Source of the DNA: a virus
Virus record (IMG/VR): IMGVR_UViG_3300042566_001051
Location: 1-64,000 of that record
Reading direction: 5' to 3' (one strand)
Length of the DNA stretch: 64,000 bases
In this document: positions 1 through 64,000 of the stretch, piece by piece
Layout: the number at the start of each line of letters is the position of its first letter
How positions within the stretch are numbered: position 1 is the stretch's first letter
The notes under the pieces: generated by a model
What the model was told of the DNA's origin: nothing
What the model saw: the letters and a program-made list of their open reading frames with translations, nothing else
Database searches by the model: none
Translations under genes and position numbers: made by a program

Positions 1-1
1 A

Positions 2-115
2 TTACACCTTTGCGAGGCGGCCGCCGATGCCCGAGCCCGAGTGCGACGCGGCGTTGGCGACGTCGAGAAAGAACAGGCCGGCGATCGCGCCGTAGCCCCA
101 ACCGCCGCCGTGGTA
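2..115 (-). other. Putative DGR variable region (VR)
   Basis: Fits the TR-type pattern GG-N-W-N-N-G-A-N-AGLF-Y-L-N-V-N-N-A-A-S-N-S-N-S-N-I-GGRL, with NNY codons at every predicted Asn/Tyr position. No TR in the window. Confidence 0.65.
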
Positions 116-2569
116 GGCAACGCACGATGCGCCACTGTAGAAAATGTCAGGGAATGTCGCGCTGGCGGCAGATGCGTTCGTCGTCTCCGGCGTGAATACC
201 GTACCAAGGTCGTAATCCGTTCCGGTGGTTGTCGCCATCGTTACCGGATACGTGCCGCTTGTTGGGGCGGTCAGCGAGCTCGTCTTGTAGGTCTTGTTGC
301 CGTTCTTGTCCCACACCATGAACTTGGAACTGGCGTCAGTTTGCAGGCCGTCGACCATCTGCCAGACGTTGCCCCAGAGGCCAACGATGCCGCGCCAGGT
401 GGCTTGCGCCACGGTAGCGTTATCGACGGCCAGCGCGGACGAGCCGGACACATGGCCTTGGCCGACCAGCGTCTGGCTATCGGAGCCGCCAATTTCGATC
501 AGCGCCAGGGTTTGGATCGCCGAAAGCTGGTAGATATTCCACAGGCCAAAGCCGGTGACGCCGCCGGTGTTGCGGTTGTTGGCGCGGGTCTGCATGGTCG
601 GGAAGTCGATGGAGACCAAAGGCGTATTTCCAGCGACGGAGCCGAGCTTGGTGCCGCCGTCGTTCGTGCCTTGGTACTTGCCCACCCAGAACTGGTCGAT
701 CTGCGCGCCGGCATTCATGAAGGCCGGATGCACGCTGAAGCCGGAGACGGGCTGGTCGGAAACCATCCAGTAGCGCTTGCCGGCATAGGTGCCAGACGGG
801 ACGGTGCCGGTCTTCAGGTAATACTTCGGCACCTTCATCATGGCCTGGCCGTCGATGGTCTGCGCAACCACGCCGGCATAGGTCGGGTGGTTGTTGAAGG
901 TCGCGGCCGTGGTCGTGATTGCGTTGAAATTCTCGTCGATGCGCTGCCAGGTGCCCGCGCCGCCGCCGGTGGCCGTGCAGACGATGCCGATGATCTGGGC
1001 GAACTGCTGCTTGGTTGTGAAGGCGATGTCGGACGACCACTCGGATGCGCCCAGACTGGTGCCGGTGTGGCGGACGCGCATCACGTACTGGGTCTGACCT
1101 GCAACCAGGACGCCGGCGGGAACCGTGTAGCTGGTCTTGGCCGTGGTGCTGGCGCCGGAATCGTGCAGCGGTGCCGCCCAGGAGCCGGACGCAAGTCGAA
1201 TCTGCCACTGGCTGGATGCGTGCGTGTCGGTGCCGCCGGTCGTGGCAAAGGCGGAGGATTGCAGCGTCGGCTGTTCCGGGATTTCGGTCTGGCCGTTGGT
1301 CGGCGTGGTGACGGTCGGCGTATTGACGTAGGCGTAGGTCGCCTTGGTCGTGAAGCTGGTGATCGTCGCCCAGTCGGACACAAGGCCGGCAACGTCCTTG
1401 ACGCGAGCGCGGACGTAGAAGGTGGTATTGACGGCAAGCACGCCGGCCGGAACCGAGTAGGTCATAGCCGACTTTTCGCCGGAGTCGTGCAGGACGCTGG
1501 CAAAGGTGCTGCTGGTGCTGATCTGGAACTGCGCCGTGGCGAAGGCATTGCCGGCCGGGCTGACGTAGTTCGAAGCGGTCAGCGTCGGCGTCTCGATGAC
1601 GTTGGTCGCGCCGGTGGCCGGGCTGCTGATCGTGGGCGCGTTCGGGCGCATGAGCGGATTGACGTAGCCGCCCTGCTCAGTACCGCCGCCGAGAGCGACG
1701 ATGTGCTTGATAACCATCGGCTCGCCATCGACCACCATGCGCAGATAGCCATCGCCGCGCATGGGCACGACGTATTCGTAGTCGGCGAAGCCTTCCGGCA
1801 CGCCGCTGGTGCCGCCGCCGGAACGACGAACCGACCAGGCGCGCTCAGTCCATGCCGTGGTGTAGGCGTCGCGGAAATACAGGCGGGCCTCACCGGCATT
1901 CAGGCTTCGGCGAATGACGACGGCGCGGGACGTGTTGTTGTCACCCAGGTTGAGAGCGCGAGACACCCACTGGCCGCCGATGGCGCCATCGACGCCGCCT
2001 TCGGGCCGTGCAACGAGCGTGGAGCCGGTCAGCTTGGCGCCGGCGCCCCAGTTGCGGGACAGGTTGGCCGCCAGGCGCAGGCGAGTACCGGAGTGAATCG
2101 CGGTGATCCGCACCAGGGCGGTATCGGTCGCATCGGACAGAAGGTAGTCTTCGCCGACTTTCACGCCGCTGGTATCGGCGATGTCCAGGGAGTCGTCGCC
2201 CATGATGCCGCTGGTGACGGAAACGCCCAGGTGGTTTTGCAGGTTGTAGCCGGCCGCGAAAAGCTCGAAGGCGATGCGGCGATTGCGGTACAGCCAGTCC
2301 AGGGTGACGGCATTCTGTACCGACGTGGGCGATGCCAGGCCGTTCAGGGTGCCGGAAATGCCGCCGATCTGGGTAACGATGGCGTTGATCGTCTCGGACA
2401 GGTTCGGCTTTCCGGCGCGGGCGGCCTCGATTTCGGATTCGATGGCCTCGGCGCGGTTGTCCAGGTTATCGAAATTCTCGTCGATTTCCTGGTAGCGCAC
2501 GTTCCAAAGGGACGGAACGGCATCCGGTTCATTGTTCGGGATGGGGGTGATACTGGGGTTAGGCAACAT
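2..2569 (-). CDS. Tail fibre/receptor-binding protein with two Ig/FN3-like repeats and a C-terminal CLec (Mtd/FGE-like) domain; probable DGR target
   Basis: Lies after the baseplate genes; internal repeats PTISSPATG.../PTVTTPTNG...; GLWGNVWQMVDG motif; ends GGGWGYGAIAGLFFLDVANAASHSGSGIGGRLAKV. Confidence 0.85.
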   Translation of the reverse strand: MLPNPSITPIPNNEPDAVPSLWNVRYQEIDENFDNLDNRAEAIESEIEAARAGKPNLSETINAIVTQIGGISGTLNGLASPTSVQNAVTLDWLYRNRRIAFELFAAGYNLQNHLGVSVTSGIMGDDSLDIADTSGVKVGEDYLLSDATDTALVRITAIHSGTRLRLAANLSRNWGAGAKLTGSTLVARPEGGVDGAIGGQWVSRALNLGDNNTSRAVVIRRSLNAGEARLYFRDAYTTAWTERAWSVRRSGGGTSGVPEGFADYEYVVPMRGDGYLRMVVDGEPMVIKHIVALGGGTEQGGYVNPLMRPNAPTISSPATGATNVIETPTLTASNYVSPAGNAFATAQFQISTSSTFASVLHDSGEKSAMTYSVPAGVLAVNTTFYVRARVKDVAGLVSDWATITSFTTKATYAYVNTPTVTTPTNGQTEIPEQPTLQSSAFATTGGTDTHASSQWQIRLASGSWAAPLHDSGASTTAKTSYTVPAGVLVAGQTQYVMRVRHTGTSLGASEWSSDIAFTTKQQFAQIIGIVCTATGGGAGTWQRIDENFNAITTTAATFNNHPTYAGVVAQTIDGQAMMKVPKYYLKTGTVPSGTYAGKRYWMVSDQPVSGFSVHPAFMNAGAQIDQFWVGKYQGTNDGGTKLGSVAGNTPLVSIDFPTMQTRANNRNTGGVTGFGLWNIYQLSAIQTLALIEIGGSDSQTLVGQGHVSGSSALAVDNATVAQATWRGIVGLWGNVWQMVDGLQTDASSKFMVWDKNGNKTYKTSSLTAPTSGTYPVTMATTTGTDYDLGTVFTPETTNASAASATFPDIFYSGASCVAYHGGGWGYGAIAGLFFLDVANAASHSGSGIGGRLAKV

Positions 2570-2584
2570 TGAGGGCTCCTTGGA

Positions 2585-2965
2585 TCAAAAACGTAGCTTC
2601 AGGGTCACGCCGTAGGTCTCCCCTTCTTCCGTGAATTTCGGCGCGAATGTCTTCCAGCCGACCAGATGCCCATCAGCGTCGATGAGACCAGCCTCGGAAA
2701 TGACGCCGCCGACGATTTCGCTTGAATCGACGACGCCCTTGCCCGTGACAGAAAGCAAATCTTCTTGTGAAATTGAGGTGAGCGGCTTGCGCAGCACTTC
2801 GTGATACAGCGCAGTTACGCTGCTGCCAGCCGCCTTTGGCGTCATATCGGCGTTGTGCCCCCCATCGCCAAATGCCACATAGGCAATCGGCGCAAGTGTT
2901 GCAACGCCGGCCATGTGTGCGGCCAGGCGTTGGCGGAATCCATTGACTGTAACGGCCTCAGACAC
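2585..2965 (-). CDS. Tail collar/fibre attachment protein (P1 gpR position)
   Basis: IAYVAFGDGG and ISEAGLIDADG motifs typical of tail-collar fibre N-terminal domains; synteny. Confidence 0.65.
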   Translation of the reverse strand: MSEAVTVNGFRQRLAAHMAGVATLAPIAYVAFGDGGHNADMTPKAAGSSVTALYHEVLRKPLTSISQEDLLSVTGKGVVDSSEIVGGVISEAGLIDADGHLVGWKTFAPKFTEEGETYGVTLKLRF

Positions 2966-2968
2966 GCT

Positions 2969-4228
2969 CTACTCCTTGATGATTTCGAACTCGAAAGCCG
3001 GGTTTCTGGGGCCGCCGAGCTTCCATTGACCGGAAAGAGTCAGCCGGGCAGGCTTCGGTGGCAACATGACGGCAGGCTTGTGATCGTGGATTCTGAACTC
3101 GCCAAAACGCGGATAAACGGTCATTTTCCGGCTACGGAGCCGGCGCCCGTCTAGGCTGAAATGCCCGATCTGATAGGCGCCGCCGACCGTCCATGTGCCA
3201 TCAAGGCGGCGAATGCGCTCAAAAAGCGTCGTTGGCGGGTCAGGAATGAAATACTCTGGCTCAGGATCGGCGGGGATCGTTTCGACTCGCCACACCAGCG
3301 TATCGCCGGTTATTTCAACGTCAGCAAGGCCACTCGCCCGGCAACTCTTCAGGCGCCAATCGACCTTTCCGCCCTCCAGCTTCCCGAGCTTGAACGTGCC
3401 GAAATGACTTGGGAGGCGCGCCGGCTCGCCGTCGATACCCAACTTCCATCGGCCATCGTTCGCCTCGGTGATAACCCGACCGCACCACGGGTAGCGAATC
3501 GGTATGGTCTTGTCCATCGCCAGCGCGTAGCCCATCGAAACGGATATGCCAAAGGCAATGCGCAGCCAGAACCGGAACACGGGAAGCAGGCGCGCCGGGA
3601 TGACCGAGCGGATGATGTGGATCAGGCTGGCAATCGAGCGAGTATTGACGCTGAAATCCAGCGAAATAAGGATTCGACTGGTCAGGAACATCCCGGCGGT
3701 ATTCACCTTGCGGTTGGCCCGGCTTTCATCGGCGCCGACAATGCGCCGTCCAAGCCCCCAGGAGCCGTCCAGCTTCACGCCATCCTCGCCGACTTGATGC
3801 AGCCACCACGCGAAGCTTGGTTTCGTGGTGTAGAGCGCCGTCGGGTACGGGCTTTCCTTGTCGTGCCAAAGCTGTTCCACCTCGCATTCGTTGGGGAACA
3901 GCATTTGCAGGTAGGTGCGCAGGAAATGCAGGCCACGCCCCTGAACGTCGCCAGACTTCCAGGCCCGGTACAGGTAACGCGTTGCCGCCTCTTCACGGTC
4001 GCCTTGCAGTAGCACCAGACCGTCGGTATTGACCGCCTTGCGCACCAGATCAAGGGAGCCAAGATGCGCAGCACCAAGGACGTTCGCGTCGAACGAGTCT
4101 CCCGCAAGGTTGGCCCCGAACAGATCGAGGAATAGCTTCTTCAGGTCGGCCTCAACCTCGTTTTCGGCAAAGCTGCCTTCGAGGGGGCTTAGTCGCGGAA
4201 GTTGGGCGTTTTGGAAGTCAAGAGACAT
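2969..4228 (-). CDS. Baseplate wedge protein (P1 gp16 position)
   Basis: RGLHFLRTYLQML motif, LDGSW repeats; lies between the baseplate-J-like gene and the fibre genes. Confidence 0.6.
   Translation of the reverse strand: MSLDFQNAQLPRLSPLEGSFAENEVEADLKKLFLDLFGANLAGDSFDANVLGAAHLGSLDLVRKAVNTDGLVLLQGDREEAATRYLYRAWKSGDVQGRGLHFLRTYLQMLFPNECEVEQLWHDKESPYPTALYTTKPSFAWWLHQVGEDGVKLDGSWGLGRRIVGADESRANRKVNTAGMFLTSRILISLDFSVNTRSIASLIHIIRSVIPARLLPVFRFWLRIAFGISVSMGYALAMDKTIPIRYPWCGRVITEANDGRWKLGIDGEPARLPSHFGTFKLGKLEGGKVDWRLKSCRASGLADVEITGDTLVWRVETIPADPEPEYFIPDPPTTLFERIRRLDGTWTVGGAYQIGHFSLDGRRLRSRKMTVYPRFGEFRIHDHKPAVMLPPKPARLTLSGQWKLGGPRNPAFEFEIIKE
3090..3130 (-). promoter_or_regulatory. Putative late promoter (CGGAAAA-N28-CAGAAT) for tail collar/fibre genes
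   Basis: Same motif and spacing as seven other sites; inside the 3' end of the upstream gene. Confidence 0.45.
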
Positions 4229-4237
4229 GGCGGCCCA

Positions 4238-5734
4238 CTACCCGCCCCAGGACGGCGTGACGATATTGACCGTCTCGACGGTAACTGAGAGGCTTTCGGT
4301 GGCGACGTAGCGCCACATTTCAGGCCGGGCCGCCAGCGCTTCAGGTTCCAGGATATTGACGGTCAGGTCAGACTCTCCGCCGGAGAGCGCCGCAACCTTT
4401 TCGCGCAGCAGCGCATAAACTCGCTGATAGAGCGGGCGATTGCGGCCGCGCCGTGATGCTGCCGCCGTCTCGCCAAACTCCGACAAGATGGCCTCGATGA
4501 TTTTCTGGCGCACGTCGGAAGCAACGTATGAGGTTGCCACCCTGGCGCTGATGGTCATGGCGATCTTCGAGCGCACCGGGGTAAAGAAGCGCACCTTATA
4601 GCTGTCGTCGGCGGCCAGGATGGCGGCCTTTATTTCGCGCTGGGTGTCGGTGAGCGATTCGTTGGCGATCACCGCCGGCGGAACCGGTACAGCCGGGTCT
4701 TCTTCGGTCAGGATGCTTTCTTCGCCAGTGCTCGATAGGCAGGCGACGAATAGGGTATTGATGTTATCGAAGCTGGGGCCTCGCGCCCGTTCTTCAGCCG
4801 ATTCATTCCAGACCGACAAGAAGCGCAGCGTCGGAAAGTTCCTGCGCACCAAGAAATCGAACTCGCCCAGGAATACCGCATTGCCGTCATAGACAGACGG
4901 GTAGCGCGCCAGGTCTCGCAGCACCGACATGGGCGGCGGATTCTGACCAGGCAGCAGCATGGCATCCATCTTCATTTCGATGGCCGCCTCCAGCGGAGAG
5001 ACAAGGTACTCGAACGAAAACGGGCTGCCAAACGCCGGGCTTATGTCGCCGGCGGTATAGAACACGGCCAAGGTAATGGCGGCGCCGTCTCGTGGTTGCA
5101 CGCCGACCACGCCATCAAAGCCGAAGCGGACATAGACGCGCTGGCGGTCATCGGCCTCGATGTGGAATACCCGGTCATCCGGGAAGGTGTTGACGTAGCG
5201 GTCGCGGTAGGAGAGCTCTCCATCGCCATCGCTCACGGAAACGCCGCACAGGTAGGAATCGTCTTCGGATGGCGGTATTTCAATGGCGTAGAACGGCTCG
5301 CTACCGCTGACGGTGTGGCGAACGACCAGCGAGCGCAGTTGCACCGCCTCGAATGTCGCCTCTCCATCTGCCGGCACGCTGGCCGGTGTCTCAATCCTGT
5401 AGGAAAGCCCGGATGAATCAAGGATCGTTCTCCCTGATTCGATAACAAAGACCTCTCCGCCCTTATTTGCAGCTCGAATCCGCACCCTTGCCGGAGTCGC
5501 CTTGCGAACGATTCCGCGCATTGCAGCATCGGCCAGAACGGTAGCGTCCCGCGTTTTCTCGAACGGCTCAGACATGGCCGTTTCAAGCTGGGCGGAGAAC
5601 ATCGCCAGCATGGTTGCCATTGCATCAAGATGCTGTAACACGCGCGGGTCTCCGGCCTGGTACAGCGGAGCAATGGCCGGGTAGGATGAAATCGAATCGC
5701 GGATTGCCCGCTGAAAATCTGCCTTGGTCAGCAT
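4238..5734 (-). CDS. Baseplate J-like wedge protein (P1 BplA-like)
   Basis: VYVRFGFDGVVG motif (gp6/J-like), size and synteny. Confidence 0.7.
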   Translation of the reverse strand: MLTKADFQRAIRDSISSYPAIAPLYQAGDPRVLQHLDAMATMLAMFSAQLETAMSEPFEKTRDATVLADAAMRGIVRKATPARVRIRAANKGGEVFVIESGRTILDSSGLSYRIETPASVPADGEATFEAVQLRSLVVRHTVSGSEPFYAIEIPPSEDDSYLCGVSVSDGDGELSYRDRYVNTFPDDRVFHIEADDRQRVYVRFGFDGVVGVQPRDGAAITLAVFYTAGDISPAFGSPFSFEYLVSPLEAAIEMKMDAMLLPGQNPPPMSVLRDLARYPSVYDGNAVFLGEFDFLVRRNFPTLRFLSVWNESAEERARGPSFDNINTLFVACLSSTGEESILTEEDPAVPVPPAVIANESLTDTQREIKAAILAADDSYKVRFFTPVRSKIAMTISARVATSYVASDVRQKIIEAILSEFGETAAASRRGRNRPLYQRVYALLREKVAALSGGESDLTVNILEPEALAARPEMWRYVATESLSVTVETVNIVTPSWGG

Positions 5735-5735
5735 G

Positions 5736-6026
5736 TCACGTCCTCGGAACCTCGATCACTTGGCCGGCAACCTCGATTACAAGATCGAGGCGATCAGGCG
5801 GCGTCTGAACGCCATAGAGATTGATCGATCCAGCAGGGAGCGCCTGAAGAACGGCCACATCGGAGCGCAGCTTTTGCAGGAACGCATCCGGCGCGCCGTC
5901 GGTCTGCGGCTGCTGCAATAGAGCCTTCACGTCCTGCCCGTAGTCAGAGCCCAAATAGCCATTCACTGGCGTTTTCAGCCAGTGTCCGACCATGCCCTGA
6001 ATTTCATTGCCCGTTATCGTCGCCAT
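5736..6026 (-). CDS. Small baseplate protein (gp25/W-like; P1 PmgA position)
   Basis: HWLKTPVNGYLGSDYG motif; directly upstream of the J-like gene. Confidence 0.6.
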   Translation of the reverse strand: MATITGNEIQGMVGHWLKTPVNGYLGSDYGQDVKALLQQPQTDGAPDAFLQKLRSDVAVLQALPAGSINLYGVQTPPDRLDLVIEVAGQVIEVPRT

Positions 6027-6032
6027 GCCCTA

Positions 6033-6074
6033 ATCCTATGGGGCTGGCAACGTCTGGCGACGCGGGTTTTTCCG
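6033..6074 (-). promoter_or_regulatory. Putative late promoter (CGGAAAA-N29-TAGGAT), likely leaderless
   Basis: Intergenic; -10 hexamer 6 nt before the ATG at 6026. Confidence 0.65.
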
Positions 6075-6077
6075 CGA

Positions 6078-8591
6078 TCAGGCGTTACTCAGTCCGCCGG
6101 TGACGATATGAGCAATGCGGCGATCCTTCAGGTCTTGCCCGGCATCCTGCGACGGGGCTGCGACGGCGGCTGCCTTCTTCGTGTCGGCGGACGCCATTGG
6201 GACAGCAACCGTTGGCGCCTCGGCAATTGGCGGCGCTGTCGGAGCGACTGAAACCGGCGGTGCGCTTATGCTTGCGACAACAGGCGGCGCCGGCGAGGCA
6301 ATGGCGGATGATGGTGCCTGCTGTGATGCGACGGCCGTAGGCGCGGCGTCCTGACCGGCGAGCGCCAGAAGCCGATTTTTTTCTTCCACTGCGCGCTTGG
6401 CAGTTCCGGCCCTTACCCCTGCCGATGAGCTCGCAAACAGCTTGTCATTGTTCGCCACCTTGTAGTCCTGGATGGCGGAAACAATATCCGCATCGGACAT
6501 GCTGGCGGTGTCCTTGCCCTTCAGTGACTTCTCGATTAGGGATGAATTCCCTCCGAACTGAACTGACGTGCTCCATACGGCGTCCTGAACCGCCGCGCCG
6601 CGCCCGGAAAGGTCAATTCCGCCTTTCTTCAGCCGGTCGATTTGCGGGTCGTAGTGGCTGGCTTTAATGAAGTCGTGCTGGGCATTGCCGAATTCAGGAT
6701 CGGCCTTGGCGACTTCCTTCCATTTGGCGTTGAACTCAGGCGAGCCAGGCTGTAGTCCAGTGAACTGATCGCCGTATTTGCTCGACTTCAGAAATTTTTG
6801 CAGCGTTCCTTGCGTCGATGAAAGCTGATAGGTGCCATAGGATGCGCCTCCGAAGTCACCTTTCCCGCTTGACACGGTTCCGGCACCGCCTTTGCCCGAC
6901 TCGAACAACTTGCTTGTCTGGCCCAATACCCAGTTTCCGGCGGTCTTTGCGCCTTCCCACGCTTTTGCAACGCCCTTGCCGACGGTCGTGTTGTCAGCGG
7001 CCCACTCAGCGCCTTTCTTGACGCTATCGACTGCCTGCCCGCCGACCTCTACGGCCTTTGTTTTTGCTGATACAGCCGTGTCTGCGGCCCATGTTGCCGC
7101 CCTCTGTGCTCCGGCTTTTGCATCAAACCCGGTTTTGTCCTTGACGAATGAATTGGCGGCATTCGCTTTGTCTGCGGCCCAATCGACGGCTTGGCTTCCG
7201 GCATCCTTGATTCCCTTCCAGGCGTCCGACAGCTTTTCGAGCGCACCATCCCATCCCTTCTTCAGGAAGTCGGTTGTCGCTTCCCAGGCGCCAACGATCT
7301 TGCCGGGTATGTCCGCCTCACGCAGATCAGAAACCCAGCCCCCTACGGTGTCGCCGATTATCTGCCCAGCCTGGTCGCCAAAGAACATGCCGACAGCCCC
7401 GCCCAGGGCGCCGCCGATAGCAACCCCGATAGGGCCGCCGATTGCACCGGCCATTGCCCCCAGCTTGGCGCCAGCGAGCATGCCGCCGACACTACCGGCG
7501 AACCCGCCAACCGCCTTTCCTGCTTTTTCATCCTTCTGACGCCGGGTCAGCGAGTCGTCCGTTTCGCTGCTGTAAATGTCGGAGGCTGCTCCGACGCCGC
7601 CGATCAGCGCGCCAAGCAGCGGGATGCGGCGAAGCATGCCCTTGCCAGCACCAAGCAATCCTTTGCCAGCGCCCATCAAGCCCTTGCTGGCTCCACCAAG
7701 CATCCCAGCGCCGCCGGCCAGCATCGGCCCGATAACCGGGATTTTCGACAATAGGCCGGACATCATGCCAAGCAGGCCGCCGCCGTCTCCGCTGCCCTTT
7801 GCTTCCGGTTTTTCCTCAAGCAGCTTCAAGCTCTTGTTTGCCGCCTTCGAATAGGCCGTCTCTTCCTTCCTGAAGACGCTCAGGGTCGAGAAGATGCGCC
7901 GGAGAAAGCCGGTCTGCTTCTTGTCCTCACTGCCGCCGGTCAGCATTTCATAGCCGCGCGCCATCGGCTGGGCTACCTCATTGAACGCCTTGACGGCCGG
8001 GTCTGCCTCTTCCATGCCGCCGCTTGAATCGGCAACAGCGCCGACGATACGGTCAGCAATCGAGCGCAATGCGCCAGTATCGGCATCGTCCGCCGCATCA
8101 TTTGGCAGCAGCCCATCCGGGCGGCCATCGCCCTTGGTGAATCTGCCTCGCCCATCCCGTCCGGCAGGCTTTGCTACCGACTGTGGCGACTTCCGTTCCG
8201 GTCGCACCATGACGCCAGAGGCGCCAGACTTTGCCGATGTCGATGCGGCTTCATTTCCTTGCCCGCGAACCGGCGTGACAGCCTTCCGCAGCAGGGATGG
8301 AATCTCATCGCTGTAGCGGCGGGCTGGAATTGCTGACGCCGCGCGCTCTCGGCCCCTTGGTGTTGCCTTGACGGCCGGGTCTGCCTCTTCCATGCCGCCG
8401 CGAGGGGTAATAACCCTTGATGCGTCAGCGTGCTTCCCGCCACCTTTGACGGCCGCCTCGCTGGCGCCCATAACAGCCTTGCGGATTGCCCGAACATCGC
8501 TCCTGATGTCATCCCAGACCGCAAGCGCGCGGCCAATATCAATCGGGTCTCCGACAAGGAAGCCCTGCGCATCGTGCTTAAGTGCCGCCAT
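6078..8591 (-). CDS. Tape measure/injection protein (P1 Sit-like) with C-terminal peptidoglycan hydrolase domain (VgrG3-C-like)
   Basis: Gly/Ala-rich hydrophobic segment, W-spaced helical repeats, FESGKGGAGTVSSGKGDFGGASYGTYQL motif. Confidence 0.8.
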   Translation of the reverse strand: MAALKHDAQGFLVGDPIDIGRALAVWDDIRSDVRAIRKAVMGASEAAVKGGGKHADASRVITPRGGMEEADPAVKATPRGRERAASAIPARRYSDEIPSLLRKAVTPVRGQGNEAASTSAKSGASGVMVRPERKSPQSVAKPAGRDGRGRFTKGDGRPDGLLPNDAADDADTGALRSIADRIVGAVADSSGGMEEADPAVKAFNEVAQPMARGYEMLTGGSEDKKQTGFLRRIFSTLSVFRKEETAYSKAANKSLKLLEEKPEAKGSGDGGGLLGMMSGLLSKIPVIGPMLAGGAGMLGGASKGLMGAGKGLLGAGKGMLRRIPLLGALIGGVGAASDIYSSETDDSLTRRQKDEKAGKAVGGFAGSVGGMLAGAKLGAMAGAIGGPIGVAIGGALGGAVGMFFGDQAGQIIGDTVGGWVSDLREADIPGKIVGAWEATTDFLKKGWDGALEKLSDAWKGIKDAGSQAVDWAADKANAANSFVKDKTGFDAKAGAQRAATWAADTAVSAKTKAVEVGGQAVDSVKKGAEWAADNTTVGKGVAKAWEGAKTAGNWVLGQTSKLFESGKGGAGTVSSGKGDFGGASYGTYQLSSTQGTLQKFLKSSKYGDQFTGLQPGSPEFNAKWKEVAKADPEFGNAQHDFIKASHYDPQIDRLKKGGIDLSGRGAAVQDAVWSTSVQFGGNSSLIEKSLKGKDTASMSDADIVSAIQDYKVANNDKLFASSSAGVRAGTAKRAVEEKNRLLALAGQDAAPTAVASQQAPSSAIASPAPPVVASISAPPVSVAPTAPPIAEAPTVAVPMASADTKKAAAVAAPSQDAGQDLKDRRIAHIVTGGLSNA
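7987..8401. repeat. Exact 37-bp direct repeat (7987-8023, 8365-8401) encoding GGMEEADPAVKA twice
   Basis: gccttgacggccgggtctgcctcttccatgccgccgc occurs twice, 378 bp apart, in frame. Confidence 0.95.
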
Positions 8592-8595
8592 GCCG

Positions 8596-9501
8596 TTACG
8601 CCTTCATGAAAGTATCGAGTTGCGAGAACGACATCTGCACCTCCTGTAGTCCGTCCTCGCGGCGAGAAAGGCTGAATTCCAGATTCGCCGGACGGAATAA
8701 CCCGATGTCCTCGTATCCTCCGCGATTGCTGCCTCTGGTGATGAACGCATGCACGACCTTGATCGTGACGGCGTAGCTCGCCGGAACGCCGACAGTTCCG
8801 TCCCTTGCTGCTGCGGCCCCGTGGTGTGCAGCAAACCACTTCTTCAGGAAACCTGACTGGTCGTCCATCGTGGTCAGGCGCAACTCAACCGGCTCGTTTC
8901 CCTGTACGGAATCGACGACAGCCCCGCCAACCTTGCGCTTCTCGCCGGAAACGGTGAATGGGGCGTACTCAACATCGGTGGCGAACAAATTGAACCGCTG
9001 CGATACATCTCCTTGCAGCTTGCTCGATACCTCGATCAGGAATAGGTTTTTCTTGGCGAGGCGCTGCCCGCGCATGTCGTCATAGATACGCCGCGCCTCG
9101 GTCGGGCTGATGCCGCCAAAAAGCGGGGTAGAGGCGCCCCAGTACATGGTCTGCGATGCGACGCCGCTCATTCCTGGAAATAGGTTGTTCAGCATGCCGG
9201 AATCCAGAATGCGCATTCCGGCGCCCTCCCAGTTTCCATTCATGATGTCGCCAACGGCGCCGGCACCAACATTGAGCGCCCGCTGCGCTTGGATTGGGAT
9301 GTGCTTATTGACGAGGTTCATGGCGGCATTCGTCGCCATGTTTGCCCCCATGCCAGCAACCGTAGCCGCCAGCTTGCCGCCGCCAAAAGCATTGGCCGCC
9401 TTGGCCGCAACGCCGCCGACGGAGGAACTGATTCCCGAACTGATGGAGCCCATCAAGCCATTGCTGGACAGGCTTGCAGCCACGTTATTGTACAAACTCA
9501 A
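8596..9501 (-). CDS. Tail tube-like/baseplate tube-initiator protein
   Basis: C-terminal tube-like pattern (LFATDVEY...ELRLTTMDD...QEVQMSFSQ); probable TTG start overlapping the HNH stop. Confidence 0.5.
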   Translation of the reverse strand: MSLYNNVAASLSSNGLMGSISSGISSSVGGVAAKAANAFGGGKLAATVAGMGANMATNAAMNLVNKHIPIQAQRALNVGAGAVGDIMNGNWEGAGMRILDSGMLNNLFPGMSGVASQTMYWGASTPLFGGISPTEARRIYDDMRGQRLAKKNLFLIEVSSKLQGDVSQRFNLFATDVEYAPFTVSGEKRKVGGAVVDSVQGNEPVELRLTTMDDQSGFLKKWFAAHHGAAAARDGTVGVPASYAVTIKVVHAFITRGSNRGGYEDIGLFRPANLEFSLSRREDGLQEVQMSFSQLDTFMKA

Positions 9502-9937
9502 AGCAGCCTCCCATTCTCGGCGGCCCATCGCTCAGGCGGTTTTGCACCCTTCCTCAAATTGCACGTCGGGCAGAGTAGTTGCAGATTGGCCTTGTCGTTC
9601 GATCCGCCAAGCACCAGCGGCTGGATATGATCGACGTGGTAGCCATCGGCGATGCTGACGCGGCAGCAGGCGCACTTGCCGCGCTGAAGCCGGAATAGCC
9701 GCTTGATGTCGGCTGCCGTGTGCTTGCCGCCGACGCGCTTCTTCATGGCAAGTCGATTGTAGAAACTAGCCCTTCTGGCCTCTGGATTTGCTTTCGCCCA
9801 AGCAGAGGCCCTGGCATTGGTTGCCAGCTTCACCTCTGGCCGACTGTGGTATGCAAGAACCTTGGCGGCATTCTCTGGCTTCGCTCTCCATCGATTGCCG
9901 CGAGCAGCGTAGGCATCGCGGTTTCGCTTGAAATATC

Positions 9938-10477
9938 GGCTATTCGTAAAAGCATGTGGAAACCTGCCGCCCAGTGGCGGCAGGTTGCGTGTGGAATCGT
10001 TCAAACCGGAACCCATTGCTCAGGGTTGATGCCAGGATTTGTCCAGCCAACCACCACGCCATCTGCGCCGACCTTGAAGATGATGTAGTCGCCGTAACCG
10101 TTATCACCGACGCACAGGAGGTCGTCAGGGACGTAATAGCCCTTCCATTTGGCGATGCGCTTCTTGGCCTCATCCAGAAGCCAGTATTCGCCGGCATCGC
10201 ATACCTTGTAGTGAATGTCAGCTTCAATGCCTTCAGGCCAATTCATGATGCGGCCCGTAGCCAGTTCGATAACCGGCTCCCACGAGGTTCCTTTTCGGCA
10301 CGGAATCAGCGTTCCGTCGCTGTCTTCCTTGCCATTTACGGTGGCGTCTTCCCAATAGCGAATGTCCGCGCCAACCTCGATGAATTTAGCTTGTTCCACG
10401 TCAATCCTTTCCACACACTTTTGCGTTTTCTGGTTGTTGCTTGGATGGGTCAGTTCCACACCGTTTTACGAATAGCC
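9938..10477. mobile_element. Non-autonomous insertion cassette (MITE/MIC-like) with one passenger gene
   Basis: Perfect 14-bp TIR GGCTATTCGTAAAA (21/24 when extended); 8-bp direct repeat GAAATATC at 9930-9937 and 10478-10485; no transposase. Confidence 0.9.
10001..10399 (-). CDS. Passenger gene, phage-type hypothetical protein (132 aa)
   Basis: AAAGGA RBS before the GTG at 10399; motifs RYWEDATVNG, IHYKVCDAG, GYGDYII. Confidence 0.8.
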   Translation of the reverse strand: MEQAKFIEVGADIRYWEDATVNGKEDSDGTLIPCRKGTSWEPVIELATGRIMNWPEGIEADIHYKVCDAGEYWLLDEAKKRIAKWKGYYVPDDLLCVGDNGYGDYIIFKVGADGVVVGWTNPGINPEQWVPV

Positions 10478-10710
10478 GAAATATCCAGCCATGTGGGCGG
10501 CGTGGTGCGCCTTGTTTTCTGGCCTGGAGTAATACTCTGCCGCATAGGCTGCCGCCTTTTCCTTGGCCTCCTTGCCGCTCCGCCTGGCTTTGTTGTACTC
10601 AGACCAGCAATCTCGGCAACTGCTGCGGAGGCCGTCTTTCTTGGCCGCATCCTTGCTAAATTCAGAGCAATCCTTTTCAGCCCCGCATTTCGAGCATATT
10701 TTCAGCATGG

Positions 10711-12273
10711 CTATTCACCCCCGAAGCCGCCGCCGTCCTGTGGAGGCTTGGCATCCACGATGGTAGCGAACAGCTTTGCCTGATCCTCGTCGAGCATCAT
10801 GGTCTTGGTCAGGAACTCGCTCATGATTTCCTTGCTGGCGCCCATTTCCTTCATCATCTGCATGGACTGCACCAGCAGCATGCCGGCATTCATTGAGTCG
10901 GCACGCGTGCGCTGTTTTTCTGACTCAAGGGCTGAAATTGAGCCGAAGAAGTTGATAACCCAAGGGCGCTCTGTCGGGCTGAACACCACGCCGTAGCGGC
11001 GCATGGTGTGGATGTCGATCACATGATTGAAGAACTCTGACAGCGCAACGCGAATGATGCGCGCCCGCTCCGCAGCCTGAGCGGAAACCCGGAAGAATCC
11101 GCCCTCTCCCAGGCCGCCGGAAAGCTGGTCAGCGAAACCAAGCATTGAAAGATCGACGCCGATGGCGCCAGACAGTAGGCGGGCATGGAGCATCACATCC
11201 TCAATCGTGATACTTCCAGCGCGGCCAGACTGCCCGCCATTCGATGGGCCGATATTGGTCAGTTGCTTTTCGTTGAAAACCGGAATGATGTGGCGGATAC
11301 GCTCCATGACCGGGCGCCCGCTCTTTACGGCCTCTTCGGCGTGCGACTTTGACGCCTTGAGCATGTCCTTGACGGACTCCACAAACCGCTCTTGCTGCTC
11401 CAGGGTCATGGACTCAAGATTGACGGCTACCATCTGCTCATCAATCGAATCCATCCAGCGCTGCCCGACAAGTCCAAGTAGTGATGCGGTCAGGTTGTCG
11501 TAGGCTTCCTCGGCGTTGTACAGCAGCGATCCGCCGGCCATGCTCGGCATGACAGGCAGGCCGTCAATATCGTCCTCGGTGATGGCCAGTCGCAGTGACT
11601 TTTCCACCACGCCATGCTGCGGAACCCACTGGGTACGCGGCATCTTCATGCGCGCAAGCTGCGACACGTCAAGGCGCTCGAAATTGCGCTCACCGGTGTA
11701 GATGGCGTAGCCGACCGTGCGACTCCCGCGCTCGAATGGCTGCACCAGCGGAGGCCGCACCATTTCATCGGCGTAAAGGTCGATCACGCCGCGCGAGTCG
11801 GCATAAATTCTGGCGTAGGCATCACCGAACACTGCCCCCGTGTAGGCGATCTGGAAGGCTACGCGGTTGAATAGCGGCGTCAGATCGGCCGCAACTTCCT
11901 CGGCGATGGTAGAAAGCTGCTTGTTCTTTTTGGCGTCCGGGGTCTTTTCGACAAAAACAAGGTCGCCGTTCGTCTCGTGGCCTCCCAGGGCCGAAGTTAC
12001 CAACAGCAGCAAGGCCGTTGAAACAATCGGGTCGGACTCCATTGTCGACCACTTGTCGTAGATAATCTGTCGAGACCTGGCCGACCGCTTGCCTGTTCCC
12101 AGTAGGGAGGCGACGGTAGTGCTTCCGGCGCCATACAGGAATGTGTCGGATTGGTCGATCTGGTTTGCCGGGCCAAGAAATGACGATGCCCAGCGGCGCG
12201 CCGTCATGCCGAAGCGAGAGAAAATCCCGGCGGATTTGGTTGGAACCTTGATCGGTGCGTTGGAAATGGACAT
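10711..12273 (-). CDS. Portal protein (P1 Prt-like)
   Basis: 520 aa; IYDKWSTMESDPIVSTAL, FGDAYARIY and GGLGEGGFFRVS motifs. Confidence 0.8.
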   Translation of the reverse strand: MSISNAPIKVPTKSAGIFSRFGMTARRWASSFLGPANQIDQSDTFLYGAGSTTVASLLGTGKRSARSRQIIYDKWSTMESDPIVSTALLLLVTSALGGHETNGDLVFVEKTPDAKKNKQLSTIAEEVAADLTPLFNRVAFQIAYTGAVFGDAYARIYADSRGVIDLYADEMVRPPLVQPFERGSRTVGYAIYTGERNFERLDVSQLARMKMPRTQWVPQHGVVEKSLRLAITEDDIDGLPVMPSMAGGSLLYNAEEAYDNLTASLLGLVGQRWMDSIDEQMVAVNLESMTLEQQERFVESVKDMLKASKSHAEEAVKSGRPVMERIRHIIPVFNEKQLTNIGPSNGGQSGRAGSITIEDVMLHARLLSGAIGVDLSMLGFADQLSGGLGEGGFFRVSAQAAERARIIRVALSEFFNHVIDIHTMRRYGVVFSPTERPWVINFFGSISALESEKQRTRADSMNAGMLLVQSMQMMKEMGASKEIMSEFLTKTMMLDEDQAKLFATIVDAKPPQDGGGFGGE

Positions 12274-12302
12274 GTCGCGCCACAGTCATAGACGATGGCA
12301 CG

Positions 12303-12344
12303 AGGGTAGCGCGGCGGGATTGCCCGATTCCCGCCCGTTTTCCG
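12303..12344 (-). promoter_or_regulatory. Putative late promoter (CGGAAAA-N29-TACCCT) for portal
   Basis: Intergenic copy of the shared motif. Confidence 0.6.
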
Positions 12345-12352
12345 CTACAGGG

Positions 12353-12658
12353 TCAGGCGTGCGCGATTTCTGGATGCAGCTTGAGGCCCAGCGCGTGCGT
12401 TACCTTGAGAATGGTCGCAAAACTCGGATTCCCTTCGCCTGAGAGCGCCTTGTAAAGGCTTTCGCGCCCAAGGCCGGTTTCCTTGGCGAGCTGCGTCATG
12501 CCCTTGGCGCGGGCGATAGTGCCCAGCGCCTTGGCGATGAAAGCGGCATCGTCGCCAGCTTCTTCCATGCAGGCTTCAAGGTACATCACCATGTCCTCGT
12601 CGGTCTTGAGGTGCTCGGCACTATCCCATTTGCGCAGTTTCAGCGTTCCCATTTTCAT
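12353..12658 (-). CDS. Addiction-module antidote protein (HI1420-like HTH antitoxin)
   Basis: WDSAEHLKT...ARAKGMTQLAKETGLGRESLYKALSGEGNPSFATILKV. Confidence 0.92.
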   Translation of the reverse strand: MKMGTLKLRKWDSAEHLKTDEDMVMYLEACMEEAGDDAAFIAKALGTIARAKGMTQLAKETGLGRESLYKALSGEGNPSFATILKVTHALGLKLHPEIAHA

Positions 12659-12661
12659 CTC

Positions 12662-12952
12662 CTACAGTTGCCGCGCCAGTTCAAGCGCGGTCTTGATGTC
12701 CTTCGATTGAGTGGATTTGTCGCCACCCGCCAGCAGAATCACAATCTCCATGCCGCGCTGCGCGAAATACACGCGATAACCCGGCCCGTAGTGAATACGC
12801 ATCTCCGACACTCCCTCTCCCACTGGCTCGCAATCACCGAAATTGCCATCTTCAGCCCGGTCGATGCGGGCCTGAATCCGGCGAATCGCTTGCCTGTCAC
12901 GCAGCCCGGAAAACCAATCGTCGAACGTTTCTGTGGTGTGAATGATCTTCAT
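12662..12952 (-). CDS. Addiction-module killer protein (HI1419-like RelE/ParE-family toxin)
   Basis: GNFGDCEPVGEGVSEMRIHYGPGYRVYF...LLAGGDKSTQSKDI; upstream of the antitoxin. Confidence 0.92.
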   Translation of the reverse strand: MKIIHTTETFDDWFSGLRDRQAIRRIQARIDRAEDGNFGDCEPVGEGVSEMRIHYGPGYRVYFAQRGMEIVILLAGGDKSTQSKDIKTALELARQL

Positions 12953-12959
12953 GCGTTCC

Positions 12960-12988
12960 ATTGTATAAATTGGGATACACAAAGTCAA
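12960..12988 (-). promoter_or_regulatory. Sigma70 promoter of the TA operon with TGTAT-N8-ATACA operator
   Basis: TTGACT-N17-TACAAT, 7 nt before the ATG at 12952 (leaderless); palindrome 12962-12979 overlaps it. Confidence 0.75.
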
Positions 12989-13055
12989 TGAGAACGACAG
13001 CACCGAAACGTTCGTCTATTCGTCGGCGGCAAAACAGGATATGTTCGCCGCGTTG

Positions 13056-13084
13056 TTGCATCTCTCGCCGTTCCGGGACATAAT
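13056..13084 (+). promoter_or_regulatory. Promoter of the c4-antirepressor operon
   Basis: TTGCAT-N17-CATAAT. Confidence 0.65.
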
Positions 13085-13196
13085 CAACCCGCTGCCGCAA
13101 CAACGGCAGTCGGGATTGGCGTCCCGGAATCTACAGGCGGACAAGCCGCCAGCAATGCGGCTTTTTTCATGTCCGTCGGCATGGCGCACCTGTTTA

Positions 13197-13273
13197 TGGG
13201 CGGGCCGTGCGGGGAGTCTTCGGACTCGCCGGTTTCCTGTAGGCCGGTACGCCAACCTGTACGGTTCCGCCCA
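13197..13273 (+). ncRNA. c4: C4-type antisense RNA (P1 immI / P4 CI-like)
   Basis: Closing stem TGGGCGG/CCGCCCA; internal CCTGTAG (13236-42) and ACGCCAA (13249-55) are complementary to TTGGCGT/CTACAGG pairs upstream (13116, 13131) and downstream (13280, 13312); the last overlaps the antirepressor RBS. Confidence 0.85.
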
Positions 13274-13327
13274 CCCTGATTGGCGTCGGGGAAGCGGAGA
13301 CATAAACCGCACTACAGGAGTAATGCC

Positions 13328-13942
13328 ATGACTGCAACAGCACTCGTGCCCGTCTTCACCAGCACTATCCAGAATCAACCCGCCCAGCTTTGCAATGCCC
13401 GCGACCTGCACGCCTTCCTTGATGTCGGCCGTGACTTCGCCACCTGGATCAAGGATCGAATCGCCGAATACGGCTTTTCAGAGAATGATGACTACTTTCT
13501 GATTGATTCCCCGAAACGGGGGAATCAAAAAAGCCGTGGCGGAGACCGGCGCAGCAAGGATTACCACCTGACTCTGGACATGGCGAAGGAACTGGCAATG
13601 GTCGAACGCAACGAGAAAGGCCGGCAGGTTCGCCGCTACTTCATCGAATGCGAGCGCCGGGCATTGGCCGCCGTCCCGCCAGCGCCGACTTTGCCGAAGT
13701 CCGGCCTTGGCCGCTCGCTGCGGGAGGAAATCCGGCAGGCCGTGGCCGAAGCGGTGGGGGCCGAACTGCCGAAGCTGACCGCGCCGCTCTACAGCCTCAA
13801 GAATGTCTGGGCGCACCTGTCCGCCGGAAATGGCATGTACATCGACAGCGACACCCTCGCCGAGATTGCCAGCGACTGCAATGCGAAACTCGCCAGTCGG
13901 GCGGCGTTCTATCAGCAACGGGCGCTGGCGGCGAGGCATTGA
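13328..13942 (+). CDS. AntA/AntB-family antirepressor
   Basis: CNARDLHAFLDVGRDFATWIKDRIAEYGF...DYHLTLDMAKELAMVERNEKGRQVRRYFIECE; RBS AGGAG. Confidence 0.92.
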   Translation: MTATALVPVFTSTIQNQPAQLCNARDLHAFLDVGRDFATWIKDRIAEYGFSENDDYFLIDSPKRGNQKSRGGDRRSKDYHLTLDMAKELAMVERNEKGRQVRRYFIECERRALAAVPPAPTLPKSGLGRSLREEIRQAVAEAVGAELPKLTAPLYSLKNVWAHLSAGNGMYIDSDTLAEIASDCNAKLASRAAFYQQRALAARH

Positions 13943-13944
13943 AA

Positions 13945-14478
13945 ATGGCACAGAAAACCGAGTTGACCGCAGCATTGCTCCGGGAACTGTTCGACTACGG
14001 TACTGACACCGGCCTTTTCACGCGCAAGGTCAGCACGACCAACCGCGTGAAGGTTGGTGACGTAGCCGGCGCCAAAAACCAGAAGGGCTACATCAACATC
14101 ATGGTTTGCGGCAGGCTTCACCCGGCGCACCGTCTGGCGTGGCTGTACGTGCATGGGGTCTGGCCGCAAGGCCAGATTGACCATATCAACGGCATCCGGG
14201 ACGACAACCGCATCGGTAATTTGCGGGAAGCAACCAATGCCCAGAACAAGCAGAACATGCGAGCGGCACGGTCGGACAGCAAAACCGGCCTGCTCGGCGT
14301 CCGTTGGAATGATCGGCACCAGTGCTGGCAGTCCCGGATCATGGTGGATGGCAAGGGGCGGCATCTGGGCAACTTCGGCACCGCAGAGGACGCCCATGCC
14401 GCCTACCTGTCAGCCAAGCGCGAACTTCACGAATTCGGCGAAATCGCCAAGGCCGGGGCTTCCATGTCGGCATCGTAG
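13945..14478 (+). CDS. HNH-AP2 homing endonuclease
   Basis: AHRLAWLYVHG...IDHINGIRDDNRIGNLR; AP2-like C-terminus. Confidence 0.92.
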   Translation: MAQKTELTAALLRELFDYGTDTGLFTRKVSTTNRVKVGDVAGAKNQKGYINIMVCGRLHPAHRLAWLYVHGVWPQGQIDHINGIRDDNRIGNLREATNAQNKQNMRAARSDSKTGLLGVRWNDRHQCWQSRIMVDGKGRHLGNFGTAEDAHAAYLSAKRELHEFGEIAKAGASMSAS

Positions 14479-14858
14479 AGCGTCCAGAATTCTCCGCTCT
14501 CGCCGTCGAGCATGAATTTGTTGGTGTAGATCATCTGGGTGCGCAGGTACTCGGTGCGGAACTCATCGGCGGCGATGAGCGTTTCGACATCGGTTTCGCC
14601 CCGGTATTCCTTGGCAATCAGCGGGTCGGACTGGTCGCCAAGGTTGTACCCGTTCCGGTTCATGACTTCCTTGAGGGCAAACCAAAACGGCCCGTAATCT
14701 CGATACCTCGGCGGATCGACGCGCAACCGCTCGGCAACAACGCCCAAGCCAAACGCCAGGAGATTGGAAAACCCCCGGTTGGCCCGGAGGTTTGCGGAGC
14801 GCTCCGCGACGAGCGCCTTGAGCATTTCCTTGTCGAACTTGTATTCAGTGAAGGCCAT
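14427..14858 (-). CDS. ulx: Ulx-like antirestriction accessory head protein
   Basis: YRDYGPFWFALK and TLIAA motifs as recalled for P1 Ulx; directly downstream of darB as in P1. Confidence 0.75.
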   Translation of the reverse strand: MAFTEYKFDKEMLKALVAERSANLRANRGFSNLLAFGLGVVAERLRVDPPRYRDYGPFWFALKEVMNRNGYNLGDQSDPLIAKEYRGETDVETLIAADEFRTEYLRTQMIYTNKFMLDGESGEFWTLYDADMEAPALAISPNS

Positions 14859-14868
14859 GATTCATTCC

Positions 14869-17800
14869 TCAAATTGAACGGGTTGCGTCGGCAAGCTCAA
14901 GCTGCTCGGCTGCCCTTGGATAGGTGCTGACGAGATAATCCCACGTCGAGCGATAGACGTTCCATACCAGTGCATCGCCGTCCCACTTGAACTTGCCAAA
15001 GCCGGCCAGGTTCGCGCAGTTCTTGATGGTCTCCTTCCACGGCTTGGTATTGCCCTTGATGCCCACCACGTCGGTAGGAAGATTTCCCTTCGGTGCGGAG
15101 CCGGACAGTGCCTTGCTCACGGCCGCCTCGATGGCCGACTTGTAGGCCCAAGGAAGGTAGTCGCTGGCTGGGTCTTTGCCCTTATAGTCGAACCATGACG
15201 CAGCGCCCTGCATGAACGATGCGGCCTGCTCACGAATCTCAGGCTCGGACTCGCCAGTTAAGGCGGCCTTCAAGTTGTCGAGCGATACCGTCTTCTCGAT
15301 CTGCTTCTGCAACCAGATGTCGAAGTCGTCGAAATCTGCAATGGTCAGCTTTACGCCCGTTGCGGCAGCGTACTCACGCAGCGCGTCAAACTTCGATTCG
15401 CTGCTGCTGCCATGCTGCCGGCGCTCAACCGCCAGGCTGCTTGATACTACGAAGCTGCCGGAATCGAAAGACTTGATAACGCTCGCCTGGGAATCGAAGA
15501 TGCTGCGCATGGCCGGCGTCTTGTCGGCATCGTTCGGCAGAATCACGAATGGGAAATGCGGCTGCGGAAGCTGGTACTCATGGGCGCTGTAGGCCGCAAT
15601 GGCTTCAACCTTGCGGCGTTGCGCGACTTCCGGCACGACCTTGTTGAAACCGTTTTCGACAGTACCCCCCTCGTTGATCCGGTCTTCAATCTCAGCCGCC
15701 TCAGTGATGCAGGCATCGTACTCTGCGGAGCCCTGGTAAATCCACTCGCCGGCCATGATGTCGCGGTCGGCCAGTGGCGAACCGTCACGGCTTCGGCCAA
15801 AGGCTCCAGGGCGGCCATTGACCAGCGTCAGCACGGCCAAGCCGGAGCCAAGCCGGACGAATGCGCCATGCAGGAGCGGCTTGCCGTTATAGACGATGCC
15901 GTTCCCGTTGGCGATGGCGTCCGCCACGGCCGCCGGATAGGCGCCAGACTCTTCGGCCTGACGGAAGAAGCTGGACTTCGATTCATCGATCATGGATTTC
16001 GCCATATCGACCTCGGACTGCCATTCGTTGGAGATCGTGCCTCCATCGATGGCATCAATGCCGAAGGTCGGCCAAATCTTGCCCAACAGCATGGACTCGA
16101 TGTCGTCATCCTTTTGCTTTTTGCCGCCGCGCACAGCAGTAAAGAAGCTATCCAGGGAGACGGTTTCCTTGCTCTGCCCGCCGGCGCGCCACTCGCTGCG
16201 ATAAATGGTCGCGGAGCCTTCAATCTGGCGGCGAAGTCCGCCGATGCTTGCCATCAATTCAGCCAGCAGGCTTTCGTTCTTGGCAACAGCCGTTGCCGTG
16301 GCCTTCGGGTTGTTGATCCGGTCGCGCAGCATGCCGGCCTGCTTCTCCATGTTCCACAGGCCGATGATCTTGCGGATGATGAAATTCGCCGGCGTCGGGT
16401 TCTCGCTCAGGAAAGCATTCTGCTTGCGGATGGTGTCGATGTTAATCATCTGCCGGTCGCGGTTGCTTGATGCGCGCGAAGCTGCCTCCTTTGCGGCGAT
16501 GGTTTCCTGCATGCGGCGCATTGCGTCAGCATCGCCTACAACGTCGATCAGGGCCTCCATCTGCTCCTTCGACAGGCCGCCGGTGACGGCAACGCTATCG
16601 GAACCATTCACATCCATAACCTGGCTGATCCAGTCGGCTTTCTTGTTCACCATTGCACGCTTGCTGGTGTCAAAGGTTCCGTCGGCATCGTAGTAGTAGA
16701 GGCTGACGCGCGCCGTCTTATTGCCCTGGCGGACGCCGCGCCCATTGCGCTGCTCCAGGCTATCTGGCGTCCATCCGATGGTCAGATGGTGGATAGCCTG
16801 CGTTCCCTTCTGGAGGTTGATGCCGACCTCTGCCTTCTCGTTGGCGATCACGACGCGGTACTTGTTGTCCTCGCCGCCGGCGTTGAACCCGTCCTGCACC
16901 GCCATGATTTCATCGGGTGCATTGTTGGTCTTGCCGGTGATGACAGCCACGGCGCCAGACGGCACGCCGGCGCGCTTCGAAAGAAGGCGCTTGATCTTGT
17001 TATGCAGCGGCAGGATGTCGCAAAACACGATCTGCTTGACGATGGGCGACTTGCCGCCGCTCTCGTCAATTCCGCGCGGCGTGGCTTGTTCGTGCTGGAA
17101 GTTCTCCAGCATGGCGGCCAGTTTCGGAGGGACGGAGACATCCAGGTCAAGGCCAAGTTTTTCGGCGATGGCTTCGAATGCGCTCTGGGTATCTGGGTCG
17201 ATGGTGTCAATCGCAACCCGGTTTCCATCGATCGCCTTGGCGCGAACCTCGATCTTCAGGAGCTCGCTCTCATTTCCTGCGGCGTCCTTGGTGGTCTTAC
17301 GGCCAACAATGGCGCTCTCATCGGTCATTGGCGACGGGCGCGGACGGTCTTCGCTGAACCGCTTGGCGTTGAACTGCTCAATGGCTGCCTTTGCCTTGTC
17401 TGCCTGGGCTGCAATGAAACTGTAGAAGGTGGCGCGCTGGTCAAGCTCAGGGTCGGCGATCAACAGCGTCATCTTGTTGATGAGGTTGAACGGGTGCCCG
17501 ACCAGTGCCATTTCCTCGCCGAAGTGGCGCGAGACTTCATCGAATGCGCCCTTGTCTCCACGGTTCGGCGACTTCTCGGAGATTTCGTCAATGGCCCAGC
17601 GGAAAGCGCCCTTGTAGAGCTTCAGGCGATCAACGATGTCCTTGGGAAGCGTCACCGGTGTAGCCTTCTCTTCGCGGTCAGGAACAACAATCTGCTCGCC
17701 GACATCCTCTGCTGAACGGATGGTGAAGGCGCTCGAAAGCGCCTTGCGCAGCACGCCGACGTTGTTGAGGCCGACGAACACGTCCGTGGTGCGAGCTACG

Positions 17801-20800
17801 CCGTCCATTGTCACGTCGTCCTGGTTCTCCTTGGCGCACATCATTTCCATGAAGTTGTCGGCGCCCTTGATACCAAGGCACATGTCATTGACGCGCTCAT
17901 GCCCAATGGCCAGCGACAGCATGGCGTAGATTTCCAGCGGGCTATTGGTGATCGGCGTGGCGGTCAGCATCAGGACGCCATCCTTCAGTTCCGACTTTCC
18001 ACGGATGAGCCAGGATTTGGCCTGGGCATCAATGCCGCGCTTCGATGCCGGAGACAAGGAAAGGAACTTGGCGGCCTTGAAATCGACGGTCTGGGCGGAA
18101 TTCTTGAAGACATGCGCCTCGTCGAACACGATGCTATCGACGCCCATGTCTTCAAGATATGGGGCGCTGCCGCTCTTGTTTGACAGGAAGGAAAGAAGTC
18201 CGGCCTGCTTGCCCTTGGCGCGCTCGTCCTCCTTCTTGTCCTCGCTCTCGGCAAAGCTGGCGTCAGCCTTGCGCATGAACTGCTCATAGGAGGCGATGGT
18301 TTCGTCTCGCAGTCGGATGCGCTCGAACGCTTCCAGTGTCATGAAAATCTTGCTGTGCCGGTTCTCCATGACGGCCGTCAGGTCGGCGTCGAAGTTCGAC
18401 GAGCTCACAACCGGTTTTCCGCCCTTGCCTTCGCGCAGGCCGACAAACAGGCAGTCGTCGGTTGAAGAATAGGCGCGCATGGCCTCCTTGCGCCAGTTGG
18501 ACAGCACGGAATTGGGAACCACGAAGAGCGTCTTGGTCTTGACGCCGATGCTCTGGGCGTATTGAACCGCAACCAGTCCCTGGAAGGTCTTGCCAAGCCC
18601 TACGCCATCGCCGTTGCCGCCACCAAATTCGCGGCCTTGCAAGCGGACAAATGCGTTTTGGTAGCCATGCAGCTTGAGTTCAGGGTTAAGGCCAGGAACC
18701 GGCAACGGCGATTCGTCGCTGACAGAGCGGAAGCGCAGCTTCTCGGGGTCGGATGCGACACTTTCCAGTCGGCTCACAATGGCGCGATTGCCGCGCACCC
18801 AGCCGTTGAACTGCTCGTTGGCGGTATTGACCATCTTGCGCAGCTCCTGGAGCGCCTTGGCATCATCCATGCCAAGTTTGGCGCCGCCAAGCGTAATGGT
18901 GCCGTTCTTCAGGTAGTCTCCGATGCGGTTCAGCAGCTTCTCGCGGTCGGTCAGCTTGCTGCCAGGAACATCAATATCGACGCGCTTTTCGCCAGTCTTC
19001 TCGTCATAGATGACAGAGGCAGACGGATGCACGAAACGGCGAAGGAATTCCGCCTTCTCTTCCAGTGTGACGTGAGGACTGAACAGGTTGAAGGTCAGCT
19101 TCGACACATCAACCTTGTCGATTCGGGCGGCGGCGTCCAGCTTCTGGCGCAGCAGCTTGGCCCGGATTTTCTCGTCGGTTGCTGCGGCGATGTCGGCGTC
19201 GGCGCGCTTCAGGAAGTCGGCGTAGTTGCCGACGTAATAGTCATCGGCGCGGGTGACGCTCTTCCCGTCAGGGGAGACGCACCAGGCCGGGTCTTCGTAT
19301 GGCTCGAATCCATCGCCATAGATGGCCTTGGCCTCGTCCATGCCGGCCCAGATGGATTTCGTTTTGTAGCGCAGCCCCTCGAAGCTGGAATCTGCCGTGA
19401 TTTCGACGGTTGGCGCCTGCTGCTGCACATCGCCACGCCACACGGCGGAGAACCCGGTTTTCTTCTGGTAGTGGTTGCCGATTGTGGCGAGCCCCTCCTT
19501 AACCTTCCCGCCAAGCACGGACGGCCGCTTTTTCGCGGCCACGGATACGCGCTGCATGGCGTCGGTCAGGGCGGGATATTCCTCGGCGAAATTGACGCCG
19601 ATTTCCTCGCCAAGTCGCTCTTCCAGGACTTGGGCGACTGACATCCCAACAATCCCGGCATTCCAAAACTGTGCGCGCTCGCCGGCGTCCTTCAGTCGGC
19701 GGATTTCGGCCATTGCGCCGCGTAGCCACGCCGGTATGTCGAGAGATTGCGAAGTCTCGATCATGTAATCGACGCACTTTTCAGCCTCGATCCAGGTGAC
19801 GCGGCTCTCAAAGGCGGAATACGGCGTCTTCAGCTTCCCGACCAGTTCGGCGGCGTCCGCGCTTTCCTCGCTGCGCATCATGGGCACCCAGCGGCCGCCC
19901 TGCATCTGAAGCGTCTGGCCGGACTGGGTGATCGTATCGCCATCGCGGTAAATGATCGGCGTGGTTTCAACCGTGCCCAGCAAGTCCCAATTCACTCTGG
20001 AATCAGGGAAGCGCTTCAGCATCTTGCCGATTTCTCCGACGCTGGCCTGAGTGATGACGCGATCCACGTCGCGGAACTTGTTCGGGTCTTTTGGAACGAA
20101 GTCGCCCAGCACGAATCGCTTTCCTTCGCCGTCGAAGTAACGGCCCTCGATGAACGGCTGCCATTGCACATTGGCATCGATCAGGGATTGCGGCGACTGC
20201 TCGCGCAATTCGGCGATCTTATCCAGGGTCTCGCGGCTGTACTTGCGGAAAGCAATCACGTCGGTCATGGTGTCGGCGCTTGCTGTGCCGAATACCGCGT
20301 TTGGCAGCCGGTAGGCGCCAAGGAATTCAGCCGCGTAGCTCGCCTTGACGCGCAATTCCTCTTCCTTGCCGCCCTTGCCGGAGACGCAGCGCGGCGGCGT
20401 GATGAAAACAGCCAGGCCGCCAGGCTTCAGCTTCTCCAGGGAGCGCAGAATGAAGTAGTTTTGCAGCGGCTCCTTCTGGTAGCGGTTGTCGTGCAACTGG
20501 TTGCCGCCTCGATCTGCGACGCCGCCAAACGGAACATTTGTCACGATGGCGTCGTATTGCTCGTCCGGCGTTCCGGCTGCCACCTTCTCGAAAGGGGCAA
20601 CAGTAGCCGTATAGCCTGGGCCTGCATTCACCAGTCCATTTATTCGGCCTGATGTCTCGTTGAGCTCCACGGCGTCAATAGCCGCGCTCAGTGGCGCCGT
20701 AGCGCCGAAAATGCCAACGCCAGCGCACGGGTCAAGCACCTTGCCGCCCTGAAAGCCAAGCTCTGACATCAATTCCCAAACGCCCTCGGCAATCGGCTTC

Positions 20801-21300
20801 GGGGTGTAATACTCGTAGGCGCTGCCCTTCTTGCCGTCGGCCCCGACCAGCGCGCCGCCTGTACCGGAATACTTCGCAAGCGCCAGCTTTTCCTCTGGCG
20901 TCAGCCGGGACGGATCAATCTCGCCGGAATCGATGCGCGACAAAAGAGACATCGCGGCCGCGTTGTCCTTCTTGCGCTGGGCTGGCTTGCGGTTCGGGTC
21001 GAATTCGTAATACTGCGCCGTCTGGTTGCGCGGCGCCTGCGGCTCTTCGCCGCCTTCCTGCCGCTGTGAAACCGGTTCCGCGCGGGCGGCATTGGCGCCA
21101 AGATCGACGCGAATCTGGTTGGCTCTGGACGCCAGTTTCAGGCGTTTGACGGAGGCCAGCGGGCCGTCGCCGACATCCTTCAGGCCAACCTTGATCTTGG
21201 CAAGTTCGCCGACCAGCTTCAGGCGGGCCAGCAGCCCGCCGCTTCCGACGGCATCATCAAAGGCGATTCGATTCAGCATTTCTCGTTCTTCCTCATGCAA
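14869..21300 (-). CDS. darB: DarB-like antirestriction protein (N6-adenine MTase plus SNF2-type helicase)
   Basis: EYYTP, VLDPCAGVG, TNVPF (MTase); VGLGKT, DEAH, LTATPITNSPLE, EQRNGRGVRQGN (helicase); 2143 aa. Confidence 0.9.
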   Translation of the reverse strand: MHEEEREMLNRIAFDDAVGSGGLLARLKLVGELAKIKVGLKDVGDGPLASVKRLKLASRANQIRVDLGANAARAEPVSQRQEGGEEPQAPRNQTAQYYEFDPNRKPAQRKKDNAAAMSLLSRIDSGEIDPSRLTPEEKLALAKYSGTGGALVGADGKKGSAYEYYTPKPIAEGVWELMSELGFQGGKVLDPCAGVGIFGATAPLSAAIDAVELNETSGRINGLVNAGPGYTATVAPFEKVAAGTPDEQYDAIVTNVPFGGVADRGGNQLHDNRYQKEPLQNYFILRSLEKLKPGGLAVFITPPRCVSGKGGKEEELRVKASYAAEFLGAYRLPNAVFGTASADTMTDVIAFRKYSRETLDKIAELREQSPQSLIDANVQWQPFIEGRYFDGEGKRFVLGDFVPKDPNKFRDVDRVITQASVGEIGKMLKRFPDSRVNWDLLGTVETTPIIYRDGDTITQSGQTLQMQGGRWVPMMRSEESADAAELVGKLKTPYSAFESRVTWIEAEKCVDYMIETSQSLDIPAWLRGAMAEIRRLKDAGERAQFWNAGIVGMSVAQVLEERLGEEIGVNFAEEYPALTDAMQRVSVAAKKRPSVLGGKVKEGLATIGNHYQKKTGFSAVWRGDVQQQAPTVEITADSSFEGLRYKTKSIWAGMDEAKAIYGDGFEPYEDPAWCVSPDGKSVTRADDYYVGNYADFLKRADADIAAATDEKIRAKLLRQKLDAAARIDKVDVSKLTFNLFSPHVTLEEKAEFLRRFVHPSASVIYDEKTGEKRVDIDVPGSKLTDREKLLNRIGDYLKNGTITLGGAKLGMDDAKALQELRKMVNTANEQFNGWVRGNRAIVSRLESVASDPEKLRFRSVSDESPLPVPGLNPELKLHGYQNAFVRLQGREFGGGNGDGVGLGKTFQGLVAVQYAQSIGVKTKTLFVVPNSVLSNWRKEAMRAYSSTDDCLFVGLREGKGGKPVVSSSNFDADLTAVMENRHSKIFMTLEAFERIRLRDETIASYEQFMRKADASFAESEDKKEDERAKGKQAGLLSFLSNKSGSAPYLEDMGVDSIVFDEAHVFKNSAQTVDFKAAKFLSLSPASKRGIDAQAKSWLIRGKSELKDGVLMLTATPITNSPLEIYAMLSLAIGHERVNDMCLGIKGADNFMEMMCAKENQDDVTMDGVARTTDVFVGLNNVGVLRKALSSAFTIRSAEDVGEQIVVPDREEKATPVTLPKDIVDRLKLYKGAFRWAIDEISEKSPNRGDKGAFDEVSRHFGEEMALVGHPFNLINKMTLLIADPELDQRATFYSFIAAQADKAKAAIEQFNAKRFSEDRPRPSPMTDESAIVGRKTTKDAAGNESELLKIEVRAKAIDGNRVAIDTIDPDTQSAFEAIAEKLGLDLDVSVPPKLAAMLENFQHEQATPRGIDESGGKSPIVKQIVFCDILPLHNKIKRLLSKRAGVPSGAVAVITGKTNNAPDEIMAVQDGFNAGGEDNKYRVVIANEKAEVGINLQKGTQAIHHLTIGWTPDSLEQRNGRGVRQGNKTARVSLYYYDADGTFDTSKRAMVNKKADWISQVMDVNGSDSVAVTGGLSKEQMEALIDVVGDADAMRRMQETIAAKEAASRASSNRDRQMINIDTIRKQNAFLSENPTPANFIIRKIIGLWNMEKQAGMLRDRINNPKATATAVAKNESLLAELMASIGGLRRQIEGSATIYRSEWRAGGQSKETVSLDSFFTAVRGGKKQKDDDIESMLLGKIWPTFGIDAIDGGTISNEWQSEVDMAKSMIDESKSSFFRQAEESGAYPAAVADAIANGNGIVYNGKPLLHGAFVRLGSGLAVLTLVNGRPGAFGRSRDGSPLADRDIMAGEWIYQGSAEYDACITEAAEIEDRINEGGTVENGFNKVVPEVAQRRKVEAIAAYSAHEYQLPQPHFPFVILPNDADKTPAMRSIFDSQASVIKSFDSGSFVVSSSLAVERRQHGSSSESKFDALREYAAATGVKLTIADFDDFDIWLQKQIEKTVSLDNLKAALTGESEPEIREQAASFMQGAASWFDYKGKDPASDYLPWAYKSAIEAAVSKALSGSAPKGNLPTDVVGIKGNTKPWKETIKNCANLAGFGKFKWDGDALVWNVYRSTWDYLVSTYPRAAEQLELADATRSI

Positions 21301-24300
21301 GTTCAGCGGTGGCGGCCATCATGGCGTTCTGGTAGGCACTCACGGCCTGCTCGAACAGGCTGACAAGCGCGGGGTCGGTTTGCTGGCGGTAATAGGCGGC
21401 CTCCAGTGAGTCGGCCAGTTCAGGCGCAAGAATGTCAGGGACGTTGCCGTCGATCACGGACTGGAACAGCGCCTGGTCTGCTTGCTTTTGCCGGTCTTCG
21501 GGCGAAGCTTCTGGCGCGGCCTCCTGCGTAGCGGGCTCGCCCTTGCTCTTGATCTGACCGATGGTCTTTGGCGAGAAGTGGAAATCAAGCTCAACGCCGG
21601 CGCTGATGAGTTCTTCGATGCTGATGTAGCCAAGCTCGCCGCCATAACCCAAGTCAGCCAAGCCGAAAGCCTGCTGGGTGCCTTTGCCTTCCATGTCCTT
21701 TTCGGTGATGTACCAGTCAGCGGCACCCCTGAAGTAGTGGAGGTGCGCTACAGCAGAATCTCCCATTCCGTCCTGGTCGTAGGTCTTGGGCATGGCGGCG
21801 ATGACGCCGGCCAGTTCTTTCATCTTGTCCGCGAAGAACTGCCATTCTTCGCCCATGAGTCCGGCGATCACGGCCTTGTTCTGACCTTCCGACATCCAGA
21901 CGTTCATGCCGGTATCGGTCAGCATCTTGAGCGCGGACGCGCGATCTTTTGCCGGTCCTTCAATCGCCTCGGGCACCGCGTTCGCTGCCTTGGTGGAAAA
22001 TAGGGCGTCAATCATCGCTGCTGCATCCTCATCGGAATAGGTTGCCTCCGTGCCGGATGGGAATACGACGCGCTGGTCGCCGGACGCGCCGACGAACACC
22101 ATTGCCTTGCCGTCGCCGCCAATGTCGATACGCCCAACCACTTCTCCGCCCTTCTTGACTTTGCCGACATAGCCGTCGGAATCAACGCCGTCGAGCGAGA
22201 CGGAATCGAAGCCGTCGCGTGGCTGGTTGTCGATATGCGGATACTTGGCTTTCATTTCAGGCGTGCGCAGCAGGTTCCGCGCGCCGGTATGGCGAATGCG
22301 CTTGGTCAGGTAGTCGCTGATGGTGCGAGCGTCGTGGGCATAGTCAGCCAGGCGCTTGTCCTGCTCCGGCGTCAGATCGGGAATGCCGGCCTTGCGGTTG
22401 ATGGCGATGTCGATAAGGCTGCGCAAGCGGCGCTTGGCCTCTTCCTTGTCCATGACATCGCCGGCCGCCGTCCATCCGTATGCCGATTCAGGAACCTTCG
22501 CAAACTTGGCGTCCGATGCGATGAAGTCGCGGAAATACTGGAGCAATGCCTTGGTCGCGGAAATGGCCTGCTTTTCGACGCCAAGGTAGGCGCCGTCGGC
22601 GCTGTCCAGGGTCGCGGATTCCGCCTCGAACAGCCCGCCAATTTCCTCTTCGCTCGGGCCGTAGTCAGCCTCGGAAAGGATTCCGATGGCCTCCTTGATG
22701 CTGTCGGAGACTTCGGCCTCAAGGTTGGCCTGGCCGATATTCCCCTCGGCGCGATTGATCGGCTCGTTGGTGGCAACAACATCAAGCGCGCGCTCAAGCT
22801 CGGCAACGGCAGCGCCTACGCCGTCCAGCGCCGCACCGGAGAACATCCCCCAATCGACACTGGCGCCGTTACGCTGGGCCGCTTGATCCATTTCCTTGGC
22901 TGTGACGAACGGGGAGTATTCTGGCTTGTCCAGGTAGTCGGCGAGCCACGCCTTGAATTCGTCCGTTGCGCTGGCGAACTGATAGGCCGCATCAACACTC
23001 ACTGCCTTGTCTCCGTCCGCATTTCCGACTGGTTCAATGGCGCCGACTGATTCAAGCGCTTTGCGCAGTCCGCCGAATGCCATTGCCGCCTTCAGGAAGC
23101 CGTTGAAGCTGCGGTTGTTGACGTAGCGGAGCGCGCTCCCCTTCTTCATGCCGTAGATCGTTGCTGCGCCCTTCTTGCCGGTGCCGGCCTCGTCGTATCC
23201 TTCGGCAAACTGGCGCAACAGGTACTGCTGCCCATCAACCACGTCGGCGCCGTCTCGCACCTTCATGCTCTTCAGCCAGCCCCAGGAATCCCTGACGCCT
23301 TCCTCAGCCTTGCGAGCCTGCCACGCCGCATCTTTAGCGGCCTCAATCTCGGCGCGCTTCTCGGCTGTGATGCCAGCCCATTCGTCGATCTGCTTGGCGC
23401 GCTCCTTCTGAGTCTTTGCCAGCTTGAAGCCTGCCGCCCGTTCGAAAATCTCCATGCTGGCCTTGTTGCTGTCGCTGCCAACGCCGGCCAGGATGCTGCG
23501 CAGCGCCTCGGCGTCCTTTTCATTGACGGCGGTGACGACGCGGGAAACCCAGTCGCTACGCTGCCCCATGTCGATGCCGTGCTTGCGATAGATGGCGCGG
23601 GCCGCGTCTTCAAGTGAAGCGTCTTCAGGAAGGGCTGCAAGCTCCGCCTTGCCTGCCTCGATCAGTTTTTCCTTGGCGATGGCTTGAATCTTGTCCATTG
23701 CCTCGCGGTAGGCATCCATTGCCTTGCTTTGTGCCTGGAATTCCTCGGTTTCAGTGACACCAGACAGGCGGGAATCCCATGTCTTCATGCCGGCCGCCTC
23801 CAGAGCATCGCGGGCCTTGATAATCGGCCGTTCGCTGTTGGCGGCGCTTTGCAGCTTCTGGATTTCTGCCGTCGCGCTGGCGTTGTCGACGATCCCTTCC
23901 CAATTCACGGCAGCCACGGCGGCATTGACCATCGCCGCCTCTTCTCCCCACGCCTTGATGTAGGCGTCGATCAGGGCCTGTTCGTTTGAAGCAGGGGCGC
24001 CTTCTGCCTGAAGCGGCGGGAGCCCAAACCCCTCGCGCCAGCGGTTCTCGTTCTGCTCCTTGTCTCCAATCTTGGTTATCGCGGCATAGCTGCGCTCCAT
24101 GTCTTCGATCATGCTTGCCTTGGTATCGCTCTTGAACCCTGCTCCGTTGCCGTCAGCGGGGTTCATCTCCTTGCCGTTTTCCAAGACGCGAACGCCCCAT
24201 ACCCGCTGTTTCCCTTGCCTGATCTTGACGGCGAAAGCTTGGAATTTGACGGAGCCGACAGAGAACACATCGGGCGACTCATCCTGTTCGCCGGATTTCT

Positions 24301-26011
24301 GTGTCAGTTCGGCCAGCAGGGCGTCATCATCGGCTGCGGTCAGCGTGCTGGTGTCCTCGGCCACGGTGTATCCGGCCTTGCGCAGTTGCTCAATGGTTGG
24401 CTCGGCATGTGCTGCCAGCACCTTGCCGCCCTCGGCTCCCGGTGTGGCATTGATGATGTTCCACGCCTTTTCGCCTTCCGGCGTGTCCGGGAAGAACGAC
24501 GTAAAGAGGCCGTCGGCGCTGTTGCGATAGGTGATGTCGGGCTTCTGCTGCGCAGACTTTGCGGAGGCTTCCGGCACGACAGAGGCAATAGCCTTTTCAA
24601 CGTCATCCGGGTGGTTTTCAAGAATCTTGTCGATGGCAGCAAATCGGCCTAGCTTCAGGGTAACAACCGTCACCAGCGACGGGCTTGCGCCGACTTGCGT
24701 GATCTGCTCGTCAGTCATGCCTTCGAGGATGGCGCGAGCCGCTTCCTCTCGCTTGGCAAGTGCAGCCTGCTCTTCGTCCGTCAGCAGTGTGCGGGCCGGC
24801 GCAGTCTCAGCGGCCACTTTTGCCACTTCGAGTTCATGCTGCGCCGTCGCCAACTCGGTTTCCAGCGTGGTGATTTCATCCTTCAGCGCCTGGATTCCCT
24901 GCATGCGCTCCGCGCGCTTGGTGTTGGCGCGCTGGAATGCCGGGCTGTTTTTCTCGGCAAGCCGAATGATGCGGCGTGCAACTTCGCGGACATTGAGGTC
25001 TTCGCCGCGCTCGGGCGCCACAACGATGGTGATGTCCTTCTTGTTCAGGAGCCACTTCCACGAGATAACCTCATCACTCGCCGCCATCTTGTTCGGCGTC
25101 ACGTCCGGGTTGTGGAAGAAGATCGAAACGGTTTGGCCGTCGGATAGCTCGAAAATGGCTGCCACGTTGGCGACGCCGCGCTGCTTGAATGGCTCGGTAA
25201 CCTGCATGGCAACCGGCTTGACGGACTCGCCAGAGCGAACCATGACGCCCTGTAGAACCTCCATCTTCCGCTCCAGCTTGGCGTATGGCGTCACCAGTGC
25301 ATCAAACGCCAGGGCGCCGTCGGCGTCTTCAATGATGTCCTTGGCGCTCACAGCGTCCAGCAATAGGCTTTCGCCAGCGTCTGATCGCCGGATTTCGTAC
25401 AGCACTTGGTCAAGGGTCTGGTCGTAGGGCAGCGCTTCGCTGTTCCATTGCACTTTGCGGGTCATGGTTTCGAGTCCTTCGTGAGGGAGATTTTCAGCAC
25501 GCAGCGGCCGGCGCATGTCTCCATTCTTGAGCCACCACTTGAGTTGAGAAACGGATAGGGAAACGACGCTGGCGAGGCCATTCCAGCCGCGCTCGTAACT
25601 GTCCAGGTAGGCGCGCCGCGCGGACTCTTCGTCCGGGTAAGCAAGCATCACCTTGTGCTCGTCGAACTTTCCGCCGACGTTCTGGTTGATGACGAATGCC
25701 GCCTGGGATTGGGGGTAGAAGCCGATGAAGCAATCAACGCAGTCGCCGTCGTTGCCTTTTGTGCCGTTGATGTAGCCGTAGTGGGCCGCCATCCGGCTTG
25801 CCCAGCGCTTTCCGGTCTTGGAATCGATCCCGGTTCGATAGCTGCCGCGCGGCTGCTCGATGGCAATGGCCAGGCCGTAGATGTTGGCCCGGCCTACCTT
25901 GTAATTTCCAGAGAGGCATTGCGCCTCGGTCGGCGCCGGAATCGGGTTATCCCCGAAGGCGCCGCCGTGGGCGGCAGTCTCGATCTGAAGGAAGGTGGAA
26001 TCGGCGCTCAT
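21293..26011 (-). CDS. darA: DarA-like polyvalent internal head protein
   Basis: N-terminal pyrophosphatase-like domain (GNYKVG...HYGYINGTKGNDGD...DEHKVM), DarA-N motif FELSDGQTVSIFFH, DUF2958-like LHYF...DWYITE...GELGYIS, DarA-like C-terminus. Confidence 0.8.
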   Translation of the reverse strand: MSADSTFLQIETAAHGGAFGDNPIPAPTEAQCLSGNYKVGRANIYGLAIAIEQPRGSYRTGIDSKTGKRWASRMAAHYGYINGTKGNDGDCVDCFIGFYPQSQAAFVINQNVGGKFDEHKVMLAYPDEESARRAYLDSYERGWNGLASVVSLSVSQLKWWLKNGDMRRPLRAENLPHEGLETMTRKVQWNSEALPYDQTLDQVLYEIRRSDAGESLLLDAVSAKDIIEDADGALAFDALVTPYAKLERKMEVLQGVMVRSGESVKPVAMQVTEPFKQRGVANVAAIFELSDGQTVSIFFHNPDVTPNKMAASDEVISWKWLLNKKDITIVVAPERGEDLNVREVARRIIRLAEKNSPAFQRANTKRAERMQGIQALKDEITTLETELATAQHELEVAKVAAETAPARTLLTDEEQAALAKREEAARAILEGMTDEQITQVGASPSLVTVVTLKLGRFAAIDKILENHPDDVEKAIASVVPEASAKSAQQKPDITYRNSADGLFTSFFPDTPEGEKAWNIINATPGAEGGKVLAAHAEPTIEQLRKAGYTVAEDTSTLTAADDDALLAELTQKSGEQDESPDVFSVGSVKFQAFAVKIRQGKQRVWGVRVLENGKEMNPADGNGAGFKSDTKASMIEDMERSYAAITKIGDKEQNENRWREGFGLPPLQAEGAPASNEQALIDAYIKAWGEEAAMVNAAVAAVNWEGIVDNASATAEIQKLQSAANSERPIIKARDALEAAGMKTWDSRLSGVTETEEFQAQSKAMDAYREAMDKIQAIAKEKLIEAGKAELAALPEDASLEDAARAIYRKHGIDMGQRSDWVSRVVTAVNEKDAEALRSILAGVGSDSNKASMEIFERAAGFKLAKTQKERAKQIDEWAGITAEKRAEIEAAKDAAWQARKAEEGVRDSWGWLKSMKVRDGADVVDGQQYLLRQFAEGYDEAGTGKKGAATIYGMKKGSALRYVNNRSFNGFLKAAMAFGGLRKALESVGAIEPVGNADGDKAVSVDAAYQFASATDEFKAWLADYLDKPEYSPFVTAKEMDQAAQRNGASVDWGMFSGAALDGVGAAVAELERALDVVATNEPINRAEGNIGQANLEAEVSDSIKEAIGILSEADYGPSEEEIGGLFEAESATLDSADGAYLGVEKQAISATKALLQYFRDFIASDAKFAKVPESAYGWTAAGDVMDKEEAKRRLRSLIDIAINRKAGIPDLTPEQDKRLADYAHDARTISDYLTKRIRHTGARNLLRTPEMKAKYPHIDNQPRDGFDSVSLDGVDSDGYVGKVKKGGEVVGRIDIGGDGKAMVFVGASGDQRVVFPSGTEATYSDEDAAAMIDALFSTKAANAVPEAIEGPAKDRASALKMLTDTGMNVWMSEGQNKAVIAGLMGEEWQFFADKMKELAGVIAAMPKTYDQDGMGDSAVAHLHYFRGAADWYITEKDMEGKGTQQAFGLADLGYGGELGYISIEELISAGVELDFHFSPKTIGQIKSKGEPATQEAAPEASPEDRQKQADQALFQSVIDGNVPDILAPELADSLEAAYYRQQTDPALVSLFEQAVSAYQNAMMAATAELA

Positions 26012-26018
26012 GCACGGC

Positions 26019-26060
26019 ATGGTATGCCGCGCGCAACAGCCCGATTGGCGAGGTTTTCCG
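26019..26060 (-). promoter_or_regulatory. Putative late promoter (CGGAAAA-N29-TACCAT) for darA-darB-ulx
   Basis: Intergenic copy; ATG at 26011 is 7 nt downstream of the -10. Confidence 0.65.
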
Positions 26061-26061
26061 C

Positions 26062-26553
26062 TTACGCAGCGGCGGTTTTGACCGCTGTCAGTCCAGATAT
26101 TTCGGAGCGGACGGCGGCAATCGCCGACTTCAGTGCGTCGCGCTTGTCGGTGAGAACCTGCTCCATTTTTGGCGCTGCCGTGCGGATGCCGGCGGGAGGC
26201 TTCACCTTGGCCGCTGCAAGAATCTTCTGGAACTTCGAGCGGCCGGCATCCATCGCCTGAACAATCTCAGCGATAGCCTTGACGTGATCGTCCTGATTCT
26301 TGATTGGCAGCACCTTGCCGTTCAGCAGCACTTGGAAAATGTCGCCGCTCTGCTTGATGCGCAGCACGACGGTCTGGGAGTCGGCAAAGGTGAGCGCCAT
26401 TTCGCGGTAGGTGACGCCGGATGATCGCTTGAGCGCGGACGGGATGTCCTGCTGCACGACGTTGGCGCCGGCGCGCGAGAAGTAGCGGATGGCTTGCTTG
26501 GCCGCCTTATCCTTGGCCGTCAGGTCTTCGAAGCTGAAAAGTAGATTCTTCAT
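26062..26553 (-). CDS. hdf: Hdf-like protein (DarA N-terminal family)
   Basis: LTFADSQTVVLRIKQSGDIFQVLLNGKVLP resembles the DarA-N motif; directly upstream of darA as in P1. Confidence 0.65.
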   Translation of the reverse strand: MKNLLFSFEDLTAKDKAAKQAIRYFSRAGANVVQQDIPSALKRSSGVTYREMALTFADSQTVVLRIKQSGDIFQVLLNGKVLPIKNQDDHVKAIAEIVQAMDAGRSKFQKILAAAKVKPPAGIRTAAPKMEQVLTDKRDALKSAIAAVRSEISGLTAVKTAAA

Positions 26554-26843
26554 TATGCGTTATCCTCACAAAAAACATCCGGGCTTCCAGTCATGCAGAA
26601 CGATCCGCAATCAACAGGATCGCCGATTCGCGCAAGGTCTAGGCCGTTTACAAAAACCGTTGGGCTACCTTTTGCCAGGTTTCCACCGTGACATGGCGGG
26701 CAGCAGTGAACTGCCCAATCGTCTGTTCGTCGGTGGATTCCCAGGCCGTTAACAAATACGTCCGCGCTGGCCTGGATGTTTGGCCGAGAAGGCCAGCAAC
26801 CGTGTCCGGTACAGATGTCGGTGTGCCTATGAACCGCCGGCAT
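26553..26843 (-). CDS. PAAR-domain spike tip
   Basis: MPAVHR.TD.CTGH, VFVNG twice, ARIGDPVDCGS. Confidence 0.92.
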   Translation of the reverse strand: MPAVHRHTDICTGHGCWPSRPNIQASADVFVNGLGIHRRTDDWAVHCCPPCHGGNLAKGSPTVFVNGLDLARIGDPVDCGSFCMTGSPDVFCEDNA

Positions 26844-27012
26844 CTTTGACAAGCTCCATGTAGCGGTCGTAAATCTTCGACCCCTCCATTGACGCCATCT
26901 GCATTGCCTCTGAGCGCACAACGGAATTCTTTTGACATACCGCCGTTTGCTCCATTGCGGCCGCAATTCGTTCGAGCGCAACAGCAACTCTCTCAATCAT
27001 CGCGTCGCTCAC
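26827..27012 (-). CDS. Small hypothetical protein
   Basis: Overlaps both neighbours in an operon-like way; GGGGAA RBS. Confidence 0.5.
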   Translation of the reverse strand: MSDAMIERVAVALERIAAAMEQTAVCQKNSVVRSEAMQMASMEGSKIYDRYMELVKDAGGS

Positions 27013-27572
27013 GTTTCCCCCTTCTTGGTCAGGTCGTCGCTACCTATCTTCCTGAAAATCTTCCCGCCTCCCCAGGCCGCAATCGCCTTAACTGCTTCCA
27101 TCCACGGATAAGTGATTGCGGCAAGGAATGGCCTTGGGTGCGGCAGGTTGTAGTCGATACGGGCTGCGTCAATCCAGATATTGTCTGGCGTCATAATTAC
27201 CGTACTTGACGCGCCACCCGTTCCGCAAACCAGCCTCAATTCCTGATCGGCGATCAGCTCAATATTCTTATGGTGCCAGCGCCTCCAATCGGTCGAATTT
27301 CCGGTTCTTGGGTTTCTTGCGCCAGTGATGACTGGGTAGCGCGGATCGCCGCCGACAAAGGCAACCCAAACGGCATCATCCGGGTTGATCTCTATTTCAG
27401 TTTCCCAAAATCCAGCGCGCGACTTGTCGCCTATTGGGTACTCGATTTCAGCTTCAGGTAGAACGTCCGCGCCGTCAGTCAATCCTGGGATTTCGATTCT
27501 GCAAGTTCTCCGTTCCTGGTCGTAGGATTTGACGATGGCCGGATAGCGCCCCGGCATGAGTCCGTATTCCAT
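27009..27572 (-). CDS. Baseplate central spike (gp5/gpV OB-fold)
   Basis: VWVAFVGGDPRYPVITG motif; upstream of PAAR. Confidence 0.85.
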   Translation of the reverse strand: MEYGLMPGRYPAIVKSYDQERRTCRIEIPGLTDGADVLPEAEIEYPIGDKSRAGFWETEIEINPDDAVWVAFVGGDPRYPVITGARNPRTGNSTDWRRWHHKNIELIADQELRLVCGTGGASSTVIMTPDNIWIDAARIDYNLPHPRPFLAAITYPWMEAVKAIAAWGGGKIFRKIGSDDLTKKGET

Positions 27573-28471
27573 TACCCCTCCAGACTGCCCAGCCAAAGCC
27601 GGGTATAGGTGTTGCTGGCGCCGCCGTCGTCCGTGCCGCTCTCGAAGACATGCGCCGCCGTGATGATGCAGAGCTTGTCGCCGCCAACGAAATTGACAAG
27701 ATCGCCGGCGACAATCTGCCCAGAAAAGTCGATTTTCGATGTCTTGCGATGCACCAGGCAGCGCGTCATATTGCGCAGGCGCTGGACATCCTTGAACGGC
27801 GCGTAGCGCACCGCCCTGGGCTTTTCTTGGTTGCCGAACACGAAGCCTGCGGTCTCGTTCAGAGAAAAGAACCACGGCACTTCGTGGCGCTCCAGGAACC
27901 CGCTATCAACATCATCTGATGCGTTGTTTGGAAGATCGAGAACCGGCTTCTGCTTAAACAGATCGGGCAGGCGGACAAATTGCAGGCGGCCGGACTTCCA
28001 GCGCACGGCGCCGCCTTCTTCCTGCAATACGCGGGCGATGTGGAACGTCGGTGTTTCTCCGACCGGGCAGTAGAAGCGCGGAACAGGGAAGTCAGCATCA
28101 ACCGCCTTGATGGTCGCGCCGGCAGCCCGGTAGATCGCGGACAGGGCCGCGCTCTCCTTGATGATCGCCCGACTGCGCACAAAGGCTGCGCTGTGACACG
28201 AATCAAGCATGGCCGTGATGCGGATCGCGGTCATTTCGCGTTCGCCTTGAGCGGCCCGGCCAACAGCCCTGACAGACTTCACGATACGCAGCGAATCCCC
28301 GGTTCCAACAGAAACAAGCTGCCCCTCGGCGAGCCGCTTCTCCATGTCGTCGTCGCCGGCGCGGATTTCAGCCTCAAGCGTCACCGGTATGGGCGCCAGG
28401 TCGTAACGAAGCGCGGCCGACTTGATGAGGTCGCCGCGAATCTGCTTGCCGTCGGCGAGGAACAGAATCAC
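27572..28471 (-). CDS. Baseplate hub-like protein
   Basis: Directly upstream of the spike; C-terminal IITAAHVF...YTRLWL pattern like gp27/D hubs. Confidence 0.55.
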   Translation of the reverse strand: MILFLADGKQIRGDLIKSAALRYDLAPIPVTLEAEIRAGDDDMEKRLAEGQLVSVGTGDSLRIVKSVRAVGRAAQGEREMTAIRITAMLDSCHSAAFVRSRAIIKESAALSAIYRAAGATIKAVDADFPVPRFYCPVGETPTFHIARVLQEEGGAVRWKSGRLQFVRLPDLFKQKPVLDLPNNASDDVDSGFLERHEVPWFFSLNETAGFVFGNQEKPRAVRYAPFKDVQRLRNMTRCLVHRKTSKIDFSGQIVAGDLVNFVGGDKLCIITAAHVFESGTDDGGASNTYTRLWLGSLEG

Positions 28472-28475
28472 GCCG

Positions 28476-28859
28476 CTACACCGTTATGATGGGGCGAAAG
28501 AAGGCCCGGTGCGGTAGCTCCGCCTCGAACTGGAGAATATCTGCCGCCACCTCGCTTGAGGATCGCCCGAAAACATCCATGCCAAGGCCACGAGAAGCCT
28601 CAAGCTGCAATGCCGTCTCGCGTTCGACGTACAGCAGGAACAGCGGCCGAATCAGCGCCCATTCTGAGTTGCTGATTTCAGTGTCGCCAGAAACGTCAGG
28701 CGCAGGCGATACACCCGCATGGGCGCGCAGTTCTGCATACCCGGCATAGAGACGGGTTGCAGCCACGGCCTGAGCAAGAACGGAAGGCCCGTCCAGCAGA
28801 TTGCCAGCCGGGCGCTCGTTCGTTGCGAAGTTATCCGCTAGGGCGGAAAGAGTTGCCAT
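28476..28859 (-). CDS. Virion morphogenesis protein, unknown function
   Basis: Coupled ORF in the tail operon. Confidence 0.55.
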   Translation of the reverse strand: MATLSALADNFATNERPAGNLLDGPSVLAQAVAATRLYAGYAELRAHAGVSPAPDVSGDTEISNSEWALIRPLFLLYVERETALQLEASRGLGMDVFGRSSSEVAADILQFEAELPHRAFFRPIITV

Positions 28860-29359
28860 TACCGGTAGTCGCCGGAGTTACCAGGAACGACTTCGCCGAA
28901 GTAGTGGTAGAACAGCGTGCCGGAGAAGATCAGAATCTGGGAACGGTTCTCCCAATCGCGGTCTGGCGCGTCAAGCTGGATGAAGCAATCGACGATGCGC
29001 TTGGCCTTCAGGAACTTCTGAGGAGTGCCCTCGTAAATCTTGGCATTGAACGTGCCGCCCTTGGCGATCAGGCTGACCATCATGTTGTCGATGCTGCCAG
29101 CAACGGTCTCCATCATGGAAATCTGGCCCTGCTGCGCGATTTCGACTTGCTGCGGCTGCCACATTTTGGCGCCCATCGGCGTGGGAACTTCGATTTCACC
29201 AGCCGGAGAAATCTCAGGCCAAGGCGCCTGCTTGCACAGCAGGTAGTTCTGTTCGAAGCCCTCGATTTCGAACGTGAAGTCACTGGAAACAACCTTGGCG
29301 CCAAGCGCCTTGGTCGTGTCGTAAAAGCCTTTGAGGTAGGCGGCATTGGAAACGGTCAT
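28859..29359 (-). CDS. bplB: Tail tube protein (P1 BplB-like)
   Basis: YLKGFYD...GAKVVSSDF...METVAGSI resembles P1 BplB as recalled; strong RBS and its own promoter. Confidence 0.7.
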   Translation of the reverse strand: MTVSNAAYLKGFYDTTKALGAKVVSSDFTFEIEGFEQNYLLCKQAPWPEISPAGEIEVPTPMGAKMWQPQQVEIAQQGQISMMETVAGSIDNMMVSLIAKGGTFNAKIYEGTPQKFLKAKRIVDCFIQLDAPDRDWENRSQILIFSGTLFYHYFGEVVPGNSGDYR

Positions 29360-29703
29360 GGCATGTCCTTTCGGTGAATAGGTTGCTTCCCTGCACTGTA
29401 TTGCACGGCATTTGGCTCAATCGGCGTGTTTTCCGGGCCTTCCTGGCAGGACTTGACGGCCGCCTCAAGCTCGGTTTCGTATCCCTGGCGCTGGCTTCGC
29501 TCGGCGCGCAAGGCTTTCATCTGCTCCCATATTCCTGAGCCGACAGGGAGCGAATCAACGGCAAGCGCAGGGCGATCAGGAATCGCCACCTTGCACGGAA
29601 CTGGTACGGGCACAAGAACCTCTTGAACCTTTGGGGCCGTGGATACGCACCCAGACAGTGCCACGGCCATCACGATGGCTATTGCAAACATGCGCATAGT
29701 CAC
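29356..29703 (-). CDS. o-spanin (Rz1-like lipoprotein)
   Basis: Lipobox LSGC, Pro-rich VPVPVPC. Confidence 0.8.
   Translation of the reverse strand: MTMRMFAIAIVMAVALSGCVSTAPKVQEVLVPVPVPCKVAIPDRPALAVDSLPVGSGIWEQMKALRAERSQRQGYETELEAAVKSCQEGPENTPIEPNAVQYSAGKQPIHRKDMP
29395..29435 (-). promoter_or_regulatory. Putative late promoter (CGGAAAA-N28-TACAGT) for the tube operon
   Basis: Shared motif 36 nt upstream of the tube ATG. Confidence 0.6.
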
Positions 29704-30131
29704 TTTCCTCTCTCTTCTCTAAGTTCGATGTCGAACGCCTCTCGTGCAGCAGTGCATTCGTCTGTTCCAGGCGGCAATTTGAGGCCCATGATGGCCGTTG
29801 CTTTGCTCTTGAATGCGGATGACTCGGCCTTTGCCTTGGCAATGGCGATGTCCGCCAGGCGCTGGCGCTCTGCCGAATCGGCGCGCAGCTTGTTGATGGC
29901 GTCGTTCTGGCGCTGCGTTGCGCCGACCAGTGCGTTGTAGGCCGTCTCAAATTCAGTAGCGCGATCCTCGGCGGCCTTCGCCCGCATCTCTAGCTTCTCA
30001 ATCTTTGGCTGGTAATAGGCTTGCGTGGCCTTGTGGCCTCCCCATGCGCCGGCTCCGGCGATAACGGCGACGGCCGCCAGCCATAACAGCCAGCGGTACG
30101 GGGCTGGGATAAGCGCGCTTGCGATGCTCAT
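29700..30131 (-). CDS. i-spanin (Rz-like)
   Basis: N-terminal TM helix, coiled coil, C-terminal Cys; upstream of the lipoprotein. Confidence 0.8.
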   Translation of the reverse strand: MSIASALIPAPYRWLLWLAAVAVIAGAGAWGGHKATQAYYQPKIEKLEMRAKAAEDRATEFETAYNALVGATQRQNDAINKLRADSAERQRLADIAIAKAKAESSAFKSKATAIMGLKLPPGTDECTAAREAFDIELREERGK

Positions 30132-30517
30132 TTCACGGACTCCGGTAGGTCGGGAAGCGGTACGGTTTGGCCTGCCAGCTCGTGCGTGCAGTCGCTCAAG
30201 AACTGGATTTGGCCGTTGGTGACAAATGAATGGCAGATGCCGCACGGCCAAGGCCACGGCCCCTCGTCCGGGTATCGTTCTTGGTAATCGCAGGCGCAAT
30301 CACCGGGCTGCTGGCCTGGGTTGCAGTAATGCCCGGTTCGCACCAGCACGGACGGCGTGAAAGTCGGATTATCGGCGTTGCCGTTGTAAGTCCAGCCAGG
30401 CCCAGCGCCGTCGCCAATGCGAATCGTGTGAGTGTCCTTGCAGCCTGGGCAGTAGAACGCCACGCGGCCGCCTTCGACGGTGCGTAGCTTGCTGGAAATG
30501 GCGCCCATGTCAGCCAT
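30128..30517 (-). CDS. Cys/His-rich protein in the lysis cassette (DUF6527-like)
   Basis: FYCPGC...WTYNGN...PTFTPSVL...CHSFVTNGQIQFLSDCTH. Confidence 0.75.
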   Translation of the reverse strand: MADMGAISSKLRTVEGGRVAFYCPGCKDTHTIRIGDGAGPGWTYNGNADNPTFTPSVLVRTGHYCNPGQQPGDCACDYQERYPDEGPWPWPCGICHSFVTNGQIQFLSDCTHELAGQTVPLPDLPESVK

Positions 30518-31001
30518 CCCCAAGGCACTGCCGGCACTCTTCATGCCGGCGCTTTGCCAGCCCGCCGCAGAGGCGAGCATTCTCAGGCGCTGCGCAGTTC
30601 TTCCCTTGGAAATATGTCCAGCGCAGAATTTCTCCGCATGCCCCCTTGTAGTCGCCGGCGTTCAGTTTCTTGACGATCCCAGACCGGCAGAATGCAGCGG
30701 AGCCGACGTTGTAGGAGAAGCCGACAAAGGCGTCGTACTCGTGTTGGTGAAGCGGGACGGTGACGCATTGCTTCAGCGCCCCCTCGAACTTCTGCACATC
30801 GGTCAGTGCGCGCGCCAGGGCCTTGGGCGGTGTAATCGTGTCGCCCATCTTGACGCCGCCGGTCGTGCCAAAGCCGATTGTCGGGACATCGCCCTTGACC
30901 GGGATGACGGCGCGTTCGGTGTAGCCCTCTTGCATGACGATCCCCACCAAGGCGGCAGCGGATAGGGTCAGCGCGGCAAGCGCATTGCGTGGCCGGTTCA
31001 T
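30510..31001 (-). CDS. SAR endolysin, GH24 lysozyme
   Basis: Weakly hydrophobic N-terminus; E-x10-D-x5/6-T-type catalytic region (QEGY...GDVPTIGFGTT); FSYNVG; GLAKRR. Confidence 0.92.
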   Translation of the reverse strand: MNRPRNALAALTLSAAALVGIVMQEGYTERAVIPVKGDVPTIGFGTTGGVKMGDTITPPKALARALTDVQKFEGALKQCVTVPLHQHEYDAFVGFSYNVGSAAFCRSGIVKKLNAGDYKGACGEILRWTYFQGKNCAAPENARLCGGLAKRRHEECRQCLGDG

Positions 31002-31207
31002 TGGTGCATCCTCGGCTGGGAGACGACGCGGGCGACTGCGGCGCCGACGACGGCAACAAACGATAGGGAGGCGAAGAGATTTCGCGGCAGCACGTCGATA
31101 AACAACGGCAAGACAACTTCAGCCCCGGAGAGCATGGCGGCAATGATGGAAAGGCGAATGCTCCACGCCCGGCGGGCGATGCGCTTCCAGTCGGGCAAAA
31201 GTTCCAT
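30998..31207 (-). CDS. Putative holin (two TM segments)
   Basis: DWKRIARRAWSIRL followed by two hydrophobic helices; abuts the endolysin. Confidence 0.65.
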   Translation of the reverse strand: MELLPDWKRIARRAWSIRLSIIAAMLSGAEVVLPLFIDVLPRNLFASLSFVAVVGAAVARVVSQPRMHQ

Positions 31208-31506
31208 CAGTGCCCCCCGTTGATTTTCGATACGATGCCTGCCCACACGGCGGCCGCCAGTGCGGCAGCAGCAACGCCGAAGAAGGCCAACATGCCGTGA
31301 TCGGCTACCTTGCGAAGGCGCCGGCCAAATCGCAAGTCTTCCCGGAATTCCTCGACGCTCTCCGGTCGGTCAATATCCACACCAAGAATGGCGAACACCT
31401 TCTTGACGGCGGAGTCGGCAGCATCTTCCGATGCCTGCTCTGCATGGTGGCAAAGCTCCCGCTCTGCATCGCATGTCGCCATGCGCCTCATGGGCTTCTC
31501 GCTCAT
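31207..31506 (-). CDS. Membrane protein, holin/antiholin candidate
   Basis: C-terminal TM helix; first gene of the lysis cluster. Confidence 0.5.
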   Translation of the reverse strand: MSEKPMRRMATCDAERELCHHAEQASEDAADSAVKKVFAILGVDIDRPESVEEFREDLRFGRRLRKVADHGMLAFFGVAAAALAAAVWAGIVSKINGGH

Positions 31507-31670
31507 CACCGAGACCTCGCTACCGTCTTGGCGACTATCCCGCATGCGCGAATCACGTCATTGAGACGATTCACGATGGCTGCCTGTGTTTTCAACTCGG
31601 ACTCCCTTCCCCGCTTCCACTCTTCGAAGGGCTTTCCTTCGAAGAACTTCCTTGCCGTGCTGGCCTGCAT
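31506..31670 (-). CDS. Small tail-assembly protein; frame is open to 31841, so possibly a frameshift extension of the upstream gene
   Basis: Fills the gap between the 256-aa gene and the lysis genes; start uncertain. Confidence 0.5.
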   Translation of the reverse strand: MQASTARKFFEGKPFEEWKRGRESELKTQAAIVNRLNDVIRACGIVAKTVARSR

Positions 31671-31699
31671 AGCCAGCGCGTCGGTTAATGATGTGTGGG

Positions 31700-31741
31700 A
31701 ATATAGGGCGAGACTAGACGCCAGATTCGTGAGGTTTTCCG
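31700..31741 (-). promoter_or_regulatory. Putative late promoter (CGGAAAA-N29-TATATT) upstream of the lysis cassette
   Basis: Shared motif and spacing. Confidence 0.55.
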
Positions 31742-32484
31742 ACCAACTCGCGCGCCATTCCAGAGAGGCAGGTATGGGCCGGAAATCGGGCTGGCGGCAA
31801 ATTGCTTGCAGCCCCTCCTTTCGGCATAGCCACGATGCCATCCGATGTGAATTCGATCCTGAAAAGGTGGTGCAGCTTGTCGCGCCCGATCATGTACTTG
31901 GTCATGAGTGCGGCAAAGTCGCTCTCCGGGAAGGCCGACATCACGCGCATTCGGCCAACCAGGAACTCATCAAAAGCGCCTTCGCCGTCCGATGCGTCTG
32001 GAACACTCTCGCCGGAGCGCACCATCTGGCACGCCATGCCGCCCAACAGCCAGTGCAGCCGGCCGGAAATTCCCTCAACCTCACCAGTCATGCGCTCGAT
32101 TGATTCAGCCATCGCGCCGGTCAGGTGCCGGATGTGCCAGACATCGCCGCCGACCTCGCCAATCTCGACTGATGCAACCGCCGTTGGTATGTCGGATGCG
32201 CCGTCCAGGTAGTCGGAGTAGCGCCCATCACCCAGGGAGAAATCCGGGCCGTCCTCGGCTGTCGATGCCAGGTAGTGGCAGACGGCGAGCATGCGCTCCT
32301 GTACCGTCCAGTGCGCCGGGTCTTCGATGCCCTTGGATGTATCGACAGCGCGGCGCAGGAACGCCGTGCAGGACGCCTCTTCAAGATGCGCCGGCATGGC
32401 GGCAATGGCAATCGACTCGCCAATAGACAGTTCGCGCAGTTGTGCCGTCAGGCGCCTGGTGCGCAGAGGCGGGAAGTGGATCAT
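31714..32484 (-). CDS. Tail/baseplate assembly protein (chaperone-like)
   Basis: LRELSIG and IRHLTG repeats typical of tail assembly chaperones; tail operon. Confidence 0.5.
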   Translation of the reverse strand: MIHFPPLRTRRLTAQLRELSIGESIAIAAMPAHLEEASCTAFLRRAVDTSKGIEDPAHWTVQERMLAVCHYLASTAEDGPDFSLGDGRYSDYLDGASDIPTAVASVEIGEVGGDVWHIRHLTGAMAESIERMTGEVEGISGRLHWLLGGMACQMVRSGESVPDASDGEGAFDEFLVGRMRVMSAFPESDFAALMTKYMIGRDKLHHLFRIEFTSDGIVAMPKGGAASNLPPARFPAHTCLSGMARELVGKPHESGV

Positions 32485-32498
32485 GGCTTGCTCTCCTG

Positions 32499-33290
32499 TT
32501 ACAGGGATGCCGCTCTAGCCCAGTCGTTACGATCCAGGGCGGTGAGCGTGCAAAGGGTCATTGGAATTGCCAGTTCGACGTAGCGGCCGTTCTTATCGAC
32601 CGGCGAAGTCATCGGCTGCCCGATGGACTCAATCACCAGTGGCGAATAGATGCGCCCCTTGTATTTCATGGCGATGCGGGTAGGCGACTTGGAAGGCATC
32701 AGAGCCTCGACATAGCCCATGTCGCCCTTTGCCGTCTCGGCGGCTCGCGCCAGAACTGAGCCGTCTTTCGATAGCTCGATGGGCAGAGCCCACTCCATGA
32801 GCTTGTTGAATGGCGCCTCAACCTCCTTCATGGAGTCACGCCAGGCCCGGAACAGCGCCGTGACTTGAATCTTCACCGGCGGCATGCCGTTGAACACCTG
32901 GGTGGAATTCAGCTTTGTGATGCCGGTGCGGCCCTCGAACTGCGCGAGGAAATCGTTCGATTTCTGCTGCGCCCCGCCTTGCTCCTTCTGCTTGCCCATG
33001 ACCGAATCGACAATCGGCTGCAAAGCGCCTGATTGCAGCATCGCCATCAAGGCTGGCGCCTTCGACTCAGGCCCGGCCTGCTCGAATGGGCTCTGCCAGT
33101 TCAGTGCGATTTCCATGTTCGCCTCAGTGAGTGGGGCGAGCACGGTCTTGGGGTCAGTCTTGCCTGTCCGCCCCCAGGCGTCGTCTCCCGTCTTCGTCAC
33201 TTCGTAGAAACTGGCGATCAGGTGCGGCGATAGCCCATCCCAGAGAGAGGAAAGGGTGTTTGCATCAAGGCTTGGCATGTTCGTCGTCAT
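32499..33290 (-). CDS. Tail/baseplate structural protein
   Basis: PLVIESIG...PVDKNG pattern; downstream of the sheath operon. Confidence 0.5.
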   Translation of the reverse strand: MTTNMPSLDANTLSSLWDGLSPHLIASFYEVTKTGDDAWGRTGKTDPKTVLAPLTEANMEIALNWQSPFEQAGPESKAPALMAMLQSGALQPIVDSVMGKQKEQGGAQQKSNDFLAQFEGRTGITKLNSTQVFNGMPPVKIQVTALFRAWRDSMKEVEAPFNKLMEWALPIELSKDGSVLARAAETAKGDMGYVEALMPSKSPTRIAMKYKGRIYSPLVIESIGQPMTSPVDKNGRYVELAIPMTLCTLTALDRNDWARAASL

Positions 33291-33293
33291 GGC

Positions 33294-33326
33294 AAAAAAA
33301 TGGCGCTACCGAGAAGCAGCGCCATT
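33294..33326 (-). terminator. Rho-independent terminator after capsid-sheath-core genes
   Basis: AATGGCGCT...AGCGCCATT stem followed by a T run. Confidence 0.7.
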
Positions 33327-33351
33327 CCCCCGGTTAAGGTTGCAAGGGTGG

Positions 33352-34026
33352 TCAGATGCCCATCTTCCGGCGCATACGCATGGACTTCATGCGGCGCATC
33401 ATCGCGCCCGCAGAATGGCTCTTCATGCGCGCCTTGCGGATGGCGAGTTTCTGTTTTGCGGAGAGGCGCACCGTTCCGGAAATGCGCTTGCGGATGCGCA
33501 TCTTCTTGCCGCCGCGAACCGCCATCTTCATCTTGTAGACGGCATCCAAGGCGGGCTCCTGGTCGGACTCGCTGAAAACGAAGCTGTCGATTTCGGCGCT
33601 GGCCTCGTCATCGCCTTCCGGCAGCACAGAGGCAACCAGATCACGCACGCGGTCAGCGGCTTCATCGTCCCAGTCGTTCAACAGTGCGCCGGCGTCCTCT
33701 TCGGTTGCGCCGCACTTGACCAGATAGTCCCAGGCCGCATTGAGTGCAACTTCCAGCACGCCCTGTTCGTCCTCGGTGATGTCGCCGTCCTTGTTGGCAT
33801 CGGCAATACCCACCACGAGGGCCATCAGGCGGTCTGCGTAGCTCTCGCCATCGTCCAGATCGTCGGTTTCCGCCCATTGCTGGACGGCGGATACCGCAGA
33901 CATGGAAATGTCGGCGATGGTGTAGTTGTCGGCCCCTGCGAGCGCCGGCTCTTCGCCGGTGGAATCCAGGGTCTTGGTAGCATCGCGGCGCTTCATCGCC
34001 CCGCGCAGCAGTTCGGTCATGCTCAT
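33352..34026 (-). CDS. Prohead core/scaffold-like protein (P1 gp21 position; T4 gp68-like basic tail)
   Basis: Acidic body plus C-terminal AVRGGKK...KQKLAIRKARMKS...RMKSMRMRRKMGI. Confidence 0.6.
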   Translation of the reverse strand: MSMTELLRGAMKRRDATKTLDSTGEEPALAGADNYTIADISMSAVSAVQQWAETDDLDDGESYADRLMALVVGIADANKDGDITEDEQGVLEVALNAAWDYLVKCGATEEDAGALLNDWDDEAADRVRDLVASVLPEGDDEASAEIDSFVFSESDQEPALDAVYKMKMAVRGGKKMRIRKRISGTVRLSAKQKLAIRKARMKSHSAGAMMRRMKSMRMRRKMGI

Positions 34027-34053
34027 GTTTCTGTCCTTTCCTTGTGGGAGGGG

Positions 34054-35697
34054 TTAGCGAGTCAGCGTCTGGGTGACGAAAATCTGGCGGACGGTGCCGT
34101 CATAGCGAAGCCAGTACGAGCAATCCATCCGGTCGTAAGGCCGCACCTCATTTGGGCGAACGTCGAACTTCCACGCCTTGCCGTTCATTTCAGGCGCACT
34201 GGATGGAACCAGCCAGCCGGAAGACTCGGCGCCCTCGAAGAGCTCGACCAGGAAGTCCTGCATGCGCTTCACGGCTACCTGCATCGGCAGTTGCAGCATG
34301 TCCTTGCCGGCACGAGTGACGGCATCGTCGATGCTTGTGGACATGTCGGCCACGGAAATCAGCTTTTTCAGGCTGGATTCAACCAGGGCGCACGTCAGGG
34401 AGTCGCGGAAGACGTAGCGGCCGCCGCCGGTATAGACCTCGTACATCACCGGGTTGATCTTGGCGCGGGCCAGGGCGTTCAGTTCCTGGTCGCGTGGCGA
34501 ATAAACCTGGGTCATGCGAGTGCGACGGATAGGCCACTCGCGGCCGGCAATGACGTAGTTCTTCGGGGCAAAGCCCTTGGCATTGGTCTGAGCGTTGCGC
34601 AGGCAGGCGTAGGCGATGTTCAGCGTGGCCGTGCCAAGATGGCCCTTGGGGTTAATGCCCGTCGGGTCGTCCGACTTGATTGGAGACCAGAAGGCGTGCA
34701 TCAGGTGGGCCGTCATGCTGGCGCCCATGTTCAACTGCTCCACGAAGGTGATAGCCGCCTCCGGGTTCAGGTTGCCAGGGATGTCGAAGCGCAATTGACG
34801 GTTGGTATCGAACGCCAGTTGTGCCAGTTGCGCCAGCAGGGCCGGCGCCTGGGTGCCGCCGGACGAAATGTAGGCATAGTTGAACGGGGTGTATTGCAGC
34901 TTCTCGCGCGCAGCCATGTAGTCCTGCGTGGTGTAGCCGGTGCCACCTTCAGTGAAGCACACCAGGACGGCGGACTTCGCCCACTTCTCTTGCCCATTCA
35001 CGTCGTAGCCATAGGCCGGCGATGCGGGATCGACCGTTGCGCCGGCGCCGATGGTGCCGACTTTGATTTCGACCGCATCAGTCAGCGCCAAAGCAACGTC
35101 AGGCAGGTAGGCCGAGTTGCCGTAGTCGTCCTTGGCTTCCGGGTTCAGAGAGCCGTAGAACTCGTAAAGCAGGACGCCATCCTTGTCGCGGATGCGCAAG
35201 GTCAGCTTGTCGTTTGCGGCAGCTACTCCGCCAACCTTGTTTTCATCTGCCCGGTATTCGAGCTTGATGCCATCGTTGTAGCACTCAAGGTGCTTCACGG
35301 CGAACAGGTACGGCGCGACGGGATCGGTTTCCGATGCTGAAAAGGTGACAGCCTTGGTTTCTGCATCAACCGTTGCAACAGCCCACTTGATGATGGCGGC
35401 GGAGGTGGTCAGGCGCTGGACAACGGCCTCATAGGCGCCGTTGTTCAGGGCCTCGACGACATGCACCCAAGCCTCGTTGAGGGCGGAGACGCGAATCTGC
35501 TCACCCTTGCCGAGTTTCTTGAACACGTTGCCGCGATCAACCTTGAAAGGTTTGTCGATGCGGCCACGAGTGGCCCGCATCATGATGCCGAAGACCTGAT
35601 CGGCGTTGTCGGCTACCGGAATCTCGGAGTTATCGCGCAGCGGATTAAGCTGCACGCCGGATTCGGCGCCAAGTTGTCTCACAAAAGCGGTACTCAT
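34054..35697 (-). CDS. Tail sheath protein (P1 gp22-like)
   Basis: 547 aa; ATRGRIDKP, LARAKINPV, VFRDSLT motifs. Confidence 0.85.
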   Translation of the reverse strand: MSTAFVRQLGAESGVQLNPLRDNSEIPVADNADQVFGIMMRATRGRIDKPFKVDRGNVFKKLGKGEQIRVSALNEAWVHVVEALNNGAYEAVVQRLTTSAAIIKWAVATVDAETKAVTFSASETDPVAPYLFAVKHLECYNDGIKLEYRADENKVGGVAAANDKLTLRIRDKDGVLLYEFYGSLNPEAKDDYGNSAYLPDVALALTDAVEIKVGTIGAGATVDPASPAYGYDVNGQEKWAKSAVLVCFTEGGTGYTTQDYMAAREKLQYTPFNYAYISSGGTQAPALLAQLAQLAFDTNRQLRFDIPGNLNPEAAITFVEQLNMGASMTAHLMHAFWSPIKSDDPTGINPKGHLGTATLNIAYACLRNAQTNAKGFAPKNYVIAGREWPIRRTRMTQVYSPRDQELNALARAKINPVMYEVYTGGGRYVFRDSLTCALVESSLKKLISVADMSTSIDDAVTRAGKDMLQLPMQVAVKRMQDFLVELFEGAESSGWLVPSSAPEMNGKAWKFDVRPNEVRPYDRMDCSYWLRYDGTVRQIFVTQTLTR

Positions 35698-35709
35698 GGC
35701 CTAGCCCCC

Positions 35710-36075
35710 TTACTGAGCTTGCGTTTCAGTGGTAGCAGCGCCGCCGGTCTTGCCCTTGGTGGGCGCGACAACCGCAACCTCTTCGATGGTCAGTGCCAGT
35801 TCGTAGCCATTCAGTTCGGCGATCTGCTCGATGCTGGATGCCAGGCGCTGGAACTGGTCTTCGCTTTCGATGGAGACCTCTTTTTGACGGCCAGCCTCGT
35901 CGGCGCAGTGGCGAAGGTGCAGCCCCTCCACCTCGGGGAACACGGCATTGCGCGGCATGTGGTTCGTCACCACAACCTTGAACGGGTACTTGACCTTGGC
36001 GAACTCCTTTGCCACCAGATCATTGGCGTCCTTCCCGGTGAGGGAAGGAGCGCCCAAATCGACTTTACGGGTCAT
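35710..36075 (-). CDS. Hypothetical virion-associated protein
   Basis: AAGGAG RBS; between capsid and sheath genes. Confidence 0.6.
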   Translation of the reverse strand: MTRKVDLGAPSLTGKDANDLVAKEFAKVKYPFKVVVTNHMPRNAVFPEVEGLHLRHCADEAGRQKEVSIESEDQFQRLASSIEQIAELNGYELALTIEEVAVVAPTKGKTGGAATTETQAQ

Positions 36076-36100
36076 GTTGGTTGCTCCTTATCCAGCCCGA

Positions 36101-37771
36101 TTACTTCAGGTTGGTGATGTTGATGAGTGCGCAGCCCAGCGAAGACGGGCCGTGCGGATTGACTGCCGTGAAGTTGCGGGCGTAGAAACCAGCGCCCTGC
36201 TTCAGGTCAGCCCCAACAGACAGCGGGATCACGGTCGGCGGAACGGCGTCGCCCAAAATGAACGGGTTGCGCGTCACGTCGGTAGCGCGGCCAACGCACA
36301 GAATTTGCGATGCGGTTTCGCTCTCGGTGATGCCCTTCGGGGTGTAATAGACCTCGAACCGGCCAAACAGGCGGCCGATGCGGAAGATGCCGGGACGCTC
36401 GGCGACGCCGGACGGCTCGAAAATCTCGCGCGGCAGCGACATGAACTGAGCGGCGACGTTCTTGCCGACGTACAGATGGGTGATACCGTGATTCATGGTA
36501 TCCAGCGCCATCTGCTGCGATGCGGCAGCCAGGACATGGCCGAAATCAAGCCAGAGCATCGCGCGGTTCATCTGCGGCGAACGTGCGGCCCACTCGAAGT
36601 CGTAATCAACTTGGTTGTTGGCGGCCAGGCGGCGAGCCTTAGCCAGAACCTCGTAGTGACGCTCATTGGCGAACTGCGCCTGAATGGCAATCACGCTCTC
36701 GCTGTACGGGTCGAGGCCCAATTCATTCGCCATCTGAGTACGGCTGTCGATGGTCTGGTGAGTGGTTACGCGCCAGGGCTTGGCGTGCAGCTTGTAGGTA
36801 TTGACCGCCGTGATGATCGAGGGGGTCAGTTCCGGGGCGCGCTCGTAGTCGATGAAGCCTTCAACGACGACCGGGATAGTGACGGGCATAGCCGGCGCAG
36901 TGGTCAGGGCATAGACGCCGGTATCGGTGTTGATGGTGCCGCCGATAACGTAGTTGGTGCCGGCGATGGTGATATTGCCGGACACGGGCGAGTTGCCGGA
37001 ACCGGTCGAATCAACTTCCTTGGCTGCCAGAACGCCATTCACATAAACCAGGGAGCGGCCACGCAACAGCTTGACGGCAGCAGCGCCGGCGTCGCAGGTT
37101 TCGTCGGTCGTCTGGATCGTGGTCAGCTTGCCGGTGACGGCGCCAGTATCGACAACCGGCATCGACTTGTTGATGCGGGACGAGGACACATAGGTATTGC
37201 CCGACAAGGAGCCGTCCATCAGCCCGCCCTCGGCATAGCGGCCGTAGGTATTGCCGGCGTTGTGGCTCATGATGGCAAGAACTGCCTCATTGGAACCGAT
37301 GTCGGCAGGCAGGTAGTGGGCGAACGGGATGGCATCGCCCATTGCGGAGAGAATTGCCACAATGGCGCGGTTCGGCTGCAATGCCAGGGCGTCGTGATGC
37401 GCGGAGCTTGCGGAGTCCAGGCTGAACTTGCGGCGCGCGGAGTCCGTGGTGGCAAAGGCCAGGTGCAGGGCTTGCTCGATCACGTCGGCAGGGGCTGCAA
37501 TGCCGTGCTGGGATTCGTAGGCGGAAACGCCATCGAGAATCGCGCGGGTGACGAGTGCTGCATCATCGCCCTTGGCTTCATCCAGAACGACTTGCAGGGT
37601 CTCGGGAACCTTGACGCCGGAATTCTGGTTGCTCGCGGTCGCAATGAAGTCTGCGGCAGCGGCGGAATCGAAGGTGCCAGCCTTGACGGCATTGTCCTTC
37701 AGGTTATCAACGAACTGGGCTACCTCGGCGGTTTCGCGCTTGAAGTAATCCTGGTGGATGCGCTTGGTCAT
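36101..37771 (-). CDS. Major capsid protein (P1 gp23-like)
   Basis: About 556 aa; strongly biased codons, strong RBS, own promoter; capsid-sheath-core order as in P1. Confidence 0.8.
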   Translation of the reverse strand: MTKRIHQDYFKRETAEVAQFVDNLKDNAVKAGTFDSAAAADFIATASNQNSGVKVPETLQVVLDEAKGDDAALVTRAILDGVSAYESQHGIAAPADVIEQALHLAFATTDSARRKFSLDSASSAHHDALALQPNRAIVAILSAMGDAIPFAHYLPADIGSNEAVLAIMSHNAGNTYGRYAEGGLMDGSLSGNTYVSSSRINKSMPVVDTGAVTGKLTTIQTTDETCDAGAAAVKLLRGRSLVYVNGVLAAKEVDSTGSGNSPVSGNITIAGTNYVIGGTINTDTGVYALTTAPAMPVTIPVVVEGFIDYERAPELTPSIITAVNTYKLHAKPWRVTTHQTIDSRTQMANELGLDPYSESVIAIQAQFANERHYEVLAKARRLAANNQVDYDFEWAARSPQMNRAMLWLDFGHVLAAASQQMALDTMNHGITHLYVGKNVAAQFMSLPREIFEPSGVAERPGIFRIGRLFGRFEVYYTPKGITESETASQILCVGRATDVTRNPFILGDAVPPTVIPLSVGADLKQGAGFYARNFTAVNPHGPSSLGCALINITNLK

Positions 37772-37834
37772 AATCGTGAGTCCTTTCGGAAAGTTCAAAC
37801 ACAAGAAACGCCGGCTGGTAGCCGACTTGTGTGT

Positions 37835-37875
37835 ATTCTGAAAGGCTGAAAACTGACCAAACGGGGCTTTTTCCG
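37835..37875 (-). promoter_or_regulatory. Putative late promoter (CGGAAAA-N28-CAGAAT) for the capsid operon
   Basis: Intergenic copy of the shared motif. Confidence 0.65.
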
Positions 37876-37896
37876 GGTTTGCTGCCCCGCCTCCGA

Positions 37897-38382
37897 CTAC
37901 GGCAAATCAAGGTCTCCGCGCCGGTTGCACACATACCGCGTCACGAATGGCGGGATATTGACGGTGGTCTCGGTGCCAACAACCTCATACGCCAGCCTCA
38001 CGTCATCCGACAGAACGAGGTAGATCACGTCTCGGTTGCGGATGTCGAAGAACCCAGGCATGCCGGACGGCTCTTCTGGCTCCACGAGAAAGCGGAATTC
38101 GGCGCCACTGCCGTTATTCGCATCCTGGCGATCCATCATCGGCGACGCCATGAACGCCTCTGCCTGCAATGCGTACCCGTTCCCAAGGTGGTCGTACTCG
38201 ACAGACTCTTCATCCTCGGAGTCCAGAACGCCAAGCCCGCCCATCGTTGGCAAGCCGCCGACGGGCTCGCCTCCGGTGCGCGTGACGCGCTTCCCGAATA
38301 CCTGGCACTCCCATGTATTCGGGTGGTTGATTACGACGTTGCGCGCCATGCGATTCACGGCGCTTGGTACATTAGTGAGCAT
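37897..38382 (-). CDS. Head-tail/neck protein candidate
   Basis: Morphogenesis operon; beta-rich head-closure-like pattern. Confidence 0.45.
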   Translation of the reverse strand: MLTNVPSAVNRMARNVVINHPNTWECQVFGKRVTRTGGEPVGGLPTMGGLGVLDSEDEESVEYDHLGNGYALQAEAFMASPMMDRQDANNGSGAEFRFLVEPEEPSGMPGFFDIRNRDVIYLVLSDDVRLAYEVVGTETTVNIPPFVTRYVCNRRGDLDLP

Positions 38383-38384
38383 GC

Positions 38385-39485
38385 CTATCCTTTCAGTGCT
38401 GCCATGATGTCTTCTGGCGCTTTGCCAAGACGGCGAAGCTGGGCGATCAGGTCTTCCGCCGTAATTTCCCCCTTGTCGATCTGGGCCTCAAGCCGCCTGG
38501 TCGCTGCCGGCTTCTTGGCTTTCGAGCGGGGCGCGGCTTTCACGGCCGCCTTTGCCACCCGGCGCTCTTTTGCCTTTGCGGCTTCGGCCTTGCGCTGGTC
38601 GCTGGTCTTGATCTTTGTCACACTCTTGGCGTCCGCCGCCTCTTCGGCTTCATTCTGTGCGGCCTGAATGCGTGCAGTGTTGTCGGCTGACGCCTGCAAC
38701 TTCTCCATGTACTTCTCAAGGAAGCGCAGCACGGCGTTCGACGACTCTATTTCCGTCATCACGCGCAGCACATGCTTACAAGCAACGCCCTTCAGCCCAG
38801 GATTGCGAATCTTCGGGAAGCCCCATTCCTGCCGGCCAGCAGCAAAACCACCGATGGTGGCGACGTAACGCAGGAAATAGCGATGCCGGCCGCAGTCGCA
38901 ATCGAATGACAGCTTCTGCTTCCTGAGCCAGTTGGCTACCTGCTTTGGTGACTTCCGGTCTTTTGCCTCGGTGGCGGCCAGCTTGTGACCGGCTTCATCG
39001 AAGGCGTTGAACATCACAACGACGTGGTGCCGTGTAACGTCAGAATCCTTTCCGGCGTTGGTGATGAATCGAACCATGCCGTTGTGAGCGGAAACTGGGA
39101 TGCCGGACGTAATTTCCTTGCGCGCCTTGTCAATGTCGCTCGACGCTTCGTTTGGGTTCGCCGACACATAGGACAGCGGCTGAGACGAAGCCATGTCGAT
39201 CACCTGGCGGGCTGTGATGCCTTTCCCGCCCTTGAATCTCGACTGCGCCATGCGCATGTTATGGCGGAACGTAGCCAGGTCGTCTGAAGTGATTCGACGC
39301 GAGCCTCCGCCTATGGTCGTCATGAGTACGCGATTTGCGTCCCATTCGCCCTGAACCTCCTGCTTGGTCAGGATTATCGACTTCGGCGACTTCTCAGCCT
39401 CTTCCCGCTGCTTCTTGTCGGCAGAAAAGCGGTCTTTCGCCTCGCCGACGTGGCCCTTTACCTTGCCAAGCCATGAATCGGCCAT
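38385..39485 (-). CDS. SWIM-like zinc-finger protein
   Basis: CDCGRHRY...RNPGLKGVACKH. Confidence 0.65.
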   Translation of the reverse strand: MADSWLGKVKGHVGEAKDRFSADKKQREEAEKSPKSIILTKQEVQGEWDANRVLMTTIGGGSRRITSDDLATFRHNMRMAQSRFKGGKGITARQVIDMASSQPLSYVSANPNEASSDIDKARKEITSGIPVSAHNGMVRFITNAGKDSDVTRHHVVVMFNAFDEAGHKLAATEAKDRKSPKQVANWLRKQKLSFDCDCGRHRYFLRYVATIGGFAAGRQEWGFPKIRNPGLKGVACKHVLRVMTEIESSNAVLRFLEKYMEKLQASADNTARIQAAQNEAEEAADAKSVTKIKTSDQRKAEAAKAKERRVAKAAVKAAPRSKAKKPAATRRLEAQIDKGEITAEDLIAQLRRLGKAPEDIMAALKG

Positions 39486-39488
39486 GCG

Positions 39489-39827
39489 TTACCCCTCAGC
39501 CCAGGTGGGCGCGTAGTCTTCTCGGTATCCTGGGATGGACTCAAAGCCAGTGCGGCGCTTGATGGCGTAAAGCTGCCCTTCATTCGGCAGAACAATGCGT
39601 TTCTGTGGCAGCGGCTGATCTACGGTATCAAGCCCAGCGGCGGCCATGACGGCAAGGAACTCGTCACGCCGGCCATATACGCGCTGCGATACCAGCGTCA
39701 GGTCGAAAGCCTCGTCTGGCTTTGTCTCATAGAAAATTGCCGTGGCGTCCCAGGGCTTGGTGCTCTCGGCGAATTTGCGCACCTCTCGGTAGAAGGACTT
39801 GGCCGCTCGGGTGTCTTTTTCGATCAT
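39489..39827 (-). CDS. Baseplate LysM/gp53-like protein
   Basis: DEAFDLTLVSQRVYG...VMAAAGL...IVLP. Confidence 0.65.
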   Translation of the reverse strand: MIEKDTRAAKSFYREVRKFAESTKPWDATAIFYETKPDEAFDLTLVSQRVYGRRDEFLAVMAAAGLDTVDQPLPQKRIVLPNEGQLYAIKRRTGFESIPGYREDYAPTWAEG

Positions 39828-39964
39828 TCCTGGTCACTTCCCACGATATACCTTGTGCCAGGTGTCCCAGAATTCAGCGGCGACATCAAGCGGAAGAACG
39901 ATCGCTTTCGTGATCGCCTTGATCCACGCGCCGGCGTACCAATGAGCAAGCATGTCAGTCCCTT

Positions 39965-40453
39965 TCAGATTGTGATGACGCCGCCACGGGTCAGGAAGCG
40001 GAACGATTCAGCCATCTTCACGGTGCGCTCAACCGTATCGGAGCGGGTCGCGTGCAGGCACGTCGCCAATGCGGCAATCTGCCCGCAGGTAACGCCCTCT
40101 GCAATGCGGTATTTCGGCCCGCCGGCGTCGATGCCGTCTTTCTCGATAGCCTGATCCGGGTTGGCTCGCGCGGCGCGGTCAGCGAAAGCGATGCGCGAAC
40201 TCTTGCCGTCGGCGGCGATGCCGGCCTTCAGGGAATAGAACGCCGATATGGCGCGCATCAGATCGGCATCGGTAAAGAGCTCGTCGCGCGGTATGTCCTG
40301 GTCGTTGGTCAGCACGATACAGCCAGCCCGGCGCTCGGTTCGATAATCCGCCTCAGCCCCGACAACCAGGACGCGGGCATCAGGGTCGTAGGCTGAAAAA
40401 AGGCTGCACGGGCGGCCGCCGTAGCCGGTGAAAGTAGCCTGAATCTGGATCAC
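39965..40453 (-). CDS. Hypothetical morphogenesis protein
   Basis: Coupled to the upstream gene in the late operon. Confidence 0.55.
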   Translation of the reverse strand: MIQIQATFTGYGGRPCSLFSAYDPDARVLVVGAEADYRTERRAGCIVLTNDQDIPRDELFTDADLMRAISAFYSLKAGIAADGKSSRIAFADRAARANPDQAIEKDGIDAGGPKYRIAEGVTCGQIAALATCLHATRSDTVERTVKMAESFRFLTRGGVITI

Positions 40454-41229
40454 AGGTCGCGCTCCCCATTGACGACGTATGGCCTGACGACGACGGAGCC
40501 GCCGTTATCACCGCTCTCCATGCTCTCGGCGTTGATTTCCTGCACAAGCGGATAGCCTGCCGGGTCTGCCGTGCCTGGCGTGCCCTTGCCGTCGTTCGGC
40601 TGCCCCTCGGCAGGCGCGTCGAACAGCGGGATTTCGGCCTTCAGGGTGATGTCAATGGCGAGGATGGTGAGATTCTTCGCCTCGGTCTGGATTGACATGG
40701 CCGGAGCGTCCGGCGACTCGACCTGTACCGGCCAATCCATCGGCTCGCCGGCGAAGTTGTATCGCGCCGTGAATCGTCGATTCGGCACGGCATCAAGGAA
40801 CAGCAGGAACTGAGCGGCAATGGAGCGGGCGGACGGCTCGTCATGGGCGAATATGCAAATCTGCGCCCGGATGTCACCGGCGACGGCGCGAACACCGAAA
40901 ACGCGCTCCTTGTCATCGCCGGGAATCATGACCATGACAGATTCAGCTACCTGGCGGGTGAAGTCTCGCCCTGTCGGCGTGTAATCCTTGGCCATTGCAA
41001 CGATGATGACTGGCATGTTCGCCGGCTTGGTTGCGGCGCTGTCCGTGTCGTTACGCTGCCAGCTTGAAAGCATGTCCTCGGCCGCGTCGATCATCCTGGA
41101 CGGCGCCCAAACAACACTCTTTGCCAGGCCGCGCGTGACGTACCCCTCCAATGCTTTGGTGGTTGGCACGATGGAGGCGTAAAAGCCCCCCATGTATTCG
41201 CCGAACGCGGCTTTGACTGGCTGGAGCAT
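40450..41229 (-). CDS. Tail terminator/completion protein candidate (P1 gp24-like)
   Basis: Size, NMPVIIVA motif, late operon. Confidence 0.45.
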   Translation of the reverse strand: MLQPVKAAFGEYMGGFYASIVPTTKALEGYVTRGLAKSVVWAPSRMIDAAEDMLSSWQRNDTDSAATKPANMPVIIVAMAKDYTPTGRDFTRQVAESVMVMIPGDDKERVFGVRAVAGDIRAQICIFAHDEPSARSIAAQFLLFLDAVPNRRFTARYNFAGEPMDWPVQVESPDAPAMSIQTEAKNLTILAIDITLKAEIPLFDAPAEGQPNDGKGTPGTADPAGYPLVQEINAESMESGDNGGSVVVRPYVVNGERDL

Positions 41230-41235
41230 TGGTAG

Positions 41236-42072
41236 TTACCGGGTGAATTTGCCCAACAGGCGGTCGTATAGCGGCGAGGAAGGCGCGGCATCTTCTGCCG
41301 GAGCGACGAAGGTGGGCAGATCGGCAGCCCGGAACAGCTTGGCGTCTCGGCTGATCCGGTCGGCGGAGCTGATCGAAACCGCTACCGGCAGAATTGATGC
41401 AGCATCAAGGACGGCAGATGGCTCAATGCCCTTCTTGGCGAGCATCGAGAGAAGCTGCTCGTTTTCCGATTGCAGGCGCTCAATCACGGCGCTCGTCGCG
41501 GAGCGCTCCGCATTGATGTTGTCCAGAATGGCGATCACGGCCTGAGCCTGCTCATCTTGCTCCGCCGCGTAAATGTCGTCGTAAGTCAGCGCGCCAACAT
41601 TCCCGCCCATCGCATCATCCAGTGCGATTCCACGGAATGAATTGTTCAGGTAGTTGGGCTGGGCAACATAGTCAAACCCGTAGAACTCCGGGCGAGACTG
41701 ATCTATCGCCGATGAAAACCCGCCCACCTTCTCTTCCCATAATTTGGCAGCAAGGCGGCCCGCTGCCGTATCGAGGAACTGGGCGCGGTGCTCAACGTTT
41801 CCGTCGTAGTCCGCCTTCAGGTAGGTGGTAACAATGGCCGGCTCGACCGGAGCATACTTACCGCCCTCGATACCGCCTTCGACTGGGGCCATGCCATAGC
41901 GGACGCGCGGAAGGTGCCCATAGAAGCCCAGCATCCCGCGCGACGCGACCATTTCCTGACACGCTGGGCCGTTGATGGCGTCACAAATGGCCTTAATGTT
42001 GAAATTACGATGCTGGCCGGTATGTTGCCGGCCGCGATCCTTGAGGTTGTAGCGGATAACCGGGGTTTCCAT
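41236..42072 (-). CDS. Prohead protease (P1 Pro / T4 gp21-like)
   Basis: LGFYGH, GGFSSA and GFDYVAQPNY catalytic motifs; AAGGAG RBS. Confidence 0.85.
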   Translation of the reverse strand: METPVIRYNLKDRGRQHTGQHRNFNIKAICDAINGPACQEMVASRGMLGFYGHLPRVRYGMAPVEGGIEGGKYAPVEPAIVTTYLKADYDGNVEHRAQFLDTAAGRLAAKLWEEKVGGFSSAIDQSRPEFYGFDYVAQPNYLNNSFRGIALDDAMGGNVGALTYDDIYAAEQDEQAQAVIAILDNINAERSATSAVIERLQSENEQLLSMLAKKGIEPSAVLDAASILPVAVSISSADRISRDAKLFRAADLPTFVAPAEDAAPSSPLYDRLLGKFTR

Positions 42073-42104
42073 CGTGCGAACTCCTTGTGAATAGGTGCTC
42101 GCAC

Positions 42105-42146
42105 AATCTTCGCACTCCACTACATGCCAATCATTGCCATTTTCCG
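42105..42146 (-). promoter_or_regulatory. Putative late promoter (CGGAAAA-N29-AAGATT) for the protease operon
   Basis: Shared motif overlapping the HNH 3' end; -10 is weak. Confidence 0.45.
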
Positions 42147-42827
42147 CGCTTGCACCGCTTCATCCAGGGTATCGAACGTGCCGACGCAAACTTGCCTGCC
42201 GCCCTTGGTGTAGTAGGCGCGGAACCGGCCTCTGCGCACCCATACGCCCGGCTCACCCGTGCCTTTCTTGCGCTCAAGTCGCTCCGGTATGGCGGAAGGC
42301 TCTTCAAGCGTGCCGAATGGGTGCGTATCACGCTTGGCCTTCAGGTATGCAGCCTCTGCCTCTTCTGCTGTTGCGTAGCTGCCAAGGTATTTCCGCTTGC
42401 CGCCGGACTGGATCATCACGACGAACCGGCCCCGCTTGGTCAGGCTTACCCCAAGGATTCCAGCCTTGTTGTTCCAGTGCGCCTTGCGCTGGTTTTGAAG
42501 GTTCTCATCCCTGAGAGCTTTTCGCAGGTTTGCGATCCGGTTGTCAGCCTTGTTGCCGTTGATGTGGTCAAGCTCTACGGGCCACTCGCCGTAGTAATGG
42601 AGCCAAGCGAGTTGATGGGCTTGGTATCGTCTGCCGAATAATGCGATGCGGACATAGCCTGTGGATGACACTCCGCCGGCATCGGCCCCTGATTTTGCGG
42701 CACCCATGCTTTTCAGCCAGACGAACCTACCTGTATCGGGACAGTACCCAAGCGTCTTGCGCAAGACTTCTGCGGTCAACGTTAATTTATCGTCGAAAGT
42801 CGGCGCTGGCGGGACAGTGGTTTTCAT
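42120..42827 (-). CDS. HNH homing endonuclease with two AP2-like domains
   Basis: AHQLAWLHYYG...LDHINGNKADNRIANLR; YLGSYATAEEA and CVGTFDTLDEA. Confidence 0.92.
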   Translation of the reverse strand: MKTTVPPAPTFDDKLTLTAEVLRKTLGYCPDTGRFVWLKSMGAAKSGADAGGVSSTGYVRIALFGRRYQAHQLAWLHYYGEWPVELDHINGNKADNRIANLRKALRDENLQNQRKAHWNNKAGILGVSLTKRGRFVVMIQSGGKRKYLGSYATAEEAEAAYLKAKRDTHPFGTLEEPSAIPERLERKKGTGEPGVWVRRGRFRAYYTKGGRQVCVGTFDTLDEAVQARKMAMIGM

Positions 42828-43042
42828 TTACCGTTCGATACATCAGGCCACGGCTCGTTTCGCAGCAGGTAGTTTTGCTCAAAGCCTTCGATTTTGAAGG
42901 TGAAGTCGCTCGGAATGTCTCTTGGCTCAATGGCTTTGATTGAGTCGTAAAATCCTTTTAGATAAAGGTAATTTGGCGACTTTCTGTTGGCAAAAATATC
43001 TAATAGCCGCTTGTTTCTGCGATTTTGTTTGGCTCGTTTCAT
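42824..43042 (-). CDS. Small protein carrying a diverged copy of the tail tube N-terminus
   Basis: YLKGFYD..KA......SDFTF.IEGFEQNYLL...PWP matches 28859-29359; 4-bp overlaps with both neighbours. Confidence 0.7.
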   Translation of the reverse strand: MKRAKQNRRNKRLLDIFANRKSPNYLYLKGFYDSIKAIEPRDIPSDFTFKIEGFEQNYLLRNEPWPDVSNGK

Positions 43043-43506
43043 TTTTCGCCCCGCCTGTTGCTAGCAAGAAAACTTTTCCCGCTGCTTACAGTTGCCTCGA
43101 CATCACGAAGTTGCCTAACCGTAATAAATTCGCTTCCATTCCCAAAAACAACAACAGAATCATCGGCACTCTCAAGATGTCCATTTAGAAATCTCGCAAA
43201 TGGCCCCATGACCTCAATCGCTGTTGCGTAGTTTTCATTGGCAATCGCAACAGCCCTTGAAAGCTCCGATTTTTGTCGTTCCTGGTCAGCCTGCATGCTG
43301 TCATAAAAATTCCCTTCTATGACTTCATAGTGTCTGCTCTCCAACAGATCAATAGCTGATTTGACTTGGCTATCTGGAGCGTTGATGAACATTGAAACCG
43401 CTCGCCTGATTAGCTCGCTTACCGGAACCCCTGTTTCGAGCGACATGGTTTTCAGCGCATCAAGCATGGGCTGAGGATAGTAGAAGTTCGTGCGCTTCAT
43501 TTTCAT
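43039..43506 (-). CDS. Ribbon-helix-helix regulator with C-terminal extension
   Basis: MKRTNFYYPQPMLDALKTMSLETGVPVSELIRRAV. Confidence 0.8.
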   Translation of the reverse strand: MKMKRTNFYYPQPMLDALKTMSLETGVPVSELIRRAVSMFINAPDSQVKSAIDLLESRHYEVIEGNFYDSMQADQERQKSELSRAVAIANENYATAIEVMGPFARFLNGHLESADDSVVVFGNGSEFITVRQLRDVEATVSSGKSFLASNRRGEK

Positions 43507-43766
43507 TCTTTGCTTTCTTTGCGCTCTTTTAAGTCGTTGGGCGTCTTCGCGCGCTTTGCGATCATGCGAAGTATCTTCTTCCCGTACTTGTATTTTAGTC
43601 TCCAAAACGTGTCCTTATCTGCATCACTAATGAGGCCGCCTTTGTCCACGCACGCATCGCAAATCGAAATCCAAGCATTACACCACTCGTCATTTTGTCC
43701 AGATCCCTCCCAGAACGAAATGATATTTTCAATCTCGTTACCTGTAAGTTCTTTTATTTCACTCAT
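43503..43766 (-). CDS. Hypothetical protein (AT-rich cassette)
   Basis: First ORF after the cassette promoter; 4-bp overlap with the RHH gene. Confidence 0.6.
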   Translation of the reverse strand: MSEIKELTGNEIENIISFWEGSGQNDEWCNAWISICDACVDKGGLISDADKDTFWRLKYKYGKKILRMIAKRAKTPNDLKERKESKE

Positions 43767-43795
43767 TTTTCATCCAGTCTCTCTTAACATCCCGC

Positions 43796-43826
43796 TTAAT
43801 ATGTGCCATATCATAGCACATATTAA
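43796..43826 (-). promoter_or_regulatory. Palindromic operator over an extended -10 promoter
   Basis: TTAATATGTGC-N9-GCACATATTAA; TGC-TATGAT on the - strand. Confidence 0.6.
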
Positions 43827-45331
43827 ACGTCGGCAAACAAGCTCTCGGCACGAGACACAACGCTTTCTGCCAGGCTTCCGCTGAACCCGGCCCCACCCTC
43901 GCAAATCATGTAGGTGGCGTCCTCAAGGAACATGAAGCAGATCGCATCGAACAAGTCAGGCGACGGCAGGCCCATCTTCCGCATTTCGTCCTTCCGCTCG
44001 ATCACGTAGCGCGCTTTCTCGTCAAAGTGGAACGGAACCCGGCTCATCTGATCCAATAGCTCTTTCACCCACGGGCCGTCGGCAATACCAAGCCGCCCCT
44101 CCTTGGCGGCCCGCGCGGCATGCACCATCGCTTGCGCCCGCAGGTTGAAAAACCGCTCCTTGTTGCGCTGCTTGAAGCATGGCGCTCCCCATTTCACGCG
44201 CTTAACCTCTGGCAGCCCCATGCTTTCCAGCGCCTGGCAGACAGCAACGCCCATGCCGCCGGCGTCAACCAGCGTCGTGACGTTCTCCAATTCGCTTGCC
44301 GTATTGAAGATCGCCCCGGAAAAGTCTTGCAGGTTGCGCGTATTGGAATTGATCGGCACGCCTACAATCTGAACGCGGCGAGCGTCCGGCCCAAAATCGC
44401 TATGCCCTGTCACATGAGCGACAATGGCGACGGACTTGTCGCGGTACTCCCCAGCCCCCACGTCGCACGAAAGCATGATGCCGTAGCTTTCCCCTTGCTG
44501 AATTACCTTGCGCCCGATGCAGGCTTCGGCGGCCTTTCTGCCCAGCAGGTAGTCATCACGCGACTCGGGGAATTCGCCTAGCACCTTGATGGTGTATTCC
44601 TCTTCGGTGTATTCCTGCTTCTTTTCCTCGATGAAAGCCTTGGAAACCAGCGGCGAATCGTTCGAATCCATGCGTATCGCGTTCCATACACCGCCGTTGT
44701 GCATCGCCAGCTTGTTGTGGGTGTCGTAGAAGAACCCGGACGGTCTGGTGGGCTGCGAAAGCATCAGCATCCGGTTTCTGGCGTCCGTCAGCGCGCCCGT
44801 GATAACGGCGTAGTTCGGGTCTGGGATGCCGGATGCCTCGTCGGCAATCACCAGATACCAATCCCGGTGCATGCCGGCCAGATTCTCAGGGTTTCCGCGC
44901 GGCGCCGTCTTGGCGAAGACGAACCATGTCTGCTTGAAGCCCTTCACATAGACGCGCTCCGCCTCAAATGTGACGTAATCAGCAATCCACGACTGCCCGC
45001 CCTTGCTTCGGATCAGGTCAAGCACATCGGCCATTTCCTTCCATGCCACGTTGCGCACCTGTTCGATCTTCGGCGCGGTAATCATCGTGTTGGATTTCGG
45101 GTAGCACAACAGATGCCACAGGGCGATAACGGCCAATGATCGAGACTTTCCTGAGCCGTGGCCGCTTCGAACGGATGTCCGACTGCCTGGCGGAGATACC
45201 GAATCCAGCAATTCAAGCTGCTGGTGGGTCGGCATCATCCCGACCACCTCGGCGGCAAACCTCGCCAGGCTGAATGCGTACCTTGCGGCAAACGGTAGAT
45301 AGCGCGGGTCATCAAGCAGCCTCATTGCCAT
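43823..45331 (-). CDS. Terminase large subunit (P1 PacB-like)
   Basis: SGHGSGKS Walker A, VIADEASG Walker B, SCDVGAG, SPDLFDA. Confidence 0.95.
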   Translation of the reverse strand: MAMRLLDDPRYLPFAARYAFSLARFAAEVVGMMPTHQQLELLDSVSPPGSRTSVRSGHGSGKSRSLAVIALWHLLCYPKSNTMITAPKIEQVRNVAWKEMADVLDLIRSKGGQSWIADYVTFEAERVYVKGFKQTWFVFAKTAPRGNPENLAGMHRDWYLVIADEASGIPDPNYAVITGALTDARNRMLMLSQPTRPSGFFYDTHNKLAMHNGGVWNAIRMDSNDSPLVSKAFIEEKKQEYTEEEYTIKVLGEFPESRDDYLLGRKAAEACIGRKVIQQGESYGIMLSCDVGAGEYRDKSVAIVAHVTGHSDFGPDARRVQIVGVPINSNTRNLQDFSGAIFNTASELENVTTLVDAGGMGVAVCQALESMGLPEVKRVKWGAPCFKQRNKERFFNLRAQAMVHAARAAKEGRLGIADGPWVKELLDQMSRVPFHFDEKARYVIERKDEMRKMGLPSPDLFDAICFMFLEDATYMICEGGAGFSGSLAESVVSRAESLFADV

Positions 45332-45908
45332 CGGTAGCGCCCCGCTCCTTGCGCACAGCCTCGCGCATTTCCTCCGACTTCTTCATTGCCTGCGCAAACA
45401 TGGCGTCAAGCTCATCCAGCGTTGCCACGCCGCTTGAGTTGTCCTCGGCAATGGCGTCCAGCCCCCACGCCTTGCGCTCGCCTTCCTGTCTGATCTTGAT
45501 GGCCTCAGCCGCCGTCTTCGCCACGCGGGCAACGCCAAGCCCATCCTCGCCCAGCATGTCCTTCAACGTGAATAGCCGGCGATGGTCGCCCCATTCCTCG
45601 CGGTGCTTCTCGATCACGTCGGCGCGCAGATCAACCGACTCTGATTCAGTTAGCGGACTAACTTTCCCGCTAACTTTGCGACTAACTTTCTCGTCAGCCT
45701 TGGCCTGGGCGCGTTCAACAATGGTCTTGAGACTGGCCTTCTTAGCCCATCCTTCCTTGCGGGCGCGCTTGAGAACGGCAACGTCAGAGACGGACAAATT
45801 CATTTCCGTCACGATCCATGTGTAGCCGTCTCGCGGGTCGGTTTCCCACTTGGCGCGAATCCCGGCCCACTCTTCGGGAGACATTCGTTTTTTGGTCGTC
45901 GTGGTCAT
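45312..45908 (-). CDS. Terminase small subunit
   Basis: N-terminal HTH (AVLKRARKEGW), IRQEGERKAWGLD; directly upstream of terL. Confidence 0.8.
   Translation of the reverse strand: MTTTTKKRMSPEEWAGIRAKWETDPRDGYTWIVTEMNLSVSDVAVLKRARKEGWAKKASLKTIVERAQAKADEKVSRKVSGKVSPLTESESVDLRADVIEKHREEWGDHRRLFTLKDMLGEDGLGVARVAKTAAEAIKIRQEGERKAWGLDAIAEDNSSGVATLDELDAMFAQAMKKSEEMREAVRKERGATDGNEAA
45658..45689. repeat. Three CTAACTTT repeats at 12-bp period inside terS (pac-site candidate)
   Basis: 45658, 45670, 45682. Confidence 0.6.
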
Positions 45909-45930
45909 TTCTGCAACCTCTCTCAGATCG

Positions 45931-46548
45931 TCAGATCGTCAGGCTTAGTTGATTCGTGTCGGCGGCGGCGATGGAGCATTCAAGCCGGAACCGCGTCATC
46001 TTTGCCTTGGCGTTCTTGGCGGCATCGGCAGCGCGCCCGATTGATCCGGTCAGCCTGCTACCGGCTTTCATGTCCTCGAATTCAGGGTTGAGCTCAATGA
46101 ACCGTTCCAGGGCGGCGCCGGTCTCGTCAGAAGCAGCGAGCATCGTGGCAATCGCCTCTTCCATTGCCTCCACCTTGTTGTGCAATTTTCGCAAGGTCTC
46201 CATGTCTCGCCGGCGGGCCTTTTCCCACGTATCGAACAGCCACGCGGAGGTTTCGCGCTCCTGGGTCATGCGGGAGCCAGCCTCCCAGTCATCCGAACAG
46301 CCAAAAAGGTAGTCGATTGAAACCTCATACACGCTGGCGGCGCGCACGATCAGCCACAAGGGGACAGAGTTGGTATCGGTTGCCCATTCCACCTTGGAGA
46401 GCTTCGATGGATTCGAGTACCCAAGCCGACGGGCTGCCGCGCTCTGGGACATGTTGCACAGTTCGCGGGCCTCTCTCATCCGGGCGCCGATGGTTTTCAC
46501 CACGGCCGCCTGTTCGATTCGAGTTGATGAAGGTTTCTTCTCTGGCAT
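45931..46548 (-). CDS. XRE-family HTH regulator with coiled coil (late activator candidate)
   Basis: IGARMREARELCNMSQSAAARRLG...YEVSIDYLFG. Confidence 0.8.
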   Translation of the reverse strand: MPEKKPSSTRIEQAAVVKTIGARMREARELCNMSQSAAARRLGYSNPSKLSKVEWATDTNSVPLWLIVRAASVYEVSIDYLFGCSDDWEAGSRMTQERETSAWLFDTWEKARRRDMETLRKLHNKVEAMEEAIATMLAASDETGAALERFIELNPEFEDMKAGSRLTGSIGRAADAAKNAKAKMTRFRLECSIAAADTNQLSLTI

Positions 46549-47003
46549 TAGACCCCCTTGATTTTCCAGCCGCCGCCGTCCTTCTTCGCCAGTTTTTGGC
46601 AGAGGAAGAACCTGAACGGGAACATCCCGGCGGCGATCTTGAGCTTCTGCCAGCCGTCCTCCCGGATGAACCCACCTTTTGTCTCGTGAATCTCGAACTC
46701 TCCGTTGGGCAACATCACAGCGAAGTCCGGCGTATATCGTGTGTCGTCCGCCAACTTGAAGGTGATGGCCTCGTACTTCCACCAGGCGATTTCCCGCCTG
46801 GCCTTGCGCTCTTCCAGCATCCCGGCGTATTCCGCCTCGGTCCTGTTCATTCCTTGGTCGCGCTCGGCGCCAATAGCCACTGGAAGCGGTTGCGCTTTGG
46901 AAACTTCCGGCGCCTTCAATTCCTTCCTGGGCGGATTCGATGCAGCCGCGCGCTCCCGGTGGGCCGCAAGCTGCTCTTCTGACCATCGAACGACGTTACT
47001 CAC
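46548..47003 (-). CDS. PD-(D/E)xK nuclease-like protein (DUF1064-like)
   Basis: RYTPDF...EIHETKG. Confidence 0.75.
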   Translation of the reverse strand: MSNVVRWSEEQLAAHRERAAASNPPRKELKAPEVSKAQPLPVAIGAERDQGMNRTEAEYAGMLEERKARREIAWWKYEAITFKLADDTRYTPDFAVMLPNGEFEIHETKGGFIREDGWQKLKIAAGMFPFRFFLCQKLAKKDGGGWKIKGV

Positions 47004-47223
47004 GGTCAGAGCCCCTCTTTTCAAGCCACGCCTTGCGGCCGGCGAGCACATCATCAGCCGCGATCACCCATTGCTTGCACTCCCTCGGGTAGGTTGCCGA
47101 CATGAATTCGTGCCCGTTTTTCTTCGGTGCGCACAGCCCAAAGCCGAACTTCGCCATGTCCTTGGCGTCCTTCAAGCGGAAGTGGTCGCAATCGACGCAG
47201 CGGACGGACTCGGCTACCGGCAT
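46996..47223 (-). CDS. Small Cys-containing hypothetical protein
   Basis: CVDC..C..C; coupled ORF. Confidence 0.55.
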   Translation of the reverse strand: MPVAESVRCVDCDHFRLKDAKDMAKFGFGLCAPKKNGHEFMSATYPRECKQWVIAADDVLAGRKAWLEKRGSDRE

Positions 47224-47507
47224 CGCGCCCCCAGTTTCTCAATGGTCAGCGCCAACAGATCGAGCTCGTTCAGTCGATAGGTGCGCTCAAACGCCTTCGC
47301 CCCCAGGCCATGAATGCCGGAAGCGCCCTGGTGATGCTCTGGGCACAGCGGAATCGTCAGGAAGTTGCTGGCGCGCTGACCCATGCCTTGCCCTTCCCGG
47401 ATGTGATGAACATGGGCCGGCGTGGCGCCAAGGCCAAGGTGATGGCACAGAATGCAGCCAACCTCGGCGACTTTGCCCATATGGCGCTTCTCGGCGGCCG
47501 TGCTCAC
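47214..47507 (-). CDS. Ref/DUF968-like HNH-type nuclease
   Basis: GCILC...HVHH...TIPLCPEHH...GIH. Confidence 0.8.
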   Translation of the reverse strand: MSTAAEKRHMGKVAEVGCILCHHLGLGATPAHVHHIREGQGMGQRASNFLTIPLCPEHHQGASGIHGLGAKAFERTYRLNELDLLALTIEKLGARCR

Positions 47508-47980
47508 GAGTCGAACCTCATCAGCTCATCGACAACGCGCTCAACCTCAGACTCGGTCTCATACCCGGCATTGCGCAGCACTCGGTTCCAGACCACATTC
47601 AGCACGGCCCGGAAAACCTTCTCGAAACGATCCTCGGCCATGCTGGCAAAGGACAGGCTTTCCGCCTCAAGCCTCACCTCTCCGCGAGCGTTATAGACGG
47701 CCTTGTAGAAGCCAGCCAGGATGGTCATGTCCTTGCGGAACCGGTCAAAATCCTTGGATACCGCCTTGCCCTTGTAGGTCTGTGGCGTCTCAGGCTCCCA
47801 AACATCGAAGGCCAGCTTGAACAGGGCAAACGCCTTGCGGTGGAAGCGCACATTCCGGGCGCGCTTGATGGTGGCGCGGACACCTTGACCGGCTTTCAGC
47901 TTCTCCACCAACGCGCGGGCTTCCTCGTCTGCCGGCGCCAGGGCTCCGCCCGGGGTCTTGACCAGAACCAACTCAGTCAT
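47504..47980 (-). CDS. DUF1367 (NinB-like) protein
   Basis: RNVRFHRKAFAL...FDRFRKD.TILAGF...SLSFASM. Confidence 0.85.
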   Translation of the reverse strand: MTELVLVKTPGGALAPADEEARALVEKLKAGQGVRATIKRARNVRFHRKAFALFKLAFDVWEPETPQTYKGKAVSKDFDRFRKDMTILAGFYKAVYNARGEVRLEAESLSFASMAEDRFEKVFRAVLNVVWNRVLRNAGYETESEVERVVDELMRFDS

Positions 47981-48759
47981 GCAGCAGCCTTCCCCCGGTA
48001 GCTTTCCCAGTCGAAGACGATTGACTCTCCGCCATCCTCGCGCAAACGGTCGAAAATGCGCTCACCAAGGAAGGCGCGAACATCGTCAAGCCCAAGGTTC
48101 GAAAGCATCAGCGTCGGGCGGCGCTTCTCATACCTCTCGTTCAGCACGTCGAACAGGATCAGCTTTTCGGTATCGCTTCCGAACTGGACGCCAACCTCAT
48201 CCAGAATCAGCAGATCGGGGAAGACCAGGGCGGCAATGGCGTCTGTCTCGCTCTCGCGGCTGTCACGGCTCCATGTGTCCTTTACCCTGCGAATGGCGCG
48301 CATCACCGTCGTGAAAAGAACGCTCCGGTTATCGCGCTGCATGATCTGCATGCCGATGCCGACGGCCAGGTGCGTCTTGCCAGTTCCGGGCTTTCCGAGA
48401 AACAGGGCGCTTCGCCCTGTCTTCAGCGCAGCATCGAAGTTATCGGCGTACCCCTTGGCGAATTCGAGTGCATTGCCCTGGGCGCCGGTCTTGACGACAA
48501 ACCTGGACAGGCTTCGATCACGGAACCGCTCAGGGATTCCAGCGTCGCCGATCTTGCGCTGCCACGCCTGCAAACGGCTCTCGCGCTCCCGCGTTTCAGC
48601 CTCGGAACGTTCTTTTGCGGCCGTCTCGGCGCCGCATGCCGGGCACCTCGACCAGATCGAGCCGATGAAGCACCGGCTTTCGTAGGCGCCGTGCGTTTCG
48701 CACACAGCGGGCTTGGTTTTCGGCTCGGCATGGAGCCCGATGTCAGCAATGGCCTTCAT
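47977..48759 (-). CDS. DnaC/IstB-like helicase loader ATPase
   Basis: GKPGTGKTHLA, LLILDEVG, RIFDRL. Confidence 0.93.
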   Translation of the reverse strand: MKAIADIGLHAEPKTKPAVCETHGAYESRCFIGSIWSRCPACGAETAAKERSEAETRERESRLQAWQRKIGDAGIPERFRDRSLSRFVVKTGAQGNALEFAKGYADNFDAALKTGRSALFLGKPGTGKTHLAVGIGMQIMQRDNRSVLFTTVMRAIRRVKDTWSRDSRESETDAIAALVFPDLLILDEVGVQFGSDTEKLILFDVLNERYEKRRPTLMLSNLGLDDVRAFLGERIFDRLREDGGESIVFDWESYRGKAAA

Positions 48760-49637
48760 AGCCTTCCCCCAGTCCCGTAATTCACGTTGTCGAAGTTGTC
48801 TCGCGGCGGAATCTTGGCTGCCGGGCGCGCGCCCTTGGCCTGCCCGCTGGCGTTGGAGCGGCGAATCCAGTTGCGCCAGGTGGCCTCCCAGTCGGCCTTG
48901 CGCGCATCGGCTCCGGCCTTGCCGTGCCAGTGGTCAGCAAAGCAGGCGGCTTCACGGCGCACGTCGTCAGCAGTCAGGTCGTTGCGCTCGGCAAGCGCCC
49001 ATTCTCCCCAAGCCTTCGGCAAAACCCAGCCTTCAGGCAAACGAGTGCCGGTAGGCGAGGCCTTTGGTTTCGGCGTAGCCGGAGGCGGAGCATCGCCGTC
49101 CTGCGACGGCGCCAAAGCTTGTTCCTGTTCCTGCTTCTGTTCCTGCTTCTGTTCCTGCTTCTGTTCCTGCTTCTGGCTTGGCAGGGGCTTAGAAGGGGCT
49201 TCAGAGGGGCTATCGCATTCCCCGCTTTCAGGGAGGTGGTAGGCGTCGCGGTATTTCGCATAAAAGCCTTGTTTTATCGGGCCTTCAGGCAGGTTTTCAT
49301 ACTGCTTTTGGATGTCTTTGACGCGGTTGTCAGACGCCTTCAGCGAGTCACCGATCTGGAATTTCGCCATTTCGTGAATCCAGACCGTTTCGGAGTCCTC
49401 GTCATAGGTGCAAAAACCCCCTTCGATCAGCTTTTTAAGCCCCTCATAAGCCCCTTCCAAGGGGCTTCCTGTCTCGTGAGAAATGTAGATAACAGGGCAG
49501 TTGAAGACCCCGATCATGTTTGAATGGGGGCTTGTCATCAGATACAGGGCAACGATCTGTGTTTGCATGTCGCCACGCAAAGAGCGGCCCGTTTTTCCAG
49601 TCCAGAACTGGGCAGAAACCTTCGAATAGTCACGCAT
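48756..49637 (-). CDS. Phage replication initiator
   Basis: MRDYSKV...LYLMTSPHSNMIG N-terminus, QKQE linker, DWEATWRNW C-terminus; upstream of the DnaC-like gene. Confidence 0.85.
   Translation of the reverse strand: MRDYSKVSAQFWTGKTGRSLRGDMQTQIVALYLMTSPHSNMIGVFNCPVIYISHETGSPLEGAYEGLKKLIEGGFCTYDEDSETVWIHEMAKFQIGDSLKASDNRVKDIQKQYENLPEGPIKQGFYAKYRDAYHLPESGECDSPSEAPSKPLPSQKQEQKQEQKQEQKQEQEQALAPSQDGDAPPPATPKPKASPTGTRLPEGWVLPKAWGEWALAERNDLTADDVRREAACFADHWHGKAGADARKADWEATWRNWIRRSNASGQAKGARPAAKIPPRDNFDNVNYGTGGRL
49128..49215. repeat. 12-bp tandem repeat x4 (49128-49175) plus AGGGGCT iteron-like repeats; probable origin
   Basis: TTCCTGCTTCTG x4; AGGGGCT x3 at 49183-49211, with further copies near 49437-49468. 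Confidence 0.7.
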
Positions 49638-49890
49638 TCTTGGCGCCCTTCCTCGTGTTGCAGACGGTGCATAGAACGCGCAAATTCGACCTGTCGTTTG
49701 TTCCACCATTGGACTTTGGAACAATGTGATCGATGCTCAGATACACGCCTTCGGCGTGCGTGTAGTAGCCGTAGCCGCCCCTTGGAAACCGCTTCTCGAA
49801 GCCAGGAACTCCGCATGACGCGCACTTGAGCCCATCCTCGCGGAAAACACGCCTCCTGAGTGATGTCGGGACGCCAGAACCGTTAGGCAT
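49630..49890 (-). CDS. Small HNH endonuclease
   Basis: CASCG...IDHIVPKSNGGTNDRSNLRVLCTVCNTRKG. Confidence 0.88.
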   Translation of the reverse strand: MPNGSGVPTSLRRRVFREDGLKCASCGVPGFEKRFPRGGYGYYTHAEGVYLSIDHIVPKSNGGTNDRSNLRVLCTVCNTRKGAKNA

Positions 49891-49932
49891 AGCTCCCCCT
49901 TGTTGATCTGTTTTTCATGTTTTCTCCATCGC

Positions 49933-50178
49933 CTACTGAATCAGGGTGGCTTGCATTGCCGCCTCTTTGTTCTTCGCGTCCAGCTTGTACCGCGCAACCC
50001 GGCATTCCTCCCCGAAGCGGTTGTTCACCGCAACCAGTTCCCGGACGATTTCATGGCCCTGGGCCTTCAGATCGAAAACGCGAGCGCCAAGGCGGTAAAT
50101 GCCAAGTTCGCTCCAGGCTTCCATCGGGGTGATTGGCCCGCGCTTCAGGCGGGCAAGGAGGCGGTCGCACTGGCTCAT
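49933..50178 (-). CDS. Small winged-HTH protein
   Basis: ITPMEAWSELGIYRLGARVFDLK. Confidence 0.8.
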   Translation of the reverse strand: MSQCDRLLARLKRGPITPMEAWSELGIYRLGARVFDLKAQGHEIVRELVAVNNRFGEECRVARYKLDAKNKEAAMQATLIQ

Positions 50179-50182
50179 GGCG

Positions 50183-50644
50183 TTACCCGCGAATGGCTTG
50201 CAACAGTTCGCCGGTCGCCTTCATGAGAGACAGCAACATTGGTTCGAGCATCTTTCGCTCGTCCGGGTCAAAGCGACCATCCTTGGCGGCGTCACTGCCC
50301 TTGCCAAGAACGTCGCCGACGGTGTGCATCAGCGTCAGGAACAGCCGGACGGCTTCCGCCGGAGAGCGCTGCTCAAGCTCAAAATCCATCGGAACCTGTC
50401 CGACAAGCTGGGCCAGGGCGAACACTGAGCGCTTGGCCTGAGCCAATACGACTATCTCCAAGATGGCAGAAAACGATGGTGGCGGCGCATCATGGTCGGG
50501 GTTGATGCCGTTCGATAGCGTGTTGCCATTCACCCCCATGACTTCGGCGATGGCCTTCACGCCGCCTGGGTATTCCTTTGAATCGGCCTGAAGCGCCAGG
50601 AAGAGCGCCCGATGTGTCTGCTTGGTCGGTCTTGTATGTCTCAT
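50183..50644 (-). CDS. Phage regulatory CII-family protein
   Basis: YPGGVKAIAEVMG...LSNGINP; downstream of cro. Confidence 0.75.
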   Translation of the reverse strand: MRHTRPTKQTHRALFLALQADSKEYPGGVKAIAEVMGVNGNTLSNGINPDHDAPPPSFSAILEIVVLAQAKRSVFALAQLVGQVPMDFELEQRSPAEAVRLFLTLMHTVGDVLGKGSDAAKDGRFDPDERKMLEPMLLSLMKATGELLQAIRG

Positions 50645-50708
50645 GACGAATGCCTTTCAAAAGTCGCCTATCGCCGAACCGGCGCCGGGCAGATACTTGT
50701 TTCACGCC

Positions 50709-50743
50709 AAAAAAATGGCGCCAGGCCGGAGAGGCCCAGCGCC
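50709..50743 (-). terminator. tR1-like intrinsic terminator between cro and cII
   Basis: GGCGCTGGGCC-TCTCC-GGCCTGGCGCC followed by ATTTTTTT. Confidence 0.65.
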
Positions 50744-50780
50744 GCAAACCGCCTAATGGCGATGGAGGAAAAGGAAATGG

Positions 50781-51014
50781 TCATACCGATGTCTCGCCAG
50801 ACCCGCCTTCTGCGACATAGATGTCGTCAAAGGACACCGAGACACCACGCTCCTGGGCAGCCGCGATGATGCGGCGCGCCACGTCGGGAGAAACGTCCTG
50901 GCGCTGGCACTCGTAGTGGCTGATGTTGCCCTGCGATACGCCGATAGCCTCGGCGAATGACGCCTGAGACAGCCCAAGTCGCTCCCGAACTTGCTTGATG
51001 TTGTTCGTTCTCAT
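50781..51014 (-). CDS. cro: Cro-like repressor
   Basis: 77-aa XRE HTH divergent from cI. Confidence 0.85.
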   Translation of the reverse strand: MRTNNIKQVRERLGLSQASFAEAIGVSQGNISHYECQRQDVSPDVARRIIAAAQERGVSVSFDDIYVAEGGSGETSV

Positions 51015-51020
51015 GCCGCG

Positions 51021-51090
51021 ATATTAGTCGGACTGTTGCGCCTCGTCAATAGTCGGACTGTTTTGTAATTATTAGCCTGCGTAATAACCT
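51021..51090. promoter_or_regulatory. OR/PR/PRM-like switch
   Basis: TAGTCGGACTGTT at 51025 and 51050; PR TTGACG-N17-TAATAT (- strand); TAACCT 6 nt before the cI ATG (leaderless). Confidence 0.85.
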
Positions 51091-51096
51091 ACTGAC

Positions 51097-51990
51097 ATGC
51101 CAGCCAAACCACTCACGCCAGAGCAACAGGGTGACGCACAGCGCCTCATGGCCATCTTCGAAGAGCACAAGACCAAGCACGGCCTGACGCAGGCAACGCT
51201 TGCGGATGACCTTGGCTACTCGGTGCAAAGCTCTGTCAGCCAGTACCTGAAAGGAAAAATCCCGCTGAACGTTGAAGCGGCGGTGAAATTTGCAGGCCGT
51301 TTCGGGTGCGCAGTTTCTGAGTTCAGTCCATCAATTCAAAAAGAAATTGACAGGATTGCCGGTTTTTCAACCAAGTCAGGAGACGCAGGGAGGCGCAAAT
51401 TGACTGATTTTGAGAAAGAAAAAGAAAACGCAACCAAACTAAATCAGCAAATTGAAAATGATCGCCGCGCCATTGATGAGTATCTTGTGGCCGGCATGCC
51501 GGACGCTAAATTGATAGATGGTGAATTTAGCGTTGTTTCGGCGAACGATGATTTTGTTAGGTTTGAAATCTACGACGTGAGAATGTCAGCAGGGCCTGGC
51601 GCAGAGCAGGTAGCTCACCCTGATATGGTTGAGTACCTACCGGTTTTGAAAGAATGGGCGAACGAGAACCTTGGCACTACCGATCACAATCGGATAAAGC
51701 TGGTAACGTGCTCAGGGGTAAGCATGCAGCCAACAATTGACGACGGATCGCTGATGTTTGTTGATGTCACTGTCAAAAACTACCGTGGCGACGGGCTGTA
51801 TTGCCTTGCATTTAGAGACGGGCTGATCGTGAAAAGGCTGGTTGCCGACGTGAAAAGCCGTCGAATTCGCCTTGTCTCGGACAACCCTGATAAGACGAAT
51901 TATCAAGATCAAATCATTGAGCCTGACGAAGAGGATAGACTCACGATTATTGGTCAGGTGAAGAGGTGGTTCAAAACATGCAAGCCATGA
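51097..51990 (+). CDS. cI: CI-like repressor (HTH plus S24 peptidase)
   Basis: HTH (LTQATLADDLG...VSQYLKG), SAGPG cleavage site, GVSMQP, IVKRL. Confidence 0.95.
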   Translation: MPAKPLTPEQQGDAQRLMAIFEEHKTKHGLTQATLADDLGYSVQSSVSQYLKGKIPLNVEAAVKFAGRFGCAVSEFSPSIQKEIDRIAGFSTKSGDAGRRKLTDFEKEKENATKLNQQIENDRRAIDEYLVAGMPDAKLIDGEFSVVSANDDFVRFEIYDVRMSAGPGAEQVAHPDMVEYLPVLKEWANENLGTTDHNRIKLVTCSGVSMQPTIDDGSLMFVDVTVKNYRGDGLYCLAFRDGLIVKRLVADVKSRRIRLVSDNPDKTNYQDQIIEPDEEDRLTIIGQVKRWFKTCKP

Positions 51991-52745
51991 AAATAGCTGG
52001 TTTTTTGGCATTGATAACGGCAGCCGTCCCGTCGGTTGCTTTTGCCGATATTGGCGGCACATATTCAAAGAAAAACTCTATTGCTGAAATAAAGCAGCAG
52101 GGAAAATCTGTTGAGTTCTCAATCAATTCGTCAGCCAACCAAGGCGCCTGCGAATTAGAGGGTGTGGCGGCGATGATCGACGAAAACCGTGCCGCCTACA
52201 CATCGGGAGAAGGTTCCGACAAATGCGTTGCCGTACTTAATTTTTCAGGCGGTCAGCTTGTCGTGACAACCAAGGGGTGCGAAGGCTATTGCGGATTGAA
52301 TGCGGCCGGATCAATGGACGGAACATACAAGACGAGCAAGGGCGCAAATTCGGCGCCTCAAGGGGCCCTCGTGAGTGACGATAAGGCTTTTGCTATCGCT
52401 GGAGATATGTACAAGGCGTACCGATATGGCGGAGCAAGCGAGATGCTTGCAATTGAGAATTCATGCTGGAGCGCCCTTCACAAGCAAGGCAAGAAGAACG
52501 AGGCTGGCGCCGCCTCTTGTTCGGTTGCTGGGCTTTCAGGCGCCTTCGTAGAAGGAACCATTGCCAGAAGCCAGCGCAGGTCTCCAACCCCGATCTACAG
52601 CGGTGATGGGGTAAGAGGGAGAATACTGAAGAACATGGCTAAGGCTGGAATCGACGAGGCCCAGGCGCAACAGATTCTCGAAACATCGGTTCAGACAAAG
52701 CAAGGATCGATACTCTCCGGGCTATCAGCCGCTGGGATGCGGTAA
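51987..52745 (+). CDS. Exported/periplasmic protein co-transcribed with cI
   Basis: Signal peptide MKIAGFLALITAAVPSVAFA; six Cys; ATGA overlap with cI. Confidence 0.75.
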   Translation: MKIAGFLALITAAVPSVAFADIGGTYSKKNSIAEIKQQGKSVEFSINSSANQGACELEGVAAMIDENRAAYTSGEGSDKCVAVLNFSGGQLVVTTKGCEGYCGLNAAGSMDGTYKTSKGANSAPQGALVSDDKAFAIAGDMYKAYRYGGASEMLAIENSCWSALHKQGKKNEAGAASCSVAGLSGAFVEGTIARSQRRSPTPIYSGDGVRGRILKNMAKAGIDEAQAQQILETSVQTKQGSILSGLSAAGMR

Positions 52746-52768
52746 CAGAACGTAGCGAACAAACAACG

Positions 52769-52793
52769 ACCCACCAATCGGTGGGTTTTTTTT
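52769..52793 (+). terminator. Rho-independent terminator of the cI operon
   Basis: ACCCACC-AATC-GGTGGGT plus T run. Confidence 0.85.
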
Positions 52794-52805
52794 GGCCTAA
52801 ATAAT

Positions 52806-52845
52806 TAGTCGGACTGTTGACAGCATGAAACAGTCCGACTAATAT
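52806..52845 (+). promoter_or_regulatory. OL/PL-like promoter
   Basis: Operators at 52806-52818 and, inverted, 52829-52841; TTGACA-N17-TAATAT. Confidence 0.9.
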
Positions 52846-52890
52846 CCAGTCTCAGAAACAAGCAACGTCAGGCAACGCCCGGCGGCGCAA

Positions 52891-52938
52891 CGCTCCTTAA
52901 CAACACGTTGGATGAATAGAGGCTAGGCCCGCAAGGGC
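52891..52938 (+). promoter_or_regulatory. nut-like antitermination site
   Basis: boxA-like CGCTCCTTAACAA, then GCCC-GCAA-GGGC hairpin. Confidence 0.5.
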
Positions 52939-53453
52939 GACAACCTCCTGCGCCGTGGCGCGTGCCGCAGAAGTAAAAGCACGCGAAATCCGAGGCTCCC
53001 TGGGGGAGTGGCCCGTGGGGCTGCGATGAAACCAAAGACTCGGTCGAAAGACGCCCATCCGGAGGTGGCGAGGTAACACCGGGCACCAAAGCGGCTTTTA
53101 ACAAGGCTGCTTTGGCGGCTGACCAGAGGGCCGACACAAATTCTCTGGAGGTCTGGCGGTTTCCAAAACTAACGCCCGAAGCATGAGAGCAAGCCGGAAG
53201 GACAGACCCTGGAATTCGTAGGCCAGCCGCAGAAGTCATGCGGTGAAACGCTGACGAACCGCGATCTACAGACGCAATCAGGAACCACCTTCCGCCGGTG
53301 CTCGCATTCGACACATGCCGCAACGATGGACGAAAGATTCGTGACAGCCCGGAGAGACGGGCACTAATCCCCCCCCAACGTAGCCGGAAACGTCCTCCCT
53401 TCCTCGCGCCCGCCGAGGCTTCCGGCAGCGGGCACTTTTACAAGGAGGCAACC

Positions 53454-53714
53454 ATGCCGCAAGCAATCGATTACGGAGTCATGTCGGACGATGAGCAAGT
53501 AGGCCGCTTGTCTCCGAAAGACTTGGAAATGTGCGGGGTGGCGATGAAGCCATTCCGCGTCAAGGTCTATCGCCGCACGCCGGCAGGCCGTCAGGTTGAG
53601 CGAATCGGCGTTCTGGCTACATCGGGCTGCGATGCAATCCTCCGCGCCTTCGAGATTTTCGGCGACGGCGACGCAGTAGGCGCTTTCGCACAACCAGCCG
53701 GGAGCGTGCAATGA
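53454..53714 (+). CDS. Hypothetical early protein
   Basis: AAGGAGG RBS. Confidence 0.65.
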   Translation: MPQAIDYGVMSDDEQVGRLSPKDLEMCGVAMKPFRVKVYRRTPAGRQVERIGVLATSGCDAILRAFEIFGDGDAVGAFAQPAGSVQ

Positions 53715-53800
53715 AAAAGCTCCTATCTGATTTTCTGTACTACCTCAAACGCGGGCATTCGATTCAAAACGCCTGGCGCCTTGCGAGGCTGACTCTATGA
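53711..53800 (+). CDS. 29-aa early peptide (not in the ORF track)
   Basis: MKKLLSDFLYYLKRGHSIQNAWRLARLTL; ATGA overlaps on both sides. Confidence 0.6.
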   Translation: MKKLLSDFLYYLKRGHSIQNAWRLARLTL

Positions 53801-54033
53801 GCCGCACCGCGATTCATTTCCTCTGGCTGTTCGCCCTGGTCAATGCCGGGCCGGCGCTATACCTGATTGGCCGCAGCGATGGCAAAGAGGTTGCACAGCG
53901 CAGTTGCCCGCCTGCCCAGCAAGGCGAAAAGCTCTTGAGTACCGTTCAAAACCTGGACGGAACAGTCTGGTGCTCCTACGCGGAAAGCGGAACCGGATAC
54001 GGACGAGCGATCACCCGAAGGAAGGCGTCATGA
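53797..54033 (+). CDS. Small membrane-anchored hypothetical protein
   Basis: N-terminal hydrophobic helix; coupled ORF. Confidence 0.6.
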   Translation: MSRTAIHFLWLFALVNAGPALYLIGRSDGKEVAQRSCPPAQQGEKLLSTVQNLDGTVWCSYAESGTGYGRAITRRKAS

Positions 54034-54230
54034 GCCCATGTCAGTGCGCAGCCTATCCATTCCCTCATCGGCCAGATGGCGGCAAATGCATCAACCCCGG
54101 CACAGAACCGCGCTCATGCGGCGATTGCCATTACAGCCAGCGGCTTGTTGATCCCTACGGAACCGGCGACCGCTGGTATTCGATCACCGAGTGCACGGCA
54201 GACGACGGATGCCCTTGGGGCAAAGACTGA
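54030..54230 (+). CDS. Small Cys-rich hypothetical protein
   Basis: CQCAAYPFPHR..GGKC; ATGA overlap. Confidence 0.6.
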   Translation: MSPCQCAAYPFPHRPDGGKCINPGTEPRSCGDCHYSQRLVDPYGTGDRWYSITECTADDGCPWGKD

Positions 54231-54240
54231 AAGGAAGACC

Positions 54241-55038
54241 ATGAAGGAAATCATCACCATCCGGGCAAGCAGCTTGTCCGATCTGATGGACTGCCCGGCG
54301 CGCTGGGCGGCCAAGCACATCGACAAGAAATGGATGCCGACATCAGCCGCCGCGCAGCTTGGCACGGCCGTTCATGCCGGCGCCGAAGCATTCGACAAGG
54401 CCATCTTGTCAGGCAGCCAGATCACGATTGACGACGCCGCTGGCGCCGTGGTCGATGCGATCAACAAGCCAGACGAGGAAGTCGATTGGAGCGAGCAGGC
54501 GCCAAGCGAGGCAGAACGCATCGCCCTGTCTCTGCACGTCAAGTATTGCTCCGAGATTGCGCCAGCGCAGATTTACACCGGAATCGAGGTTATGTGCGAG
54601 CGGCTGGAAATCTCCGATCTTGGGATTGCGCTGACCGGAACCACAGACCGCATTCGCCAAACCGCCGAAGGGCTTGGCGTTGCCGACCTGAAGACCGGAA
54701 AGACCGCCGTCGGCTCCGATGGCGTGGCGGCAACTGGTAAGCACGCCTTACAGATTGGCGTCTATGAGCTTCTGGCCGAGCATTCCACCGGCCAGCAGAT
54801 CACGGCTCCCGGCCAGATCATCGGCATGAACACGGCCAAGACGCCGGCCTCTCAGCGAATCGGAACCGGCGAAGTGCGCAATGCGAAATCGCTGCTGATT
54901 GGCTCAGAGGGCAGTCCGGGTGCGCTGGAAATCGCGTCGAAGATCATCCACAGCGGCATGTTCTACGGCAACGCAAGAAGCCAGCTATGCACGCCGAAGT
55001 TCTGCCCGATCTACGGGGCATGCAAGTGGAGGGGTTGA
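54241..55038 (+). CDS. PD-(D/E)xK exonuclease (RecE/Cas4-like)
   Basis: GTAVH, LTGTTDRI...ADLKTG, QIGVY, C-terminal Cys cluster. Confidence 0.88.
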   Translation: MKEIITIRASSLSDLMDCPARWAAKHIDKKWMPTSAAAQLGTAVHAGAEAFDKAILSGSQITIDDAAGAVVDAINKPDEEVDWSEQAPSEAERIALSLHVKYCSEIAPAQIYTGIEVMCERLEISDLGIALTGTTDRIRQTAEGLGVADLKTGKTAVGSDGVAATGKHALQIGVYELLAEHSTGQQITAPGQIIGMNTAKTPASQRIGTGEVRNAKSLLIGSEGSPGALEIASKIIHSGMFYGNARSQLCTPKFCPIYGACKWRG

Positions 55039-55039
55039 C

Positions 55040-55528
55040 ATGGCCCGCCCTGCAATCGAAATCAACACGGCAGCAATCGCCTGCATGTACTCAGCAGGCA
55101 AGCCGGCGTGCGAGATAGCGGAAGAAATTGGCGTTTCGACGCAAACCGTTCTCCGCCGGCTGAAGGCCGCCGGGATGCACGTCAAGCCGCAGGGCGAGCG
55201 AATGCGCGGGACGACTTCAAAGCCAGAATTCGTTGGCCCTGCCCTGCCGCGAGGCGCCCGCAACTCGATCAACAAGCTGGGTTCTTCCGGTTTGAGCAGT
55301 CAAGGCTATGTCCGCATCAACACCGGTTCGCGCAAGCGCCAATACGAGCATGTCCTGAAAGCAGAAAAGGCGCTTGGGCGGCGCCTAAAACCCGGCGAGG
55401 TCGTGCATCACATCAACTGCGACCGAACCGATAACCGAAGTGAAAACCTGCTTGTGTGCTCGCACAAGTACCACCTCCAACTCCACGCCAGGATGCGTCG
55501 CAACGACTACTGGCGCCAATTCAACTGA
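55040..55528 (+). CDS. HTH-HNH endonuclease
   Basis: YEHVLKAEKALGRRL...VVHHINCDRTDNRSENL. Confidence 0.88.
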   Translation: MARPAIEINTAAIACMYSAGKPACEIAEEIGVSTQTVLRRLKAAGMHVKPQGERMRGTTSKPEFVGPALPRGARNSINKLGSSGLSSQGYVRINTGSRKRQYEHVLKAEKALGRRLKPGEVVHHINCDRTDNRSENLLVCSHKYHLQLHARMRRNDYWRQFN

Positions 55529-55542
55529 AAGGACGGCCCAAC

Positions 55543-56676
55543 ATGGCTACCACTAACCTCTCCAACCTCCAGCAGGGGCAGCAGCAACAGACCGCCCGCC
55601 GACCCAAGACCATCTTCGACTTCCTGGACGACCCGCGCGTCCAGAAGGGTATCGGCGCCGTGGCCGGAAAGTTCCTGACGCCCGACCGCTTCCTGCGTTT
55701 GGCGATCAACGCGGTGAAGAAAACTCCGCTGCTTGCCCAGTGCGATCCGCAAAGCGTCCTGGGTTCCTTCATGGCATCTGCTGCCCTGGGCCTGGAGCCG
55801 AACACAGTACAGCAGCAAGCGTTTCTGATTCCCTACAAGAAGCGTGCCAAGGTCGATAACCAGTGGGTGGATATTTACGAATGCCAGTTCCAGATTGGCT
55901 ATCGCGGCTTTATCACCCTCGCCCACCGCTCTCCGCACATCGCCAGCGTCCAGGCCGAAGCGATCCACGACGGCGACCTGTTCGACCACATGCTGGGCTC
56001 CGAGTCGTTCCTGAAGTACCGCAAGGCGCTCAAGGATCGTGGCGGCCTGATCGGCTCGTTCTGCTACACGAAGCTGGAATCCGGCATTGAAATGGCGACC
56101 GTTCTTCCGCTCTCCGAGGTGGAGAAGATTCGCGGCAAGAGCGAGACCTACAACGCCCTGATGCGCAACGTCGAGCAGGCCGACAACCAGAAAGACCGCG
56201 AGAAGGCCGAAAAGAAGCTGGCCGAAACGCCCTGGGTCATGTGGGAAGACGACATGGCCGCCAAGTCGGCGATCAAGAAGCACGCCAAGCAGTTGCCGTT
56301 GATGCCCGGTGACGCGATGTCGGCCGCTGCTGAAATCGACTCCAACGCCGACCGCAACGTCATCGACATGTCGGCGATGGCTGACCCGGATGTCGTGCGC
56401 GGCGTGGTGCAGGACGGCTACAGCCCGCCGGCGATTGAGCACCAAGAGGCCGAGCACCTGCCCGCCGACCTTGGCAAAGGAAATCGCCAGGCCGAACCGG
56501 TTGAGGCCCGCCAAGCCCGCCAGCAGCCGGCCCGGCGCGCCGCCCAGGCCAACGTCGATCAAGAGACCGGCGAAATCCAGGGAGGCGGCGACAACTGGGA
56601 GCCGACGGCAGAAGAGCTTGCCGAGATTCAAGCGCGCGAACTCGCTGAGTCCGGCGGCTTCGGCAACGTCGATTAA
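55543..56676 (+). CDS. recT: RecT-family single-strand annealing recombinase
   Basis: CDPQSVLG...LGLEP...AFLIPY...QFQIGYRG...MAAKS. Confidence 0.93.
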   Translation: MATTNLSNLQQGQQQQTARRPKTIFDFLDDPRVQKGIGAVAGKFLTPDRFLRLAINAVKKTPLLAQCDPQSVLGSFMASAALGLEPNTVQQQAFLIPYKKRAKVDNQWVDIYECQFQIGYRGFITLAHRSPHIASVQAEAIHDGDLFDHMLGSESFLKYRKALKDRGGLIGSFCYTKLESGIEMATVLPLSEVEKIRGKSETYNALMRNVEQADNQKDREKAEKKLAETPWVMWEDDMAAKSAIKKHAKQLPLMPGDAMSAAAEIDSNADRNVIDMSAMADPDVVRGVVQDGYSPPAIEHQEAEHLPADLGKGNRQAEPVEARQARQQPARRAAQANVDQETGEIQGGGDNWEPTAEELAEIQARELAESGGFGNVD

Positions 56677-56721
56677 CTCACAACCACCGGGCGGCCACCG
56701 CGCCGCCCCAGGGAGAACCCC

Positions 56722-57243
56722 ATGCAAGTTATTCGCATCACCATGCCGGACGGCGCCAAGTACGACGTTCCGACAGAAATCATCGCCCGCAACCGGGCCA
56801 AGTATTACGCCGACAAGGAGTTTGACGGCGACATCGAGCGTTCGCTGGCCGAGGACACGCTCCCGCTCTTCCAGTCCGACGACTACGAAATTCACGACTG
56901 GGCCGCCAACAACATGAACTGGAGCGACGTGAAGGATCACGCGACCCTTGCATCGCTGCCGGAAGACAGAGAAGCGTCGCACCAGGAAGGCTGGATCAAC
57001 GGCGAGTACGAAATCATCGACAAGCCGGACGGCGCCGCTGCCGACCTTTTGAACCTTGAACGGCTGGCAAGCATGCCGCTGAAGGTCATCACCCGCTCCA
57101 TGTCTCTCGCCGGCGCCAGCAAGGTGCAACTGGTTTTTGAGACCGCAGGGGAAAAGCCGGTCGGGGCAATCATTCTGCTGACCGGCGACGACACCGAACG
57201 CTACCTGAAGGCCATCGAGGCGGAAGCTGAATCCGAAGGCTGA
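56722..57243 (+). CDS. Hypothetical protein
   Basis: GGAG RBS; DWAANNMNWSDV phage-type motif. Confidence 0.7.
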   Translation: MQVIRITMPDGAKYDVPTEIIARNRAKYYADKEFDGDIERSLAEDTLPLFQSDDYEIHDWAANNMNWSDVKDHATLASLPEDREASHQEGWINGEYEIIDKPDGAAADLLNLERLASMPLKVITRSMSLAGASKVQLVFETAGEKPVGAIILLTGDDTERYLKAIEAEAESEG

Positions 57244-57259
57244 CCACGAAAGGACGGAC

Positions 57260-59101
57260 ATGAAAATAGAATCCATTGGCGTCAGCAACTTCCAAATGCT
57301 GACCGACATCAACATCAATCTCGCCGGCACGCCGATCTGCCTGATCGCCGGCGCCAACGAACAAGGCAAGTCGTCATTGCACGAGGCCATCCGCTTCGCG
57401 CTGACCGGCGAAAGCACCCGCGTCAAGCTGAAGAAGGACATGGACGCCCTGGTGCGCGATGGCACGAAAACGGGCGGCGTCATCGTCCGCCTGGAAAACG
57501 GCAACAGCGCCGAGCTCGAATTGCCGGCCGGCAAAGTTTCGACGGTCGGCACGCTGGTCAATGACTTGCAGTTGAAGGCGCTTCCGCTGGTTATGGATGC
57601 CGGCCGCTTCGCCGCCATGACCGAGAACGACCGCCGTGCCTTCCTGTTCGATCTGTCCGGACTGCAATGCGACAGCAAGAACGTCGGCGACCGCCTCGTT
57701 GCGCGTGGCTGCGACGCCAAGAAGGTTGAGGCAATCGCCCCGCTGCTGCGCAACGGATTTCCGGCAGCCGAGACCGAGGCGCGAACCAAGGTGCGCGAGA
57801 AAAAGGCAAGCTGGAAGACCGTGACTGGCGGCGAGACCTGGGGAAAAGACAAGGCGGCAAAGTGGCAGCCGGCCGCCCTGCCTCCTGAGTCGGACAAGGC
57901 GGCGGGACGGGCGGAGAATGCGCGCCAAAAAGCCAGCGAGGTTGAGCGCGAGCTTTCGGCAGCGCAGCAGGAACTTGGCGCGGCCCGTGCCGAATTGCAG
58001 CGCCGGCAGCAGGCCGAGACCGAGCGCGAACATCTTGCCGAAAAAGCTGGCACCGTCGGCCGGTTTAAGTCAAAGCTGGCGCACGACGAGGCGGAATTGA
58101 AGCAGTGGGAGGCAAAGGTTGAAGAAACCCGCGCCAAGGCCGGCGCCGCAAGCGTCAATCCGAAAGCACCGGGCGAGTACCTGTTGCGCGGCCTGGCCGC
58201 CGTGGCAGACGAATTCCTTGTCGTGGCTGAAAATCACCATGACATCGAGTGGCCGGAAGGGCTAGTCAGCCGCGCATCCGCTCATTTGGCTGAATACAAA
58301 AAGCTGCATGGCTGGCCGTTCAAGAGCGGCGACCAGGCAGACCCGGAGGCAGTTGCGCGGTTGCCTGAGCATGAGCGCGCACTGACCTTGCTGCAAAGCG
58401 CCGTTGCCAACAGCAAGCGCGACCTGGCAGCCGCTGAAGCCGCCGCCACCAAGCTGGCTGAACTGGATGGCGAGAAGGTCGAGGCAATCGACTTGGAGGC
58501 GATTCAGGCCAAGGTCAGTGAGTTGAGCGAAAAGCGCAACGGCTGGCGCGCCGACGCCGAAAAATACCAGGCCATTGCCGAGCAGGCAAAGCGGCACCAG
58601 GAAGTCATCGACCAAGCGGCCGCGCTGCATGGCGACATCCTTGCGTGGTCTGACATCGCCGACGCCCTGGCTCCCGATGGAATCCCCGGTGAAATGCTGG
58701 CCGATGCCATCAAGCCGCTGAACGACCGACTGCGCGCAACGTCGATTGCCACTGGCTGGGATCAGGTTTCGATTGATGCCGACATGACCATCCGAATCAA
58801 CGGCCGCCTGTATTCGCTGGGCAGCCAGTCGGCGCGCTACCGGGCAAACATGGCGATGGTCGAGGCTATTTCGTTCCTGTCTGGCCTGCGCTTCTTCGCT
58901 ATCGACGAATTCGACTGCCTTGATTCCGATAACCGCATGGCTGGCCTCAAGTGGTTTCATCAGCTTGCGGTATCCGGCGATGCGGAAACGATGCTGGTGT
59001 TTGGCACCTTCAAGCAGCCGCCGCAAGCGCCTAACACGTTTCAGGTCTTGTGGATGGAGCGCGGCTCTGTCGGAGGTGACTCGTTACGGAGGGCTGCATA
59101 A
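57260..59101 (+). CDS. SMC/Rad50-like ATPase
   Basis: GANEQGKSS Walker A, long coiled coil, FAIDEFDCLD Walker B. Confidence 0.88.
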   Translation: MKIESIGVSNFQMLTDININLAGTPICLIAGANEQGKSSLHEAIRFALTGESTRVKLKKDMDALVRDGTKTGGVIVRLENGNSAELELPAGKVSTVGTLVNDLQLKALPLVMDAGRFAAMTENDRRAFLFDLSGLQCDSKNVGDRLVARGCDAKKVEAIAPLLRNGFPAAETEARTKVREKKASWKTVTGGETWGKDKAAKWQPAALPPESDKAAGRAENARQKASEVERELSAAQQELGAARAELQRRQQAETEREHLAEKAGTVGRFKSKLAHDEAELKQWEAKVEETRAKAGAASVNPKAPGEYLLRGLAAVADEFLVVAENHHDIEWPEGLVSRASAHLAEYKKLHGWPFKSGDQADPEAVARLPEHERALTLLQSAVANSKRDLAAAEAAATKLAELDGEKVEAIDLEAIQAKVSELSEKRNGWRADAEKYQAIAEQAKRHQEVIDQAAALHGDILAWSDIADALAPDGIPGEMLADAIKPLNDRLRATSIATGWDQVSIDADMTIRINGRLYSLGSQSARYRANMAMVEAISFLSGLRFFAIDEFDCLDSDNRMAGLKWFHQLAVSGDAETMLVFGTFKQPPQAPNTFQVLWMERGSVGGDSLRRAA

Positions 59102-59328
59102 TGTCAGCAAATCAAAACAACAAAAGCCGGGAGGAATTGGCGGGGTTCGATAATCTTCCAGACTCTGCAAACGTCAGGATTCGAATCGTCATGGGGCTGC
59201 TCTCCTGCTCAGACGCGACCGTCTGGCGTATGTCCAAGGATGGCCGCATACCCAAACCAAGGAAGCTCTCAAAGCGAGTAACCGCCTGGAACGTAGGCGA
59301 GTTGCGCAAAGCGCTCGCCGCACTGTAA
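59101..59328 (+). CDS. AlpA-family regulator/excisionase
   Basis: SDATVWRMSKDGRIPKPRKLSKRVTAW. Confidence 0.88.
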   Translation: MSANQNNKSREELAGFDNLPDSANVRIRIVMGLLSCSDATVWRMSKDGRIPKPRKLSKRVTAWNVGELRKALAAL

Positions 59329-59337
59329 GGGGCGGCC

Positions 59338-59652
59338 ATGACTCGATACTGCACGCAATACGGCGCCTATGAAATTGATAGCGTGCCAGGCCAACCCCAG
59401 CTTGCACACTGCCACGGCTTCTTTGTGGCACCGGAACATCGCGGCAAAGGGATTGGGCACTTCCTGAAGCAAGAGCAGATGCAGATGCTGGCATCGCTTC
59501 GCTACGACGCCGCAACTTGCACGGTCGACGGCGGGAATGCAGCCCAAAAGCGGGTTCTTGAAAAGGCTGGCTGGGCGAAAGTCGGCGGATTCAAGAACGG
59601 GAAAACAGGCGCTTTGACTGAGGTCTGGTTTTGGGAAGTTGGTTCGACATGA
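59338..59652 (+). CDS. GNAT acetyltransferase
   Basis: FVAPEHRGKGIG; NAAQKRVLEKAGW. Confidence 0.85.
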   Translation: MTRYCTQYGAYEIDSVPGQPQLAHCHGFFVAPEHRGKGIGHFLKQEQMQMLASLRYDAATCTVDGGNAAQKRVLEKAGWAKVGGFKNGKTGALTEVWFWEVGST

Positions 59653-60188
59653 GCGCCGTATCGCCAGCGCCGACTTTTGACGAAAAATCCACGTTGACCG
59701 TAGAAGTCCTGCGCAACCTCATGAGCTACGACGCGGAAACCGGGATTTTCACCTGGAGAGGGAAGCCGAATGGCAGGGTTGCCCACGGCGCACAAGCCGG
59801 GACGCTGCTGCCGGATGGTTACGTCAGGATCAAGCTGCGCCGCAAGCTCTACCTCGCCCACCGGCTGGCATGGTTTTACGTGCATGGCGTCTGGCCGGAA
59901 AACGAGATTGACCACATCAACCGAACCCGCTCTGACAACCGCATCGCCAATCTTCGAGAGGCGACCAAATCAGAGAACCTTCAAAACCAGATTTCCGCCC
60001 AGCGCCACAACACCACGAGCAAGTTGCTTGGGGCGAGTTGGCACGAAGGCTGCCAAAAGTGGCAGGCGCAAATCTACATCAACGGGAAAGCCAAGTATCC
60101 AGGGCTATTCAAAACCAAGGAAGAGGCGCACGCCGCCTACCTTGCTGCGAAACGCGAACTGCACCCGTTCAGCACCATTGAGGATTGA
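59649..60188 (+). CDS. HNH-AP2 homing endonuclease
   Basis: AHRLAWFYVHG...IDHINRTRSDNRIANLR. Confidence 0.92.
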   Translation: MSAVSPAPTFDEKSTLTVEVLRNLMSYDAETGIFTWRGKPNGRVAHGAQAGTLLPDGYVRIKLRRKLYLAHRLAWFYVHGVWPENEIDHINRTRSDNRIANLREATKSENLQNQISAQRHNTTSKLLGASWHEGCQKWQAQIYINGKAKYPGLFKTKEEAHAAYLAAKRELHPFSTIED

Positions 60189-60191
60189 TCC

Positions 60192-60812
60192 ATGCAAGAA
60201 CAACTGATTGAAATTCTATCCAGGGCAACCGGCTGGATGACGGCCGCCGAAATCGCCGCCGAAGGAAAGTGGCGCAGCGCATCGAATGTCTCTGTTGCCC
60301 TAAAGCAGCTTGAGAAGTCCGGCGCCGTTACTCACCGCTCCCGCATGACCGGCGACGGAAAGGAAGTCCAGTGGCGGCATGCCGACAAGGACTTCGACGA
60401 TGCCGGCGAGGTCGGCGCGAAGGCCAAGCGCAAGCCGAAAGGCGCCGCCGATCAGACGGACGCAACCAAGGCGCCGGAAATCAGCGCCGACGAATTGCGG
60501 GCAGAAATCCAGCGCCAGAAAGGCATTGCCCAGGAGTTCATCGACAAGGCAAACCGCCTTGAGCAGAAATTCTCCGAGGCTGTAGAGGAAGTGACCCGGC
60601 TTGACCGCGAGCTTGCGGCCGCCAAAGCCAAGGCCATGCCGGAGAAAAAATCCAGCAAGCCGCGCAAGCCGTTCAGCGTCACCGGTCTTGCTGGGTTCCA
60701 TGCAGGCGGCGACCGGGTGACGCTCTTCCTAGATCGTCGCCTTCACGCCAAGTCGATCACCTTGCCGGCTGACAAGTTGCACCAACTGGCAGAAATGGCG
60801 AGGGCAGCATGA
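60192..60812 (+). CDS. Winged-HTH plus coiled-coil protein
   Basis: MTAAEIA...NVSVALKQLEKSG. Confidence 0.65.
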   Translation: MQEQLIEILSRATGWMTAAEIAAEGKWRSASNVSVALKQLEKSGAVTHRSRMTGDGKEVQWRHADKDFDDAGEVGAKAKRKPKGAADQTDATKAPEISADELRAEIQRQKGIAQEFIDKANRLEQKFSEAVEEVTRLDRELAAAKAKAMPEKKSSKPRKPFSVTGLAGFHAGGDRVTLFLDRRLHAKSITLPADKLHQLAEMARAA

Positions 60813-61381
60813 GCCAAAACAAGGAGCCTGAAAAGATCGTTCCCTATGACTCCGCCGAGGCCGCGAGCATCCAGACCGTAACCGGCTGGGTTTCTCGCTC
60901 CGGTCGATTCTGGGGAAACGACGAGCACATGGCGCGCTACGACGGCTGCACCCATCGCAAGTGTGACGCCTGTGATGCGCTGATACCGGTTCGCGGATAC
61001 ACGATCTGCGACCAGTGCCGCGAGTCCAAGGAAATCGAGAAATGGCAAGCGATGCCGCGCCAAGAGTGGGACGGCAAAAGCCTCCTGTATTCACAGGCGG
61101 CCGATGTTTTCTTCCAGGACTCCGACGACCTGTCATGTCACTGCGAAGAGAACGAATGCACGCCGCAATCGCTGCGCCTGGTGATATGCGATCCGCAATA
61201 CGCCAGACAGATCGACGCGGAAGACCACTACTCGGACGAACTGCCAGAAGACGGCGACCTTCCGCCGGAGCTTGAAGAGGCTTTCGAGCGACTGAACGAA
61301 GCGATCAAGGCATGCCGGACGCCGCTCTCGTGGATTCCAGGCAAGTTCGCACCGACCGACCAATCCGTAACCATTGACTGA
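60809..61381 (+). CDS. Phage hypothetical protein
   Basis: [25 protein letters not shown]; Cys pairs. Confidence 0.7.
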
Positions 61382-61395
61382 AAGGGGATAGCAGA

Positions 61396-62517
61396 ATGCT
61401 CGCCCGCAACGCAACAATCCTGACATTTGCCGGCATCACGCTGGACACCATTGATGCCGCCGTTGCGCGGCGACCGTTCATCCCTTGCGGAGCCTCCGAG
61501 GCAAGCAGCCGAGGGTTTATCCCGCCAGTTGCCGGCATGGAGGGCCTGATCCGCTTCGCCGATAACGTAGCGGCAATCGCCATGCGTGAAGACGACAAGA
61601 TTCTTCCAGCCTGTGTCGTTCAGGCGGAGTCCAAGCGGCGGGCGGAAGAGATTGAAGAGCAGCAAGGCTACAAACCTGGGCGCAAGCAGATGCGCGAAAT
61701 CAAGGAGCTCGTCACCAAGGAATTGCTCGCCAAGGCATTTATCAGAACAACCGTCGTCCGCGCCTGGCTGGATTTCGGCGCCGGGCTGATGGTTGTCGAT
61801 GCCGCCAGCGAAACCAAAGTGGACAACCTCATCGGAACCCTGATCCGCAACTTCGACGAAATGCCGAAGCTGCGGCGCTGGCGCACCAAGGGCGTGCCGG
61901 CAAGCCACTTCACGGCATGGGTTCAGTCCGGCGAGGCGCCAGACTTCTTCACCATCGACGACCGCGCCCTTCTCACAAACCCGGAGGGCGGAAAAATCCG
62001 GCTCACCAACCAGAGCATGGTCGATGACGAGGTGCGGAGGCTGGTTGAGCACGGCCGGACATGCTCAGAACTGGCTGTGACGCACGCCGACAAGCTGTCC
62101 TTCGTTCTCACCCAGTCGCTGGTGCTGAAGCGAATCGCTCACATCGGCGTCAATGAAGAGCGCGACCCAGCCCAGGCGGACATGATGGAGGAAGAGCGCC
62201 ACGACGCCGAAATCATCCTGAACGCCGGCGCAGTCCGCGAAGCCTTTGCAGCCATCAACGAGGCGTTGGGCGGAATTCAGGAGCACGAAGAAGAGCCGGC
62301 GGCTTCAATTTCTGGCGTCGGCGACGAAGATGATCCGCTGTACGAGCAGGCCCGCCAGATCGTTATCGACAACGGCCGGGCGTCTATCTCGCTGGTGCAG
62401 CGCCATTTGCGCATCGGATACAACCGCGCGGCCCGGCTGGTCGAGCAAATGGAGCGCTTCGGCGTCGTCAGCCCGATGGATTCTTCCGGCTCGCGCAAGG
62501 TGCTGATGGCTGCATAG
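61396..62517 (+). CDS. rdgC: RdgC-like protein fused to an FtsK gamma domain
   Basis: [21 protein letters not shown] (RdgC); DPLYEQA...[25 protein letters not shown] (FtsK-gamma). Confidence 0.88.
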
Positions 62518-62531
62518 CCAAGGGGAGCAAC

Positions 62532-63554
62532 ATGGCAGAAAACACGAAAATCGAGTGGGCCAACCACACGTTCAACCCTTGGTTTGGCTGCCAGAAGGTC
62601 GGGCCTGGCTGCGACCACTGCTACGCCGAGGGCTGGGCCAAGCGTAGCGGCCTGGTGCAGTGGGGGCCGGGAGCCGACCGGCGCCGCAGCAGCGAGGCGA
62701 ACTGGCGGAAGCCTATCAAGTGGAACCGACAGTCCGAGATTCAGCACAACGCTTGGCAGGCATTCAAGGAGGCGCATCCTGGACTCACCGATGCCCAGCT
62801 TGTTGATGCCGGCTTCTCCAAGCCCGAGCGGCCAAGGGTGTTTTGCGCGTCGCTGGCCGATGTCTTCGACAACGCCGTTCCTGACGCCTGGCGCATGGAC
62901 TTGTTCAGCCTGATCGCCAAGACGCCGTACCTTGACTGGCTGCTGGTGACAAAGCGCGTCGGCAACGTCATGCGGATGTGTTCCGGCGACGGCCTGATGT
63001 TCGACATGATCGCTGATCGTGTCTGGCTTGGCGTGACGATATGCAACCAGGAAGAGGCCGACCGCGACATTCCGAAGCTGATGCGGATACCCGCAAAAGT
63101 TCGCTGGTTGAGCATGGAGCCGCTACTTGGGTCAGTTGATCTGAGCCAGTGGCTTGACATCATCCAGTACGAGGACGGCGCCGCCTGGATGCGCCGCAAC
63201 ATCGGCCACTTGCACGACATGCTCGATTGGGTTGTGGTCGGCGGCGAGAGCGGGCCGCACGCCAGGCCGATGAATCCAGACTGGGCTTATGAGCTACGCG
63301 ACCAGTGCGATGCGGCTGACGTGCCTTTCCTGTTCAAGCAATGGGGCGAATGGGCAACGGCCGGAAACCGTGCATTCGGCACCGTCAAGGGCGAAGTGAG
63401 GCACATCCGGTCTGATGGCAGCTTCTGGGGTGACGATCTTCCAGAGGATGAAAACGCCGACGTGCTTACCGTGGTGAAGGTGGGCAAGGCGGCCGCCGGC
63501 AGGCTGTTGGGCGGCGTGCAGCATGACGGGTATCCGAAAGGAGGCGCAGCATGA
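62532..63554 (+). CDS. Gp37/Gp68 (DUF5131) family protein
   Basis: TKIEW...TFNPWFGCQKVGPGCDHCYA; VFCASLADVF; SMEPLL; WVVVGGESG; FKQWG. Confidence 0.92.
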   Translation: MAENTKIEWANHTFNPWFGCQKVGPGCDHCYAEGWAKRSGLVQWGPGADRRRSSEANWRKPIKWNRQSEIQHNAWQAFKEAHPGLTDAQLVDAGFSKPERPRVFCASLADVFDNAVPDAWRMDLFSLIAKTPYLDWLLVTKRVGNVMRMCSGDGLMFDMIADRVWLGVTICNQEEADRDIPKLMRIPAKVRWLSMEPLLGSVDLSQWLDIIQYEDGAAWMRRNIGHLHDMLDWVVVGGESGPHARPMNPDWAYELRDQCDAADVPFLFKQWGEWATAGNRAFGTVKGEVRHIRSDGSFWGDDLPEDENADVLTVVKVGKAAAGRLLGGVQHDGYPKGGAA

Positions 63555-64000
63555 CGCGCGATACTACAGAGGCCGATTTCCTCAAGGACGTGGCCGCGCA
63601 TGAAATGGAGGTTTTGCGCGACGACGGCGTCTATCGGCACATCCGATTCAAGAAGCCGGGAACCGGGTGCATGCACTTCGATCTAGTGACGTGGCCGGGA
63701 TACCTGGCCTACTCCGGCGACATGGGCTGCTATGTCTTTTCTCGCCTGAACGACATGTTCGAGTTCTTCCGCGCCGACCGGGAATACTTGCAGCGCGACG
63801 GGCGCCAGCTTTGCATCAATCTTGGCTACTGGTCGGAGAAATTGCAGGCCGTGGATGGGGGCCGGCGAGAAGGCTCCGCCAAGGAGTTCAGCGAAGAAAA
63901 GTTCAGTCGCGCCGTTATTGAAGACCTCATCGCATGGATTCGCGGCAACGCATACCGGACAACCAAAGATGAGCGCCGCGAGTTGTGGGGTGCGGTCATG
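63551..64000 (+). CDS. Phage hypothetical protein, runs off the window (not in the ORF track)
   Basis: GGAGG RBS; MTRDTTEADFLKDVAAHEMEVLRDDGVYRH...TWPGYLAYSGDMG; no stop before the end. Confidence 0.8.
   Translation, partial: MTRDTTEADFLKDVAAHEMEVLRDDGVYRHIRFKKPGTGCMHFDLVTWPGYLAYSGDMGCYVFSRLNDMFEFFRADREYLQRDGRQLCINLGYWSEKLQAVDGGRREGSAKEFSEEKFSRAVIEDLIAWIRGNAYRTTKDERRELWGAVM

Follow-up and report, generated by a model that had tools for sequence, protein, structure and literature searches.

The minus-strand stretch at positions 9-112 is very likely the variable region (VR) of a complete BPP-1-type diversity-generating retroelement (DGR) that diversifies the tip of a tail fibre, and also a second target, in an integrating P1-related myovirus. 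The window, meaning the whole stretch of DNA that was analysed, covers bases 1-64000 of a record of 75,125 bases. The DGR is carried by a temperate betaproteobacterial myovirus of ~75 kb, which integrates and whose modules for the virion and for Dar antirestriction are both of the P1 type. The features of the window on which the argument draws are the following.

1..163 with record 74963-75125, minus strand: terminal overlap, 98% identical over 163 nt
2..2569 (stop codon 2-4), minus strand: tail-fibre gene, 855 aa, DGR target 1 (ORF list; phrog_5302 'tail protein', 5e-33; P1 S position)
5..1012, minus strand: predicted C-terminal receptor-binding domain, residues 520-855, C-type-lectin/FGE-like fold (AlphaFold2 model)
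9..112, minus strand: VR1, 104-nt variable repeat at the end of the fibre gene (mismatches to TR at adenines only)
97, 102 and 103 (97..103), minus strand: three bases at which the end copies of VR1 disagree, all of them TR-adenine positions
359..373, minus strand: GNVWQ motif of the lectin/FGE-type fold, residues 733-737 (translation)
2585..2965, minus strand: 126-aa small tail gene in the P1 R position, just upstream of the fibre (phrog_5417; tail collar fibre family phrog_1780; P1 map)
3090..3130, minus strand: copy of the late-promoter-like motif CGGAAAA-N26-30-ANNNT, ahead of the R-position and fibre genes (count against shuffles)

The two ends of the record overlap by 163 bases, so that the genome closes into a circle of ~74,962 bp, and this junction is backed by independent assemblies of related loci (L010, L036 and L014) in which the fibre continues into 75086..72130. 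VR heterogeneity probably made the overlap imperfect, which would account for the 'linear' class of the record although the circle closes. The initial annotation, made from the window alone, had expected avd, a TR and an RT to the left of position 1, and all three were found there, across the circular junction.

The codon string which that annotation had quoted occupies minus-strand positions 9-112 of the window, at the end of the 855-aa ORF, and the GNVWQ motif that it had placed ahead of the variable end is likewise present, with N, V, W and Q invariant or nearly so in a 55-sequence alignment. VR1 forms the last 35 codons ahead of GTG TAA and encodes residues 819-853 of 855. The central claim, that this fibre end is a DGR variable region, was borne out by an adenine-rich near-copy of 104 nt (the TR), from which VR1 differs at 16 positions, every one of them among the 27 TR adenines (hypergeometric P ~6e-11). 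The prediction of 11 variable codons, all NNY, held only in part, as variable codons do occur at VR1 but the TR gives 13-14 of them, and one, TCG (ACG in the TR), is not NNY.

The rest of the cassette, the second target and the integrase lie beyond the window, at these positions of the record.

74910-74935, minus strand: GC hairpin 3' of VR1
74305-74886, minus strand: 193-aa ORF
73974-74324, minus strand: 116-aa ORF
73634-74152, minus strand: Avd (PF22296, 7e-23; phrog_3206; NF033474)
73497-73600, minus strand: TR, 104 nt, differing from VR1 at adenines only
72285-73337, minus strand: RT (PF00078, 1.4e-21; phrog_1423, 1e-124)
70601-71833, minus strand: integrase
65556-66539, plus strand: target 2, a 327-aa stand-alone lectin-fold protein
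66429-66532, plus strand: VR2, with adenine-only mismatches to the TR
66568-66593: hairpin after VR2

Avd scored 92 bits against the NCBIfam model NF033474, 'diversity-generating retroelement protein Avd', for which the cut-off is 80. RTs of the DGR type are recognised by an RT domain, a YxDD motif and [I/L/V]GxxxSQ in motif 4, and the RT found here has an open frame whose translation carries VGALTSQ and YMDD; its identity to any RT of the phage collection does not exceed ~45%. The adenines of the TR are spread over codon positions 1, 2 and 3 as 14, 12 and 1, with 10 AAY codons, and because they fall almost only at the first two positions the TR would permit ~1e13 (9.8e12) peptide variants and never a stop codon. 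The genome thus holds adenine-only TR/VR pairs, a DGR-type RT by the TR, Avd, a lectin-fold target and a difference in IMH together with a hairpin, the features by which a DGR is recognised.

By analogy with BPP-1, the TR and its 3' spacer would be transcribed, the RT with Avd would copy the TR RNA to cDNA while misincorporating opposite template adenines, and the cDNA would replace the VR, guided by its invariant GC-rich 3' end, the IMH and the downstream GC hairpin. The TR itself would stay unchanged because it is without the IMH tail and hairpin, and this one TR would feed both target 1 and the non-adjacent target 2. As the varied residues fall within the last ~35 of a lectin-fold domain at the fibre tip, we propose that receptor specificity changes as a consequence; gene order and a match to a single PHROG family ('tail protein') suggest that the 855-aa protein is the receptor-binding fibre.

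The elements presumed to direct homing are found at both targets. VR1 and VR2 share the VR 3' end and ~58 nt downstream that include the GC hairpin, whereas these ~58 nt are absent from the TR. Homology between VR and TR ends at ...CGCAAA, and the last ~19 nt of VR1, which are GC-rich and never varied, make up the presumed IMH with the following ~20 nt. In relatives, compensatory changes preserve the hairpin. In described DGRs an IMH at the VR is set against an IMH* at the TR, and a GC-rich inverted repeat follows the VR only (PMC5758913). The same arrangement can be read from the present sequence, in which these elements have a putative homing role.

The 14 mismatches between VR2 and the TR also lie at TR adenines without exception (P ~3e-9). 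Target 2 corresponds to the receptor-binding domain alone, without the N-terminal shaft of the fibre, to which it has a protein identity of 50%. It is encoded on the strand opposite to the cassette and ~7 kb from the TR, behind a terminator-like hairpin and among early/recombination genes (ssb, dUTPase). The late-promoter-like motif CGGAAAA-N26-30-ANNNT occurs 10 times in the window against 2.7 expected, a count that none of 100 shuffles reached, and within ~660 nt upstream of target 2 no copy was found. Tentatively, and with the odds against it, target 2 may be a separately expressed binder that draws on the same TR and is not built into the fibre, for example one that docks on the virion as an exchangeable fibre tip or has a function in the lysogen that does not involve the virion. 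If this were true, a P1-related integrating lineage would have replaced the two-state S/S' switch by two independently hypermutated binders. Why phage DGRs diversify two proteins is a question that the conserved second target makes tractable.

The lectin-type fold that had been proposed for the fibre C-terminus was returned by a confident AlphaFold2 model of residues 520-855 (mean pLDDT 96.8, pTM 0.95). The top PDB match of this model in Foldseek was a DGR variable protein, TaqVP (5vf4, E 2.5e-14, TM ~0.56-0.58, 18% sequence identity), followed by PvdO (5hha, E 7e-4), then by Mtd (1yu1-1yu4) and TvpA (2y3c) at E ~1e-3 (1yu0 at 2e-3), and after these by FGE enzymes. In the model VR1 sits at the C-terminus of a C-type-lectin-fold target, DGR targets being characterised by a C-terminal VR and a C-type-lectin or Ig fold. 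Neither Pfam nor NCBIfam yielded a lectin or FGE-sulfatase match when both targets were scanned, and the fold assignment therefore rests on the model. TaqVP, of Thermus aquaticus, is also a DGR-diversified lectin-fold variable protein, but it is a cellular protein whereas the present target is a phage fibre.

Comparison across relatives revealed the same pattern of variation. Each of 10 related IMG/VR loci, with fibres 47-94% identical, possesses a VR/TR pair with 9-14 mismatches at adenine sites and 0-2 others, such that a few non-adenine differences do exist among relatives. Among fibres that are 88-95% identical in DNA, the VR has 26 variable columns, of which 22 correspond to TR adenines, and this is the adenine-specific variation among close homologues that the initial annotation had anticipated. 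VRs differ even between phages with TRs that are identical or one base apart; in the close relatives L010, L011 and L014 the TR is 97-100% identical and the VRs are all different. The second target is also present in four related proviruses, where the mismatches are confined to TR adenines or include no more than 2 at other sites. Relatives lie integrated in chromosomal contigs, which measure 169-271 kb, and L036 ceases to be homologous ~155 nt past the RT; no tRNA gene was found near the presumed att site in L036, in L037 or in the last 13 kb of the record.

Apart from the three differing bases of VR1, the other 160 bases of the end overlap are identical between the two copies, and from these 3 bases of an assembly overlap ongoing mutagenesis in this population is possible. 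The differences could instead stem from two co-assembled strains and not from DGR activity within one population, an explanation that we regard as improbable without being far-fetched. The phage is present in many samples, sharing 60-72% of sampled words with wastewater runs from several studies, so mixtures are plausible, but all three differences fall on TR adenines in an otherwise identical overlap, and even in a mixture the pattern would still mark DGR-made variation. Quite unlikely is a fossil DGR, whose parts are present but whose VR/TR differences are old, the fibre being no longer diversified in this phage. Consistent with a fossil, the contig that Logan gives for the probable source run shows the window-start VR1 variant and no other, in a comparison of four sequencing runs that was made on assembled contigs, not reads, and whose difference table gave no VR positions for the wastewater and bioreactor runs. 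Against a fossil stand an RT with an open frame and its catalytic motifs kept, an intact Avd, a TR that keeps its 27 adenines and its near-identity in close relatives while the VRs all differ, two VR1 variants in one assembly that differ solely at TR-adenine sites, and an IMH and hairpin kept at both targets. The last alternative, that the A-poor, NNC-rich gene end reflects GC-driven codon bias and no retroelement, has on its side that 66.5% of fibre-gene codons are NNY and 55% NNC, in keeping with an earlier caution that NNC codons are common at this GC content, but it is refuted by the TR, RT and Avd and by the adenine-only mismatches.

A complete DGR acting on the fibre tip is thus the reading we retain. 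The VR window holds 10 adenines in 105 bases, the ninth lowest count among 821 windows across the fibre gene, and such low-adenine composition, taken alone, is only suggestive of a DGR. Here a DGR variable region was recognisable from codon composition together with a lectin motif, with the TR and RT lying outside the window.

The description of the phage as P1-like proved partly right. A baseplate protein has 23% identity to P1 BplA (E 3e-14, across P1, P7 and RCS47), and PHROG families of PmgB-like, PmgG-like, DarB-like, Hdf-like and Ulx-like proteins were matched; this remote homology points to a P1-type virion module with Dar/Hdf/Ulx genes. On the other side, tblastn with the sheath found no P1 record, and tblastn with the fibre against the phage collection gave weak partial matches only, none of them in P1, so that the fibre has no detectable similarity to P1 S. 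The phage also integrates, in place of the plasmid prophage lifestyle of P1, and has a tyrosine integrase of the P4 type along with an excisionase-like gene. The gene order nevertheless matches P1 pmgA-bplA-16-R-S-U, with the DGR next, at the site of P1 U'-Sv'-cin. The Cin-driven invertible fibre segment of P1 was not found, and the resolvase/invertase domain PF00239 had no match in the 75-kb record (the control was positive in 13/14 genomes). That the DGR replaces Cin/cix, as had been suggested, is a reasonable reading drawn from position, with the gene order and the lack of an invertase domain in the record in its favour. Like the invertible C segment of P1 (Sc / Sv-U / U'-Sv' / cin, cix), the DGR comes right after R-S-U-type fibre genes and results in variation of the distal tail-fibre end; P1, however, relies on two-state site-specific inversion where this phage would use reverse transcription with adenine mutagenesis, and two variants in P1 compare with ~1e13 here. 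The two phages illustrate clearly how one module slot can hold unrelated devices for varying host range. A literature search found nothing specific on DGRs in P1-like or Punavirus phages. This phage is one more case of a well-known host-range mutator, in a distant integrating P1 relative, and with it the carriers of tail-fibre DGRs come to include a betaproteobacterial myovirus lineage that is related to P1 and integrates.

The closest known parallel in layout is the DGR of Bordetella phage BPP-1 (mtd-avd-TR-brt), whose features we took as summarised in PMC5758913. Both have target, Avd, TR and RT in this order on one strand, a tail-fibre gene that encodes a C-type-lectin fold and has the VR at its 3' end, an AAY-rich TR with adenine-only mismatches and ~1e13 possible variants, and an invariant GC-rich VR end with a GC inverted repeat after the VR. 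BPP-1 is a podovirus of ~42 kb, whereas the present phage is a myovirus of ~75 kb whose virion genes are of the P1 type. It also has the 193-aa and 116-aa ORFs between target and Avd as well as a second, non-adjacent target, and its predicted fold is nearer to TaqVP than to Mtd. Two targets occur in 13% of DGRs, and non-adjacent targets within 50 kb are common in phage-associated DGRs (PMC5758913). The nd4/nd12 gut phages with 'tentaclins' (PMC10743442) similarly have one TR and two lectin-fold targets per genome, but there an N-terminal lectin domain is followed by Ig domains, whereas the second target of the present phage amounts to the receptor-binding domain of its fibre; the present case also differs from two-target phage DGRs in that the second target lies on the opposite strand among ssb and dUTPase genes.

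The nearest cultured phage is Xanthomonas phage Rb1 (PQ569993), with a sheath 68% and a baseplate 67% identical. It shares the order of baseplate, small tail gene, fibre and ~200-aa ORF, but has a 540-aa fibre and a downstream ORF, then a large serine recombinase, and the 25-kb stretch examined around its fibre is without avd/RT annotation. In the run comparison, contigs break at VR1 and VR2, sites at which the repeats have words in common, and 'opposite strands' joints, considered as an inversion, were rejected as such since they arise where the two targets are homologous around GNVWQ. Members of the lineage occur in metagenomes of lake water, wastewater and bioreactors, and Gulbenkiania mobilis DSM 18507 carries one as a prophage.

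The 855-aa tail-fibre ORF called at window 2-2569 (minus strand, stop codon 2-4) carries GNVWQ at residues 733-737 (window 359-373, minus), and the codon string that the initial annotation had read as a probable variable region of a diversity-generating retroelement (DGR) is the exact 3' end of this gene. By itself, codon composition in the variable-repeat (VR) window is a weak signal of a DGR: NNY codons make up 66.5% of the whole gene, and the 105-nt VR window holds 10 adenines, where the median across the gene is 20 (ninth lowest among 821 windows). The signal is real, but insufficient to settle the matter without the remaining element. The window covers bases 1-64000 of a virus record of 75,125 bases, and searching that record with window 1-420 revealed four further matches:

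Record 74963-75125: window 1-163, 98% identity
Record 73497-73599, same orientation: 85% identity
Record 66420-66540, opposite orientation: 88% identity
Record 66132-66210: 79-nt match to the GNVWQ region

Because the record ends overlap by 163 nt, the genome is a circle of about 74,962 bp, so that the DNA left of window position 1 is record 74962 downwards. This junction is seen in three independent assemblies (virus loci L010 and L014, and the chromosomal relative L036), where fibre gene homology continues directly into record 75086..72130. The record is classed as linear at 85% completeness, and its end overlap contains three mismatches, all at DGR-variable positions, and these probably kept it from being detected as an exact terminal repeat; VR1, the variable repeat of the fibre gene, is present at both ends in copies that differ only at window 97, 102 and 103, each a position of a template repeat (TR) adenine. 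Across the junction, the following lie 3' of the fibre stop, in this order:

Downstream of the fibre, minus: 193-aa ORF (phrog_2618) with a good ribosome-binding site
After the 193-aa ORF, minus: 116-aa ORF (phrog_34710)
After the 116-aa ORF, minus: accessory protein Avd (PF22296, 7e-23; phrog_3206; NF033474, 92 bits, cut-off 80)
Record 73600..73497, minus: TR, 104 nt with 27 adenines, aligned in the fibre-gene sense
After the TR and a 160-nt spacer, minus: reverse transcriptase (RT), 350 aa (PF00078; phrog_1423, 1e-124)

The initial annotation, which had proposed looking for avd, a TR-like near-copy and an RT left of position 1, was therefore correct and well reasoned in calling a DGR, with TR, Avd and RT all found beyond the window edge. 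A Pfam RVT_1 search of the record returned this single RT (72516-73124, minus), whose translation contains VGALTSQ and YMDD, which are the [I/L/V]GxxxSQ signature of DGR RTs and the catalytic motif, respectively. Among the RTs in the phage collection, those nearest to it come from Vibrio, Bacillus, Aeromonas and other phages and are about 40-45% identical. On all features tested, the element conforms to a textbook DGR and is not a new mechanism; its points of interest are a P1-type carrier, a slot shared with the Cin system and a conserved, shaft-less second target.

Comparison of the repeats bore out the predicted near-copy differing only at adenines, as all 16 mismatches between VR1 (window 112..9) and the TR fall at TR adenines (hypergeometric P about 6e-11). 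The variable repeat of the second target, VR2 (record 66429-66532, plus), likewise differs from the TR at adenines in 14 of 14 mismatches (P about 3e-9), with a mismatch pattern unlike that of VR1. Of the TR adenines, 14, 12 and 1 occupy codon positions 1, 2 and 3, respectively. The TR comprises ten AAY codons plus AGC, TAT, ACG and ATC, and adenine changes in these codons never create a stop. The theoretical repertoire is about 1e13, or 9.8e12 when the first codon, CAC in every VR, is left out. TR/VR homology stops at ...CGCAAA, and the preceding ~19 nt are GC-rich and invariant.

Variation among relatives, like the three bases at which the end copies of VR1 differ, hints at possible activity of the DGR. 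In ten IMG/VR loci, whose fibres are 47-94% identical, each locus has a VR/TR pair of its own, with 9-14 mismatches at adenine sites and 0-2 elsewhere. Within the set of fibres that share 88-95% of their DNA sequence, 26 VR columns vary, and 22 of these coincide with TR adenines. Of the four exceptional columns, two (37 and 48) track changes in the TR of the relative concerned, and the remaining two are true VR/TR differences away from adenines, one set found in L010 and L014. The TR is identical in the related locus L011 and one base off in L010, with VRs of both quite different, and it is invariant in the contig of the lake-water run that is the probable source. Assembled contigs of the runs compared break at the VRs. 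The phage was found in lake-water, wastewater and bioreactor runs (at least 24 runs and 11 studies among the matches listed).

The second target likely starts at an ATG preceded by AAGGAG (position 3556 of L008, a stretch of the same record), giving a 327-aa protein at record 65556-66539 that is 50% identical to the fibre over 334 residues. Upstream of its gene lie ssb and a terminator-like hairpin, and downstream a dUTPase gene; the hairpin is followed by a T-run (L008:3505-3540, record 65505-65540), so the second target may be its own transcription unit. The dUTPase (record 66620-67057) and a 639-aa C5 cytosine DNA methyltransferase (record 67890-69809, plus) both lie between this target and the integrase. 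A database search revealed a family of ~320-330-aa 'hypothetical' proteins with members in, for example, Bordetella hinzii, Castellaniella and Eoetvoesiella. Both targets occur in three related proviruses and a Gulbenkiania mobilis genome, where VRs differ from the local TR at adenines only or at no more than two other sites; only the fibre is present in a 67-kb relative that bears direct terminal repeats. The targets are on opposite strands here and in the three proviruses, and on the same strand about 29 kb apart in the G. mobilis contig (L048, 133.6 kb; L053, 104.2 kb), which may reflect a rearrangement or second prophage. Phage DGRs with two targets, and ones with a non-adjacent target, have been described before (PMC5758913, PMC10743442).

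Save for one base, the two target sites are the same from the 3' end of the VR, through the final two codons and the stop, to ~58 nt beyond it, a stretch not present after the TR. Two hairpins lie in these ~58 nt, one small and one GC-rich (record 74910-74935 after VR1; 66568-66593 after VR2), the latter with no T-run 3' of it at the fibre gene. The GC stem is kept across 13 related sequences, two of its pairs having changed on both sides, and in four related proviruses the second target has a matching hairpin, with further stem variants. In BPP-1 and many other DGRs, the homing sequence at the VR end (IMH) differs from that at the TR end (IMH*), and a GC inverted repeat follows the VR only (PMC5758913). 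The IMH-type VR end and the hairpins after the VRs, absent after the TR, resemble BPP-1, and the arrangement may work as it does there.

Profile libraries (Pfam, NCBIfam) had no match in the target domain. An AlphaFold2 model of fibre residues 520-855 was based on 55 aligned relatives, drawn from the window, from related loci and from database matches; it reached a mean pLDDT of 96.8 and pTM of 0.95. Foldseek against the PDB ranked the Thermus aquaticus DGR variable protein TaqVP first (5vf4, E 2.5e-14), then PvdO, then five BPP-1 Mtd variants and Treponema TvpA, then formylglycine-generating enzymes, a ranking that supports the proposed CLec fold at the level of predicted structure.

PHROG scans identified portal, sheath, tube, baseplate and terminase as well as P1-derived families (PmgB-like, PmgG-like, DarB-like of 2143 aa, Hdf-like, Ulx-like), and a 498-aa baseplate protein matches BplA of P1, P7 and RCS47 (23% identity, E 3e-14). 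P1 reads pmgA-bplA-16-R-S-U-U'-Sv'-cin; here the order is 96 aa, BplA-like, 419 aa, 126 aa, fibre, 193 aa, 116 aa, avd, TR, RT, with no resolvase/invertase domain in the 75,125-base record. The aligned order and lack of an invertase thus put the DGR in the slot of P1's invertible segment; this is a match of position, and the DGR may have replaced Cin/cix as suggested. A P4-type integrase and an excisionase-like gene set this phage apart from P1, and its relatives lie within chromosomal contigs from Burkholderiaceae, Gulbenkiania, Alcaligenaceae and others. Since homology to L036 breaks off about 155 nt beyond the RT, the attachment site is probably near record 71834-72130, between RT and integrase, with no tRNA gene near it; the DGR lies at the extreme end of the prophage when integrated. 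In the nearest cultured phage, Xanthomonas phage Rb1 (sheath and baseplate 67-68% identical), the fibre genes are followed by a serine recombinase, and the 25 kb examined around these genes carry no annotated avd or RT.

Elsewhere in the window, contiguous Hdf-like (163 aa), 1575-aa, DarB-like and Ulx-like (143 aa) genes at 14427-26553 (minus) form a consolidated Dar-type antirestriction block, in which the 1575-aa multi-domain protein has a transglycosylase-like N-terminus. HNH endonuclease paralogues lie at 13648-14478 and 59631-60188 (both plus; both phrog_99, about 7e-67). The motif CGGAAAA-N26-30-ANNNT occurs in 10 copies against 2.7 expected (0 of 100 shuffles reach 10), among them the following:

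Window 3090-3130, 6033-6074, 12303-12344, 26019-26060, minus
Window 29395-29435, 31700-31741, 37835-37875, 42105-42146, minus

Most copies lie upstream of late genes, a layout that recalls P1 late promoters.

What the first reader, a model, noticed from the sequence alone, without database searches (positions are those of the whole stretch)
3090..42146. Eight copies of an apparent late-promoter motif: CGGAAAA-N28/29-(-10)
Seen: on the - strand CGGAAAA is followed exactly 28-29 nt later by an xAxxxT hexamer at 3090-3130, 6033-6074, 12303-12344, 26019-26060, 29395-29435, 31700-31741, 37835-37875 and 42105-42146. These lie just upstream of the fibre, baseplate, portal, darA, tube, lysis, capsid and protease genes. 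None has a good -35, and two put the start site at the ATG (leaderless). Inference: this is an activator-dependent late regulon with a binding site near -45, unlike P1's Lpa -22 box or lambda Q antitermination. No Lpa or Q gene was recognised; the XRE protein at 45931-46548, in the Q-like position, is the best activator candidate.
Basis: partly seen in the sequence, partly recalled or inferred. Interest (0 to 1): 0.8.

Follow-up and report, generated by a model that had tools for sequence, protein, structure and literature searches.

The report
Conserved late-promoter box in P1-like prophages
Eight late operons of this P1-like temperate phage begin with the same promoter (CGGAAAA, then a -10 box exactly 28-29 bases later, no -35 box); the design is conserved in over a hundred related phage loci and probably depends on a phage-encoded XRE-type activator that stands where P1 has Lpa.

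Summary

- **In the window.** CGGAAAA-N28/29-NANNNT occurs at exactly the eight stated places, all on the - strand (9 pattern matches against 0.86 expected; 0 of 100 shuffles reach 9).
- **In relatives.** The same box, spacing and -10 stand before the orthologous operons: protease block, capsid, lysis, tube, darA, portal, baseplate and fibre. This holds in 61 loci found through the capsid gene, 46 found through the regulator gene, and four further full genomes including Xanthomonas phage Rb1. Their G+C ranges from 44 to 66% and their module order differs.
- **Promoter features.** The -10 reads (T/C)AnAAT. There is no -35. In all five full genomes the ATG of one gene lies 6-7 nt after the -10, and darA does the same in four of five. 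These conserved leaderless starts fix the start site and put the box at about -48 to -41.
- **Known late regulators.** No Lpa, Q, Mor/C, Ogr or sigma gene was found.
- **Candidate activator.** The only DNA-binding gene shared by all five genomes is the 205-aa XRE-HTH protein at 45931-46548. It lies between the resolvase and the terminase (lambda's Q position, P1's lpa position) and is predicted to form a dimer.

Best reading: activator-dependent sigma-70 late promoters. The activator's identity is inferred, not shown. An overlapping window of this genome carries the same note (e1-6081264). New variant of a known kind; interest moderate.

The parts
42105..42146 (-). Late promoter 1: CGGAAAA-N29-AAGATT. 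It lies inside the 3' end of the HNH gene and is followed by ATG 42072 of the P1 Pro-like protease gene and five tail/baseplate genes (down to 37897).
   Evidence: (score 21.1); orthologous sites before the Pro homologue in G003, G004 and Rb1 (none matched before it in G005) and in most loci
37835..37875 (-). Late promoter 2: CGGAAAA-N28-CAGAAT, upstream of the capsid gene (ATG 37771), then sheath and PmgG/PmgB-like genes. It is the best-scoring site.
   Evidence: score 31.4; present about 70-100 nt before the capsid gene in most of 61 loci
31700..31741 (-). Late promoter 3: CGGAAAA-N29-TATATT, inside the last codons of the PmgB-like gene; drives the lysis cassette (small ORFs, holin, endolysin, spanin).
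   Evidence: score 25.1; same place in G004, G005 and Rb1 (in G003 the site lies before the PmgB homologue instead)
29395..29435 (-). Late promoter 4: CGGAAAA-N28-TACAGT, upstream of the tube gene (ATG 29359), followed by tail genes, PAAR and Hdf.
   Evidence: (score 24.5)
26019..26060 (-). Late promoter 5: CGGAAAA-N29-TACCAT. ATG 26011 of DarA follows 7 nt after the -10 (leaderless). Operon darA-darB-ulx.
   Evidence: ATG 6-7 nt after the -10 in 4 of 5 genomes; score 28.1
12303..12344 (-). Late promoter 6: CGGAAAA-N29-TACCCT, upstream of the portal gene (ATG 12273). It is the weakest by score and holds a GC hairpin in the spacer.
   Evidence: score 18.0; portal promoters at the same place in G004 and G005
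6033..6074 (-). Late promoter 7: CGGAAAA-N29-TAGGAT. ATG 6026 of a 96-aa gene follows 6 nt after the -10 (leaderless), then the baseplate genes.
   Evidence: ATG 6-7 nt after the -10 in all 5 genomes; score 20.6
3090..3130 (-). Late promoter 8: CGGAAAA-N28-CAGAAT, inside the 3' end of gene 2969-4228, 118 nt before GTG 2965 of the tail-collar/fibre genes.
   Evidence: score 26.1; orthologous site before the fibre gene in Rb1
45931..46548 (-). Candidate late activator: a 205-aa protein with an N-terminal XRE-type HTH (about residues 17-85) and a long C-terminal helical hairpin. It lies between the resolvase-like gene (46548-47054) and the small terminase (45312-45908).
27262..27303 (-). Possible ninth, weak site: CGGAAAT-N29-GAATAT inside ORF 27009-27875. 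Not shown to be conserved.
   Evidence: score 16.8, below the largest shuffle

Best explanation
The eight elements are the late promoters of a temperate phage that has a P1-type virion and lambdoid early control. Each has a sigma-70-type -10 hexamer, (T/C)AnAAT, and no -35 hexamer. Each has an invariant box CGGAAAA(C) whose first base lies 35-36 nt upstream of the hexamer, at about -48 to -41. I infer that host sigma-70 RNA polymerase cannot use these promoters alone. A phage-encoded activator made from the early operon would bind the box on the face next to the missing -35 and recruit or stabilise polymerase, as a class II-type activator does. That would switch on eight separate morphogenesis, lysis and anti-restriction operons together. 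Two of them (the 96-aa baseplate-operon gene and darA) would be transcribed as leaderless mRNAs that start at the A of the ATG. The most likely activator is the 205-aa XRE-HTH protein at 45931-46548, acting as a dimer held by its C-terminal helical hairpin. Shown by computation: the motif, its enrichment, its fixed spacing, its conservation at orthologous operon starts, the absence of a -35, the conserved ATG position, and the absence of known late regulators. Inferred: that transcription starts there, that it needs an activator, and that the XRE protein is the activator. My odds: late promoters with an upstream factor site about 0.85; XRE protein as the factor about 0.55. The confidence given for this explanation is for the whole statement, activator included.
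For: **Motif in the window.**
- 9 matches against 0.86 expected, 0 of 100 shuffles.
- All sites are on the coding strand of the late genes. Their flanks are unrelated, so they are not repeat copies.

**Spacing.**
- In 141 non-redundant same-strand CGGAAAA contexts from 61 related loci, an NANNNT hexamer lies at spacer 28 in 41 and at 29 in 59. Most other spacers have about 5 (range 2-21).
- With at least 4 of 6 matches to TATAAT the counts are 33 and 43, against mostly 0-2 elsewhere (at most 8).

**Further conserved positions.**
- A-rich at -5 to -2, C at +7 and +12, and W-T at +15/16.
- C-A enrichment 6-8 nt after the hexamer, as at start sites.

**Conserved regulon.**
- In G003 (44% G+C), G004, G005 and Xanthomonas phage Rb1 (66% G+C) the box precedes the orthologous operons, although the module order differs.
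- Forward/reverse counts are 13/0, 12/3 and 11/1 in G004, G005 and Rb1, and 2/11 in the window's genome. Controls give 0-2. P1 itself shows noise only.
- A swapped packaging block in L001 brings its own box-N29-TACCAT promoter.

**Start site.**
- The ATG of the 96-aa gene lies 6-7 nt after the hexamer in 5 of 5 genomes. That of darA does so in 4 of 5.

**No -35.**
- Best match 1.94 of 6 against 2.30 in shuffled spacers.
- No canonical promoters at operon starts.

**No known late regulator.**
- Mor, sigma region 2, Q (PF06530) and Ogr are absent.
- Lpa is absent by tblastn (best E 1.8) and by hhalign (probability 0.6%).

**XRE protein.**
- It is the only DNA-binding ORF shared by five genomes.
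- It is present in all 5 extra genomes tested.
- It is adjacent to TerS in 28 capsid-anchored loci and in most of the 46 regulator-anchored loci, all of which have P1-like virion genes and the box.
- Its recognition-helix region GYxNxSKLSKxE is nearly invariant, as is the box.
- CI, Cro and CII are separate genes.
- The fold is an XRE HTH like C.AhdI, SinR, ImmR and P22 c2, plus a helical hairpin.
- Homodimer model: score 0.64, best of 3 controls 0.01. The mark was reached by 20 of 30 proteins solved as pairs of one chain and by 1 of 23 solved as single chains. The runs agree in at least 81% of contacts and the partner's pLDDT is at least 77. My own alignment was used, so these counts hold only roughly.
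- P1 has lpa directly upstream of pacA. In P1, late genes need Lpa, an RNA polymerase-binding factor (PMC8198154).
Against: - No transcription start, binding or activation was measured.
- XRE-type dimers normally bind two-fold symmetric operators, but the box is asymmetric. The inverted half-site GTTTTCCG scores only about 3 of 8 at offsets +13 and +22 (z about 4).
- Co-occurrence cannot separate the XRE gene from any other core gene, because every XRE-bearing locus found also has the P1-like virion module. No natural case uncouples them.
- The terminase genes just downstream of the XRE gene have no box, unlike P1's LPpac.
- The A-tract of the box lies where the proximal UP-element subsite lies (from my own knowledge of that element), so part of the signal could be read by the host alpha subunit.
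- Small ORFs under 50 aa were not compared.
- The genome record is 85% complete by CheckV, as given in the answers.
Confidence: 0.55

Rival explanations
1. The elements are activator-dependent late promoters, but the factor that reads CGGAAAA is not the XRE protein. It could be another phage product (a small or unrecognised core protein) or a conserved host protein. The XRE protein would then have another role, for example control of the packaging genes or of early transcription.
For: The box is asymmetric, whereas the XRE protein is predicted to be a symmetric dimer. Several core proteins of unknown function exist (5736-6026, 35710-36075, 37897-38382, 39965-40453). Co-occurrence does not discriminate between core genes.
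Against: None of the other core proteins shows a DNA-binding domain, and they lie inside the late operons that they would have to switch on. The hosts span Xanthomonadales, Burkholderiales, Nitrosomonadales, Methylococcales and Thiomicrospira, which makes one host factor with an identical 7-bp specificity unlikely. The XRE gene lies in the early operon, ahead of all the boxes.
Confidence: 0.2
2. There is no dedicated activator. GGAAAA is a proximal UP-element-like A-tract read by the alpha C-terminal domain of host RNA polymerase, and it boosts otherwise weak -10-only promoters. Late timing would come from something else, such as genome copy number or loss of repression.
For: The A-tract lies at about -46 to -41, where the proximal UP subsite lies (established knowledge, not tested here). 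There is an A-rich stretch just upstream of the box.
Against: The invariant C-G-G and the C at +7 are not UP-element features. The box is the same in genomes of 44 to 66% G+C. Nearly every same-strand copy sits before a late operon and none sits before an early gene. A UP element without a -35 is not expected to make a strong promoter.
Confidence: 0.07
3. The elements are promoters for an alternative sigma factor or a non-host polymerase, with CGGAAAA acting as a -35-like element.
For: GGAAC-like -35 elements are typical of ECF sigma factors (established knowledge). There is weak T-rich signal 15-19 nt downstream of the box.
Against: No sigma region 2 gene is in the 75-kb record. The well-conserved downstream element is a sigma-70-like (T/C)AnAAT 28-29 nt away, far beyond the 16-18 nt that a sigma factor spans. 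Information content at the position where an ECF -10 would lie is below 0.3 bits.
Confidence: 0.03
4. The elements are not promoters. They would be a conserved DNA or RNA signal of another kind at module borders, such as a recombination or packaging site or an RNA processing signal.
For: The sites lie at module borders, and a swapped module carries its own copy.
Against: The fixed 28/29-nt distance to a -10-like hexamer, the variable distance to the start codon (0-118 nt), the strict orientation with the genes, and ATG codons 6-7 nt after the hexamer in five genomes all fit a promoter. Neither a recombination site nor an RNA signal would predict them.
Confidence: 0.05

Closest known systems
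Bacteriophage P1 late promoters with the activator Lpa (gp10)
   Same: The virion, Dar, Pro and lysis modules are homologous to P1's. There are many dispersed late promoters with a TANNNT-type -10 and no -35. The regulator gene lies directly upstream of the packaging genes (lpa-pacA in P1). Late genes depend on a phage factor (PMC8198154).
   Different: P1's cis element is a 9-bp box at -22 (ATGTGACTT and AAGTTACTT in the record). Here it is CGGAAAA at about -45. The XRE protein has no detectable similarity to Lpa. There is no box before the terminase genes here.
Phage Mu middle and late promoters with Mor and C
   Same: Works alike: a small phage HTH activator dimer binds just upstream of, and overlapping, the absent -35 (centre about -43.5, from established knowledge) of promoters that have only a -10.
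   Different: No Mor/C family gene is present (PF08765). Mor and C sites are dyad-symmetric, whereas this box is asymmetric. The fold is an XRE HTH plus a helical hairpin.
Class II activation by Cro/cI-type HTH dimers (lambda cI at PRM; controller C proteins of restriction-modification systems such as C.AhdI)
   Same: The HTH domain of the candidate is structurally closest to C.AhdI, C.BclI, SinR, ImmR and P22 c2. It is predicted to form a dimer. The site abuts the -35 position, as OR2 and the distal C-box do (established knowledge).
   Different: Those proteins bind symmetric operators and act on one or two promoters of their own locus. Here a single strong half-site is repeated at eight or more operons as a genome-wide late regulon. 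The C-terminal helical hairpin has no match among solved structures.
P2 Ogr / P4 Delta and lambda Q late control
   Same: These are phage-encoded late switches, and the candidate gene occupies the lambda Q position after the nin-like/resolvase genes.
   Different: No Ogr/Delta zinc-finger gene or Q gene is present. There is no TGT-N12-ACA element at -55. There are eight separate promoters rather than one promoter with antitermination.

Membership tests
P1 Lpa-dependent late promoter | -10 hexamer of the TANNNT type without a -35 | tested here: met
P1 Lpa-dependent late promoter | conserved 9-bp inverted-repeat box centred at -22 | tested here: not met
   P1 boxes were read from the record. At the equivalent positions here the information content is below 0.3 bits.
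P1 Lpa-dependent late promoter | an Lpa homologue is encoded | tested here: not met
   BLASTP E 0.17; tblastn on five genomes, best E 1.8; hhalign probability 0.6%
P1 Lpa-dependent late promoter | dependence on host SspA | not testable with these tools
   Needs genetics.
Lambda Q-type antitermination | a Q protein is encoded | tested here: not met
   PF06530 is absent from the 75-kb record. Other Q families were not searched.
Lambda Q-type antitermination | a single late promoter, with late genes read through terminators | tested here: not met
   There are eight dispersed promoter elements, each conserved at its own operon start.
Mu Mor/C-dependent promoters | a Mor/C family activator is encoded | tested here: not met
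   PF08765 absent
Mu Mor/C-dependent promoters | activator site just upstream of an absent -35, with a -10 present | tested here: met
   The box lies at about -48 to -41, anchored by leaderless ATGs; there is no -35.
P2 Ogr/Delta-dependent promoters | an Ogr/Delta zinc-finger protein is encoded | tested here: not met
   PF04606 absent
Alternative sigma (ECF-type) promoter | a phage sigma gene, and -35/-10 elements 16-18 nt apart | tested here: not met
   No sigma region 2. The spacing is 28-29 nt.
Cro/cI (XRE) HTH activators acting at about -42 | XRE-type five-helix HTH domain | tested here: met
   HTH_31 at 29.7 bits, over the cut-off of 27; model pLDDT 84; Foldseek hits to C.AhdI, SinR, ImmR and P22 c2 with TM 0.8-0.87 over the domain
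Cro/cI (XRE) HTH activators acting at about -42 | homodimer | tested here: inconclusive
   Prediction only: score 0.64, best of 3 controls 0.01. The mark was reached by 20 of 30 proteins solved as pairs of one chain and by 1 of 23 solved as single chains. Contact agreement at least 81%; partner pLDDT at least 77.
Cro/cI (XRE) HTH activators acting at about -42 | two-fold symmetric operator | tested here: inconclusive
   Only weak T-rich resemblance to the inverted half-site at +13 and +22 (about 3 of 8 matches, z about 4).
Cro/cI (XRE) HTH activators acting at about -42 | binds the site and contacts RNA polymerase | not testable with these tools
   Needs EMSA or footprinting and in vitro transcription.

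The most novel reading that the evidence does not exclude
A previously uncharacterised family of XRE-HTH proteins with a long helical-hairpin dimerisation domain is the late-gene activator of a large clade of P1-like temperate phages of Beta- and Gammaproteobacteria. The family has at least 216 clusters at 50% identity with E <= 1e-30. It would have displaced the Lpa/-22-box system while the P1-type modular late regulon was kept. It would act through one strong asymmetric half-site at about -45 on -35-less sigma-70 promoters, including conserved leaderless late mRNAs.
Probability: 0.5. Interest if true: 0.65.

Novelty: new variant of a known kind. Interest (0 to 1): 0.55.

Why it matters
- **A rule for annotation.** It gives a simple sequence rule, (C/A/T)GGAAAA-N28/29-(T/C)AnAAT, that marks the late operons and their start sites in a widespread group of prophages. 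The group includes prophages of Achromobacter, Pandoraea, Comamonas, Nitrosomonas, Methylobacter and Xanthomonas, and so far the regulator is annotated only as 'helix-turn-helix protein'.
- **Regulator replacement.** Homologous virion modules and the same many-promoter layout appear to be run in P1 by Lpa and a -22 box, and here by a different factor and a -45 box. This would be a clear case of non-orthologous replacement of a phage late switch.
- **Leaderless late mRNAs.** It predicts conserved leaderless late mRNAs in Gram-negative phages.
- **A testable activator.** It names a candidate activator family that can be tested at once in a cultured system (phage Rb1 on Xanthomonas campestris 8004).
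- **A possible tool.** A tight, portable activator-and-promoter pair of this kind could serve for gene expression in Burkholderiales and relatives.

Tried and rejected
- **RNA evidence.** Wastewater RNA libraries hold this phage or close strains, but only as assembled contigs. Contigs bridge the promoters (for example 37251-37982 and 37506-37968) and may derive from DNA. They say nothing about start sites.
- **Internal promoter for the terminase.** GGGAAAA-N29-GAAAAT lies inside the XRE gene at 46185-46226. It is the codons W-E-K ... R-K-L and is not kept at the DNA level where the residues or codons differ. Rejected as a conserved promoter.
- **Autoregulation.** Some relatives have a box upstream of the XRE or resolvase genes (L126-L128, L132). 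In Rb1, L090 and L095 the apparent copies overlap coding starts or have a poor hexamer, and the window has none. Left open.
- **Co-variation test.** I looked for family members with a different recognition helix. They were not found alone with enough flanking DNA. In L125 and L126 they are tandem paralogues beside the usual type. No test was possible.
- **Uncoupling test.** All 46 loci reached through the regulator family carry P1-like virion genes. Five capsid-bearing records without an XRE match are fragments or a draft genome. Uninformative.
- **Literature.** No paper in the library holds CGGAAAA in a phage-promoter context, and none mentions phage Rb1. My guessed PMC id for the P1 genome paper was not held.
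- **Sigma-54 idea.** TGGCA-N5-TGGCA in the 42146 spacer has its GG and GC off by one, and the pattern is absent from the other sites (by eye). Rejected.

Full report
**What the window is.** The window is 64 kb of a 75-kb IMG/VR virus record.
- PHROG, Pfam and tblastn hits show a P1-type virion and accessory set on the - strand:
  - Pro-like protease (41236-42072) and gp23-like capsid (36101-37771);
  - sheath (34054-35697) and PmgG/PmgB-like genes;
  - holin and endolysin;
  - tube (28859-29359);
  - Hdf, DarA, DarB and Ulx (14427-26553);
  - portal (10711-12273), baseplate and fibres.
- Upstream of these lies a lambdoid control and replication region:
  - a CI-like repressor (HTH plus S24 peptidase, 51097-51990, + strand) and a Cro-like gene (50781-51014);
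  - a CII-like gene (50183-50644), an initiator and a DnaC-like loader, NinB, and a Ref-like nuclease;
  - a resolvase-like gene (46548-47054);
  - then the XRE-HTH gene (45931-46548), directly followed by the small and large terminase genes.

**The observation.** CGGAAAA occurs 16 times, which is no more than chance. Ten of the 11 copies between 3 kb and 42 kb are on the - strand. Eight of those ten are followed 28 or 29 nt later by an NANNNT hexamer. That makes 9 pattern matches against 0.86 expected, and 0 of 100 shuffles reach 9. The flanks of the eight sites are unrelated, so they are independent occurrences and not copies of a repeat. Each precedes the first gene of a block, at 0 to 118 nt from the predicted start. 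Three sites lie within the last codons of the preceding gene.

**Conservation.** This is the decisive evidence.
- The capsid protein finds 61 related loci with 52-100% identity. They include prophages of Comamonas, Burkholderia, Pseudothauera, Pigmentiphaga, Pusillimonas, Nitrosomonas, Uliginosibacterium, Methylococcaceae and Thiomicrospira.
- Almost every same-strand CGGAAAA in them carries the hexamer at 28/29 nt, and they stand at the same places as in the window.
- After removing near-identical copies there are 93 full sites among 141 same-strand contexts. The hexamer count by spacer is 41 at 28 and 59 at 29, against about 5 at most other spacers (range 2-21). With a stricter -10 the counts are 33 and 43, against mostly 0-2 (at most 8).
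- Outside the preselected letters the sites share an A-rich stretch just upstream, C at +7 and +12, W-T at +15/16, A-A in the hexamer, and C-A 6-8 nt after it.
- More distant relatives use AGGAAAA or TGGAAAA at the same distance, so the core is GGAAAA.
- A matrix trained only on relatives ranks the window's eight sites first.

**The regulon in five full genomes.** I compared the window's genome with G003, G004, G005 and Xanthomonas phage Rb1. Their G+C is 44-66% and their module order differs. The box precedes the homologues of the protease block, capsid, lysis cassette, tube, darA, portal, the 96-aa/baseplate operon and the fibre genes. Not every genome shows every site; for example no site matched before the protease homologue in G005. 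A block swap in L001 replaces TerS, TerL and Pro (37-58% identity, amid 97-100% flanks) and brings a different promoter with the same box and spacing.

**Where transcription should start.**
- For the 96-aa gene, the ATG lies 6 nt after the hexamer in four genomes and 7 nt after it in one.
- For darA, the ATG lies 6-7 nt after the hexamer in four of five genomes.
- There is no room for a ribosome-binding site, so these must be leaderless mRNAs beginning at the ATG.
- This is independent support that the hexamer is a working -10, and it places the box at -48/-47 to -42/-41.
- The sites have no -35. The late region has no excess of canonical sigma-70 promoters, and none at operon starts.

**What reads the box.**
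- The record has no Mor/C, sigma, Q (PF06530) or Ogr/Delta gene and no Lpa.
- P1's late promoters, as annotated in the P1 record, use a 9-bp box at -22 that is unrelated in sequence.
- Among all ORFs of at least 50 aa shared by the five genomes, the only one with a DNA-binding domain is the XRE-HTH protein.
- It is present in all five additional genomes tested.
- It lies directly upstream of TerS in 28 capsid-anchored loci and in most of the 46 loci fetched through the family itself. All of those also carry the P1-like genes and the box.
- The family is large: 410 close homologues, and 216 clusters at E <= 1e-30. It is named only 'helix-turn-helix protein'.
- The HTH, and above all the recognition-helix region, is nearly invariant, in parallel with the invariant box.
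- The model (pLDDT 84) is a five-helix XRE domain followed by a long helical hairpin. Only the HTH part matches solved structures: C.AhdI, C.BclI, SinR, ImmR and P22 c2.
- The homodimer model supports binding but does not show it:
  - score 0.64, best of 3 controls 0.01;
  - the mark was reached by 20 of 30 proteins solved as pairs of one chain and by 1 of 23 solved as single chains;
  - the runs agree in at least 81% of contacts and the partner's pLDDT is at least 77;
  - my own alignment was used, so these counts hold only roughly.
- The gene occupies lambda's Q position (after the resolvase) and P1's lpa position (before the packaging genes).

**Weak points.**
- Nothing was measured.
- A symmetric dimer is expected to read a symmetric site, but the promoter-proximal half is only faintly similar to the inverted box.
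- The capsid and fibre promoters of the window and several relatives do carry GTTT(T)-type tracts at +13 and +22. This hints at one strong and one weak half-site.
- I found no phage that has the regulator without the P1-like module, or the reverse, with enough sequence to decide. Co-occurrence therefore cannot single out this gene.

**Comparison with what is known.** The system works like other -35-less, activator-dependent phage late promoters. By site position it resembles Mu Mor/C. By protein fold and site position it resembles lambda cI at PRM and the controller proteins of restriction-modification systems. By genome layout it resembles P1's Lpa regulon. It fails the membership tests of the Lpa, Q, Mor/C, Ogr and alternative-sigma systems. 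I file it as a new variant of a known kind.

**Verdict.**
- Observation: confirmed.
- Interpretation: supported as far as computation can go.
- Late-promoter reading: about 0.85.
- XRE protein as activator: about 0.55.
- Interest: moderate (0.55).

The same motif was noted by the scan in an overlapping window of this genome (e1-6081264).

Noticed in passing
window 42120-45908 compared with L001:3308-6575: The contig behind L001, L020 and L022 is 97-100% identical to the window in the XRE, NinB and Ref genes and from g40450 to the capsid gene. It is only 37-58% identical in TerS, TerL and Pro, and it lacks the HNH/RHH cassette (42120-43800). This is a recent swap of the whole packaging block, and the block brings its own box-N29-TACCAT promoter.
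   Followed up: partly
window 27262-27303 (-): CGGAAAT-N29-GAATAT, with the usual GATTGG-like middle part, lies inside ORF 27009-27875. It may be a weak ninth promoter ahead of the PAAR and Hdf genes. Its score of 16.8 is below the largest shuffle.
   Followed up: partly
L125:3-972 and L126:1907-2978: Methylomicrobium and Methylobacter prophages carry two tandem paralogues of the XRE-hairpin family. The first has a different recognition helix (for example LGISDSYLARIE), which suggests a two-step cascade or a second specificity.
   Followed up: partly
window 46185-46226 (-): GGGAAAA-N29-GAAAAT inside the XRE gene recurs at the same codons (W-E-K ... R-K-L) in G005 and several other loci. It is explained by coding constraint, though an internal promoter for the terminase genes is not excluded.
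   Followed up: yes
window 12310-12337 (-): The spacer of the portal promoter holds a GC-rich hairpin (GCGGGA, a 9-nt loop, TCCCGC) directly after the stop of the antitoxin-like gene 12353-12658. It could end the upstream immunity/TA transcript or modulate this promoter, which is the weakest of the eight.
   Followed up: no
window 37843-37860 and 3098-3117 (-): The capsid and fibre promoters have GTTT(T)-type tracts about 13 and 22 nt after the start of the box, and many capsid promoters of relatives have GTTTTCA or GTTTTTGA at +22. This may be a second, inverted half-site in the strongest promoters.
   Followed up: partly
window 25501-45500: Four wastewater RNA-seq libraries from one study hold contigs 95-100% identical to most of the late region, so this phage or close strains are common in wastewater. 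Whether the material is RNA or carried-over virion DNA cannot be told.
   Followed up: partly
window 6078-8591 (-): The 837-aa gene before promoter 7 carries a C-terminal domain of the T6SS VgrG3-like type (PF21277, E 9e-75) on a tape-measure/lysin-like protein.
   Followed up: no

Follow-up and report, generated by a model that had tools for sequence, protein, structure and literature searches.

A cassette of 540 bp that lacks a transposase gene, carries a single phage gene and interrupts an HNH endonuclease gene was identified in the genome sequence of an uncultured temperate phage. It lies in the first 64,000 nucleotides of the IMG/VR virus record IMGVR_UViG_3300042566_001051, the stretch analysed here and referred to as the window. 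The element is a mobile insertion cassette derived from the ISL3 family of insertion sequences and conventional in its mechanism; what is unusual is its residence in a phage, its cargo of a phage gene and its nesting in a gene of the homing type. Overall, the explanation that accounts best for the data, and one that we consider very probable, is that of a non-autonomous ISRso21-like cassette inserted in trans by the cognate transposase of a host.

Structure of the cassette

The ends of the cassette are formed by GGCTATTCGTAAAA at positions 9938-9951 and its reverse complement at 10464-10477, which agree in 14/14 bp and in 21/24 bp when extended inwards. Direct reading and a repeat finder located the motif TGTGGAA at 9955 and 9990, and its complement TTCCACA at 10409 and 10454. 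The features of the element and its borders, with IRL and IRR denoting the left and right end modules in the orientation of the family, are as follows.

9930..9937, unstranded: target-site duplication, left copy, 8 bp, GAAATATC (direct reading and repeat finder; a single copy in empty-site contigs)
9938..10477, minus strand: mobile insertion cassette, transposase-less, ISL3-type, 540 bp, with the minus-strand order IRL, passenger, IRR
9938..9996, plus strand: IRR module, 59 bp, consisting of the terminal 24 bp GGCTATTCGTAAAAGCATGTGGAA and a second TGTGGAA 35 bp inward (element positions 18 and 53)
9961..9986, unstranded: hairpin, perfect, 11 bp, GC-rich, between both IRR sites (repeat finder)
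10001..10396, minus strand: passenger gene, 131 aa, GTG start, member of a conserved phage accessory family
10409..10477, minus strand: IRL module, 69 bp, consisting of the terminal 24 bp and a second CGCAAAAGTGTGTGGAA 45 bp inward (element positions 18 and 63)
10478..10485, unstranded: target-site duplication, right copy, 8 bp, GAAATATC (direct reading and repeat finder)

Chance is an unlikely source of the ends, since in the window 0.13 occurrences of the 14-mer would be expected with up to two mismatches, against two perfect, inverted ones observed. A preliminary description made from the sequence alone had reported the 14-bp terminal inverted repeats (21/24 extended), the 8-bp duplication, the paired TGTGGAA motifs and the 11-bp hairpin, and each of these was re-found by direct reading or with the repeat finder. 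Its view of the element as a cassette devoid of a transposase, with inverted repeats and a target duplication at its borders, was borne out by the same means; insertion sequence ends thus surround a gene other than a transposase and a duplication marks the borders, as is characteristic of a mobile insertion cassette.

The passenger gene is fitted closely between the two end modules, the inner IRL site running into its AAGGA ribosome-binding site. The hairpin at 9961-9986 has a folding energy of -22 kcal/mol (z = -2.8) and lies 15 nt beyond the passenger stop codon on the 3' side, a position from which it might act as a terminator of the passenger; a simple terminator scan did not call it as such. 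A promoter scan found no sigma-70-like promoter in the region 9400-10900.

Insertion into an HNH gene and the empty allele

The cassette separates two parts of an HNH gene located between the portal gene and a late gene. Genes of this region are all encoded on the minus strand.

8596..9528, minus strand: late gene, tail-tube-like, downstream (phrog_24337)
9498..9929, minus strand: HNH gene, 3' part, with the HNH motif among its 143 codons (Pfam HNH, E = 3.7e-12; phrog_1035, E = 4.7e-19; intact relatives at up to 67% identity)
10486..10708, minus strand: HNH gene, 5' part, first 74 codons (PHROG endonuclease families, E = 1e-11)
10711..12273, minus strand: portal gene, directly upstream, part of the context and not of the element (phrog_1497, E = 8e-159)

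The frame of the 5' part, an ORF of 80 aa (10466-10708), continues through the duplication into the end of the element, where it meets a stop at 10466, and the 3' part represents the last 143 codons of an ORF of 172 aa on the minus strand (9498-10016). Scripted deletion of positions 9938-10485 produced an HNH ORF of 220 aa in which HMAGYF is joined to KRNRD. Residues 2-220 of this rebuilt protein aligned with residues 1-258 of intact HNH proteins of 258 aa (E = 3e-65). This full-length alignment confirmed the earlier statement that exact removal of the element restores a 220-aa HNH frame.

An uninterrupted HNH allele, a check that had been named beforehand, was seen in four wastewater metagenome runs from four studies, in which contigs join position 9929 to position 10478. 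The 548 bp skipped at this joint correspond to the 540-bp element plus one 8-bp duplication, the eight letters of which fit both sides. The empty-site contigs listed, which come from three of the four runs, were 470-589 bp long and had 0-3 mismatches to the window. An exact search for the empty-site junction in viral contigs gave no match. Cover of 10044-10391 in the wastewater runs consisted of short pieces with both ends loose, and was attributed to homologues of the passenger in other organisms and not to the cassette. Given empty joints at 0-3 mismatches, the insertion is real, precise and recent, in line with the earlier proposal of a recent insertion in sense orientation. The HNH gene that it entered follows immediately after the portal gene.

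The HNH gene itself is optional at this locus. Wastewater runs also contained alleles from which the whole gene was absent, with position 9480 or 9492 joined to 10711, and in two related prophages the portal gene was followed directly by the tube-like gene without an HNH gene. These HNH-less alleles and prophages suggest that the HNH gene is free-standing, dispensable and of the homing-endonuclease type. The description of the target as a homing endonuclease is therefore plausible, judged from the HNH motif and from the fact that related phages either have or lack the gene at this one locus. The cassette is nested inside this optional gene.

The passenger gene

Translation of the passenger starts at a GTG codon 5 nt after the AAGGA sequence, and the resulting N-terminus matches that of homologous proteins. 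Relatives were found in viral contigs (83 in number, with up to 72% identity). The preliminary account of one passenger gene with its own ribosome-binding site can be specified as a gene for a protein of 131 aa that belongs to a widespread phage family. In a phage collection, DNA similarity was limited to the passenger coding region, with 71-73% identity to Pseudomonas phages, in which the homologues are located in plain early-gene arrays without these ends. The ends were likewise not found around passenger homologues at the 80 viral loci kept, where one match with two mismatches was at chance level, and the DNA of the element had no match in the plasmid collection.

An AlphaFold (AF2) model of the passenger was predicted with high confidence (pLDDT 93.9) and is mostly beta. 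Comparison of the model and profile with the PDB by Foldseek, VIA (best Z = 2.6) and profile search gave no match, nor did PHROGs or PADLOC, and a library of predicted viral structures returned only uncharacterised phage proteins. A match to SMI1_KNR4 (SUKH-1, PF09346) was below the cut-off of 25.4 bits (19 bits, E = 0.0017-0.0024); it was located in the C-terminal half of the passenger and was seen with 4 of 39 family members. A protein atlas pointed to Knr4/Smi1 and SUKH-3 clusters (score 0.92), which we take as a lead only. As a guess made with low confidence, the passenger might bind to, or inhibit, a host protein.

Full-length partners and assignment to the ISL3 family

The end pattern GGCTATTCGYAAAANNNTGTGGAA was searched exactly in collections of viral, genome and metagenome contigs and was present in 3, 8 and 11 contigs, respectively. 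Full-length elements with window-type ends were 1.9-2.3 kb in size and occurred in Dechloromonas, Accumulibacter and other genomes. The following full-length and partial copies were distinguished.

L096, 2260 bp: full-length element in a Dechloromonas genome assembled from a metagenome
L110, 1945 bp: full-length element
L093, 2087 bp: full-length element
L091: partial copy, Allochromatium
L007: partial copy, viral contig

Among the other matches, L089 and L092 are apparently occurrences of the pattern within ordinary coding frames and not elements, and L094 is apparently a solo end. In Accumulibacter 66-26 four ends of the window type were present, and contigs broke off at three or more of them, which is what a multi-copy insertion sequence would produce.

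The large ORF of L096, L110 and L093 encodes a product of 454-471 aa. The transposases inside window-type ends (L093, L088/L096 and L110) matched DDE_Tnp_ISL3 (PF01610) with E = 1e-56 to 1e-64 (1e-54 to 1e-64 over the elements with these ends), and also Zn_ribbon_ISL3 and HTH_Tnp_ISL3 (PF14690, PF13542). The nearest named element was ISRso21 from Ralstonia solanacearum, with a transposase identity of 52%. Members of the ISL3 family have terminal inverted repeats of approximately 20-40 bp with the family consensus GGCTCTT. Ends starting with GGCT were found both in the window (GGCTATTCGTAAAA...TGTGGAA, 21/24) and in ISRso21 (GGCTCTACGG...). The 8-bp direct duplications of the family were present in the window (GAAATATC), as a perfect duplication CTATCTTC around an ISRso21-like copy on the Ralstonia insidiosa plasmid pB1903, and around five sister cassettes described below; the full-length elements L096, L110 and L093 had no clean duplications.

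As elements with the same ends encode ISL3 transposases, the cassette is assigned on sequence grounds to the ISRso21-like clade of the ISL3 family, as a non-autonomous derivative. The anticipation that other elements would share these ends proved correct, for they surround full-length ISL3 elements and further cassettes. The families IS1595, IS1 and IS6, put forward earlier as candidates, have to be given up, every transposase found inside these ends being of the ISL3 type.

Sister cassettes with the same ends

The same ends also bound five further cassettes without a transposase, which measure 262-559 bp and are each flanked by a perfect 8-bp duplication (TGTATTTC, GTAATAAC, GATATTCC, ACAAGATC and GCTCTTTA). 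Each consists of barely more than IRL, one ORF and IRR.

L005, 351 bp: cargo an 86-aa ORF, phrog_28528
L006, 559 bp: cargo an ORF of approximately 145 aa, without family match
L105, 559 bp: cargo an ORF of approximately 145 aa, without family match
L111, 525 bp: cargo a 152-aa ORF with a weak match to Pfam Mom (E = 2.8e-4)
L112, 262 bp: cargo a 67-aa acidic ORF

L005 and L006 are carried by viral contigs, and ORFs neighbouring L105, L111 and L112 matched phage families (a ParA-like partition protein, an HNH endonuclease and phrog_210). The target 8-mers are all AT-rich, within flanks of 55-65% G+C. L006 and L105 share 80% identity over all 559 bp and are located at different sites, with the duplications GTAATAAC and GATATTCC, respectively. 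They thus represent one cassette at two sites, which indicates that cassettes of this type move as cassettes.

Architecture of the ends

When ends were compared outer base first, the two-site arrangement noted above for the window recurred in related elements. At IRL, TGTGGAA occupied positions 18 and 63 in the window cassette, in both copies of the sister cassette (L006 and L105), at nine loci with window-type ends and in two ISRso21-type copies. At IRR, TGT(G/A/T)GAA was at position 18 and TGTGGAA at position 53 in the window cassette, in L006 and L105, and in the five full-length elements L096, L110, L093, L099 and L101. These layouts, 18/63 as opposed to 18/53, identify the right end of the window element as IRL and its left end as IRR, and the site positions are the same in the cassette and in autonomous elements.

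Full-length elements have the layout IRL, one passenger gene, transposase gene, IRR. Their passenger starts approximately 20 nt or less from the inner IRL site and is then overlapped by the transposase gene; the passenger of the window is located at exactly this position. The spacer between the two IRR sites of full-length elements consists of the last transposase codons, with the inner TTCCACA read as F-H-T.

Alternative explanations for the origin of the cassette

The shared layout, with a passenger directly after IRL, would also be expected if a full-length passenger-carrying ISL3 element had entered the HNH gene and subsequently lost its transposase in place, so that the window element never moved as a cassette. 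No second copy of the exact window cassette was found, which is in keeping with such a history. The IRR spacer of the window, however, contains the hairpin instead of the transposase C-terminal codons, which speaks against the transposase having simply been deleted where it stood. A distance of 4 nt separates the passenger stop codon from the inner IRR site, and no remnant of a transposase is present. Moreover, the cassette represented by L006 and L105 is present at two sites with its own duplication at each, and no full-length element carrying the passenger family of the window was found. We therefore regard loss of the transposase in place as unlikely, and movement as a cassette as the preferred reading.

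Far less probable still is that the element is autonomous and its 131-aa protein a novel small transposase. The passenger is the sole ORF in the element and has no assigned function, and the small ORF of the MPMEs of mycobacteriophages has reportedly been proposed as a transposase. Against this, at least 80 relatives in viral contigs, like the copies in Pseudomonas phages, belong to ordinary gene arrays that these ends do not flank. The ORFs of other cassettes with such ends are unrelated, and full-length elements bounded by the same ends encode a bona fide ISL3 transposase.

The only run in which the filled allele appeared was from lake water and is the probable source sample, which is why a chimera or other artefact of metagenome assembly was considered. 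A chimera would not yield a perfect 8-bp duplication, perfect inverted ends and two in-frame halves of an HNH gene, a second assembly of the lake-water run (Logan contigs) contained 100% of the sampled words, and five other cassettes have the same anatomy; an artefact is accordingly highly improbable. Mobilisation by a transposase of the IS1595, IS1 or IS6 family, which also make 8-bp duplications, can hardly be entertained, as all full-length elements found with these ends encode an ISL3 transposase and the two-site end architecture fits ISRso21.

Mobilisation and proposed mechanism

Neither the element nor the 75-kb virus record, which is approximately 85% complete, encodes an ISL3 transposase, so the enzyme presumably came from elsewhere; the absence from the record supports the earlier suggestion of mobilisation in trans, to which the occurrence of one cassette at two sites (L006 and L105) lends indirect support. 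Of 301 genomes sampled from the bacterial family of the Dechloromonas genome that carries L096, three contained prophages with a portal protein 72-80% identical to that of the window, and a fourth had one with 57% identity. Near-identical phage sequence was common in wastewater.

Circular intermediates have been reported for ISL3 members, and a copy-out-paste-in route is presumed for their transposition (bioRxiv 10.1101/2023.06.07.543989). For the cassette inserted in trans, we envisage that a full-length copy in the host would have supplied a cognate ISL3 DDE transposase, which most likely acted by binding to the TGTGGAA-containing sites and inserting the element, possibly by the same copy-out-paste-in route. 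The host would probably have been a member of the bacterial family to which the Dechloromonas genome (G001) belongs, and insertion probably took place at the prophage stage, in a lysogen carrying an autonomous copy. The target would have been an AT-rich 8-mer in the dispensable HNH gene between the portal and tail genes, with GAAATATC duplicated in the process, and the passenger may be expressed from the late operon.

Cargo of the clade and significance

Genes carried by relatives of the cassette include several with predicted roles in DNA modification. The cargo of L007 is a C5 cytosine methyltransferase gene, apparently frameshifted, and that of the Ralstonia copies encodes SAM-dependent or site-specific (N6) DNA methyltransferases. 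L096 carries a gene for a PAPS-reductase/SspD-like protein (phrog_424, E = 2e-43; PADLOC SspD, E = 9.5e-8). L091 and L110 encode a 151-aa protein (phrog_24928), to which the Mom-like passenger of L111 had no detectable similarity. These annotations are suggestive of a bias of the clade's cargo towards DNA-modification genes, and with such enrichment the clade is worth checking as a vehicle of counter-defence.

A broader reading, which we put forward tentatively and consider possible but not likely, is that the ISRso21-like clade constitutes a dedicated single-gene cargo shuttle, in which fixed end modules, with a ribosome-binding site at the inner end of IRL, enclose exactly one interchangeable ORF, with or without a transposase gene. 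If so, the shuttle would circulate DNA-modification, anti-restriction and other phage accessory genes between bacteria and phages, would resemble integron cassettes in function while relying on a DDE transposase, and could also disable rival selfish genes such as homing endonucleases.

Being compact and limited in size, phage genomes rarely contain insertion sequences or miniature derivatives of these. Here, a natural, recent and precisely bounded insertion was caught together with its empty allele, its parent family was identified, and three selfish layers are nested, a cassette in a homing-type HNH gene in a phage. It represents a testable route by which single accessory genes might pass between phages and hosts without homologous recombination. 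The passenger adds to this a widespread phage protein with a confidently predicted fold and without a solved counterpart. In the literature searched, coverage of which was incomplete, no description of ISL3-derived cassettes in phages was found; such single-gene cassettes in phages are little documented, and the wider occurrence of one-gene cassettes is the part that deserves to be followed up.

Comparison with known systems

The closest known system is ISRso21 with its relatives. ISRso21 and ISRso21-like elements, from the R. solanacearum megaplasmid and R. insidiosa pB1903, resemble the window element in their 8-bp duplication and GGCT start, and the ends of both types have TGTGGAA at 18/63 (IRL) and 18/53 (IRR). 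The order IRL, passenger, transposase, IRR in ISRso21 is also that of the full-length elements with window-type ends. The terminal 14 bp of ISRso21 are GGCTCTACGGAATA, compared with GGCTATTCGTAAAA in the window, and ISRso21 is autonomous with methyltransferase cargo, whereas the cargo of the window element is a phage gene and no transposase is encoded in it. ISPpu12 is an autonomous ISL3 element with extra genes, its passengers being located elsewhere in the element. Both it and the window element are thus of ISL3 type with one or more added genes, but only the window element is a transposase-less structure with a single ORF.

Among phage elements, MPME1 and MPME2, said to have been described by Sampson et al. 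in 2009, are reportedly mycobacteriophage elements of approximately 440 bp with short inverted repeats and one small ORF, and are said to be present or absent between close relatives. To our knowledge, neither an autonomous partner nor a classical 8-bp duplication has been identified for them. The window cassette differs in that its partner family is identified and its ORF is an ordinary phage gene.

In kind, the window element corresponds to the mobile insertion cassettes, for which MIC231, derived from IS231 of Bacillus cereus, and the qnrD cassettes of Proteeae are examples (Guillard et al., 2014, via PMC9229222). These share with the window element IS-type inverted repeats around one or a few non-transposase genes, the lack of a transposase, a target duplication and presumed mobilisation in trans. 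The window cassette is set apart from MIC231 and the qnrD cassettes by its ISL3 parent, its phage-gene cargo, its phage carrier and the subterminal second sites that it has kept.

Alleles at the HNH locus and related prophages

In near-identical phages from wastewater metagenomes the whole HNH open reading frame is missing (window 9480–10711). These alleles join position 10711 to 9480 or to 9492, and the 20 or 8 letters that replace the lost stretch restore an ATGA-coupled start (MSLYNN...) of the next gene. The locus therefore exists in at least three circulating forms: lacking HNH, with intact HNH, or with HNH and the cassette. Portal proteins of two prophages were compared with that of the window:

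G247:C1:851116-855588, prophage L113
G150:C7:1209-5762, prophage L114

Both were 78–80% identical to the window's portal protein, and in both prophages the portal gene is followed directly by the next late gene. The genomes that carry these prophages belong to the family of the Dechloromonas genome G001, a hint as to which hosts the window phage may infect.

C-terminal tail of the transposases

Transposases of the ISRso21-like clade share a conserved C-terminal extension, CxxC ... CxxC(H/Y)xRFHT, found in:

L093:186-1550
L096:314-1726
L110:93-1508
L100:1801-3222
L101:1801-3249

One transposase of the clade matched Pfam HNH (E = 1.3e-4). As conservation does not include the catalytic-type HH pair, the extension may represent a zinc-ribbon DNA-binding tail. 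Its final codons lie within the right inverted-repeat end (IRR), residues F-H-T coinciding with the inner TTCCACA site.

Insertion sites and incomplete loci

AATATC or GATATT is present at three insertion sites (window 9930-9937; sister cassette locus, L105:348-355; L103:2354-2362), which read GAAATATC and GATATTCC, plus the flank AGATATTCG; they bear a loose likeness to the tip of the element itself, GAATAGCC. This shared sequence may reflect a preference for something more than AT-rich targets, three sites being too small a sample to judge. At L103:2363-2405, one 24-bp end adjoins a partial inverted end in a 43-bp structure (GGCTATTCGTAAAAATGTGTGGAAATTGAGTTTGCGAATAGCC) around which a matching 8-bp duplication is absent, and which may be a deletion remnant or footprint.

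On a viral contig (L007:3504-4600) the left inverted-repeat end (IRL) is accompanied by a C5 cytosine methyltransferase, apparently with a frameshift, and by a gene for an ISL3 transposase that breaks off after about 75 codons, with no second end found within 13.6 kb of contig sequence; this is a full-length element in decay inside a virus. Single ends of the cassette type followed by several small ORFs, with neither a transposase nor a second end within reach, occur at L102:1-1957 and L107:107-2350; they may be solo ends or longer elements with multi-gene cargo.

The passenger protein family

The confidently predicted structure of the passenger family (window 10001-10396) is mostly-beta and has no counterpart among solved structures. 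Invariant residues of the family include E16, D17, N21, W39, W53, K64 and D67, as well as the motif G102-D103-Y104.
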